64,000 nucleotides of DNA, from assembly GCF_009914755.1 (NCBI RefSeq), contig NC_060933.1; one strand, 5' to 3'. The notes beneath the pieces were generated by a model. It was not told where the DNA came from. It was given only the letters and a program-made list of their open reading frames with translations, and did no database searches. Both the position numbers and the translations under genes were made by a program. The stretch is from the human T2T-CHM13v2.0 reference genome, Homo sapiens. Positions 1 to 64,000 of the stretch are shown piece after piece. Every line of letters begins with the position of its first letter. Position 1 is the first letter of the stretch.

Positions 1-1586
1 GGACTAGAAAGGAGTGGAATGGAGTGGAATGGAATGGAATGGAATGGAATGCAATGGAATGGTATGGAATGGAATGGAATGGTACGGAATAGAATGGAAT
101 GGAAGGAATTGTAATGGAATGGAATTCAATGGAATGGAATGGAATGGAATGGAATCAACGCGAGTGCAGGGGAATGTAATGGAACGGAATGCAATGGAAT
201 GGAATCATCCGGAATGGAATGGAATGGAATGGAATGGAATGGAATCAACCCGAGTGCAATGGAATGGAGAGGAATGGAATGGAATGGAAAGAAAATACCC
301 GAATGGAATGGAATGTAATGGAGTGTAAGGGAATTGAATAGAATCAATCCGAATGGAATGGAATGGAATGGAACGGAATGTAATGGAATGGAATTTAATG
401 GAATCAACCCGAGTGCAGGGGAATGGAATGGAATGGAATGCAATGGAATGGAGTCATCCGGAATGGAATGGAATGGAATGCAATGGAATGGAATCAACCC
501 GAGTACAATGGAATGGAATGGAATGGAATGGAATGGAATGGAATGGAATGGAATGCCTTCAAACCTAATGGAATGGAAAGGAATGGAATCAACACGAGTG
601 GAATGGAATGGAATGGAATGGAATGGAATGGAATGGAGTGGAATGGACTGGAATGGAATGGAATGGAATGGAATGGAATGATACGGAATAGAATAGAATG
701 GAACGAAATGGAATGGAATGGAATGGAATGGAATGGAATGGAATGGAATGGAATGAAATGGAATGGAATGGAATGGAATGGAATCAACCCGAGTGCAGGG
801 GAATGGAATGGAATGGAATGCAATGGAATGGAATGGAATGGAATGGAATGGAATGGAATGGAATGGAATCAACCCGAGTGGAATGGCATGGAATGGAATG
901 CAATGGAATGGAATGGAATGGAATCAACTCGAGTGGAAAGGAATGGAATGGAATGGAAAGGAATGGAATGAAGTCAACTCGAGTGGAATGGAATGGAATG
1001 GAATGGATTGGAATGGATTGCAATGGAATGAAATGGAATGGAATGGAATGGAATCAATCATTCCGAGTTGAATGGAAGGGAATGTAATGGAGTGGAAAGA
1101 AGGGAATGGAATCAACCCGAGTGGAATGCAAGGCAATGGAATGGAATGGAAAGGAATGGAATGGAATCAACTCGATTGCAATGGAAAGGAAAGGAATGGA
1201 ATGGAATGGAAAGGAATGGAATGGAATGAAATGGAATGGAATGGAATGCAATGGAATGGAATCAACCCGAATGCAATCGAATGGAATCGAATGGAATGGA
1301 ATGCAATGGAATGGATTCAACTTGAATGGAATGGAAAGAATGGAATCAACACGAGTGGAATGGCATGGATTGGAATGGAATGGAATGGAATCAACCCGAG
1401 TACAGGGGAATGGAATGGAATTGAATGCAATGGAATGGAATCATCCGTAATGGAATGGAATGGAATGGAATGGAATTGAATGGAATGGAACGGAACGGAA
1501 CGGAATGGAATGGAATGGAATGGAATGGAATGGAATGGAATCAAAGCGAGTGCAGGGGAATGGAATGGAATGGAATGCAATGGAAT

Positions 1587-1601
1587 GGAATCTTCCGGAA
1601 T
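1587..1601. promoter_or_regulatory. Canonical heat-shock element nGAAnnTTCnnGAAn (first of ~38-40 copies in the window)
   Basis: GGAATCTTCCGGAAT reads gGAAt-cTTCc-gGAAt. It also occurs at ~3270, 3933, 4562, 6993, 7916, 9589, 11152, 11995, 12889, 13643, 13917, 15900, 18275, 19823, 20661, 22374, 23217, 24055, 26447, 27980, 29932, 31280, 33307, 34969, 35777, 37525, 49128, 52050, 53777, 56791, 58354, 59192, 60895, 61738 and 62576. The motif match is direct; function is inferred. Confidence 0.6.
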
Positions 1602-4600
1602 GGAATGGAATTGAATGCAATGGAATGAAATGCAATGGATTCAACTCGATTGCAATGGAATGGAATAGAATGGAATGGAATGGAATGGAATGGAATTAAT
1701 CTGAATAGAATGGAATGGAATGGAATGGAACGGAATGGAACCGAATGGAATGGAATGGAATGGAATGGATTGGAATGGTATGGAATGGAATGGAATGGTA
1801 CGGAATAGAATGGAATGGAACGAACTGTAATGGAATGGGATTGAATGGAATGGAATGGAATGGAATGGAATCAACGCGAGAGCAGGGGAATGTAATGGAA
1901 CGGAATGCAATGGAATGGAATCATCCGGAATGGAATGGAATGGAAAGGAATTGAATGGAATGGAATCAACCCGAGTGAAATGGAATGGAATGGAATGGAA
2001 TGGAATGGAATGGAACAACCCGAATGGAATGGAATGTAATGGAGAGTAAAGGAGTTGAATAGAATGAATCCGAATGTAATGGAATGGAATGCAACGGAAT
2101 GGAATGGAATGGAATGGAATGGAATGCAATGGAATGGAATCAACCCGAGTACAATGGAATGGAATGGAATGGAATGGAATCGTTCCGAGTGGAATAGGAG
2201 GGAATGTATTCGAGTGGAATGGAAAGGAATGGAATCAACCAGATTGGAATGGAAGGGAATGGAATGGAATGGAAAATAATAGAATGGAATCAACCCGAGT
2301 GGAGTGGAATGGAAAGGACTGGAATGGAATGGAATGGAATGGAATCAACTCGATTGTAATGGAATGGAATGGAATGGAATGGAATGGAATGGAATGGAAT
2401 TAACCCGAATACAATGGAATGGAATGGAATGGAACAGAATGGAGTGGAATGGAATGGAATCAACCCGAGTGCAGGGGATTAGAATGGTATGGAATGCAAC
2501 GGAATGGAATCATCCGGAATGGAATGGAATGGAATGGAATGCAAAGCAATGGAATCAACTCGATTGCAATGGAATGGAATGGAATGGAAAGGAATACATT
2601 GGAATCAACCCGAGTGGAATGGAATGGAAAGGAGTGGAATGGAGTGGAATGGAATGGAATGGAATGGAATGGAATCAACTCGATTGGAATGGAATGGAAT
2701 GGAATGGAATGGAATGGAATTAACCCGAAGAGAATGGAGTGGAATGGAATGTAACGGAACGGAATGGAATGGAATGGAATGGAATGGAATGGAATGGAAT
2801 GGAATCAACCCGACTGCAGGGGAATGGAATGGAATGGAATGCAATGGAATGGATTCAACTTGAATGGAATGGAAAGAATGGAATCAACACGAGTGGAATG
2901 GCATGGATTGGAATGGAATGGAATAGAATCAACCCGATTACAGGGGAATGGAATGGAATGGAATGCAATGGAATGGAATCATCCGTAATGGAATGGAAAG
3001 GAATATAATGGAATGGAATGGAATGGAATGGAATGGAATGGAATCAACTCGATTGCAATCAAATGGAATGGAATGGAATTAAACCGAATAGAATGGAATG
3101 GATTGGAATGGAATGGAACGGAACGGAATGGAATGGATTGGAATGGAATGGAATGGAATGGAATGTAACGGAAAGGGATGGAATGGAATGGAATGGAATG
3201 GAATGGAATGGAATGGAATGGAATCAACGCGAGTGCAGGGGAATGGAATGGAATGGAATGCAATGGAATGGAATCTTCCGGAATGGAATGGAATGGAATG
3301 GAATGGAATGGAATAAACCCGAGTGCAATGGAATGGAATGGAATGGAATGGAATGGAATGGAACAACCCGAATGGAATGGAATGGAATGGAGAGTAAGGG
3401 AGTTGAATAGAATGAATCCGAATGTAATGGAATGGAATGGAAGGGAATGGAATGGAATGGAATGGAATGGAATGGAATGGAATGGAATGCAATGGAATGG
3501 AATCAATCCGAGTGCAATCGAATGGAATCGAATGGAATGGAATGCAATGGAATGGATTCAACTTGAATGGAATGGAAAGAATGGAATCAACACGAGTGGA
3601 ATGGCATGGATTGGAATAGAATGGAATGGAATCAAGCCGAGTACAGGGGAATGGAATGGAATGGAATGCAATGGAATGGAATCATCCGTAATGGAATGGA
3701 AAGGAATGGAATGGAATGGAATGGAATGGAATGGAATGGAATCAACTCGATTGCAATCGAATGGAATGGAATGGAATTAACCCGAATAGAATGGAATGGA
3801 ATGGAATGTAACGGAACGGAATGGAATGGAATGGAATGGAACGGAATGGAACGGAATGGAATGGAATGGAATGGAATGGAATGGAATCAACGCGAGTGCA
3901 GGGGAATGGAATGGAATGGAATGCAATGGAATGGAATCTTCCGGAATGGAATGGAATGGAATGAAATGCAATGGATTCAACTCGATTGCAATGGAATGGA
4001 ATAGAATGGAATGGAATGGAATGGAATGGAATGGAATGGAATGGAATGGAATTAACCCGAATGGAATGGAATGGAATGGAATGGAACGGAATGGAACGGA
4101 ATGGAATGGAATGGAATGCAATGGAATGGTATGGAATGGAATGGAATGGTATGGAATAGAATGGAATGGAACGAATTGTAATGGAACGGAATGGAATGGA
4201 ATGGAATGGAATGGAATGGAATCAACGCGAGTTTAGGGGAATGTAATGGAACGGAATGCAATGGAATGGAATCATCCGTAATGGAATGGAATGGAATGGA
4301 ATGGAATGGAATCAACCCGAGAGCAATGGAATGGAGTGGAATGGAATGGAATGGAATGGAACAACCCGAATGGAATGGAATGTAATGGAGAGTAAGGGGG
4401 TTGAATAGAATCAATCCGAATGTAATGGAATGGAATGCAACGGAATGGAATGGAATGTAGTGGAATGGAATGCAATGGAATGGAATCAACCCGAGTACAA
4501 TGAAATGGAATGGAATGGAATGGAATGGAATGGAATGGAATGGAATGGAATGCAATGGAATGGAATCTTCCGGAATAGAATGGAATGGAATGGAATGGAA

Positions 4601-7600
4601 TGGAATGCAATGCAATGCATTCAACTCGATTGCCATGGAATGGAATAGAATGGAATGGAATGGAATGGAATGGAATGGAACGGAACGGAAAGGAAAGGAA
4701 GGGAATGGAATGGAATAGAATGGAATGGAATGGAATGGAATGGAATGGAATTAAACCGAATAGAATGGAATGGAATGGAATGGAAAGGACTGGAATGGAA
4801 TGGAATGGAATGGAATGGAATGGAATCAACTCGATTGTAATGGAATGGAATGGAATGGAATGGAATGGAATGGAATGGAATGGAATGTAATTAACCCGAA
4901 TACAATGGAATGGAATGGAATGGAACGGAATGGAGTGGAATGGAATGGAATCAACCCGAGTGCAGGGGAATGGAATGGAATGGAATGCAATGGAATGGAA
5001 TCATCCGGAATGGAATGGAATGGAATGGAATGCAAAGCAATGGAATCAACTCGATTTCAATGGAATGGAATGGAATGGAAAGGAATACATTGGAATCAAC
5101 CCGAGTGGAATGGAATGGAAAGGACTGGAATGGAATGGAATGGAATGGAATGGAATGGAATGGAATGGAATGGAATCAACTCGATTGGAATGGAATGGAA
5201 TGGAATGGAATGGAATTAACCCGAATAGAATGGAATGGAATGGAATGGAACGGAACGGAACAGAATGGAATGGAATGGAATGGAATGGAATGGAATGGAA
5301 TGGAATCAACCCGACTGCAGGGGAATGGAATGGAATGGAATGCAATGGAATGCATTCAACTTGAATGGAATGGAAAGAATGGAATCAACACGAGTGGAAT
5401 GGCATGGATTGGAATGGAATGGAATGGAATCAACCCGAGTAGAGGGGAATGGAATGGAATGGAATTCAATGGAATGGAATCATCCGTAATGGAATGGAAA
5501 GGAATGGAATGGAATGGAATTAACCCGAATAGAATGGAATGGAATGGAATGGAACAGAATGGAACGGAAAGGAATGGAATGGAATGGAATGGAATGGAAT
5601 GGAATGGTATGGAATGGAATGGAATGGTACGGAATAGAATGGAATGGAACGAATTGTAATGGAATGGAACTGAATGGAATGGAATGGAATGGAATGGAAT
5701 CAACGCGAGTGCAGGGGAATGTAATGGAACGGAATGCAATGGAATGGAATCATCCGGAATGGAATGGAATGGAATGGAATGGAATGGAATGGAATCAACC
5801 CGAGTGCAATGGAATGGAGTGGAATGGAATGGAATGGAATGGAACAACCCGAATGGAATGGAATGTAATGGAGAGTAAGGGAGTTGAATAGAATCAATCC
5901 GAATGTAATGGAATGGAATGCAACGGAACGGAATGGAATGGAATGGAATGGAATGCAATGGAATGGAATCAACCCGAGTACAATGGAATGGAATGGAACG
6001 GAATGGAATTGAATGGAATGGAATGGAATGGAATGCAATGGAATGGAATCAACCCGAGTGCAATGGAATGGAGAGGAATGGAATGGAATGCAATGGAAAC
6101 TACCCGAATGGAATGGAATGTAATGGAGTGTAAGGGAATTGAATAGAATCAATCCGAATGTAATGGAATGGAATGGAACGCAACGGAATGGAATGGAATG
6201 GAATGGAATGGAACGGAAAGGAATGGAATGGAATGGAATGGAATGGAATGGAATGGAATGGAATGGAATGGAATCAACGCGAGTGCAGGGGAATGGAATG
6301 GAATGGAATGCAATGGAATGCAATCTTCCGGAATGGAATGGAATTGAATGGAATGGAATGGAATGGAATGGAATAAACCCGAGTGCAATGGAATGGAGTG
6401 GAATGGAATGGAATGGAATGGAACAACCCGAATGGAATGGAATGTAATGGAGACACAGGGAGTTGAATAGAATCAATCCGAATGTAATGGAATGGAATGG
6501 AACGGAATGGAATTGAATGGAATGGAATGGGATGCAATGGAATGGAATCAACCCGAGTGCAATCGAATGGAATCGAATGGAATGGAATGCAATGGAATGG
6601 ATTCAATTTGAATGGAAAGGAAAGAATGGAATCAACACGAGTGGAAGGGCATGGATTGGAATGCAATGGAATGGAATCAACCCGAGTACAGGGGAATGGA
6701 ATGGAATGGAATGCAATGGAATGGAATCATCCGTAATGGAATGGAAAGGAATGGAATGGAATGGAATGGAATGGAATGGAATGGAATGGAATCAACACGA
6801 TTGCAATCGAATGGAATGGAATGGAATTAACCCGAATAGACTGGAATGGAATGGAATGGAACGGAACGTAATGGAATGGAATGGAATGCAATGGAATGGA
6901 ATGGAACGGAACGGAATGGAATGGAATGGAATGGAATGGAATGGAATCAACGCGAGTGCAGGGGAATGGAATGGAATGGAATGCAATGGAATGGAATCTT
7001 CCGGAATGGAATGGAATGGAATGGAATGGAATGGAATGAAATGCAATGGATTCAACTTGATTGCAATGGAATGGAATAGAATTGAATGGAATGGAATGGA
7101 GTGGAATTAATCCGAATAGAATGGAATGGAATGGAATGGAACAGAATGGAACGGAATGGAATGGAATGGAATGGAATGGAATGGAATGGAATGGAATGGT
7201 ATGGAATGAAACGGAATGCTACGGAATAGAATGGAATAGAACGAATTGTAATGGAATGGAATTGAATGGAATGGAATGGAATGGAATGGAATGGAATCAA
7301 CGCGAGTGCAGGGGAATGTAATGGAACGGAATGCAATGGAATGGAATCATCCGGAATGGAATGGAATGGAATGGAATGGAGTGGAATCAACCCGAGTGCA
7401 ATGGAATGGAGTGGAATGGAATGGAATGAATGGAACAACCCGAATGGAATGGAATGAAATGGAGAGTAAGGGAGTTGAATAGAATCAATCCGAATGTAAT
7501 GGAATGGAATGAAACGGAGTGGAATGGAATGGAATGGAATTGAATGCAATGGAATGGAATCAACCTGAGTACAATGGAATGGAATGGAATGGAATGGAAT

Positions 7601-8399
7601 GGAATGGAATGGATTGGAATACCTTCAAACCGAATGGAATGGAAAGGAATGGAATCAACACGAGTGGAATGGAATGGAATGGAATGGAATGGAATGGCAT
7701 GGAATGGAATGGAAAGATAAGGAATAGAATGGAATGGAACGAAATGGAATGGAATGGAATGGAATGGAATGGAATGGAACGGAACGGAATGGAATGGAGA
7801 GGAAGGGAACGGAACGGAATGGAATGGAATGGAATGGAATGGAATGGAATGGAATGGAATGGAATGGAATCACCTCGAGTGCAGGGGAATGGAATGGAAT
7901 GGAATGCAATGGAATGGAATCTTCCGGAATGGAATGGAATGGAATGGAATGGAATGGAATGGAATGGAATGAAATGCAATGGATTCAACTCGATTGCAAT
8001 GGAATGGAATACAATGGAATGGAATGGACTGGAATGGAATTAATCCGAATAGAATGGAATGGAATGGAATGGAATGGAATGGAATGGAATGGAATGGAAT
8101 GGTATGGAAAGGAATGGAATGGTACGGAATAGAATGTAATGGAACGGAATGCAATGGAATGGAATCATCCGGAATGGAATGGAATGGAATGGAATCAACC
8201 AGAGTGCAATGGAAAGGAGTGGAATGGAATGGAATGGAATGGAACAACCCGAATGGAATGGAATGTAATGGAGAGTAAGGGAGTTTAATAGAATCAATCC
8301 GAATGTAATGGAATGGAATGCAACGGAATGGAGTGGAATGGAATGAAATGGAATGCAATGGAATGGAATCAACCGGAGTACAATGGAATGGAATGGAAT

Positions 8400-11300
8400 G
8401 GAATGGAATGGAATGGAATGGAATGGAATGATACGGAATGGAATGGAATGGAACGAAATGGCATGGAATGGAATGGAATGGAATGGAATGGAATGGAATC
8501 GTTCCGAGGGGAATAGGAGGGAATGTACTCGAGTGGAATGGAAAGGAATGGAATCAACCAGAGTGGAATGGAAGGGAATGGAATGGAATGGAAACTAATA
8601 GAATGGAATCAACCCGAGTGGAATGGAATGGAAAGGACTGGAATGGAATGGAATGGAATGGAATGGAATCAACTCGATTGTAATGGAATGGAATGGAATG
8701 GAATGGAATGGAATGGAATAGAATTAACCCGAATACAATGGAATGGAATGGAATGGAACGGAATGGAGTGGAATGGAATGGAATCAACCCGAGTGCAGGG
8801 GAATGGAATGGAATGGAATGCAATGGAATGGAATCATCCGGAATGGAATGGAATGGAATGGAATGCAAAGCAATGGAATCAACTCGATTGCAATGGAATG
8901 GAATGGAATGGAAAGGAATACATTGGAATCAACACGAGTGGAATGGAATGGAAAGGACTGGAATGGAGTGGAATGGAATGGAATGGAATGGAATGGAATC
9001 AACTCGATTGGAATGGAATGGAATGGAATGGAATGGAATGGAATGGAATGGAATTAACCCGAATAGAATGGAATGGAATGGAATGGAACGGAACGGAATG
9101 GAATGGAATGGAATGGAATGGAATGGAATGGAATGGAAACAACCCGACTGCAGGGGAATGGAATGGAATGGAATGCAATGGAATGGATTCAACTTGAATG
9201 GAATGGAAAGAATGGAATCAACACGAGTGGAATGGCATGGATTGGAATGGAATGGAATGGAATCAACCCGAGTACAGGGGAATGGAATGGAATGGAATGC
9301 AATGGAATGGAATCATCCGTAATTGAATGGAAAGGAATGGAATGGAATGGAATGGAATGGAATGGAATCAACTCGATTGCAATCGAACGGAATGGAATGG
9401 AATTAACCCGAATAGAATGGAATGGAATGGAATGGAACGGAACGGAACGGAATGGAATGGATTGGAATGGAACGGAATGGAATGGAATGGAACGGAAAGG
9501 AATGGAATGGAATGGAATGGAATGGAATGGAATGGAATGGAATCAACGCAAGTGCAGGGGAATGGAATGGAACGGAATGCAATGGAATGGAATCTTCCGG
9601 AATGGAATGGAATGGAATGGAATGGAATGGAATAAAACCGAGTGCAATGGAATGGAGTGGAATGGAATGGAATGGAATGGAATAACCCGAATGGAATAGA
9701 ATGTAATGGAGAGTAAGGGAGTTGAATAGAATCAATCCGAATGTAATGGAATGGAATGGAACGGAATGGAATTGAATGGAATGGAATGGAATGCAATGGA
9801 ATGGAATCAACCCGAGTTCCTTGGAATGGAGAGGAATGGAATGGAATGGAATGGAAACTACCCGAATGGAATGGAATGTAATGGAGTGTAACGGAATTGA
9901 ATAGAATCAATCCGAATGTAATGGAATGGAATGGAACGGAATGGAATGGAATGGAATGGAATGGAATGGAATGGAATGGAATGGAATGGAATGATACGGA
10001 ATGGAATGGAATGGAACGAAATGGCATGGAATGGAATGGAATGGAATGGAATGGAATGGAATCGTTCCGAGGGGAATAGGAGGGAATGTATTCGAGTGGA
10101 ATGGAAAGGAATGGAATCAACCAGAGTGGAATGGAAGGGAATGGAATGGAATGGAAACTAATAGAATGGAATCAACCCGAGTGGAATGGAATGGAAAGGA
10201 CTGGAATGGAATGGAATGGAATGGAATCAACTCGATTGTAATGGAATGGAATGGAATGGAATGGAATGGAATGGAATGGAATAGAATTAACCCGAATACA
10301 ATGGAATGGAATGGAATGGAACGGAATGGAGTGGAATGGAATGGAATCAACCCGAGTGCAGGGGAATGGAATGGAATGGAATGCAATGGAATGGAATCAT
10401 CCGGAATGGAATGGAATGGAATGGAATGCAAAGCAATGGAATCAACTCGATTGCAATGGAATGGAATGGAATGGAAAGGAATAAATTGGTATCAACCCGA
10501 GTGGAATGGAATGGAAAGGACTGAAATGGAGTGGAATGGAATGGAATGGAATGGAATGGAATCAACTCGATTGGAATGGAATGGAATGGAATGGAATGGA
10601 ATGGAATGGAATGGAATTAACCCGAATAGAATGGAATGGAATGGAATGGAACGGAACGGAATGGAATGGAATGGATTGGAATGGAATGGAATGGAATGGA
10701 AACAACCCGACTGCAGGGGAATGGAATGGAATGGAATGCAATGGAATGGATTCAACTTGAATGGAATGGAAAGAATGGAATCAACACGAGTGGAATGGCA
10801 TGGATTGGAATGGAATGGAATGGAATCAACCCGAGTACAGGGGAATGGAATGGAATGGAATGCAATGGAATGGAATCATCCGTAATGGAATGGAAAGGAA
10901 TGGAATGGAATGGAATGGAATGGAATGGAATCAACTCGATTGCAATCGAACGGAATGGAATGGAATTAACCCGAATAGAATGGAATGGAATGGAATGGAA
11001 CGGAACGGAACGGAATGGAATGGATTGGAATGGAACGGAATGGAATGGAATGGAACGGAAAGGAATGGAATGGAATGGAATGGAATGGAATGGAATGGAA
11101 TGGAATCAACGCCAGTGCAGGGGAATGGAATGGAACGGAATGCAATGGAATGGAATCTTCCGGAATGGAATGGAATGGAATGGAATGGAATGGAATAAAC
11201 CCGAGTGCAATGGAATGGAGTGGAATGGAATGGAATGGAATGGAACAACCCGAATGGAATGGAATGTAATGGAGAGTAAGGGAGTTGAATAGAATCAATC

Positions 11301-11515
11301 CGAATGTAATGGAATGGAATGGAACGGAATGGAATTGAATGGAATGGAATGGAATGCAATGGAATGGAATCAACCCGAGTTCCTTGGAATGGAGAGGAAT
11401 GGAATGGAATGGAATGGAAACTACCCGAATGGAATGGAATGTAATGGAGTGTAACGGAATTGAATAGAATCAATCCGAATGTAATGGAATGGAATGGAAC
11501 GGAATGGAATGGAAT
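8400..11515 (+). repeat. Direct tandem duplication, two copies of a 1563 bp unit
   Basis: Constant offset of 1563 between landmarks (ATGATACGG 8428/9991; ORFs 8554/10117, 8784/10347, 9189/10752, 9403/10966). Shared rare variants: GTTCCGAGGGG, GAGTTCCTTGG, GTGTAACGGAATTG. Confidence 0.92.
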
Positions 11516-12489
11516 GGAATGGAATGGAATGGAATGCAATGGAATGGAATCAACCCGAGTGCAATCGAATGGAATCGAATGAAATGGAATGCAATGGAAT
11601 GGATTCAACTTCAATGGAATGGAAAGAATTGAATCAACACGAGTGGAATGGCATGGATTGGAATGGAATGGAATGGAATCAACCCGAGTACAGGGGAATG
11701 GAATGGAATGGAATGCAATGGAATGGAATCATCCGTAATGGAATGGAAGGGAATGGAATGGAATGGAATGGAATGGAATGGAATGGAATGGAATCAACTC
11801 GATTGCAATCGAATGGAATGGAATGGAATTAACCCGAATAGAATGGAATGGAATGGAATGGAACGGAACGGAATGGAATGGAATGGAATGGAATGGAAAG
11901 GAACGGAAAGGAAGGGAATGGAATGGAATAGAATGGAATGGAATGGAATAAACGCGAGTGCAGGGGAATGGCATGGAATGGAATGCAATGGAATGGAATC
12001 TTCCGGAATGGAATGGAATGGAATGGAATGGAATGGAATGGAATGGAATGGAATCAACCCGAGTGCAATGGAATGGAGTGGAATGGAATGGAATGGAATG
12101 GAACAACCCGAATGGAATGGAATGTAATGGAGAGTAAGGGAGTTGAATAGAATCAATCCGAATGTAATGGAATGGAATGGAACGGAATGGAATTGAATGG
12201 AATGGAATGGAATGCAATGGAATGGAATCAACCCGAGTGCAATGGAATGGAGAGGAATGGAATGGAATGGAATGGAAACAACCCGAATGGAATGGAATGT
12301 AATGGAGTGTAAGGGAATTGAATAGAATCAATCCGAATGTAATGGAAAGGAATGGAACGGAATGGAATGGAATGGAATGGAATCAACCCGAGTGCAATCA
12401 AATGGAATGGAATGGAATGGAATGCAATGGAACTGAATCAACCCGAGTACAATGGAATGGAATGGAATGGAATGGAATGGAATGGAATG

Positions 12490-13810
12490 GAATGGAATGA
12501 TACGGAATAGAATGGAATGGAACGAAATGGAATGGAATGGAATGGAATGGAATGGAATGGAATGGAATGGAATCGTTCCGAGTGGAATAGGAGGGAATGT
12601 ATTCGAGTGGAATGGAAAGGAATGGAATCAACCAGAGTGGAATGGAAGGGAATGGAATGGAATGGAAACTAATAGAATGGAATCAACCCGAGAGGAAAGG
12701 AATGGAAAAGAGTGGAATGGAATGGAATGGAATGGAATCAACTCGATTGTAATGGAATGGAATGGAATGGAATGGAATTAACCCGAATGGAATGGAATGG
12801 AATGGAATGGAATGGAAAGAAAAGGAAGGGAATGGAATGGAATAGAATGGAATGGAATGGAAACAACGCGAGTGCAGGGGAATGGAATGGAATCTTCCGG
12901 AATGGAATGGAATGGAATGGAATGGAATGGAATGGAATGGAATCAACCCGAGTGCAATGGAATGGAGTGGAATGGATTGGAATGGAATGGAACAACCCGA
13001 ATGGAATGGAATGTAATGGAGAGTAAGGGAGTTGAATAGAATGAATCCGAATGTAATGGAATGGAATGGAACGGAATGGAATTGAATGGAATGGAATGGA
13101 ATGGAATGGAATGGAATCAACCCGAGTTCAATGGAATGGAATGGAATGGAATGATACGGAATAGAATGGAATGGAACGAAATGGAATGGAATGGAATGGA
13201 ATGGAAGGGAATTGAATGGAATGGAATGATACGGAATAGAATGGAATGGAACGAAATGGAATGGAATGGAATGGAATGGAATGGAATGGAATGGAATGGA
13301 ATCGTTCCGAGTGGAATAGGAGGGAATGTATTCGAGTGGAATGGAAAGGAATGGAATCAACCAGAGTGGAATTGAAGGGAATGGAATGGAATGGAAACTA
13401 ATAGAATGGAATCAACCCGAGAGGAATGGAATGGAAAAGACTGGAATGGAATGGAATGGAATGGAATCAACTCGATTGTAATGGAATGGAATGGAATGGA
13501 ATGGAATTAACCCGAATAGAATGGAATGGAATGGAATGGAATGGAATGGAACGAAAAGGAAGGGAATGGAATGGAATAGAATGGAATGGAATGGAATCAA
13601 CGCGAGTGCAGGGGAATGGAATGGAATGGAATGCAATGGAATGGAATCTTCCGGAATGGAATGGAATGCAATGGAATGGAATGGAATGGAATGGAATCAA
13701 CCCGAGTGCAATGGAATGGAGTGGAATGGAATGGAATGGAATGGAACAACCCGAATGGAATGGAATGTAATGGAGAGTAAGGGAGTTGAATAGAATGAAT
13801 CCGAATGTAA
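12490..13810 (+). repeat. Local tandem duplication, ~730 bp unit, about two copies
   Basis: The GATACGG...CGTTCCGAGT...CAACCAGAG...CAACCCGAGAGG series repeats at an offset of ~729 (minus-strand ORF starts 12631/13360). The CAACCCGAGAGG variant occurs at ~12684 and ~13413. Confidence 0.75.
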
Positions 13811-14359
13811 TGGAATGGAAAGGAACGGAACGGAACGGAATGGAATGGAATGGAATGGAATGGAATGGAATCAACTCGAGTGCAGGGGAATGGATTGGAA
13901 TGGAATGCAATGGAATGGAATCTTCCGGAATGGAATGGAATGGAATGTAATGGAATGAAACGCAATGGGTTCAACTCGATTGCAATGGAATGGAATAGAA
14001 TGGAATGGAATGGAATGGAATGGAAGTAATTCGAATAGAATGGAATGGAATGTAATGGAACGGAATGGAACGGAATGGAATGGAATGGAATGGAATGGTA
14101 TGGAACAGAATGGAATGGTACGGAATAGAATGGAATGGAACGAATAGTAATGGAATGGAATTGAATGGAATGGAATGGAATGGAATGGAATCAACGCGAG
14201 TGCAGGGGAATGTAATGGAACGGAATGCAATGGAATGGAATCATCCGCAATGGAATGGAATGGAATGGAATGGAATGGAATGGAATGGAATGGAATCAAC
14301 CCGAGTGCAATGGAATGGAGTGGAATGGAATGGAATGGAATGGAATGGAATGGAATGGA

Positions 14360-15400
14360 ATGGAATCGTTCCGAGGGGAATAGGAGGGAATGTATTCGAG
14401 TGGAATGGAAAGGAATGGAATCATCCAGAGTGGAATGGAAGGGAATGGAATGGAATGGAAACTAATAGAATGGAATCAACCCGAGTGGAATGGAATGGAA
14501 GGGACTGGAATGGAATGGAATGGAATGGAATCAACTCGATTGTAATGGAATGGAATGGAATGGAATGGAATGGAATTAACCCGAATACAATGGAATGGAA
14601 TGGAATGGAACGGAATGGAGTGGAATGGAATGGAATCAACCCGAGTGCAGGGGAATGGAATGGAATGGAATGCAATGGAATGGAATCCTCCGGAATGGAA
14701 TGGAATGGAATGGAATGCAAAGCAATGGAATCAACTCGATTGCAATGGAATGGAATGGAATGGAAAGGAATACATTGGAATCAACCCGACTGGAATGGAA
14801 TGGAAAGGACTGGAATGGAGTGGAATGGAATGGAATGGAATGGAATGGAATCAACTCGATTGGAATGGAATTGAATGGAATGGAATGGAATGGAATGGAA
14901 TGGAATTAACCCGAATAGAATGGAATGGAATGTAATGGAACGGAACGGAATGGAATGGAATGGAATGGAATGGAATGGAATGGAATGGAAACAACCCGAC
15001 TGCAGGGGAATGCAATGGAATGGAATGCAATGGAATGGATTCAACTTGAATGGAATGGAAAGAATGGAATCAACACGAGTGGAATGGCATGGATTGGAAT
15101 GGAATGGAATGGAATCAACCCGAGTACAGGGGAATGGAATGGAATGGAATGCAATGGAATGGAATCATCCGTAATGGAATGGAAAGGAATGGAATGGAAT
15201 GGAATGGAATCAACTCGATTGCAATTGAACGGAATGGAATGGAATTAACCCGAATAGAATGGAATGGAATGGAATGGAACGGAACGAAACGGAATGGAAT
15301 GGATTGGAATGGAACGGAATGGAATGGAATGGAACGGAAAGGAATGGAATGGAATGGAATGGAATGGAATGGAATGGAATGGAATCAACGCAAGTGCAGG
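14360..15400 (+). repeat. Third, partial and displaced copy of the 1563 bp unit
   Basis: Carries GTTCCGAGGGG (~14368), GGAAACAACCCGACTGC (~14987), GAACGGAATGGAATGGAATTAACC and CAACGCAAGTGC (~15386) as in 8.5-9.55 kb. The ORF pair 8784/14636 has an offset of 5852. Confidence 0.75.
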
Positions 15401-16290
15401 GGAATGGAATGGAATGGAATGGAATGGAAAGAACCCGACAGCAGGGGAATGGAATGGAATGGAATGGAAACAACCTGACTGCAGGGGAATGGAATGGAAT
15501 GGAATGCAAAGGAATGGATTCAACTTGAATGAAATGGAAAGAATGGAATCAACACGAGTGGAAATGCATGGATTGGAATGGAATGGAATGGAATCAACCC
15601 GAGTACAGAGGAATGGAATGGAATGGAATGCAATGGAATGGAATCATCCGTAATGGAATGGAAAGGAATGGAATGGAATGGAATGGAATGGAATCAACTC
15701 GATTGCAATCGAACGGAATGGAATGGAATTAACCCGAATAGAATAGAATGGAATGGAATGGAACGGAACGGAACGGAATGGAATGGATTGGAATGGAATG
15801 AAATGGAATGGAATGGAACGGAAAGGAATGGAATGGAATGGAATGGAATGGAATCAACGCGAGTGCAGGGGAATGGAATGGAATGGAATGCAATGGAATG
15901 GAATCTTCCGGAATGGAATGGAATGGAATGGAATGGAATGGAATAAACCCGAGTGCAATGGAATGGAGTGGAATGGAATGGAATGGAATGGAACAACACG
16001 AATGGAATGTAATGTAATGGAGAGTAAGGGAGTTGAATAGAATCAATCCGAATGTAATGGAATGGAATGGAACGGAATGGAATGGAATGGAATGGAATGG
16101 AATGGAATGGAATGGAATCAACCCGAGTTCAATGGAATGGAGAGGAATGGAATGGAATGGAATGGAAACTACAGGAATGGAATGGAATGTAATGGAGTCT
16201 AAGGGAATTGAATAGAATCAATCCGAATGTAATGGAATGGAATGGAACAGAATGGAATGGAATGGAATGGAATGGAATGCAGTGGAATGG

Positions 16291-16440
16291 AATCAACCCG
16301 AGTGCAATCGAATGGAATCGAATGGAATGGAATGCAATGGAATGGATTCAACTTGAATGGAATGGAAAGAATGGAATCAACACGAGTGGAATGGCATGGA
16401 TGGGAATGTAATGGAACGGAATCAACCCGAGTACAGCGGA
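16291..16440 (+). repeat. Representative copy of the ~150 bp recurrent module (pHuR98-like, chr9-type satellite III)
   Basis: AATCAACCCGAGTGCAATCGAATGGAATCG...GGATTCAACTTGAATGGAATGGAAAGAATGGAATCAACACGAGTGGAATGGCATGG...CAACCCGAGTACAG. It recurs more than 20 times (e.g. ~1260, 3500, 6546, 11548, 17460, 21930, 22785, 27548, 32835, 35385, 46065, 49738). The match to pHuR98 is from memory. Confidence 0.65.
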
Positions 16441-16553
16441 ATGGAATGGAATGGAATGCAATGGAATGGAATCATCCGTAATGGAATGGAAAGGAATGGA
16501 ATGGAATGGAATGGAATGGAATGGAATGGAATGGAATCAACTCGATTGCAATC

Positions 16554-19500
16554 GAATGGAATGGAGTGGAATTAACCCGAATAGAATGGAATGGAATGGA
16601 ACGGAACGGAACGGAATGGAATGGAATGGAATGGAATGGAATGGAACGGAAAGGAAGGGAATGGAATGGAATAGAATGGAATGGAATGGAATCAACGCGA
16701 GTGCAGGGGAATGGAATGGAATGGAATGGAATGGAATGGAATGGAATGGAATGGAATGGAATGGAATCAACCCGAGTGCAATGGAATGGAGTGGAATGGA
16801 ATGGAATGGAATGGAACAACCCGAAAGGAATGGAATGTAATGGAGAGTAAGGGAGTTGAATAGAATCAATCCGAATGTAATGGAATGGAACGGAATGGAA
16901 TGGAATGGAATGGAATGGAATGGAATGGAATGCAATGGAATGGAATCAACCCGAGTACAATGGAACGGAATGGAATGGAATGTAATGGAATGGAATGGAA
17001 TGGAATGGAATGGAATGGAAAGGAATGGAATCAACCCGAGTGCAATGGAATGGAGAGGAATGGAATGGAATGGAATGGAAACTACCCGAATGGAATGGAA
17101 TGTAATGGAGCGTAAGGGAATTGAATAGAATCAATCCGAATGGAATGGAATGGAATGGAACGGAATGTAATGGAATGGAATGAAATGGAATCAACCCGAG
17201 TGCAGGCGAATGGAATGAAATGGAATGCAATGTAATGGAATCATCCGGAATGGAATGGAATGGAATGCAATGGAATGGAATGGAATGGAATCAACCCGAG
17301 TGCAATGGAATGGAGTGAAATGGAATGGAATGGAATGGAAACAACCAGAATGGATTGGAATATATTGGAGTGTAAGGGAATTGAATAGAATCAATCTGAA
17401 TGTAATGAAATGGAATGGAACGGAATGGAATGGAATGGAATGCAATGCAATGGAACGGTATCAACCCGAGTGCAATCGAATGGAATCGAATGGAATGGAA
17501 TGCAATGGAATGGATTCAACTTGAATGGAAAGGAAAGAATGGAATCAACACGAGTGGAATGGCATGGATTGGAATGGAATGGAATGGAATCAACCCGAGT
17601 ACAGGGGAATGGAATGGAATGGAATGCAATAGAATGGAATCATCAGTAATGGAATGGAAAGGAATGGAAAGGACTGGAATGGAATGGAATGTAATGGAAT
17701 GGAATGGAATCAACTCGATTGCAATCGAATGGTATGGAATGGAATGGAATCAACTCGATTGCAATCGAATGGAATGGAATGGAATTAACCCGAATAGAAT
17801 GGAATGGAATGGTATGGAACGGAACGGAATGGAATGGAATGCAATGGAACGGAAAGGAATGGAATGGAATGGAATGGAATGGAATGGAATGGAATGGAAT
17901 CAACGCGCGTGCAGGGGAATGGAATGGAATCGAATGGAATGGAAAGGAATGGAATGGAATCAACCCGAGTGCAGGGGAATGTAATGGAACGGAATGCAAT
18001 GGAATGGAATCATCCGGAATGGAATGGAATGGAATCAACCCGAGTGCAATGGAATGGAGTGGAATGGAATGGAATGGAATGGAACAACCCGAATGGAATG
18101 GAATGTAATGGAGAGTAAGGGAGTTGAAAAGAATCAATCCGAATGTAATGGAATGGAATGGAACGGAATGGAATGGAATGGAATGGAATGCAATGGAATG
18201 GAATCAACCCGAGTACAATGGAATGGAATGGAATGGAATGGAATGGAATGGAATGGAATGGAATGCAATGGAATGGAATCTTCCGGAATGGAATGGAATG
18301 GAATGGAATGGAATGCAATGGATTCAACTCGATAGCAATGGAATGGAATAGAATGGAATGGAATGGAATGGAATGGAATGGAATTAAACCGAATAGAATG
18401 GAATGGAATGGAATGGAACGGAACAGAACGGAAAGGAACGGAACGGAGTGGAATGGAATGGAATGGAATTGTATGGAATGGAATGGAATGGTACGGAATA
18501 GAATGGAATGGAAAGAATTGGAATGGAATGGAATCGAATGGAATGGAATGGAATGGAATGGAATGAACCCGAGTGCAAGGGAATGTAATGGAACGGAATG
18601 CAATGGAATGGAATCATCCGGAATGGAATGGAACGGAATGGAATGGAATGGAATGGAATGGAATGGAATGGAATCAACCCGAGCGCAATGGAATGGAGTG
18701 GAATGGAATGGAATGGAATGGAACAACCCGAATGGAATGGAATGGAATGGAGAGTAAGCGAGTTGAATAGAATAAATCCGAATGTAATGGAATGGAACGG
18801 AATGGAATGGAATGGAATGGAATGGAATGGAATGGAATGCAATGGAATGGAATCAACCCGAGTACAAAGGAACGGAATGGAATGAAATGTAATGGAATGG
18901 AATGGAATGGAATGGAATGGAATGGAATCAACCCGAGTGCAATGGAATGGAGAGGAATGGAATGGAATGGAATGCAATGGAATGGAATCATCCGGAATGG
19001 AATGGAATGCAATGGAATGCAAACCAATGGAATCAACTCGATTACAATGGAATGGAATGGAATGGAAAGGAATACATTGGAATCAACCCGAGTGGAATGG
19101 AATGGAAAGGACTGGAATGGAGTGGAATGGAATGGAATGGAATGGAATGGAATCAACTCGATTGCAATGCAATGGAATGGAATGGAATGGAATGGAATGG
19201 AATGGAATCAACCCGAGTTCAATGGAATGGAGAGGAATGGAATGGAATGGTATGGAAACTACCCGAATGGAATGGAATGTAATGGAGTCTAAGGGAATTG
19301 AATAGAATCAATCCGAATGTAATGGAATGGAATGGAACGGACTGGAATGGAATGGAATGGAATGGAATGCAGTGGAATGGAATCAACCCGACTGCAATCG
19401 AATGGAATCGAATGGAATGGAATGCAATGGAATGGATTCAACTTGAATGGAATGGAAAGAATGGAATCAACACGAGTGGAATGGCATGGATTGGAATGTA

Positions 19501-22500
19501 ATGGAATGGAATCAACCCGAGTACAGCGGAATGGAATGGAATGGAATGCAATGGAATGGAATCATCCATAATGGAATGGAAAGGAATGGAATGGAATGGA
19601 ATGGAATGGAATGGAATGGAATCAACTCGATTGCAATCGAATGGAATGGAGTGCAATTAACCCGAATAGAATGGAATGGAATGGAATGGAACGGAACGGA
19701 ACGGAATGGAATGGAATGGAATGGAATGGAACGGAAAGGAAGGGAATGGAATGGAATAGAATGGAATGGAATGCAATCAACGCGAGTGCAGGGGAATGGA
19801 ATGGAATGGAATGCAATGGAATGGAATCTTCCGGAATGGAATGGAATGGAATGGAATGGAATTGAATGGAATCAACCCGATTGCAATGGAATGGAGTGGA
19901 ATGGAATGGAATGGAATGGAACAACCCGAATGGAATGGAATGTAATGGAGAGTAAGGGAGTTGAATAGAATCAATCCGAATGTAATGGAATGGAATGGAA
20001 CGGAATGGAATTGAATGGAATGGAATGGAATGCAATGGAATGGAATCAACCCGAGTGCAATGGAATGGAGAGGAATGGAATGGAATGCAATGGAAACTAC
20101 GCGAATGGAATGTAATGGAGTGTAAGGGAGTTGAATAGAATCAATCCGAATGTAATGGAATGGAATGGAACGGAATGGAATGGAATGGAATGGAATGGAA
20201 TGGAATGGAATGCAATGGAATGGAATCAACCTGAGTGCAATCAAATGGAATCGAATGGAATGGAATGCAATGGAATGGATTCAACTTGAATGGAATGGAA
20301 AGAATGGAATCAACACGAGTGGAATGGCATGGATTGGAATGGAATGGAATGGAATCAACCCGAGTACATGGGAATGGAATGGAATGGAATGCAATGGAAT
20401 GGAATAAACCGTAATGGAATGGAAAGGAATGGAATGGAATGGAATGGAATGGAATGGAATGGAATGGAATCAACTCGATTGCAATCGAATGGAATGGAAT
20501 GGAATTAACCCGAATAGAATGGAATGGAATGGAATGGAACGGAACGGAATGGAATGGAATGGAATGGAATGGAATGCAACGGAACGGAATGGAATGGAAT
20601 GGAATGGAATGGAATCCACGCGAGTGCAGGGGAATGTAATGGAATGGAATGCAATGGAATGGAATCTTCCGGAATGGAATGGAATGGAATGGAATGAAAA
20701 GTAATGGATTCAACTCGATTGCAATGGAATGGAATAGAATGGAATGGAATAGAATGGAATTAATCCGAATAGAATGGAATGGAATGCAATGGAACGGAAT
20801 GGAACGGAATGGAATGGAATGGAATAGAATGGAATTGTATGGAATGGAATGGAATGGTACGGAATAGAATGGAATGGAACGAATTGTAATGGAATGGAAT
20901 TGAATGGAATGGTATGGAATGGAATGGAATGGAATCAACGCGAGTGCAGGGGAATGTAATGGAAAGGAATGCAATGGAATGGAATCATCCGGAATGGATT
21001 GGAATGGAATGGAATGGAATGGAATCAACCCGAGTGCAATGGAATGGAATGGAATGGAATGGAACAACCAGAATGGAATGGAATGTAATGGAGAGTAAGG
21101 GAGTTGAATAGAATCAATCCGAAAGTAATGGAATGGAATGCAACGGAATGGAATGGAATGGAATGGAATGGAATGCAATGGAATTGAATCAACACGAGTA
21201 CAATGGAATGGAATGGAATGGAATGGAATGGAATGGAATGATACGGAATAGAATGGAATGGAACGAAATGGAATCGAATGGAATGGAATGGAATGGAATG
21301 GAATGGAATGGAATCAACCCGAGTGCAGGGGAATGGAATGGAATGGAATGCAATGGAATGGAATCATCCGGAATGGAATGGAATGGAATGGAATGCAAAG
21401 CAATGGAATCAACTCGATTGCAATGGAATGGAATGGAATGGAAAGGAATACATTGGAATCAACCCGAGTGGAATGGAATGGAAAGGACTGGAATGGAGTG
21501 GAATGGAATGGAATGGAATGGAATGGAATCAACTCGATTGGAATGGAATGGAATGGAATGGAATGGAATTAACCCGAATAGAATGGAATGGAATGGAATG
21601 GAACGGAACGGAATGCAATGGAATGGAATGGAATGGAATGGAATGGAATGGAATGGAATCAACCCGACTGCAGGGGAATGGAATGGAATGGAAGGCAATG
21701 GAATGGAATCATCCGGAATGGAATGGAATGGAATGCAATGGAATGGAATGGAATGGAATCAACCCGAGTGCAATGGAATGGAGTGAAATGGAATGGAATG
21801 GAATGGACACAACCAGAATGGATTGGAATATAATGGAGTGTAAGGGAATTGAATAGAATCAATCTGAATGTAATGAAATGGAATGGAACGGAATGGAATG
21901 GAATGGAATGGAATGGAATGCAATGGAATGGAATCAACCCGAGTGCAATCGAATGGAATCGAATGGAATGGAATGCAATGGAATGGATTCAAATTGAATG
22001 GAATGGAAAGAATGGAATCAACACGAGTGGAATGGCATGGATTGGAATGGAATGGAATGGAATCAACCCGAGTATAGGGGAATGGAATGGAATGGAATGC
22101 AATGGAATGGAATCATCCGTAATGGAATGGAAAGGAATGGAATGGAATGGAAAGGAATGGAATGGAATCAACTCGATTGCAATCGAAAGGAATGGAATGG
22201 AATTAACCCGAATAGAATGGAATGGAATGGAATGGAACGGAACGGAATGGAATGGAATGGAATGGAATGGAATGGAGTGGAAGGGAAAGGAAGGGAAAGG
22301 AATGGAATAGAATGGAATGGAATGGAATCAACGCGAGTGCATGGGAATGGAATGGAATGGAATGCAATGGAATGGAATCTTCCGGAATGGAATGGAATGG
22401 AATGGAATGGAATGGAATGGAATGGAATGGAATCAACCAGAGTGCAATGGAATGGAGTGGAATGGAATGGAATGGAATGGAACAACCCGAATGGAATGGA

Positions 22501-25479
22501 ATGTAATGCAGAGTAAGGGAGTTGAATAGAATCAATCTGAATGTAATGGAATGGAATGCAACGGAATGGAATTGAATGGAATGGAATGGAATGCAATGGA
22601 ATGGAATCAACCCGAGTGCAATGGAATGGAGAGGAATGGAATGGAATGGAATGGAAAGTACCCGAATGGAATGGAATGTAATGGAGTGTAAGGGAATTGA
22701 ATAGAATCAATCCGAATGTTTGGAATGAAATGGGAACGGAATGGAATGGAATGGAATGGAATGCAATGGAATGCAATGGAATGGAATCAACCCGAGTGCA
22801 ATCGAATGGAATCGAATGGAATGGAATGCAATGGAATGGATTCAAATTGAATGGAATGGAAAGAATGGAATCAACACGAGTGGAATGGCATGGATTGGAA
22901 TGGAATGGAATGGAATCAACCCGAGTACAGGGGAATGGAATGGAATGGAATGCAATGGAATGGAATCATCCGTAATGGAATGGAAAGGAATGGAATGGAA
23001 TGGAATGGAATGGAATCAACTCGATTGCAATCGAATGGAATGGAATGCAATTAACCCGAATAGACTGGAATGGAATGGAATGGAACGGAACGGAATGGAA
23101 TGGAATGGAATGGAATGGAATGGAACGGAAAGGAAGGGAATGGAATGGAATAGAATGGAATGGAATGGAATCAACGCGAGTGCAGGGGAATGGAATGGAA
23201 TGGAATGCAATGGAATGGAATCTTCCGGAATGGAATGGAATGGAATGGAATGGAATGGAATTGAATGGAATCAACCCGAGTGCAATGGAATGGAGTGGAA
23301 TGGAATGGAATGGAACAACCCGAATGGAATGGAATGTAATGGAGAGTAAGGGAGTTGAATAGAATCAATTCGAATGTAATGGAATGGAATGGAACGGAAT
23401 GGAATTGAATGGAATGGAATGGAATGAAATGGAATGGAATCAACCCGAGTGCAATGGAATGGAGAGGAATGGAATGGAATGCAATGGAAACTACCCGAAT
23501 GGAATGTAATGGAGTGTAAGGGAATTGAATAGAATCAATCCGAATGTAATGGAATGGAATGGAACGGAATGGAACGGAATGGAATGGAATGGAATGGAAT
23601 GCAATAGAATGGAATCAACCCGAGTGCAATCAAATGGAATCGAATGGAATGGAATGCAATGGAATGGATTCAACTTGAATGGAATGGAAAGAATGGAATC
23701 AACAGGAGTGGAATGGCATGGATTGGAATGGAATGGAATGGAATCAACCCGAGTACAGGGGAATGGAATGGAATGGAATGCAATGGAATGGAATCAACCG
23801 TAATGGAATTGAAAGGAATGGAATGGAATGGAATGGAATGGAATGGAATGGAATGGAATGGAATCAACTCGATTGCAATCGAATGGAATGGAATGGAATT
23901 AACCCGAATAGAATGGAATGGAATGGAATGGAACGGAACGGAATGGAATGGAATGGAATGGAATGGAATGGAACGTAACGGAATGGAATGGAATGGAATG
24001 GAATGGAATCAACGCGAGTGCAGGGGAATGGAATGGAATGGAATGCAATGGAATGGAATCTTCCGGAATGGAATGAAATGGAATGGAATGGAATGAAATG
24101 CAATGGATTCAACTCGATTGCAATGGAATGGAATAGAATGGAATGGAATGGAATGGAATGGAATTAATCCGAATAGAATGGAATGGAATGCAATGGAACG
24201 GAATGGAATGGAATGGAATGGAATGGAATTGTATGGAATGGAATGGAATGGTACGGAATAGAATGGAATGGAACGAATTGTAATGCAATGGAATGGAATG
24301 GAATGGAATGGAATCAACGCGAGTCCAGGGGAATGTAATGTAAAGGAATGCAATGGAATGGAATCATCCGGAATGGAATGGAATGGAATGGAATGGAATC
24401 AACCCGAGTGCAATGGAATGGAGTGGAATGGAATGGAATGGAATGGAACAACCAGAATGGAATGGAATGTAATGGAGAGTAAGGGAGTTGAATAGAATCA
24501 ATCCGAATGTAATGGAATGGAATGCAACGGAATGGAATGGAATGGAATGGAATGGAATGCAATGGAATTGAATCAACCCGAGTACAATGGAATGGAATGG
24601 AATGGAATGGAATGGAATGGAATGGAATGGAATGGAATGATACGGAATAGAATGGAATGGAACGAAATGGAATGGAAAGGAATGGAATGGAATGGAATGG
24701 AATGGAATGGAATGGAATCAACCCGAGTGCAGGGGAATGGAATGGAATGGAATGCAATGGAATGGAATCATCCGGAATGGAATGGAATGGAATGGAATGC
24801 AAAGCAATGGAATCAACTCGATTGCAATGGAATGGAATGGAATGGAAAGGAATTCATTGGAATCAACCCGAGTGGAATGGAACGGAAAGGACTGGAATGG
24901 AGTGGAATGGAATGGAATGGAATGGAATGGAATGGAATCAACTCGATTGGAATGGAATGGAATGGAATGGAATTAACCCGAATAGAATGGAATGGAATGG
25001 AATGGAACGGAACGGAACGGAATGGAATGGAATGGAATGGAATGGAATGGAATGGAATGGAATCAACCCGACTGCAGGGGAATGGAATGGAATGGAAGGC
25101 AATGGAATGGATTCAACTTGAATGGAATGGAAAGAATGGAATCAACACGAGTGGAATGGCATGGATTGGAATGGAATGGAATGGAATCAACCCGAGTACA
25201 GGGGAATGGAATGGAATGGAATGCAATGGAATGGAATCATCCGTAATGGAATGGAAAGGAATGGAATGGAATGGAATGGAATGGAATGGAATGGAATTGA
25301 ATGGAATGGAATCAACTCGATTGCAATCGAATGGAATGGAATGGAATTAACCCGAATAGAATGGAATGGAATGGAATGGAACGGAACGGAACGGAACGGA
25401 ACGGAGTGGAATGGAATGGAATGGAATTGTATGGAATGGAATGGCATGGTACGAAATAGAATGGAATGGAAAGAATTGG
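16554..25479 (+). repeat. Copy 1 of a near-identical long duplication (start of a ~38.5 kb macro-repeat unit)
   Basis: Rare variants recur in the same order at 55060-64000: CCGAAAGG, GAGCGTAAGG, GCAGGCGAA, CAACGCGCGT, GCAAACCAAT, CTACGCGAA, GAAAAGTAAT, GTTTGGAATGAAATGGG, GAGTCCAGG, GGTACGAAAT. Identical ORF translations occur at offsets 38511-38531 (e.g. 16856/55367, 20141/58672, 24517/63038). Confidence 0.97.
19600..25110 (+). repeat. Older ~3.4 kb-offset duplication (about 19600-21710 vs 22990-25110)
   Basis: Paired rare variants at offsets ~3384-3404: TGCAATTAACC 19652/23046, GCAATCAAATGG 20237/23627, GAACAACCAGA 21062/24446, GGAATTGAATCAA 21180/24564, GGAAGGCAAT 21690/25094. Confidence 0.75.
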
Positions 25480-28400
25480 AATGGAATGACATCGAATGGA
25501 ATGGAATGGAATGGAATGGAATCAACCCGAGTGCAATGGAATGGAGTGGAATGGAATGGAATGGAATGGAACAACCCGAATGGAATGGAATGTAATGGAG
25601 AGTAAGGGAGATGAATAGAATCAATCCGAATGTAATGGAATGGAATGCAACGGAATGGAAAGGAATGGAATGGAATGGAATGGAATGCAATGGAATGGAA
25701 TCAACCCGAGTACAATGGAATGGAATGGAATGGAATGGAATGGAATGGAATAGAATGGAATGCCTTCAAATCGAATGGAATGGAAAGGAATGGAATCAAC
25801 ACGAGTGGAATGGAATGGAATGGAATGGAATGGAATGGAATGGAATGGAATGATACGGAATAGAATGGAATGCAACGAAATGGAATGGAATGGAATGGAA
25901 TGGAATGGAATGGAATGGAATGGAATCGTTCCGAGTGGAATAGGAGGGAATGTATTCGAGTGGAATGGAAAGGAATGGAATCAACCAGAGTGGAATGGAA
26001 GGGAATGGAATGGAATGGAAACTAATAGAATGGAATCAACCCGAGTGGAATGGAATGGAAAGGACTGGAATGGAAAGGAATGGAATGGAATGGAATGGAA
26101 TGGAATGGAATGGAATGGAATGGAATGGAATCAACGCGAGTGCAGGAGAATGGAATGGAATCGAATGGAATGGAATGGAATGGAATGGAATAAACCCGAG
26201 TGCAGGGGAATGTAATGGAACGGAATGCAATGGAATGGAATCATCCGGAATGGAATGGAATGGAATGGAATGGAATCAACCCGAATGGAATGGAATGTAA
26301 TGGAGAGTAAGGGAGTTGAAAAGAATCAATCCGAATGCAATGGAATGGAATGGAACGGAATGGAATGGAATGGAATGGAATGCAATGGAATGGAATCAAC
26401 CCGAGTACAATGGAATGGAATGGAATGGAATGGAATGCAATGGAATGGAATCTTCCGGAATGGAATGGAATGGAATGGAATGGAATGGAATGCAATGGAT
26501 TCAACTCGATTGCAATGGAATGGAATAGAATGGAATGGAATGGAATGGAATGGAATTAAACCGAATAGAATGGAATGGAATGGAATGGAACGGAACGGAA
26601 CGGAACGGAACGGAGTGGAATGGAATGGAATGGAATTGTATGGAATGGAATGGAATGTTACGGAATAGAATGGAATGGAAAGAATTGGAATGGAATGGAA
26701 TCGAATGCAATGGAGTGGAATGGAATGGAATCAACCCGAGTGCAGGGGAATGTAATGGAACGGAATGCAATGGAATGGAATCATCCGGAATGGAATGGAA
26801 TGGAATTGAATGGAATGGAATGGAATGGAATCAACCCGAGTGCAATGGAATGGAGTGGAATGGAATGGAATGGAATGGAACAACGCGAATGGAATGGAAT
26901 GTAATGGAGAGTTAGGGAGTTGAATAGAATCAATCCGAATGTAATGGAATGGAACGGAATGGAATGGAATGGAATGAAATGGAATGGAATGGAATGGAAT
27001 GGAATGCAATGGAATGGAATCAACCCGAGTACAATGGAACGGAATGGAATGGAATGGAATGGCATGGAATGGAATGGAATGGAATGGAATGGAATGGAAT
27101 GGAATCAACCCGAGAGCAATGGAATGGAGAGGAATGGAATGGAATGGAATGGAAACTACCCGAATGGAATGGAATGTAATGGAGTGTCAGGGAATTGAGT
27201 AGAATCAATCCGAATGGAATGGAATGGAATGGAACGGAATGTAATGGAATGGAATGGAATGGAATGGAATCAACACGAGTGCAGGGGAATGGAATGGAAA
27301 GGAATGCAATGGAATGGAATCATCCGGAATGGAATGGAATGGAATGCAATGGAATGGAATGGAATGGAATCAACCCGAGTGCAATGGAATGGAGTGAAAT
27401 GGAATGGAATGGAATGGAAACAACCAGAATGGATTGGAATATAATGGAGTGTAAGGGAATTGAATAGAATCAATCTGAATGTAATGAAATGGAAAGGAAC
27501 GGAATGGAATGGAATGGAATGGAATGGAATGGAATGCAATGGAATGGAATCAACCCGAGTGCAATCGAATGGAATCGAATGGAATGGAATGCAATGGAAT
27601 GGATTCAACTTGAATGGAATGGAAAGAATGGAATCAAAACGAGTGGAATGGCATGGATTGGAATGGAATGGAATGGAATCAACCCGAGTACAGGGGAATG
27701 GAATGGAATGGAATGCAATGGAATGGAATCATCCGTAATGGAATGGAAAGGAATGGAATGGAATGGAATGGAATGGAATGGAATGGAATGGAATCAACTC
27801 GACTGCAATCGAATGGAATGGAATGGAATTAACCCGAATAGAATGGAATGGAATGGAATGGAACGGAACGGAATGGAATGGAATGGAACGGAACGGAACG
27901 GAATGGAATGGAATGGAATGGAATGGAATGGAATAAACGCGAGTGCAGGGGAATGGAATGGAATGGAATGCAATGGAATGGAATCTTCCGGAATGGAATG
28001 GAATGGAATGGAATGGAATGAAATGCAATGGATTCAACTCGATTGCAATGGAATGGAATAGAATGGAATGGAATGGAATGGAATGGAATGGAATGGAATT
28101 AACCCGAATAGAATGGAATGGAATGGAATGGAACGGAATGGAACGGAATGGAATGGAATGGAATGGAATGGAATGGTATGGAATGGAATGGAATGGTATG
28201 GAATGGAATGGAATGGTACGGAATAGAATGGAATGGAACGAATTGTAATGGAATGGAATTGAATGGAATGGAATGGAATGGAATGGAATCAACGCGAGTG
28301 CAGGGGAATGTAATGGAACGGAATGCAACGGAATGGAATCATCCGGAATGGAATGGAATGGAATGGAATGGAATGGAATCAACCCGAGTGCAATGGAATG

Positions 28401-31400
28401 GAGTGGAATGGAATGGAATGGAAAAGAATGGAACAACCCGAATGGAATGGAATGTAATGGAGAGTAAGGGAGTTGAATAGAATCAATCCGAATGAAATGG
28501 AATTGAATGCAACGGAATGGAATGGAATGGAATGGAATGGAATGCAATGGAATGGAATCAACCCGAGTACAATGAAACGGAATGGAATGGAATGGAATGG
28601 AATGGAATGGAATGGAATGGAATGGAATGGAATGGAATGCCTTCAAACCGAATGGAATGGAAAGGAATGGAATCAACACGAGTGGAATGGAATGGAATTG
28701 AATGGAATGGAATGGAATGATAAGGAATAGAATGGAATGGAACGAAATGGAATGGAATGGAATGGAATGGAATGGAACGGAATGGAATCGTTCCGAGTCT
28801 AATAGGAAGGAATGTATTCGAGTGGAATGGAAAGGAATGGAATCAACCAGAGTGGAATGGAAGGGAATGGAATGGATTGGAAACTAATAGAATGGAATCA
28901 ACCTGAGTGGAATGGAATGGAAAGGACTGGAATGGAAAGGAATGGAATGGAATGGAATGGAATGGAATGGAATGGAATGGAATCAACGCGAGTGCAGGGG
29001 AATGGAATGGAATCGAATGGAATAGAATGGAATGGAATGGAATCAACCCGAGTGCAGGGGAATGTAATGGAACGGAACGCAATGGAATGGAATCATCCGG
29101 AATGGAATGGAATGGAATGGAATGGAATCAACCCGAGTGCAATGGAATGGAGTGGAATGGAATGCAATGGAATGGAACAACCCGAATGGAATGGAATGTA
29201 ATGGAGAGTAAGGGAGTTGAATAGAATCAATCCGAATGTAATGTAATGGAATGGAACGGAATGGAATTGAATGGAATGGAATGGAATGCAATGGAATGGA
29301 ATCAACCCGAGTGCAATGGAATGGAGAGGAATGGAATGGAATGGAATGGAAACTACCCGAATGGAATGGAATGTAATGGAGTGTAAGGGAATTGAATAGA
29401 ATCAATCCGAATGTAATGAAATGGAATGGAACGGAATGGAATGGAATGGAATGGAATGGAATCGATTGGAATGCAATGGAATGGAATGAACCCGAGTGCA
29501 ATAGAATGGAATCGAATGGAATGGAATGCAATGGAATGGATTCAACTTGAATGCAATGGAAAGAATGGAATCAACACGAGTGGAATGGCATGGATTGGAA
29601 TGGAATGGAATGGAATCAACCCGAGTACAGGGGAATGGAATGGAATGGAATGCAATGGAATGGAATCATCCGTAATGGAATGGAAAGGAATGGAATGGAA
29701 TGGAATGGAATGGAATGGAATGGAATGGAATGGAATCAACTCGATTGCAATCGAATGGAATGGAATGGAATTAACCCGAATAGAATGGAATGGAATGGAA
29801 TGGAACGGAATGGAATGGAATGGAATGGAATGGAATGGAATGGAATGGAACGGAACGGAATGGAATGGAATGGAATGGAATGGAATCAATGCGACTGCAG
29901 GGGAATGGAATGGAATGGAATGCAATGGAATGGAATCTTCCGGAATGGAATGGAATGGAATGGAATGGAATGGAATGGAATGGAATTGAATGGAATGGAA
30001 TGAAATGCAATGGATTCAAATAGATTGCAATGGAATGGAATAGAATGGAATGGAATGCAATGGAATGGAATTAATCCGAATAGAATGGAATGGAATGGAA
30101 TGGAACGGAATGGAACGGAATGGAATGGAATGGAATGGAATGGAATGGTATGGAATGGAATGGAATGGTACGGAATAGAATGGAATGGAAAGAATTGTAA
30201 TGGAATGGAATTGAATGGAATGGAATGGAATGGAATGGAATCAACGCGAGTGCAGGGGAATGTAATGGAACGGAATGCAATGGAATGGAATCATCCGGAA
30301 TGGAATGGAATGGAATGGAATGGAATGGAATGGAATCAACCCGAGTGCAATGGAATGGAGTGGAATGGAATGGAATGGAATGGAAGAATCCGAATGGAAT
30401 GGAATGTAATGGAGAGTAAGGGAGTTGAAAAGAATCAATCCGAATGTAATGGAATGGAACGGAATGGAATGGAATGGAATGGAATGGAATGGAATGGAAT
30501 GGAATGGAATGGAATCAACCCGAGTACAATGGAATGGAATGGAATGGAATGGAATGGAATGGAATGGAATGATACGGAATAGAATGGAATGGAAAGAAAT
30601 GGAATGGAATGGAATGGAATGGAATGGAATGGAATGGAATGGAATGGAGTCGTTCTGAGTGGAATAGGAGGGAATGTATTCGAGTGGAATGGAAAGGAAT
30701 GGAATCAACCAGAGTGGAAAGGAAGGGAATGGAATGGAATGGAAACTAATAGAATGGAATCAACCCGAGTGGAATCGAATGGAAAGGACTGGAATGGAAA
30801 GGAATGAAATGGAATGGAATGGAATGGAATCAACGCGAGTGCAGGGGAATGGAATGGAATCGAATGCAATGGAATGGAATGGAATGGAATCAACCCGAGT
30901 GCAGGGGAATGTAATGGAACGGAATGCAATGGAATGGAATCATCCGGAATGGAATGGAATGCAATGGAATGGAATCAACCCGAGTGCAATGGAATGGAGT
31001 GGAATGGAATGGAATGGAATGGAACAATCCGAATGGAATGGAATGTAATGGAGAGTAAGGGAGTTCAAAAGAATCAATCCGAATGTAATGCAATGGAACG
31101 GAATGGAATGGAATGGAATGGAATGGAATGGAATGGAATGGAATGGAATGGAATGGATTGCAATGGAATGGAATCAACCCGAGTACAATGGAATTGAATG
31201 GAATGGAATGGAATGGAATGGAATGGAATATAATCAACGCGAGTGCAGGGGAATGGAATGTAATGGAATGCAATGGAATGGAATCTTCCGGAATGGAATG
31301 GAATGGAATGGAATCAACCTGAGTGCAATGGAATGAAGTGGAATGGAATGGAATGGAAAGAAACAACCCGAATGGAATGGAATGTAATGGAGAGTAAGGG

Positions 31401-34400
31401 AGTTGAATAGAATCAATCCGAATGTAATGGAATGGAATGGAACGGAATGGAATGGAATGAAATAGAATGGAATGCAATGGATTCAACTCGATTGCAATGG
31501 AATGGAATAGAATGGAATGGAATGGACTGGAATGGTATGGAATGGAATGGAATGGTACGGAATAGAATGGAATGGAAATAATTGGAATGGAATGGAATCG
31601 AATGGAATGGAATGGAATGGAATGGAATCAACCCGAGTGCAGGGGAATGTAATGGAACGGAATGTAATGGAATGGAATCATCCGGAATGGAATGGAATGG
31701 AATGGAATGGAATGGAATGGAATGGAACCAACTCGATTGTGATGGAATGGAATGGAATGGAATGGAATGGAATGGAATGGAATTAACCCGAATACAATGG
31801 AATGGAATGGAACGGAATGGAGTTGAATGGAATGGAATCAACCCGAGTGCAGGGGAATGGAATGGAATGGAATGCAATGGAATGGAATCATCCGGAATGG
31901 AAAGGAATGGAATGGAATGCAAAGCAATGGAATCAATTCGATTGCAATGGAATGGAATGGAATGGAAAGGAATACATTGGAATCAACCCGAGTGGAATGG
32001 AATGGAAAGGACTGGAATGGAGTGGAATGGAATGGAATGGAATGGAATGGAATGGAATCAACTCGATTGGAATGGAATGGAATGGAATGGAATGGAATTA
32101 ACCCGAATAGAATGGAATGGAATGGAATGGAATGGAATGCAATGGAATGGAATCATCCGTAATGGAATGGAAAGGAATGCAATGGAATGGAATGGAAAGG
32201 AATGGAATGGAATGGAATCAACTCGATTGCAGTCGAATGGAATGGAATGGAATTAACCCGAATAGAATGGAATGGAATGGAATGGAACGGAACGGAACGG
32301 AACGGAACGGAATGGAATGGAATGGAATGGAATGGAATGGAACGGAAAGGAATGGAATGGAATGGAATGGAATGGAATGGAATGGAATCAACGCGAGTGC
32401 AGGGGAATGGAATGGAATGGAATGCAATGGAATGGAATGTTCCGGAATGGAATGGAATGGAATGGAATGGAATGGAATGGAATCAACCCGAGTGCAATGG
32501 AATGGACTGGAATGCAATGGAATGGAATGGAACAACCCGAATGGAATGGAATGTAATGGAGAGTAAGGGAGTTGAATAGAATCAATCCGAATGTAATGGA
32601 ATGGAATGGAACGGAATGGAATTGAATGGAATGGAATGGAATGCAATGGAATGGAATCAACCCGAGTGCAATGGAATGGAGAGGAATGGAATGGAATGGA
32701 ATGGAAACTACCCGAATGGAATGGAATGTAATGGAGTGTAAGGGAATTGAATAGAATCAATCCGAATGGAATGGAAAGGAATGGAACGGAATGGAATGGA
32801 ATGGAATGGACTGGAATGGAATGCAATGGAATGGAATCAACCCGAGTGCAATCGAATGGAATCGAATGGAATGGAATGCAATGGAATGGATTCAACTTGA
32901 ATGGAATGGAAAGAATGGAATCAACACGAGTGGAAGGGCATGGATTGGAATGCAATGGAATGGAATCAACCCGAGTACAGGGGAATGGAATGGAATGGAA
33001 TGCAATGGAATGGAATCATCCGTAATGGAATGGAAAGGAATGGAATGGAATGGAATGGAATGGAATGGAATGGAATGGAATGGAATCAACAGGATTACAA
33101 CAGAATGGAATGGAATGGAATTAACCCGAATAGAATGGAATGGAATGGAATGGAACGGAACGGAACGGAACGGAATGGAATGGAATGGAATGGAATGGAA
33201 TGGAAATGAATGGAACGGAACGGAACGGAATGGAATGGAATGGAATGGAATGGAATGGAATCAACGCGAGTGCAGGGGAATGGAATGTAATGGAATGCAA
33301 TGGAATGGAATCTTCCGGAATGGAATGGAATGGAATGGAATGGAATAAACCCGAGTGCAATGGAATGGAGTGGAATGGAATGGAATGGAATGTAACAACC
33401 CGAATGAAATGTAATGTAATGGAGAGTAAGGGAGTTGAATAGAATCAATCCGAATGTAATGGAATGGAATGGAACGGAATGGAATTGAATGGAATGGAAT
33501 GGAATGCAATGGAATGGAATCAACCCGAGTGCAATGGAATGGAGAGGAATGGAATGGAATGGACTGGAAACTACCCGAATGGAATGGAATGTAATGGAGT
33601 GTAAGGGAATTGAATAGAATCAATCCGAATGTAATGGAAAGGAATGGAACTGAATGGAATGGAATGGAATGGAATGGAATGGAATGGAATGCAATGGAAT
33701 GGAATCAACCCGAGTGCAATCGAATGGAATCGATTGGAATGGAATGCAATGGAATGGAATCAACTCGATTGCAATCGAATGGAATGGAATGGAATTAACC
33801 CGAATAGAATGGAATGGAATGGAATGGAAAGGAACGGAATGGAATAGAATGGAATGGAATGGAATGAAATGCAATGGATTCAACTCGATTGCAATGGAAT
33901 GGAATAGAATGGAATGGAACGGAATGGAATAGAATTAACCCGAATAGAATGGAATGGAATGTAATGGAACGGAATGGAACGGAATGGAATGGAATGGAAT
34001 GGAATGGAATGGTATGGAATGGAATGGAATGGTACGGAATAGAATGGAATGTAACGAATTGTAATGGAATGGAATTGAATGGAATGGAATGGAATCAACG
34101 CGAGTGCAGGGGAATGTAATGGAACGGAATGCAATGGAATGGAATCATCCGGAATGGAATGGAATGGAATGGAATGGAGTGGAATGGAATCAACCCGAGT
34201 GCAATGGAATGGAGTGGAATGGAATGGAATGGAATGGAACAACCCGAATGGAATGGAATGTAATGGAGAATAAGGGAGTTGAATAGAATCATTCCGAATG
34301 TAATGGAATGGAATGCAACGGAATGGAATGGAATGCAATGCAATGGAATGCAATCAACCCGAGTACAATGGAATGGAATGGAATGGAATGGAATGGAATG

Positions 34401-37400
34401 GAATGCCTTCAAACCGAATGGAATGGAAAGGAATGGAATCAACACGAGTGGAATGGAATGGAATGGAATCGAATGGAATGGAATGGAATGATACGGAATA
34501 GAATGGAATGGAACGAAATGGAATGGAATGGAATGGAATGGAATGGAATGGATTCAACTTGAATGGAATGGAAAGAATGGAATCAACACGAGTGAAATGG
34601 CATGGATTGGAATGGAATGGAATGGAATGAACCCGAGTACAGGGGAATGGAATGGAATGGAATGCAATGGAATGGAATCATCCGTAATGGAATGGAAAGG
34701 AATGGAATGGATTGGAATGGAATGGAATGGAATGGAATGGAATCAACTCGATTGCAATCGAATGGAATGGAATGGAATTAACCCGAATAGAATGGAATGG
34801 AATGGAATGGAACGGAATGGAACGGAATGGAATGGAATGGAATGGAATGGAATGGAACGGAAAGGAATGGAATGGAATGGAATGGAATGGAATGGAATGG
34901 AATGGTATGGAATGGAATGGAATCAACGCGAGTGCAGGGGAATGGAATGGAATGGAATGCAATGGAATGGAATCTTCCGGAATGGAATGGAATGGAATGG
35001 AATGGAATGGAATGGAATGGAATAAACCCGAGTGCAATGGAATGGAGTGGAATGGAATGGAATGGAATGGAACAGCCCGAATGGAATGGAATGTAATGGA
35101 GAGTAAGGGAGTTGAATAGAATCAATCCGAATGTAAAGGAATAGAATGGAACGGAATGGAATTGAATGGAATGGAATGGAATGCAATGGAATGGAATCAA
35201 CCCGAGTGCAATGGAATGGAGAGGAATGGAATGGAATGGAGTGGAAACTACCCGAATGGAATGGAATGTAATGGAGTGTAAGGGAATTGAATAGAATCAA
35301 TCCGAATGTAATGGAATGGAATGGAACGGAATGGAATGGAATGGAATGGAATGGAATGGAATGGAATAGAATGCAATGGAATGGAATCAACCCGAGTGCA
35401 ATCGAATGGAATCGAATGGAATGGAATGCAATGGAATGGATTCAACTTGAATGGAATGGAAAGAATGGAATCAACACGAGTGGAAGGGCATGGATTGGAA
35501 TGCAATGGAATGGAGTCAACCCGAGTACAGGGGAATGGAATGGAATGGAATGGAATGGAATGGAATGGAATCAACACGATTGCAATCGAATGGAATGGAA
35601 TGGAATTAACCCGAATAGAATGGAATGGAATGGAATGGAACGGAACGGAATGGAATGGAATGGAATGGAATGGAAAGGAACGGAAGGGAATGGAATGGAA
35701 TGGAATGGAATGGAATGGAATGGAATGGAATCAACGCGAGTGCAGGGGAATGGAATGGAATGGAATGCAATGGAATGGAATCTTCCGGAATGGAATGGAA
35801 TGGAATGGAATGGAATGAAATGCAATGGATTCAACTCGATTGCAATGGAATGGAAAAGAATGGAATGGAATGGAATGGAATGGAATTAACCCGAATAGAA
35901 TGGAATGGAATGGAATGGAATGGAATGGAATGGAATGGAATGGAATGGAATGGTATGAAATGGAATGGAATGGTACGGAATAGAATGGAATGGAACGAAT
36001 TGTAATGGAATGGAATTGAATAGAATGGAATGGAATGGAATGGAATCAACGCGAGTGCAGGGGAATGTAATGGAACGGAATGCAATGGAATGGAATCATC
36101 CGGAATGGAATGGAATGGAATGGAATGGAATGGAATGGAATGGAATGGAATCAACCCGAGTGCAATGGAATGGAGTGGAATGGAATGGAATGGAATGGAA
36201 CAACCCGAATGGAATGGAATGTAATGGACAGTAAGGGAGTTGAATAGAATCAATCTGAATGTAATGGAATGGAATGCAACGGAATGGAATGGAATGGAAT
36301 GGAATGGAATGCAATGGAATGGAATCAACCCGAGTACAATGGAATGGAATGGAATGGAATGGAATGGAATGAAATGGAATGGAATTGAATGGAATGATAC
36401 GGAAAAGAATGGAATGGAACGAAATGGAATGGAATGGAATGGAATGGAATGGAATGGAATGGAATGGAATCGTTCCGAGTGGAATAGGAGGGAATGTATT
36501 CGAGTGGAATGGAAAGGAATGGAATCAACCAGAGTGGAATGGAACGGAATGGAATGGAATGGAAACTAATAGAATGGAATCAACCCGAGTGGAATGGAAT
36601 GGAAAGGACTGGAATGGAATGGAATGGAATGGAATCAACTCAATTGTAATGGAATGGAATGGAATGGAATGGAATTAACCTGAATACAATGCAATGGAAT
36701 GGAATGGAACGGAATGGAGAGGAATGGAATGGAATCAACCCGAGTGCAGGGGAATGGAATGGAATGGAATGCAATGGAATGGAATCATCCGGAATGGAAT
36801 GGAATGGAATGGAATGGAATGCAAAGCAATGGAATCAACTCGATTGCAATGGAATGGAATGGAATGGAAAGGAATACATTGGAATCAACCCGAGTGGAAT
36901 GGAATGGAAAGGACTGGAATGGAGTGGAATGGAATGGAATGGAATGGAATGGAATCAACTCGATTGGAATGGAATGGAATGGAATTGAATGGAATTAACC
37001 CGAATAGAATGCAATGGAATGGAATGGAACGGAACGGAATGGAATGGAATGGAATGGAATGGAATGGAATGGAAACAACCCGACTGCAGGGGAATGGAAT
37101 GGAATGGAATGGAATGCAATGGAATGGATTCAACATGAATGGAATGGAAAGAATGGAATCAACACGAGTGGAATGGCATGGATTGGAATGGAATGGAATG
37201 GAATCAACCCGAGTACAGGGGAATGGAATGGAATGGAATGCAATGGAATGGAATCATCCGTAATGTAATGGAAAGGAGTGGAATGGAATGGAATGGAATG
37301 GAATGGAATGGAATCAACTCGTTGGCAATCGAATGGAATGGAATGGAATTAACCCGAATAGAATGGAATGGAATGGAATGGAACGGAACGGAACGGAATG

Positions 37401-39189
37401 GAATGGATTGGAATGGAATGGAATGGAATGGAATGGAACGGAAAGGAATGGAATAGAATGGAATGGAATGGAATGTAATCAACGCGAATGCAGGGGAATG
37501 GAATGGAATGGAATGCAATGGAATGGAATCTTCCGGAATGGAATGGAATGGAATGGAATGGAATGGAATGGAATAAACCCGAGTGCAATGGAATGGAGTG
37601 GAATGGAATGGAATGGAATGGAACAACCCGAATGGAATGGAATGTCATGGAGAGTAAGGGAGTTGAATTGAATCAATCCGAATGTAATGGAATGGAATGG
37701 AACGGAATGGAATTGAATGGAATGGAATGGAATGCAATGGAATGGAATCATCCGTAATGGAATGGAAAGGAAAGGAATGGAATGGAATGGAATGGAATGG
37801 AATGGAATCAACTCGATTGCAATCGAGTGGAATGGAATGGAATTAACTGGAATAGAATGGAATGCAATGGAATGGAACGGAATGGAATGGAATGGAAGGG
37901 AATGGAATCAACACGAGTGCAGGGGAATGGAATGGAATGGAATGCAATGGAATGGAATCATCCGGAATGGAATGGAATGGAATGGAATGGAATGCAATGG
38001 AATGGAATCATCCGGAATGGAATGGAATGGAATGGAATGGAATCAACTCCATTGCAATGGAATGCAATGGAATGGAATGGAATAGAATGGAATGGAATTA
38101 ACCCGAATAGAATGGAATGCAATAGAATGGAATGGAACGGAACCAAATGGAGTGGAATGGAATGGAATGGAATCAACCTGAGTGCAGGGGAATGGAATGG
38201 AACGGAATGCAATGGAATGGAATCATCCGGAATGGAATGGAATGGAATGGAATGGAATCAAACCGAGTGCAATGGAATGGAGTGAAATGGAATGGAATGG
38301 AATGGAAACAACCAGAATGGATTGGAATATAATGGAGTGTAAGGGAATTGAATAGAATCAATCTGAATGTAATGAAATGGAATGGAATGGAATGGAATGG
38401 AATCGAATGGAATGGAATGGAATGGAATCAACCCGAGTGCAATGGAATGGATTCGAATGGAATGGAATGGAGTGGAATGGATTCAACCCGAATGGAATGG
38501 AAAGGAATGGAATCAACCCGAGTGGAATCGCATGGAATGCAATGGAATGGAATGGAATGGAATGGAATGGAATGGAATGGAATGGAATGGAATGGAATCA
38601 AGTAGATTGCAATGGAATGGAATGGAATGGAATGGAACGGATTGGAATGGAATGGAATGGAATGGAATGGAATTAAATGGAATGGAATGGAATGGAAGAA
38701 ACCCGAGTGCAGGGGAATGGAATGGAATGGAATGCAATGGAATGGAATGGAATGGAATGGAATGGAATGGAATGGAATCAACCCGAGTGGAATGGCATGG
38801 AATGGAATGCAATGGAATGGCATGGAATGGAATCAACTCGAGTGGAAAGGAATGGAATGGAATGGATTGGAATGGATTGCAATGGAATGAAATGCAATGG
38901 AATGGAATGGCATCAATCATTCCGAGTGGAATGGAAGGGAATGTAACGGAGTGGAAAGAAGGGAATGGAATCAACCCGAGTGGAATGCAAGGCAATGGAA
39001 TGGAATGGAAAGGAATGGAATGGAATCAACTCGATTGCAATGGAATGGAATGGAATGGAATGGAATGGAACGGAACGGAATGGAATGGAATGGAATGGAA
39101 TGGAATGGAATGGAATCAACTCGAATGCAGGGGAATGGAATGGAATGGAATGCAATGGAATGGAATCATCCGGAATGGAATGGAATGGA

Positions 39190-41030
39190 ATGGAATGGAA
39201 TCAACTCGATTTCAATGGAATGGAATGGAATAGACTGGAATGGAATTAACACGAATAGAATGGAATGGAATGGAATGGAATGGAATTAACCCGAATAGAA
39301 TGGAATGGAATGGAATTGAACGGAATGTAACGGAATGGAATGGAATGGAATGGAATGGAATGGTATGGAATGGAATGGAATGGAATCATCTTGATTGTAA
39401 TGGAATGGAATGGAATGGAATGGAGTGCAATGGAATGGAATGGAATGGAATTAACCCGAATACAATGGAATGGAATGGAATGGAATGGAATGGAGTGGAA
39501 TGGAATGGAATCAACCCGAGTGCACAGGAATGGAATGGAATGGAATGCAATGGAATGGAATCATCCGGAATGGAATGGAACGGAATGGAATGCAAAACAA
39601 TTCAATGAACTCGATTGCAATGGAATGGAATGGAATGTATATGAATAGAATGGAATCAACCCGAGGGAATGGAATGGAAAGGACTGGAATGGAGTGGAAT
39701 GGAATGGAACGGAATGGAATGGAATCAACTCGATTGGAATGGAGTGCAATGGAATTTGAATGGAATGGAATGGAATGGAATGGAATGGAATTTACCCGAA
39801 TAGAATGGAATGGATTGGAAAGGAATGGAACGGAATGGAATGGAATGGAATGGAATGGAATGGAATGGAATGGAATGGAATGGAATCAACCCGACTGCAC
39901 GGGAATGGAATGGATTGCAATGCAATGGAATGGAATCATCCGGAACGGAATGGAATGGAATGGAATGGAATCAACTCGATTGCAATGGAATGGAATGGAA
40001 TGGAATGGAATGGAATGGAATGGAGTGGAATGGAATGGAATTAACACGAATAGAATGGAATGGAATGGAATGGAAAGGAATGGAAGGGAATGGAATGGAA
40101 TGTAATCAACCCGAGTGCAGGGGAATGGAATGGAATTGAATGCAATGGAATGGAATCATCCGGAATGCAATGGAATGGAATGGAATGGAATGGAATGGAA
40201 TCAACTCGATTTCAATGGAATGGAATGTAATAGAATGGAATGGAATTAACACGAATAGAATGGAATGGAATGGAATGGAATGGAACGGAAAGGAATGGAA
40301 TGGAATGGAATGGAATCAACCCAAGTGCAGGGGAATGGAATGGAATGGAATTCAATGGAATGGAATCATCCGGAATGGAATGGAATGGAATGGAATGGAA
40401 CGGAATGGAACGGAATGAAACGGAATGGAATGGAATGGAATGGAATGGAATGGAATGGTATGGAATGGAATGGAATGGAATCAACTCGATTGTAATGGAA
40501 TGGAATGGAATGGAATGGAATGGAATGGAATGGAATGGAATGGAATTAACCCGAATACAATGGAATGGAATGGAATGGAACGGAATGGAGTGGAATGGAA
40601 TGGAATCAACCCGAGTGCAGGGGAATGGAATGGAATGGAATGCAATGGAATGGAATCATCCGGAATGGAATGGAGTGGAATGGAATGCAAAACAATGGAA
40701 TCAACTCGATTGCAATGGAATGGAATGGAATGGAAATGAATAAAATGGAATCAACCCGAGTGGAATGGAATGGAAAGGACTGGAATGGAGTGGAATGGAA
40801 TGGAAAGGAATGGAATGGAATCAACTCGATTGGAATGGAGTGGAATGGAATTTGAATGGAATGGAATGGAATGGAGTTGACCCGAATAGAATGGAATGGA
40901 ATGGAATGGAATGGAACGGAATGGAATGGAATGGAATGGAATGGAATGGAATGGAATGGAATGGAATCAACCCGACTGCACGGGAATGGAATGGAATGGA
41001 ATGCAATGGAATGGAATCATCCGGAATGGA
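39190..41030 (+). repeat. ~1.0-1.1 kb diverged tandem duplication
   Basis: Shared CGATTTCAAT..TTAACACGA (~39207/40207), TGCAAAACAA (~39591/40686), a +1 insertion GGAATTTGAAT (~39751/40847) and CGACTGCACGG (~39892/40973). The ORF pair 39386/40481 has an offset of 1095. Confidence 0.75.
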
Positions 41031-41099
41031 ATAGAATGGAATGGAATGGAATGGAATGCAATGGAATGGAATCATCCGGAATGGAATAGAATGGAATGG

Positions 41100-44000
41100 A
41101 ATGGAAAGGAATGGAAACATCCCGAATGGAATGGAATGTATTGGAGTGTAAGGGAATTGAATAGAATCAGTCTCAATGTAATGGAAGGGAATGGAATGAA
41201 ATGGAATGGAATGGAATGCAATGGAATGGAATCAAACCGAGTGCAATGGAATGGATTCGAATGGAATGGAATGGAATGGAATGGATTCAACAAGAATGGA
41301 ATGGAAAGGAATGGAATCAACCCGAGTGTAATGGCGTGGAATGGAATGGAATGGAATGGGATGGAATGGAATGGTACGGAATAGAATGGAATGGAATGAA
41401 ATGGAATGGAATGGAATGGAATGGAATGGAATGGAATGGAATGGAATGGTATCAACTCGATTGCAATGGAATGGAATGGAATGGAAGGGAATAGAATGGA
41501 ATCAACCCCACTGGAATGGAATGGAAAGGACTGGAATGGACTGGAATGGAATGGAATGGAATGGAATCAAATCGATTGGAATGCAATGGAATGGAATGGA
41601 ATGCAGTCGAATCAACTAGATTGCAATGGAATGGAATGGAACGGAATGGAATGGAATGGAATGGAATGGAATAGAATTTACCCGAATAGAATGGAATGGA
41701 ATGGAATGGAACGGAATGTAATGGAATGAAATGGAATGGAATCAACCCGAGTGCAGGGGAACGGAATGGAATGGAATGTCATGGAATGCAATCATCCGGA
41801 ATGGAATGGAATGGAATGGAATGGAGTGGAATGGAATGGAATGGAATCAACTCGATTGCAATGGAGTGGAATGGAATGGAAAGGAATGGAAGGGAATGGA
41901 ATGGAATGTAATCAACCCGAGTGCAGGGGAATGGAATGGAATGGAATGCAATGGAATGGAATCATCCAGAATGGAATGGAATGGAATGGAATGGAATACA
42001 ATCAACCCGATGCAATGGAATGGAGTGGAATGGAATGGAATGGAATGGAAACATCCCGAATGGAATGTAATGTAATGGAGTGTAAGGGAATTGAATAGAA
42101 TAAATCCGAATGTAATGGAATGGAATGGAATGAAATGGAATGGAATGGAATGGAATGGAATCAACCCGAGTGCAATGGAATGGATTCGAAAGGAATGGAA
42201 TGGAATGGAATGGATTCAACAGGAATGGAATGGAAAGGAATGGAATCAACCCGAGTGTAATGGCATGGAATGGAATGGAATGGAATGGAATGGGATGGAA
42301 TGGAATGGTACGGAATAGAATGGAATGGAATGAAATGGAATGGAATGGAATTTAATGGAATGGAATGGAATGAACCCGTGTGCAATGGAATGGAATGGAA
42401 TGGAATGGAATGTATGCAACTCGAATGGAATAAACTCGATTGCAATGGAATGGAATGGAATGGAAAGGAATAGAATGGAATCAACCCAAGTGGAATGGAA
42501 AGGAAAGGACTGGAATGGAGTGGAATGGAATGGAATGGAATGGAATCAAATCGATTGGAATGGAATGGAAAGGAATGGAATGGAATGGAATGGAATGGAA
42601 TCAACTCGATTGGAATGGAATGGAATGGAATGGAATGGAATGGTATTAACCTGAATAGAATGGAATGGAATGGAATGGAACGGAATGTAATGGAATGAAA
42701 TGGAATGGAATCAATACGAGTGCAGGGGAATGGAATGGAATGGAATGCAATGGAATGCAATCATCCGGAATGGAATGGAATGGAATGGAATGGAATGGAA
42801 TGGAATGGAATGGAATGGAATGGAATCAACTCGATTGCAATGGAGTGGAATGGAATGGAAAGGAATGGAAGGGAATGGAATGGAATGTAATCAACCCGAG
42901 TGCAGGGGAATGGAATGGAATGGAATGCAATGGAATGGAATCATCCGGAATGGAATGGATTGGAATGGAATGCAATCAACCCGATGCAATGGAATGGAGT
43001 GGAATGGAATGGAATGGAATGGAATGGAAACATCCCGAATGGAATGGAATGTAATGGAGTGTAAGGGAATTGAATAGAATCAATCCGAATGTAATGGAAT
43101 GGAAAGGAATGAAATGGAATGGAATGGAATGGAATGGAATCAACCCGAGTGCAATGGAATGGATTCGAATGGAATGGAATGGAATGGAATGGATTCAACA
43201 AGAATGGAATGCAAAGGAATGGAATCAACCCGAGTGTAATGGCATGGAATGGAATGGAATCGAATGCAATGGGATGGAATGGAATGGAATGGAATGGAAT
43301 GGGATGGAATGGAATGGTACGGAATAGAATGGAATGGAATGAAATGGAATGGAATGGAATTTATGGAATGGAATGGAATGAACCCGTGTGCAATGTAATA
43401 GAATGAAATGGAATGGAATGGATTCAACTCGAATGGAATCAACTCGATTGCAATGGAATGGATTGGAATGGAAAGGAATAGAATGGAATCAACCAGAGTG
43501 GAATGGAATGCAAAGGACTGGAATGGAGTGGAATGGAATGGAATGGAATGGAATGGAATCAACTCGATTGGAATGGAATGGAATGAAATGGAATGGAATT
43601 AACCAGAATAGAATGGAATGGAATGGAATGGAATGGAACCGAACGGAATGGAGTGGAATGGAATGGAATGGAATGGAATCAACCCGACTGCACGGGAATG
43701 GAATGGAATGGAATGCAATGGAATGGAATCATCCGGAACGGAATGGAATGGAATGGAATGGAATCAACTCGATTGCAATGGAATGGAATGAAATGGAATG
43801 GAATGGAATGGAATGGAGTTGAATGGAATGGAATTAACCCGAATAGAATGGAATGGAATGGAATGGTAAGGAATGGAAGGGAATGGAATGGAATGTAATC
43901 AACCCGAGTGCAGGGGAATGGAATGGAATTGAATGCAATGGAACGGAATCATACGGAATGGAATGGAATGGAATGGAATGGAATGGAATGGAATGATCCC

Positions 44001-45520
44001 GATGCAATGGAATGGAATGGAATGGAATGGAATGGAATGGAATGGAAACATCCCGAATGGAATGGAATGTAATGGAGTGTAAGGCAATTGAATAGAACCA
44101 GTCCGAATGAAATGGAAGGGAATGGAATGAAATGGAATGGAATGGAATGGAATGGATCAAACCGAGTGCAATGGAATGGATTCGAATGGAATGGAATGGA
44201 TTCGAATATAATGGAATGGAATGGAATGGATTCAACAAGAATGGAATGGAAAGGAATGGAATCAACCCGAGTGTAATGGCATGGAATGGAATGGAATGGA
44301 ACGGGATGGAATGGAATGGTACGGAATAGAATGGAATGGAATGAAATGGAATGGAATGGAATGGAATGAACCCGTGTGCAATGGAATGGAATGGAATGGA
44401 ATGGAATGGATTCAACTCGAAAGGAATCAACTCGATTGCAATGGAATGGTATGGAATGGAAAGGAATAGACTGGAATCAACCCGAGTGGAATGGAATGCA
44501 AAGGACTGGAATGGAGTGGAATGGAATGGAATGCAATGGAATCAAATCGACTGGAATGGAATGGAATGGAATGGAATGGAATGGAATCAACTCGATTGCA
44601 ATGGAATGGAATGGAATGGAATTTTAATGGAATGGAATGGAATTAACTCGAATAGAATGGAATGGAATAGAATGGAACGGAATGAAATGGAATGAAATGG
44701 AATGGAATCAACCCGAGTGCAGGGGAATGGAATGGAATGGAATGCAATGGAATGCAATCATCCGGAATGGAATGGAATGGAATGGAATGGAATGGAATGG
44801 AACGGAATCAACTCGATTGCAATGGAGTGGAATGGAATGGAAACGAATGGAAGGGAATGGAATGGAAACGAATGGAAGGGAATGGAATGGAATGTAATCA
44901 ACCCGAGTGCAGGGGAATGGAATGGAATGGAATGCAATGGAATGGAATCATCCGGAATGGAATGGAATGGAATGGAATGCAATCAACCCAATGCAATGGA
45001 ATGGAGTGGAATGGAATGGAATGGAATGGAATGGAAACTTCCCGAATGGAATGGAATGTAATGGAGTGTAAGGGAATTGAATAGAATCAATCCGAATGTA
45101 ATGGAATGGAATGGAATGAAATGGAATGGAGTGGAATGGAATGGAATCAACCCGAGTGCAATGGAATGGATTCGAATGGAATGGAATGGAATGGAATGGA
45201 TTCAACAAGAATGGAATGGAAAGGAGTGGAATCAACCCGAGTGTAATGGCATGGAATGGAATGGAATGGAATGGAATGGGATGGAATGGAATGGTACGGA
45301 ATAGAATGGAATGGAATGGAATGGAATGAAATGGAGTGGAATGGAATTTAATGGAATGGAATGGAATGAACCTGTGTGCAATGTAATGGAATGGAATGGA
45401 ATGGAATGGATTCAACTCGAATGGAATCAACCCGATTGCAATGGAATGGAATGGAATGGAAAGGAATAGAAAGGAATCAACCCGAGTGGAATGGAATGGA
45501 AAAGACTGGAATGGAGTGGA
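41100..45520 (+). repeat. ~1 kb higher-order repeat, about 4.5 diverged copies
   Basis: The GGAAACATCCCGAAT...GTAAGG...GGATTCGAA...GGATTCAACA(A/G)GA...CGAGTGTAATGGC...GGGATGG...GGTACGG series starts at ~41113, 42047, 43026, 44044 and 45033 (spacing ~930-1020). Confidence 0.85.
45033..45047. promoter_or_regulatory. Isolated perfect heat-shock element of independent origin
   Basis: GGAAACTTCCCGAAT reads gGAAa-cTTCc-cGAAt. It is an A>T variant of the GGAAACATCCCGAAT spacer found in the four preceding 1 kb units. Confidence 0.45.
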
Positions 45521-48500
45521 ATGGAACGGAATGGAATTAACCCGAATAGAATGCAATGGAACGGAATGGAACGGAATGGAATGGAATGGAATGGAATGGA
45601 TTCAACCCGAGTGCAGGGGAATGGAATGGAATGGAATGCAATGGAATGGAATCATCCGGAATGGAATGGAATTGAATGGAATGGAATGGAATCAACTCGA
45701 TTTCAATGGAATGGAATGGAATAGAATGGAATGGAATTAACACGAATAGAATGGAATGGAATTGAATGGAATGGATTGGAACGGAAAGGAATGGAATGGA
45801 ATGGAATGGAATCAACCCAAGTGCAGGGGAATGGAATGGAATGGAATTCAATGGAATGGAATCATCCGGAATGGAATGGAATGGAATGGAATGGAATGGA
45901 ATGGAATGGAATCAACCCGAGTGCAATGGAATGGAGAAGAATGGAATGGAATGGAATGGAAACTACCCGAATGGAATGGAATGTAATGGAGTGTAAGGGA
46001 ATTGAATAGAATCAATCCGAAAGTAATGGAATGGAACGGAACGGAATGGAATGCAATGGAATGGAATCAACCCGAGTGCAATCGAATGGAATCGAATGGA
46101 ATGGAATGCAATGGAATGGATTCAACTTGAATGGAATGGAAAGAATGGAATCAACAGGAGTGGAATGGCATGGAATGGAATGGAATGGAATGAAATCAAA
46201 CCGATAACAGGGGAATGGAATGGAATGGAATGCCATGGAATGGAATCATCCGTAATGTAATGGAAAGCAATGGAATGGAATGGAATGGAATGGAATGGAA
46301 TGGAATGGAATCAACTCGATTGCAATCGAATGGAATGGAATGGAATTAACCCGAATAGAATGGAATGGAATGCAACGGAACGGAACGGAACGGAATGGAA
46401 TGGAATGGAATGGAACGGAACGGAACGGAATGGAATGGAATGCAATGGAATGGAATCAACGCGAGTGCAGGGGAATGGAATGGAATGGATTGCCATGGAA
46501 TGGAATCAACCGGAATGGAATGGAATGGAATGGAATGGAATGGAATGGAATGGAATCGTTCCGAGTGGAATAGGAGAGAATGTATTCGAGTGGAATGGAA
46601 AGGAATGGAATCAACCAGAGTGGAATGGAAGGGAATGGAATGGAATGGAAACTAATAGAATGGAATCAACCCGAGTGGAATGGAATGGAAAGGACTGGAA
46701 TGGAATGGAATGGAATGGAATGGAATGGAATCAACTCGATTGTAATGGAATGGAATGGAATGGAATGGAATGGAATGGAATGGAATGGAATTAACCCGAA
46801 TACAATGGATTGGAATGGAATGGAATGCAATGGAATGGAATCATCCGTAATGGAATGGAAAGGAATGGAATGGAATGGAACGGAATGGAATGGAATGGAA
46901 TGGAATGGAATCAACTCGATTGCATTCGAATGGAATGGAATGGAATTAACCCGAATAGAATGGAATGGAATGGAATGGAACGGAACGGAACGGAACGGAA
47001 TGGAATGGAATGGAACGGAAAGGAATGGAATGGAACGGAATGGAATGGAATGGAATGGAACGGAACGGAATGGAATGGAATGGAATGGAATTGAATGGAA
47101 TGGAATGGAATCAACCCAACTGCAGGGGAATGGAATGGAATGCAATGCAATGGAATGGAATCATGCGGAACGGAATGCAATGGAATGGAATGGAATCAAC
47201 ACGAGTGCAATGGAATGGAGTGGAATGGAATGGAATGGAATGGAATGGAACTACCAGAATGGAATGGAATGTAATGGAGAGTAAGGGAGTTGAATAGAAT
47301 CAATCCGAATGTAATGGAAAGGAATGGAAAGGAATGGAATGGAATGGAATGGAATGCAATGGAATGGAATCAAACCGAGTACAATGGATTGGAATGGAAT
47401 GGAATGGAATGGAATGGAATCAACACGAGTGCAATGGAATGGAGTGGAATGGAATGGAATGGAATGGAACAACGCGAATGGAATGGAATGTAATGGAGAG
47501 TAAGGGAGTTGAATAGAAACAATCCGAATGTAATGGAATGGAACGGAATGGAATGGAATGGAATGGAATGGAATGGAATTAACCCGAGTACAGGGGAATG
47601 GAATGGAATGGAATGCAATGGAATGGAATCATCCGTAATGAAATGGAAATGAATGGAATGGAATGGAATGGAATGGAATGGAATGGAATGGAATCAACTC
47701 GATTGCAATGGAATGGAATGGAATGGAATTAACCCGAATAGAATGGAATGGAATGGAATGGAACGGAACGGAACGGAATGCAATGGAATGGAATGGAATG
47801 GAACGGAAAGGAATGGAATGGAATGGAATGGAATGGAATGGAATGGAATGGAATGGAATGGAATCAACGCGAGTGCAGGGGAATGGAATGGAATCGAATG
47901 GAATGGAATAGAATGGAATGGAATCAACCCGAGTGCAGGGGAATGAAATGGAACGGAATGCAATGGAATGGAATCATCCGGAATGGAATGGAATGGAATG
48001 GAATCAACCGAGTGCAATGGAATGGAGTGGAATGGAATGGAATGGAATGGAACAACCCGAATGGAATGGAATGTAATGGAGAGTAAGGGAGTTGAAAAGA
48101 ATCAATCCGAAAGTAATGGAATGGAATGGAATGGAATGGAATGGAATGGAATGGAATGGAATGGAATGGAATCAACCCGAGTGCAATGGAATGGAGAGGA
48201 ATGGAATGGAATGGAATGGAAACTACCCGAATGGAATGGAATGTAATAGAGTGTAAGGGAATTGAATAGAATCAATCCGAATGTAATGAAATGGAATGGA
48301 ACGGAATGGAATGGAATGGAATGTAATGGAATGGAATGGAATGCAATGGAATGGAATAAACCCGAGTGCAATGGAATGGAATCGAATGGAATGGAATGCA
48401 ATGGAATGGATTCAACTTGAATGGAATGGAATTGAATGGAATCAACCCGAGTACAGGGGAATGGAATGGAATGGAATGGAATGGAATGGAATGGAAGGGA

Positions 48501-50879
48501 ATGGAATCATCCGTAATGGAATGGAAAGGAATGGAATGGAATGGAATGGAATGGAATGGAATGGAATGGAATGGAATGGAATCAACTCGGTTCCAATCGA
48601 ATGGAATGGAATGGAAATAACCCAAATAGAATGGAATGGAATGGAATGGAACGGAACGGAACGGAACGGAACGGAATGGAATGGAATGGAATGGAATGGA
48701 ATGGAATGGAACGGAAAGGAATGGAATGGAATGGAATGGAATGTAATGGAATGGAATGGAATGCAATGGAATGGAATGGAATGGAATGGAATGAAATGCA
48801 ATGGATTCAACTCGATTGAAATGGAATGGAATAGAATGGAATGGAATGGAATGGAATGGAATGGAATTAACCCGAATAGAATGGAATGGAATGGAATGGA
48901 ATGGAACGGAATGGAACGGAATGGAATGGAATGGAATGGAATGGAATGGAATGGTATGGAATGGAATGGAATGGTACGGAATAGAATGGAATGGAAGGAA
49001 TTGTAATGGAATGGAATGGAATGGAATGGAATGGAACGGAACGGAATGGAATGGAATGGAATGGATTGGAACTGAAAAGAATAAAAGCGAGTGCAGGGGA
49101 ATGGAATGGAATGGAATGCAATGGAATGGAATCTTCCGGAATGGAATGGAATGGAATGGAATGGAATGGAATGGAATGCAATGGATTCAACTCGATTGCA
49201 ATGGAATGGAATAGAATGGAATGGAATGGAATGGAATGGAATGGAATTAACCCGAATAGAATGGAATGGAATGGAATGGAAAGGAACGGAACGGAACGGA
49301 ACGGAATGGAATGGAATGGAATGGAATGGAATGGAATGGAATGGAGTTGTATGGAATGGAATGGAATGGTACGGAATAGAATGGAATGGAAAGAATTGGA
49401 ATGGAATGGAAACGAATGGAATGGAATGGAATGGAATGGAATCAACACGAGTGTAGGGGAATGTAATGGAACGGAATGCAATGGAATGGAATCATCCGGA
49501 ATGGAATGGAATGGATTGGAATGGATGGAATGGAATGGAATGGAATGGAATGGAATCAACCCGAGTGCAATGGAATGGAGTGGAATGGAATGGAATGGAA
49601 TGGAACAACCCGAATGGAATGGAATGTAATGGAGAGTAAGGGAGTTGAATAGAAACAATCCGAATGTAATGGAATGGAACGGAATGGAATGGAATGGAAT
49701 GGAATGGAATGCAATGGAATGGAATGCAAAGGAATGGAATCAACCCGAGTTCAATCGAATGGAATCGAATGGAATGGAATGCAATGGAATGGATTCAACT
49801 TGAATGGAATGGAAAGAATGGAATCAACACGAGTGGAATGGCATGGATTGGAATGGAATGGAATGGAATCAACCCAAGTACAGGGGAATGGAATGGAATG
49901 GAATGCAATGGAATGGAATAATCCGTAATGGAATGGAAAGGAATGATATGGAATGGAATGGAATGGAATGGAATCAACTCGATTGCAATCGAATGGAATG
50001 GAATGGAATTAACCCGAATAGAATGGAATGGAATGGAATGGAACGGAACGGAATGGAATGGAATGGAATGGAATGGAACGGAACGGAAAGTAATGGAATG
50101 GAATGGAATGGAATGGAATGGAATGGAATGGAATGGAATCAACACGAGTGCACGGGAATGGAATGGAGTGGAATGGAATGGAATGGAATGGAATGGAATG
50201 GAATGGAATCAACCCGTGTCCAGGGGAATGTAATGGAACGGAATGCAAGGGAATGGAATCATCCGGAAAGGAATGGAATGGAATGGAATGGAATGAACCC
50301 GAGTGCAATGGAATGGAGTGGAATGGAATGGAATGGAATGGAACAACCCACATGGAATGGAAAGTAATGGAGAGTAAGGGAGTTGAAAAGAATCAATCCG
50401 AAGGGAATGGAATGGAATGGAACGGAATGGAATGGAATGGAATGGAATGGAATGGAATGGAATGGAATCAACCCGAGTACAATGGAATGGAAGGGAATGG
50501 AATGGAATGGAATGGAATGGAATGGAATCAACCCGAGTGTAATGGAATGGAGAGGAATGGAATGGAATGGAATGGAAACTACCCGAATGGAATGGAATGG
50601 AATGGAGTGTAAGGGAATTGAATAAAATCAATCCGAATGTAATGGAATGCAATGGAATGCAATGGAATGGAATCAACCCGAGTGCAATGGAATGGAATCG
50701 AATGGAATGGAATGCAATGGAATGGATTCAATTTGAATGGAATGGAAAGAATGGAATCAACACGAGTGGAATGGAATGGATTGGAATGGAATGGAATGGA
50801 AGCAACCCGAGTACAGGGGAATGGAATGGAATGGAATGCAATGGAATGGAATCATCCGTAATGGAATGGAAAGGAATGG

Positions 50880-53860
50880 AATGGAATGGAATGGAATCAA
50901 CTCGATTGCAATCGAATGGAATGGAATGGAATTAACCCAAATAGAATGGAATGGAATGGAATGGAACGGAACGGAACGGAATGGAATGGAATGGAATGGA
51001 ATGGAATGGAATGGAATGGAACGGAAAGTAATGGAATGGAATGGAATGGAATGGAATGGAATGGAATGGAATCAACGCGAGTGCAGGGGAATGGAATGGA
51101 ATCGAATGGAATGGAATGGAATGGAATGGAATGGAATCAACCCGAGTGCAGGGGAATGTAATGGAACGGAATGCAATGGAATGGAATCATCCGGAATGGA
51201 ATGGAATGGAATGGAATGGAATCAACCCGAGTGCAATGGAATGGAGTGGAATGGAATGGAATGAAATGGAACAACCCGAATGGACTGGAATGTAATGGAA
51301 AGTAAGGGAGTTGAAAAGAATCAATCCGAAAGTTATGGAATGCAATGGAACGGAATGGAATGGAATGGAATGGAATGGAATGGAATGGAATGGAATGGAA
51401 TCAACCCGAGTGCAATGGAATGGAGAGGAATGGAATGGAATGGAATGGAAACTACCCTAATGGAATGGAATGTGATGGAGTGTAAGGGAATTGAATAGAA
51501 TCAATCCGAATGTAATGGAATGGAATGGAACGGAATGGAATGGAATGGAATGGAATGGAATGGAATGGAATGGAATGCAATGGAATGGAATAAACCCGAG
51601 TCAATGGAATGGAATCGAATGGAATGGAATGCAATGGAATGGATTCAACTTGAATGGAATGGAAAGAATGGAATCAACACGAGTGGAAGGGCATGGAATG
51701 GAATGGAATGGAATGGAAGCAACCCGAGTACAGGGGAATGGAAAGGAATGGAATGCAATGGAATGGAATCATTCGTAATGTAATGGAACAGAATGGAATG
51801 GAATGGAATGGAATGGAATGGAATGGAATGGAATGGAATGGAATGGAATCAACTCGATTGCATTCGAATGGAATGGAATGGAATTAACCCGAATAGAATG
51901 GAATGGAATGGAATGGAACGGAATGGAACGAAACGGAATGGAATGGAATGGAATGGAACGGAACAGAATGGAATGGAATGGAATGGAATGGAACTGAAAA
52001 GAATAAATGCGAGTGCAGGGGAATGGAATGGAATGGAATGAAATGGAATGGAATCTTCCGGAATGGAATGGAATGGAATGGAATGGAATGCCATGGATTC
52101 AACTCGATTGCAATGGAATGGAATAGAATGGAATGGAATGGAATGGAATGGAATTAACCAGAATAGAATGGAATGGAATGGAATGGAACGGAACGGAACG
52201 GAACGGAATGGAACGGAATGGAATGGAATGGAATGGAATGGAATCAACTCGATTGCATTCTAATGGAATGGAATGGAATTAACCAGAATAGAATGGAATG
52301 GAATGGAATGGAACGGAACGGAACGGAACGGAATGGAACGGAATGGAACGGAACGGAATGGAATGGAATGGAATGGAATGGAATGGAATGGAATTGTATG
52401 GAATGGAATGGAATGGTACGGAATAGAATGGAATGGAAAGAATTGGAATGGAATGGAAACGAATGGAATGGAATGGAATGGAATGGAATGGAATCAACCC
52501 GAGTGTAGGGGAATGTAATGGAACGGAATGCAATGGAATGGAATCATCCGGAATGGAATGGAATGGATTGGAATGGATGGAATGGAATGGAATGGAATGG
52601 AATCAACCCGAGTACAGGGGAATGGAATGGAATGGAATGCAATGGAATGGAGTCATCCGTAATGGAATGGAAAGGAATGGAATGGAATGCAATGGAATGG
52701 AATGGAATGGAATGGAATGGAATCAACTCGATTGCAATCGAATGGAATGGAATGGAATTAACCTGAATAGAATGGAATGGAATGGAATGGAATGGAATGG
52801 AATGGAATGGAATAGAATCAACGCGAGGGCAGGGGAATGGAATGGAATCGAATGGAATGGAATGGAATGGAATGGAATGGAATCAACCCGAGTGCAGGGG
52901 AATGTAATGGAACGGAATGCAATGGAATGGAATCATCCGGAATGGAATGGATTGGAATGGAATGGAATCAACCCGAGTGCAATGGAATGGAGTGGAATGG
53001 AATGGAATGGAATGGAACAACCCGAATGGACTGGAATGTAATGGAGAGTAAGGGAGTTGAAAAGAATCAATCCGAAATTTATGGAATGCAATGGAACGGA
53101 ATGGAATGGAAGGGAATGGAATGGAATGGAATGGAATGGAATCAACCCGAGTGCAATGGAATGGAGAGGAATGGAATGGAATGGAATGGAAACTACCCGA
53201 ATGGAATGGAATGCGATGGAGTGTAAGGGAATTGAATAGAATCAATCCGAATGTAATGGAATGGAACGGAACGGAATGGAATGGAATGGAATGGAATGGA
53301 ATGGAATGGAATGCAATGGAATGGAATAAACCCGACTGCAATGGAATGGAATCAAATGGAATGGAATGCAATGGAATGGATTCAACTTGAATGGAATGGA
53401 AAGAATGGAATCAACACGAGTGGAATGGCATGGAATGGAATGGAATGGAATGGAATCAACCCGAGTACAGGGGAATGGAATGGAATGGAATGCAATGGAA
53501 TGGAATCATTCGTAATGTAATGGAACGGAATGGAATGGAATGGAATGGAATGGAATGGAATGGAATGGAATGGAATCAACTCGATTGCATTCGAATGGAA
53601 TGGAATGGAATTAACCCGAATAGAATGGAATGGAATGGAATGGAACGGAATGGAACGAAACGGAATGGAATGGAATGGAATGAAACGGAACGGAATGGAA
53701 TGGAATGGAATGGAATGGAACTGAAAAGAATAAATGCGAGTGCAGGGGAATGGAATGGAATGCAATGAAATGGAATGGAATCTTCCGGAATGGAATGGAA
53801 TGGAATGGAATGGAATGGAATGGAATGCAATGGATTCAACTCGATTGCAATGGAATGGAA
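50880..53860 (+). repeat. ~1.74 kb-offset duplication within a related 47.6-54.1 kb family of units
   Basis: Paired variants GGACTGGAATGTAAT (~51282/53028), TCATTCGTAATGTAA (~51769/53506), TTGCATTCGAAT and CTGAAAAGAATAAATGCGAG (~51994/53721). The ORF pair 51654/53391 has an offset of 1737. Confidence 0.8.
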
Positions 53861-55059
53861 TAGAATGGAATGGAATCAACGCGAGTGCAGGGGAATGGAA
53901 TGGAATCGAATGGAATGGAATGGAATGGAATGGAATCAACCCGAGTGCAGGGGAATGTAATGGAACGGAATGCAATGGAATGGAATCATCCGGAATGGAA
54001 TGGAATGGAATCAACCCGAGTGCAATGGAATAGAGTGGAATGGAAAGGAATGGAATGGAACAACCCGAATGGAATGGAATGTAATGGAGAGAAAGGGAGT
54101 TGAAAAGAATCAATCCGAATGTAATGGAATGGAATGAAACGGAATGGAATGGAATGGAATGGAATGGAATGGAATGGAATGGAATCAACCCGAGTGCAAT
54201 GGAATGGAGTGGAATGGAATGGAATGGAATGGAACAACCCGAATGGAATGGAATGTAATGGAGAGTAAGGGAGTTGAATAGAATCAATCCGAATGTAATG
54301 GAATGGAATGGAACGGAATGGAATTGAATGGAATGGAATGGAATGCAATGGAATGGAATCAACCCGAGTGCAATGGAATGGAGAGGAATGGAATGGAATG
54401 GAATGGAAACTACCCGAATGGAATGGAATGTAATGGAGTGTAAGGGAATTGAATAGAATCAATCCGAATGTAATGGAATGGAATGGAACGGAATGGAATG
54501 GAATGGAATGGAATGGAATGCAATGGAATGGAATGAACCCGAGTGCAATCGAATGGAATCGAATGGAATGGAATGCAATGGAATGGATTAAACTTGAATG
54601 GAATGGAAAGAATGGAATCAACACGAGTGGAATGGCGTGGATTGGAATGGAATGGAATGGAATCAACCTGAGTACAGGGGAATGGAATGGAATGGAATGC
54701 AATGGAATGGAATCATCTGAAATGGAATGGAAAGGAATGGAATGGAACGGAATGGAATGGAATGGAATGGAATCAACTCGATAGCAATCGAATGGAATGG
54801 AATGGAATTAACCCGAATAGAATGGAATGGAATGGAATGGAACGGAACGGAATGGAATTGAATGGAATGGAATGGAATGGAACGGAACGGAATGGAATGG
54901 AATGGAATGGAATGGAATGGGATCAACGCGAGTGCAGGGGAATGGAATGGAATGGAATGCAATGGAATGGAATCTTCTGGAATGGAATGGAATTTAATGG
55001 AATGGAATGAAATGCAATGGATTCAACTCGATTGCAATGGAATGGAATAGAATGGAATG

Positions 55060-58000
55060 GAATGGAATGGAGTGGAATTAACCCGAATAGAATGGAATGG
55101 AATGGAACGGAACGGAACGGAATGGAATGGAATGGAATGGAATGGAATGGAACGGAAAGGAAGGGAATGGAATGGAATAGAATGGAATGGAATGGAATCA
55201 ACGCGAGTGCAGGGGAATGGAATGGAATGGAATGGAATGGAATGGAATGGAATGGAATGGAATGGAATGGAATGGAATCAACCCGAGTGCAATGGAATGG
55301 AGTGGAATGGAATGGAATGGAATGGAACAACCCGAAAGGAATGGAATGTAATGGAGAGTAAGGGAGTTGAATAGAATCAATCCGAATGTAATGGAATGGA
55401 ACGGAATGGAATGGAATGGAATGGAATGGAATGGAATGGAATGCAATGGAATGGAATCAACCCGAGTACAATGGAACGGAATGGAATGGAATGTAATGGA
55501 ATGGAATGGAATGGAATGGAATGGAATGGAAAGGAATGGAATCAACCCGAGTGCAATGGAATGGAGAGGAATGGAATGGAATGGAATGGAAACTACCCGA
55601 ATGGAATGGAATGTAATGGAGCGTAAGGGAATTGAATAGAATCAATCCGAATGGAATGGAATGGAATGGAACGGAATGTAATGGAATGGAATGAAATGGA
55701 ATCAACCCGAGTGCAGGCGAATGGAATGAAATGGAATGCAATGTAATGGAATCATCCGGAATGGAATGGAATGGAATGCAATGGAATGGAATGGAATGGA
55801 ATCAACCCGAGTGCAATGGAATGGAGTGAAATGGAATGGAATGGAATGGAAACAACCAGAATGGATTGGAATATATTGGAGTGTAAGGGAATTGAATAGA
55901 ATCAATCTGAATGTAATGAAATGGAATGGAACGGAATGGAATGGAATGGAATGCAATGCAATGGAACGGTATCAACCCGAGTGCAATCGAATGGAATCGA
56001 ATGGAATGGAATGCAATGGAATGGATTCAACTTGAATGGAAAGGAAAGAATGGAATCAACACGAGTGGAATGGCATGGATTGGAATGGAATGGAATGGAA
56101 TCAACCCGAGTACAGGGGAATGGAATGGAATGGAATGCAATAGAATGGAATCATCAGTAATGGAATGGAAAGGAATGGAAAGGACTGGAATGGAATGGAA
56201 TGTAATGGAATGGAATGGAATCAACTCGATTGCAATCGAATGGTATGGAATGGAATGGAATCAACTCGATTGCAATCGAATGGAATGGAATGGAATTAAC
56301 CCGAATAGAATGGAATGGAATGGTATGGAACGGAACGGAAAGGAATGGAATGCAATGGAACGGAAAGGAATGGAATGGAATGGAATGGAATGGAATGGAA
56401 TGGAATGGAATCAACGCGCGTGCAGGGGAATGGAATGGAATCGAATGGAATGGAAAGGAATGGAATGGAATCAACCCGAGTGCAGGGGAATGTAATGGAA
56501 CGGAATGCAATGGAATGGAATCATCCGGAATGGAATGGAATGGAATCAACCCGAGTGCAATGGAATGGAGTGGAATGGAATGGAATGGAATGGAACAACC
56601 CGAATGGAATGGAATGTAATGGAGAGTAAGGGAGTTGAAAAGAATCAATCCGAATGTAATGGAATGGAATGGAACGGAATGGAATGGAATGGAATGGAAT
56701 GCAATGGAATGGAATCAACCCGAGTACAATGGAATGGAATGGAATGGAATGGAATGGAATGGAATGGAATGGAATGGAATGCAATGGAATGGAATCTTCC
56801 GGAATGGAATGGAATGGAATGGAATGGAATGCAATGGATTCAACTCGATAGCAATGGAATGGAATAGAATGGAATGGAATGGAATGGAATGGAATGGAAT
56901 TAAACCGAATAGAATGGAATGGAATGGAATGGAACGGAACAGAACGGAAAGGAACGGAACGGAGTGGAATGGAATGGAATGGAATTGTATGGAATGGAAT
57001 GGAATGGTACGGAATAGAATGGAATGGAAAGAATTGGAATGGAATGGAATCGAATGGAATGGAATGGAATGGAATGGAATGAACCCGAGTGCAAGGGAAT
57101 GTAATGGAACGGAATGCAATGGAATGGAATCATCCGGAATGGAATGGAACGGAATGGAATGGAATGGAATGGAATGGAATGGAATGGAATCAACCCGAGC
57201 GCAATGGAATGGAGTGGAATGGAATGGAATGGAATGGAACAACCCGAATGGAATGGAATGGAATGGAGAGTAAGCGAGTTGAATAGAATAAATCCGAATG
57301 TAATGGAATGGAACGGAATGGAATGGAATGGAATGGAATGGAATGGAATGGAATGCAATGGAATGGAATCAACCCGAGTACAAAGGAACGGAATGGAATG
57401 AAATGTAATGGAATGGAATGGAATGGAATGGAATGGAATGGAATCAACCCGAGTGCAATGGAATGGAGAGGAATGGAATGGAATGGAATGCAATGGAATG
57501 GAATCATCCGGAATGGAATGGAATGCAATGGAATGCAAACCAATGGAATCAACTCGATTACAATGGAATGGAATGGAATGGAAAGGAATACATTGGAATC
57601 AACCCGAGTGGAATGGAATGGAAAGGACTGGAATGGAGTGGAATGGAATGGAATGGAATGGAATGGAATCAACTCGATTGCAATGCAATGGAATGGAATG
57701 GAATGGAATGGAATGGAATGGAATCAACCCGAGTTCAATGGAATGGAGAGGAATGGAATGGAATGGTATGGAAACTACCCGAATGGAATGGAATGTAATG
57801 GAGTCTAAGGGAATTGAATAGAATCAATCCGAATGTAATGGAATGGAATGGAACGGACTGGAATGGAATGGAATGGAATGGAATGGAATGGAATGGAATG
57901 CAGTGGAATGGAATCAACCCGACTGCAATCGAATGGAATCGAATGGAATGGAATGCAATGGAATGGATTCAACTTGAATGGAATGGAAAGAATGGAATCA

Positions 58001-61000
58001 ACACGAGTGGAATGGCATGGATTGGAATGTAATGGAATGGAATCAACCCGAGTACAGCGGAATGGAATGGAATGGAATGCAATGGAATGGAATCATCCAT
58101 AATGGAATGGAAAGGAATGGAATGGAATGGAATGGAATGGAATGGAATGGAATCAACTCGATTGCAATCGAATGGAATGGAGTGCAATTAACCCGAATAG
58201 AATGGAATGGAATGGAATGGAACGGAACGGAACGGAATGGAATGGAATGGAATGGAATGGAACGGAAAGGAAGGGAATGGAATGGAATAGAATGGAATGG
58301 AATGGAATCAACGCGAGTGCAGGGGAATGGAATGGAATGGAATGCAATGGAATGGAATCTTCCGGAATGGAATGGAATGGAATGGAATGGAATTGAATGG
58401 AATCAACCCGATTGCAATGGAATGGAGTGGAATGGAATGGAATGGAATGGAACAACCCGAATGGAATGGAATGTAATGGAGAGTAAGGGAGTTGAATAGA
58501 ATCAATCCGAATGTAATGGAATGGAATGGAACGGAATGGAATTGAATGGAATGGAATGGAATGCAATGGAATGGAATCAACCCGAGTGCAATGGAATGGA
58601 GAGGAATGGAATGGAATGCAATGGAAACTACGCGAATGGAATGTAATGGAGTGTAAGGGAGTTGAATAGAATCAATCCGAATGTAATGGAATGGAATGGA
58701 ACGGAATGGAATGGAATGGAATGGAATGGAATGGAATGGAATGCAATGGAATGGAATCAACCTGAGTGCAATCAAATGGAATCGAATGGAATGGAATGCA
58801 ATGGAATGGATTCAACTTGAATGGAATGGAAAGAATGGAATCAACACGAGTGGAATGGCATGGATTGGAATGGAATGGAATGGAATCAACCCGAGTACAT
58901 GGGAATGGAATGGAATGGAATGCAATGGAATGGAATAAACCGTAATGGAATGGAAAGGAATGGAATGGAATGGAATGGAATGGAATGGAATGGAATGGAA
59001 TCAACTCGATTGCAATCGAATGGAATGGAATGGAATTAACCCGAATAGAATGGAATGGAATGGAATGGAACGGAACGGAATGGAATGGAATGGAATGGAA
59101 TGGAATGCAACGGAACGGAATGGAATGGAATGGAATGGAATGGAATCCACGCGAGTGCAGGGGAATGTAATGGAATGGAATGCAATGGAATGGAATCTTC
59201 CGGAATGGAATGGAATGGAATGGAATGAAAAGTAATGGATTCAACTCGATTGCAATGGAATGGAATAGAATGGAATGGAATAGAATGGAATTAATCCGAA
59301 TAGAATGGAATGGAATGCAATGGAACGGAATGGAACGGAATGGAATGGAATGGAATAGAATGGAATTGTATGGAATGGAATGGAATGGTACGGAATAGAA
59401 TGGAATGGAACGAATTGTAATGGAATGGAATTGAATGGAATGGTATGGAATGGAATGGAATGGAATCAACGCGAGTGCAGGGGAATGTAATGGAAAGGAA
59501 TGCAATGGAATGGAATCATCCGGAATGGATTGGAATGGAATGGAATGGAATGGAATCAACCCGAGTGCAATGGAATGGAATGGAATGGAATGGAACAACC
59601 AGAATGGAATGGAATGTAATGGAGAGTAAGGGAGTTGAATAGAATCAATCCGAAAGTAATGGAATGGAATGCAACGGAATGGAATGGAATGGAATGGAAT
59701 GGAATGCAATGGAATTGAATCAACACGAGTACAATGGAATGGAATGGAATGGAATGGAATGGAATGGAATGATACGGAATAGAATGGAATGGAACGAAAT
59801 GGAATCGAATGGAATGGAATGGAATGGAATGGAATGGAATGGAATCAACCCGAGTGCAGGGGAATGGAATGGAATGGAATGCAATGGAATGGAATCATCC
59901 GGAATGGAATGGAATGGAATGGAATGCAAAGCAATGGAATCAACTCGATTGCAATGGAATGGAATGGAATGGAAAGGAATACATTGGAATCAACCCGAGT
60001 GGAATGGAATGGAAAGGACTGGAATGGAGTGGAATGGAATGGAATGGAATGGAATGGAATCAACTCGATTGGAATGGAATGGAATGGAATGGAATGGAAT
60101 TAACCCGAATAGAATGGAATGGAATGGAATGGAACGGAACGGAATGCAATGGAATGGAATGGAATGGAATGGAATGGAATGGAATGGAATCAACCCGACT
60201 GCAGGGGAATGGAATGGAATGGAAGGCAATGGAATGGAATCATCCGGAATGGAATGGAATGGAATGCAATGGAATGGAATGGAATGGAATCAACCCGAGT
60301 GCAATGGAATGGAGTGAAATGGAATGGAATGGAATGGACACAACCAGAATGGATTGGAATATAATGGAGTGTAAGGGAATTGAATAGAATCAATCTGAAT
60401 GTAATGAAATGGAATGGAACGGAATGGAATGGAATGGAATGCAATGGAATGGAATCAACCCGAGTGCAATCGAATGGAATCGAATGGAATGGAATGCAAT
60501 GGAATGGATTCAAATTGAATGGAATGGAAAGAATGGAATCAACACGAGTGGAATGGCATGGATTGGAATGGAATGGAATGGAATCAACCCGAGTATAGGG
60601 GAATGGAATGGAATGGAATGCAATGGAATGGAATCATCCGTAATGGAATGGAAAGGAATGGAATGGAATGGAAAGGAATGGAATGGAATCAACTCGATTG
60701 CAATCGAAAGGAATGGAATGGAATTAACCCGAATAGAATGGAATGGAATGGAATGGAACGGAACGGAATGGAATGGAATGGAATGGAATGGAATGGAGTG
60801 GAAGGGAAAGGAAGGGAAAGGAATGGAATAGAATGGAATGGAATGGAATCAACGCGAGTGCATGGGAATGGAATGGAATGGAATGCAATGGAATGGAATC
60901 TTCCGGAATGGAATGGAATGGAATGGAATGGAATGGAATGGAATGGAATGGAATCAACCAGAGTGCAATGGAATGGAGTGGAATGGAATGGAATGGAATG

Positions 61001-64000
61001 GAACAACCCGAATGGAATGGAATGTAATGCAGAGTAAGGGAGTTGAATAGAATCAATCTGAATGTAATGGAATGGAATGCAACGGAATGGAATTGAATGG
61101 AATGGAATGGAATGCAATGGAATGGAATCAACCCGAGTGCAATGGAATGGAGAGGAATGGAATGGAATGGAATGGAAAGTACCCGAATGGAATGGAATGT
61201 AATGGAGTGTAAGGGAATTGAATAGAATCAATCCGAATGTTTGGAATGAAATGGGAACGGAATGGAATGGAATGGAATGGAATGCAATGGAATGCAATGG
61301 AATGGAATCAACCCGAGTGCAATCGAATGGAATCGAATGGAATGGAATGCAATGGAATGGATTCAAATTGAATGGAATGGAAAGAATGGAATCAACACGA
61401 GTGGAATGGCATGGATTGGAATGGAATGGAATGGAATCAACCCGAGTACAGGGGAATGGAATGGAATGGAATGCAATGGAATGGAATCATCCGTAATGGA
61501 ATGGAAAGGAATGGAATGGAATGGAATGGAATGGAATCAACTCGATTGCAATCGAATGGAATGGAATGCAATTAACCCGAATAGACTGGAATGGAATGGA
61601 ATGGAACGGAACGGAATGGAATGGAATGGAATGGAATGGAATGGAACGGAAAGGAAGGGAATGGAATGGAATAGAATGGAATGGAATGGAATCAACGCGA
61701 GTGCAGGGGAATGGAATGGAATGGAATGCAATGGAATGGAATCTTCCGGAATGGAATGGAATGGAATGGAATGGAATGGAATTGAATGGAATCAACCCGA
61801 GTGCAATGGAATGGAGTGGAATGGAATGGAATGGAACAACCCGAATGGAATGGAATGTAATGGAGAGTAAGGGAGTTGAATAGAATCAATTCGAATGTAA
61901 TGGAATGGAATGGAACGGAATGGAATTGAATGGAATGGAATGGAATGAAATGGAATGGAATCAACCCGAGTGCAATGGAATGGAGAGGAATGGAATGGAA
62001 TGCAATGGAAACTACCCGAATGGAATGTAATGGAGTGTAAGGGAATTGAATAGAATCAATCCGAATGTAATGGAATGGAATGGAACGGAATGGAACGGAA
62101 TGGAATGGAATGGAATGGAATGCAATAGAATGGAATCAACCCGAGTGCAATCAAATGGAATCGAATGGAATGGAATGCAATGGAATGGATTCAACTTGAA
62201 TGGAATGGAAAGAATGGAATCAACAGGAGTGGAATGGCATGGATTGGAATGGAATGGAATGGAATCAACCCGAGTACAGGGGAATGGAATGGAATGGAAT
62301 GCAATGGAATGGAATCAACCGTAATGGAATTGAAAGGAATGGAATGGAATGGAATGGAATGGAATGGAATGGAATGGAATGGAATCAACTCGATTGCAAT
62401 CGAATGGAATGGAATGGAATTAACCCGAATAGAATGGAATGGAATGGAATGGAACGGAACGGAATGGAATGGAATGGAATGGAATGGAATGGAACGTAAC
62501 GGAATGGAATGGAATGGAATGGAATGGAATCAACGCGAGTGCAGGGGAATGGAATGGAATGGAATGCAATGGAATGGAATCTTCCGGAATGGAATGAAAT
62601 GGAATGGAATGGAATGAAATGCAATGGATTCAACTCGATTGCAATGGAATGGAATAGAATGGAATGGAATGGAATGGAATGGAATTAATCCGAATAGAAT
62701 GGAATGGAATGCAATGGAACGGAATGGAATGGAATGGAATGGAATGGAATTGTATGGAATGGAATGGAATGGTACGGAATAGAATGGAATGGAACGAATT
62801 GTAATGCAATGGAATGGAATGGAATGGAATGGAATCAACGCGAGTCCAGGGGAATGTAATGTAAAGGAATGCAATGGAATGGAATCATCCGGAATGGAAT
62901 GGAATGGAATGGAATGGAATCAACCCGAGTGCAATGGAATGGAGTGGAATGGAATGGAATGGAATGGAACAACCAGAATGGAATGGAATGTAATGGAGAG
63001 TAAGGGAGTTGAATAGAATCAATCCGAATGTAATGGAATGGAATGCAACGGAATGGAATGGAATGGAATGGAATGGAATGCAATGGAATTGAATCAACCC
63101 GAGTACAATGGAATGGAATGGAATGGAATGGAATGGAATGGAATGGAATGGAATGGAATGATACGGAATAGAATGGAATGGAACGAAATGGAATGGAAAG
63201 GAATGGAATGGAATGGAATGGAATGGAATGGAATGGAATCAACCCGAGTGCAGGGGAATGGAATGGAATGGAATGCAATGGAATGGAATCATCCGGAATG
63301 GAATGGAATGGAATGGAATGCAAAGCAATGGAATCAACTCGATTGCAATGGAATGGAATGGAATGGAAAGGAATTCATTGGAATCAACCCGAGTGGAATG
63401 GAACGGAAAGGACTGGAATGGAGTGGAATGGAATGGAATGGAATGGAATGGAATGGAATCAACTCGATTGGAATGGAATGGAATGGAATGGAATTAACCC
63501 GAATAGAATGGAATGGAATGGAATGGAACGGAACGGAACGGAATGGAATGGAATGGAATGGAATGGAATGGAATGGAATGGAATCAACCCGACTGCAGGG
63601 GAATGGAATGGAATGGAAGGCAATGGAATGGATTCAACTTGAATGGAATGGAAAGAATGGAATCAACACGAGTGGAATGGCATGGATTGGAATGGAATGG
63701 AATGGAATCAACCCGAGTACAGGGGAATGGAATGGAATGGAATGCAATGGAATGGAATCATCCGTAATGGAATGGAAAGGAATGGAATGGAATGGAATGG
63801 AATGGAATGGAATGGAATTGAATGGAATGGAATCAACTCGATTGCAATCGAATGGAATGGAATGGAATTAACCCGAATAGAATGGAATGGAATGGAATGG
63901 AACGGAACGGAACGGAACGGAACGGAGTGGAATGGAATGGAATGGAATTGTATGGAATGGAATGGCATGGTACGAAATAGAATGGAATGGAAAGAATTGG
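55060..64000 (+). repeat. Copy 2 of the long duplication, truncated by the window end
   Basis: Matches 16554-25479. The offset steps 38506 > 38511 > 38516 > 38531 > 38521 through whole-pentamer indels. The last bases (AAAGAATTGG) correspond to 25470-25479. Confidence 0.97.

What the first reader, a model, noticed from the sequence alone, without database searches (positions are those of the whole stretch)
1587..62590. One spacer variant (CTTCC vs CATCC) builds ~40 perfect heat-shock elements into the array
Seen: plain GGAAT repeats are head-to-tail nGAAn units, but the CTTCC spacer inserts an inverted unit in exact register, giving gGAAt-cTTCc-gGAAt. This occurs about once per 1.3 kb in the first 37.5 kb. 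The paralogous spacer CATCC differs by one base and is not an HSE. Variants at ~32434 (GTTCC) and ~54969 (CTTCT) keep the TTC core, while ~6320 loses a GAA. Established: HSF1 trimers bind nGAAnnTTCnnGAAn, and HSF1 binds satellite III (notably 9q12) to form nuclear stress bodies and drive SatIII transcription. Inference: these sites may be the actual nucleation points for HSF1, making the array a distributed stress-responsive platform coded by a one-base switch.
Basis: partly seen in the sequence, partly recalled or inferred. Interest (0 to 1): 0.75.

Follow-up and report, generated by a model that had tools for sequence, protein, structure and literature searches.

The report
Chromosome 9 satellite's heat-shock docking sites
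A one-letter variant of a repeat unit, present in about 12,700 copies in the giant chromosome 9 satellite, spells a textbook binding site for the heat-shock regulator HSF1 and likely marks where HSF1, already known to gather on this satellite under stress, binds best.

Summary
In detail: 39 perfect three-unit heat-shock elements (HSEs) lie in the window, 36 of them the exact 15-mer GGAATCTTCCGGAAT. It is not special to this window. The genome holds 12,700 exact copies, 17% of its 76,189 perfect three-unit HSEs, and rare sub-variants place them in the 9q12 HSat3 array. The T variant sits on one haplotype of a roughly 60-bp module, so it likely arose once and spread by array amplification. Its HSE bases show no extra conservation. 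Yq12, the other primary HSF1 site, holds about 14,200 perfect HSEs in three unrelated words; 28 kb sampled from six other satellite arrays held none. The 'one-base switch' is overstated: CATCC matches 8 of 9 core bases, keeps all three guanines, is equally chromosome-9-restricted and is more abundant, and HSF1 binds satellite III lacking canonical HSEs in vitro. HSEs at 9q12, and HSF1 ChIP enrichment at motif-dense HSat3, are already in print. The exact word, its count and its origin were not found in my searches. Likely the top of a graded set of sites in a known HSF1 target, now directly testable. Binding at these sites was not tested here.

The parts
1..64000 (+). HSat3 (GGAAT)n satellite, part of the 9q12 array; G-rich strand on +
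   Evidence: One period-5 array over 7-63992, 73% matches; exact GGAAT covers 56%; place chr9:72.04-72.11 Mb lies inside the span shown as hsat3_9_3(B5) in PMC11622622
1587..62590 (+). 36 exact perfect HSE 15-mers GGAATCTTCCGGAAT; starts 1587, 3270, 3933, 4562, 6993, 7916, 9589, 11152, 11995, 12889, 13643, 13917, 15900, 18275, 19823, 20661, 22374, 23217, 24055, 26447, 27980, 29932, 31280, 33307, 34969, 35777, 37525, 49128, 52050, 53777, 56791, 58354, 59192, 60895, 61738, 62576
3225..3299 (+). Example of the module that carries the slot: CAACGCGAG landmark, pentamers, then CTTCC 50 bases after the landmark start
32434..32448 (+). Perfect HSE, GTTCC variant of the T module
54969..54983 (+). Perfect HSE, CTTCT variant (C-to-T at the CpG)
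45033..45047 (+). Perfect HSE reached by a second route, from the CTACC module (19 CTACC copies in the window are 8-of-9 sites)
6320..6334 (+). T module that has lost the first GAA (GCAAT)
201..62590 (+). 59 paralogous CATCC 15-mers (first at 201), imperfect 8-of-9 HSEs, and 30 CATCC-GTAAT slots (first at 1437), 7-of-9
   Evidence: end coordinate approximate (class spans the window)
37540..49127 (+). Block with no CTTCC 15-mer and 15 CATCC 15-mers: a natural A-only control
16554..25479 (+). First copy of a recent duplication, offset about 38.5 kb; holds 6 HSEs
   Evidence: 1 mismatch in 2,991 aligned bases over 19,000-22,000; 0 in 3,401 over 22,000-25,400
55060..64000 (+). Second copy of the duplication, cut by the window end; holds 6 HSEs

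Best explanation
The CTTCC word is a perfect three-unit heat-shock element present in 12,700 exact copies in the genome, which likely arose once in a 9q12 repeat module, likely spread by ordinary satellite amplification, and is predicted to be the strongest class of HSF1 docking site in that array. Steps: (shown) the inverted unit sits in register, with a purine before every GAA; (shown) it rides on one module haplotype; (shown) sampled copies are confined to chr9:49.5-76.4 Mb at about 4 per 10 kb, in patches; (published) activated HSF1 trimers bind 9q12 directly through their DNA-binding domain, and HSF1 ChIP reads are enriched where HSat3 motif density is high; (inferred) trimers load first on CTTCC sites, more weakly on the 20,563 CATCC and on CTACC 8-of-9 sites, and weakest on plain head-to-tail pentamers, so the A/T base is a step in an affinity ladder, not a switch; (inferred) thousands of such sites about 1-2.5 kb apart concentrate HSF1 enough to seed the nuclear stress body and satellite transcription; (inferred) Yq12 does the same with three unrelated perfect words.
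For: 39 perfect sites in the window; 12,700 exact copies against 3 for the reversed control, of 76,189 perfect HSEs genome-wide. chr9 restriction: 45 of 45, 63 of 68 with the other 5 scattered at control level, 4 of 5, first 100 listed of 180. 80 exact and 94 perfect sites in 20 x 10 kb across the array, 16 of 20 tiles positive. Haplotype linkage 106 of 112 versus 9 of 392. Yq12: 9 perfect sites in 12 kb, about 14,200 in all. None in 28 kb from 8 stretches of other HSat2/3 arrays, chr15, 17, 1, 16, 20, 10. 9q12 and Yq12 are the primary HSF1 targets (PMC7889540). ChIP follows motif density (Franklin preprint). Preferred flanking bases (PMC8379338). pHuR98 needed more HSF1 than a consensus HSE in EMSA, >12.5 ng versus >3 ng, which fits a graded affinity.
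Against: No binding data for this word were seen or generated. HSF1 binds pHuR98, described as non-canonical, and its DNA-binding domain was crystallised on head-to-tail satellite III repeats (cited; that paper not held). CATCC is more abundant and equally chr9-restricted, so chr9 specificity cannot separate the two. In Franklin's table the HSF1 matrix enrichment of the chr15 HSat3A5 array (18.6) and of several A1/A2 arrays (up to 47) exceeds that of chr9 B5 (mostly 6-12) (columns counted by hand). HT1080 cells form primary bodies on Y and not on 9q12, although two of three Y words have a pyrimidine before the last GAA, which calls unfavourable. chr1 HSat2 also holds some perfect HSEs (44 listed over 126.9-133.3 Mb for one pattern). 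My off-target sample is small, and only three large HSat3 arrays exist to compare.
Confidence: 0.6

Rival explanations
1. HSF1 coats the array through the sheer mass of imperfect and head-to-tail sites plus condensate formation; the CTTCC word is not preferentially occupied in cells.
For: 258 one-mismatch versus 94 perfect sites in 200 kb; 4,196 step-type GAA-N7-GAA-N7-GAA matches in the window; pHuR98 binding; head-to-tail SatIII co-crystal (cited); heat-induced RNA maps across the whole chr9 array (short reads).
Against: The large chr15 array has abundant pentamers but is not named a primary site and showed 0 perfect sites in 12 kb; ChIP is enriched at motif-dense sub-regions, not uniformly.
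Confidence: 0.2
2. A strict one-base switch kept by selection: CTTCC binds, CATCC does not, and the sites are maintained because the stress body needs them.
For: 96 of 112 T-haplotype modules are still perfect; core divergence is lower than at the same positions of A modules, 13 of 896 versus 52 of 1,976, p = 0.057.
Against: The core is no better conserved than control GAA triplets in the same modules, 13 of 896 versus 14 of 1,680, p = 0.16 (copies are not independent). A same-position mismatch is tolerated in the UBC promoter. Yq12 works with none of this word. Penin 2021 concludes that which array is used is accessory.
Confidence: 0.1
3. Chromatin state or a cofactor, not site quality, decides where HSF1 lands; most CTTCC copies are buried in heterochromatin and only a few accessible patches matter.
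For: HT1080 cells skip 9q12 in vivo though it binds HSF1 in vitro; repeats stay in regular nucleosome arrays under stress; bulk HSF1 ChIP enrichment on HSat3 after heat shock is modest, 3.1 +/- 1.7.
Against: Granules are rebuilt on protease-treated chromosomes with recombinant HSF1 and light up chr9 only, which points to DNA sequence.
Confidence: 0.1

Closest known systems
HSF1 binding to 9q12 satellite III and nuclear stress bodies (Jolly 2002, PMC2173303; parts 1-2 of 4 of the text read)
   Same: Same locus and factor; direct DNA binding needing the DNA-binding and trimerisation domains.
   Different: Jolly argued that the nGAAn arrangement in pHuR98 is non-canonical and invoked secondary structure; here the array is shown to hold thousands of canonical sites.
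HSF1 motifs in HSat3 sub-regions with matching ChIP enrichment (Franklin et al., bioRxiv 10.1101/2024.10.22.616524; passages, first part of Results, and supplementary tables of PMC11526998 read; figures not seen)
   Same: Motif-dense HSat3 is enriched in heat-shock HSF1 ChIP; HSat3 as a transcription-factor platform.
   Different: Matrix-level screen; in the passages read it does not name the word, its paralogue, its count or its origin.
Putative HSEs at 9q12 (Vourc'h 2022 review, PMC9032817; passages read)
   Same: States that 9q12 sequence holds putative HSEs (unpublished observation).
   Different: States that the number of sites is unknown; gives no sequence in the passages read.
Perfect HSEs in Yq12 DYZ1 (Penin 2021, PMC7889540; passages and Discussion read)
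   Same: Perfect HSEs interspersed in an HSat3 array that is a primary HSF1 target.
   Different: Unrelated words; they report 4 per 3,564-bp unit, I count 3 per unit with the strict pattern.
Canonical promoter HSE (Feng 2021, PMC8379338; passages and section 11 read)
   Same: Three inverted nGAAn units, pyrimidine-purine step after TTC, purine before GAA.
   Different: Only three units, one trimer's worth, in heterochromatin and with no annotated gene nearby.

Membership tests
Canonical heat-shock element | At least three contiguous inverted nGAAn units | tested here: met
   39 sites; none with four units
Canonical heat-shock element | Pyrimidine-purine step between TTC and GAA; purine before each GAA | tested here: met
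   38 of 39 have CG or TG at the step (45033 has CC); rule; sites
Canonical heat-shock element | Bound by HSF1 trimers at this sequence | not testable with these tools
   No reads or binding assay available; only region-level published evidence
Canonical heat-shock element | Drives heat-induced transcription nearby | not testable with these tools
   Array-wide induction is published; start sites relative to the word are unknown
HSat3, 9q12 array (HSat3B5) | Pentamer-dominated array at the 9q12 coordinates | tested here: met
   the subfamily label comes from the paper's coordinates, I did not run a k-mer classifier
Binary sequence switch (CATCC = non-site) | The off state lacks the HSE core | tested here: not met
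   CATCC keeps 8 of 9 core bases and all three guanines; same-position mismatch tolerated in UBC
Element under purifying selection | Core bases better conserved than neighbouring equivalent bases | tested here: inconclusive
   13 of 896 versus 14 of 1,680 (p 0.16) and versus 52 of 1,976 (p 0.057), non-independent copies

The most novel reading that the evidence does not exclude
One base change in one repeat module, copied about 12,700 times, is what made 9q12 the primary HSF1 sink, and Yq12 reached the same state independently with three other words; together the two arrays hold 35% of the genome's perfect three-unit HSEs and titrate HSF1 in proportion to array size and variant content.
Probability: 0.3. 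Interest if true: 0.75.

Novelty: new member of a known kind. Interest (0 to 1): 0.45.

Why it matters
Why HSF1 picks 9q12 and Yq12 among many GGAAT arrays, and which sequence it reads there, has been open since 2002; a 2022 review says the number of sites is unknown. A named 15-mer, a one-base paralogue as internal control, CTTCC-free blocks and a genome-wide count turn this into a k-mer test on existing ChIP reads. If true, array length and variant content, which likely differ between people and sexes, would set how much HSF1 is drawn off under stress.

Tried and rejected
Selection on the HSE core: the first two module sets were contaminated by non-homologous slots, chiefly the CTACC module, and gave misleading figures; redone with a stricter filter (504 modules from window 1-55,000 plus 20 tiles; the duplicated tail was dropped; the filter also demands at most one mismatch at four slot positions, which lowers apparent divergence in all classes). 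No clear signal. RNA hairpin as an alternative role: three modules fold no better than shuffles, z +1.3, +1.8, +0.3; only a 6-base palindrome in 3200-3320. A 38.5-kb tandem period: rejected, only 16.5-25.5 kb is duplicated; upstream stretches align at 88-92%. CpG methylation as a T-versus-A discriminator: rejected, 37 CTTCC and 66 CATCC sites share the same CCGG, 103 of 107 in the window; 5mC would mimic the T of the common TG/CA step, so I expect little block (inference; search gave 2 papers, listing only). Of 20 stretches sampled outside chr9, 4 missed satellite 2/3 (L029, L036, L039, L040), 2 were AT-rich Y repeat (L021, L025), and 3 were picked on prior hits (L033, L034 with 1 perfect site each; L035 with 0) and were left out of the 28-kb count. 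One search was too broad to test chr15. A text search for the words themselves listed 40 of 783 papers, none on satellites by title. Seven look-ups of papers on HSF1 structure, HSE mutagenesis and T2T satellites were not held. No ape or other human assemblies were available, and no earlier scan notes were seen.
Full report
Observation. The window is one GGAAT satellite array at chr9:72.04-72.11 Mb. It holds 39 matches to GAAnnTTCnnGAA, all on the G-rich strand; 36 are GGAATCTTCCGGAAT, and there are 59 copies of the CATCC paralogue. 28 sites fall in the first 37.5 kb, one per 1.34 kb. The variants at 32434, 54969 and 6320 are as described. Low-order Markov models give 0.8 (order 2) and 12.8 (order 4) sites, order 6 gives 38: the signal is one recurrent word. 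Six sites lie in a near-identical copy of 16.5-25.5 kb at 55-64 kb. An 11.6-kb block (37,540-49,127) has no CTTCC 15-mer and 15 CATCC 15-mers.

Anatomy and origin. The slot lies 50 bases after a CAAC[C/G]CGAG landmark in a module of about 60 bases, so CTTCC, CATCC-GGAAT and CATCC-GTAAT are true paralogues. Among 504 modules from window 1-55,000 and 20 tiles of the array, T occurs in 106 of 112 modules of one upstream haplotype and in 9 of 392 others. A occurs on four haplotypes, and a CATCC 15-mer also sits in a chr21 satellite, so T is likely derived, from one event spread by amplification with a little exchange (inference). A second, rarer route to a perfect HSE runs through the CTACC module (45033; also in L001). 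The HSE core of T modules diverges at 13 of 896 positions, against 14 of 1,680 control GAA positions (p 0.16) and 52 of 1,976 in A modules (p 0.057); copies are not independent, so selection is neither shown nor excluded. Two earlier versions of this test were contaminated and dropped.

Genome scale. The exact word has 12,700 copies (control 3), CATCC 20,563, and all perfect three-unit HSEs number 76,189 (control 43,994). The search lists only 100 places, so I located the word through rare sub-variants: 45 of 45, 63 of 68 and 4 of 5 lie in chr9:49.6-76.4 Mb, none on chr10-Y; the first 100 of 180 of another do too. Twenty 10-kb tiles hold 80 exact and 94 perfect sites, 0-9 exact per tile, 4 tiles empty of the exact word; scaled to 27.6 Mb this gives about 11,000 (7,600-14,500), compatible with nearly all copies being in this array. 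All 94 follow the local G-rich strand. CATCC is equally confined, 36 of 37.

Other arrays. Three Yq12 stretches hold 9 perfect HSEs in 12 kb, three per unit of about 3.55 kb, in three words unrelated to CTTCC. Their genome counts are 4,836, 4,895 and 4,547, with 46, 1 and 30 listed off Y: about 14,200 on Y, assuming contig 24 is Y (by length and content) and that the list runs in contig order. These words plus CTTCC explain 13,410 of the 14,055 forward-strand excess and make up 35% of all perfect HSEs; CTTCC alone is 17%, or 20% without Y. What remains, about 47,000, is near the reversed control of 44,000, a rough sign that no third array of similar weight exists. Eight unselected stretches of other HSat2/3 arrays (28 kb: chr15 x3, 17, 1, 16, 20, 10) hold no perfect site, where chr9 density predicts 13. 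Against a clean picture: chr1 HSat2 holds scattered perfect sites (44 listed over 6.4 Mb for one pattern), two acrocentric stretches picked on hits hold one each, and Franklin's matrix enrichment is higher for chr15 HSat3A5 (18.6), Y HSat3A6 (about 16) and several A1/A2 arrays (up to 47) than for chr9 B5 (mostly 6-12) (columns counted by hand; her method scores imperfect matches).

Is CATCC 'off'? It matches 8 of 9 core bases with all three guanines. Guanine is the most conserved base of nGAAn, and a UBC promoter element with GTC in the middle block, mismatched at the same position, is shifted and supershifted by HSF1 and HSF2 antibodies; the authors call their trimer assignment speculative (PMC4552642, passages). 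Plain pentamers already supply 6 of 9 bases and a step-type spacing (4,196 matches), and 37 of 39 sites extend into a gap-type fourth unit. HSF1 shifts pHuR98 at >12.5 ng against >3 ng for a consensus HSE, and the authors call its arrangement non-canonical (the sequence figure is not held, so I could not check it for either word). A co-crystal of the HSF1 DNA-binding domain on head-to-tail SatIII is cited. A ladder of affinities fits these data better than a switch.

Mechanism. Shown here: consensus sites with preferred flanks (rule), their number, spacing, confinement and haplotype. Published: direct, sequence-borne HSF1 binding to 9q12, ChIP enrichment at motif-dense HSat3 (bulk enrichment 3.1 +/- 1.7 after heat shock against 1.09 without), 9q12 and Yq12 as primary targets, array-wide heat-induced RNA. 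Inferred: CTTCC sites load first and, with weaker neighbours, concentrate HSF1 enough to seed the stress body. I give this 0.6; mass binding without preference 0.2; a selected strict switch 0.1; chromatin or cofactor control 0.1. The preference of HT1080 cells for Y is not explained by site count or site quality.

Novelty. That 9q12 holds HSEs is stated as an unpublished observation, with the number unknown; another review says HSF1 probably reads scattered HSE-like sequences; Franklin links motif density to ChIP signal. Ten searches and passages of two 2026 papers (PMC13634412, PMC13705371) did not show the word, its count, its origin or the 9-versus-Y parity; subscription papers, figures and several key papers were out of reach, so absence is not proven. 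Verdict: a new, precisely named member of a known kind, in a known target; interest 0.45, mainly because it makes an old question directly testable.

Noticed in passing
window 16554-25479 and 55060-64000: Recent duplication of at least 9 kb at an offset of about 38.5 kb, with an exact match of 3,580 bases; differences are mostly pentamer-number changes.
   Followed up: partly
window 37540-49127: Sub-block with a different module mix: no CTTCC 15-mer, no CAACGCGAG landmark between 36,047 and 46,457, many CATCC sites.
   Followed up: partly
window 8682-9973 and 10245-11536: Local tandem copy with period 1,563; shorter recurrences near 850, 1,700 and 3,400 bases also appear.
   Followed up: no
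L022-L024 (contig 24, 38-52 Mb): Yq12 repeat carries three perfect HSE words per unit, about 14,200 in all, mostly on one strand.
   Followed up: yes
L006:7503-7522, L016:7986-8063, L020:6073-6097: 3 of 20 random 10-kb tiles of the chr9 array contain a strand switch of the pentamer, implying many inversions.
   Followed up: no
window, whole: 103 of 107 CCGG sites lie in the CTTCC or CATCC slot, so HpaII/MspI assays of this array read mainly these slots.
   Followed up: partly
L033 (chr14, 5.54 Mb) and L034 (chr21, 5.85 Mb): Acrocentric HSat3 stretches hold a single copy of one Y-type HSE word, hinting that it predates the Y expansion.
   Followed up: no
contig 1, 126.9-133.3 Mb: HSat2 region holds patches of a perfect HSE variant, often 1.77 kb apart; a candidate basis for a secondary stress-body site.
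   Followed up: no
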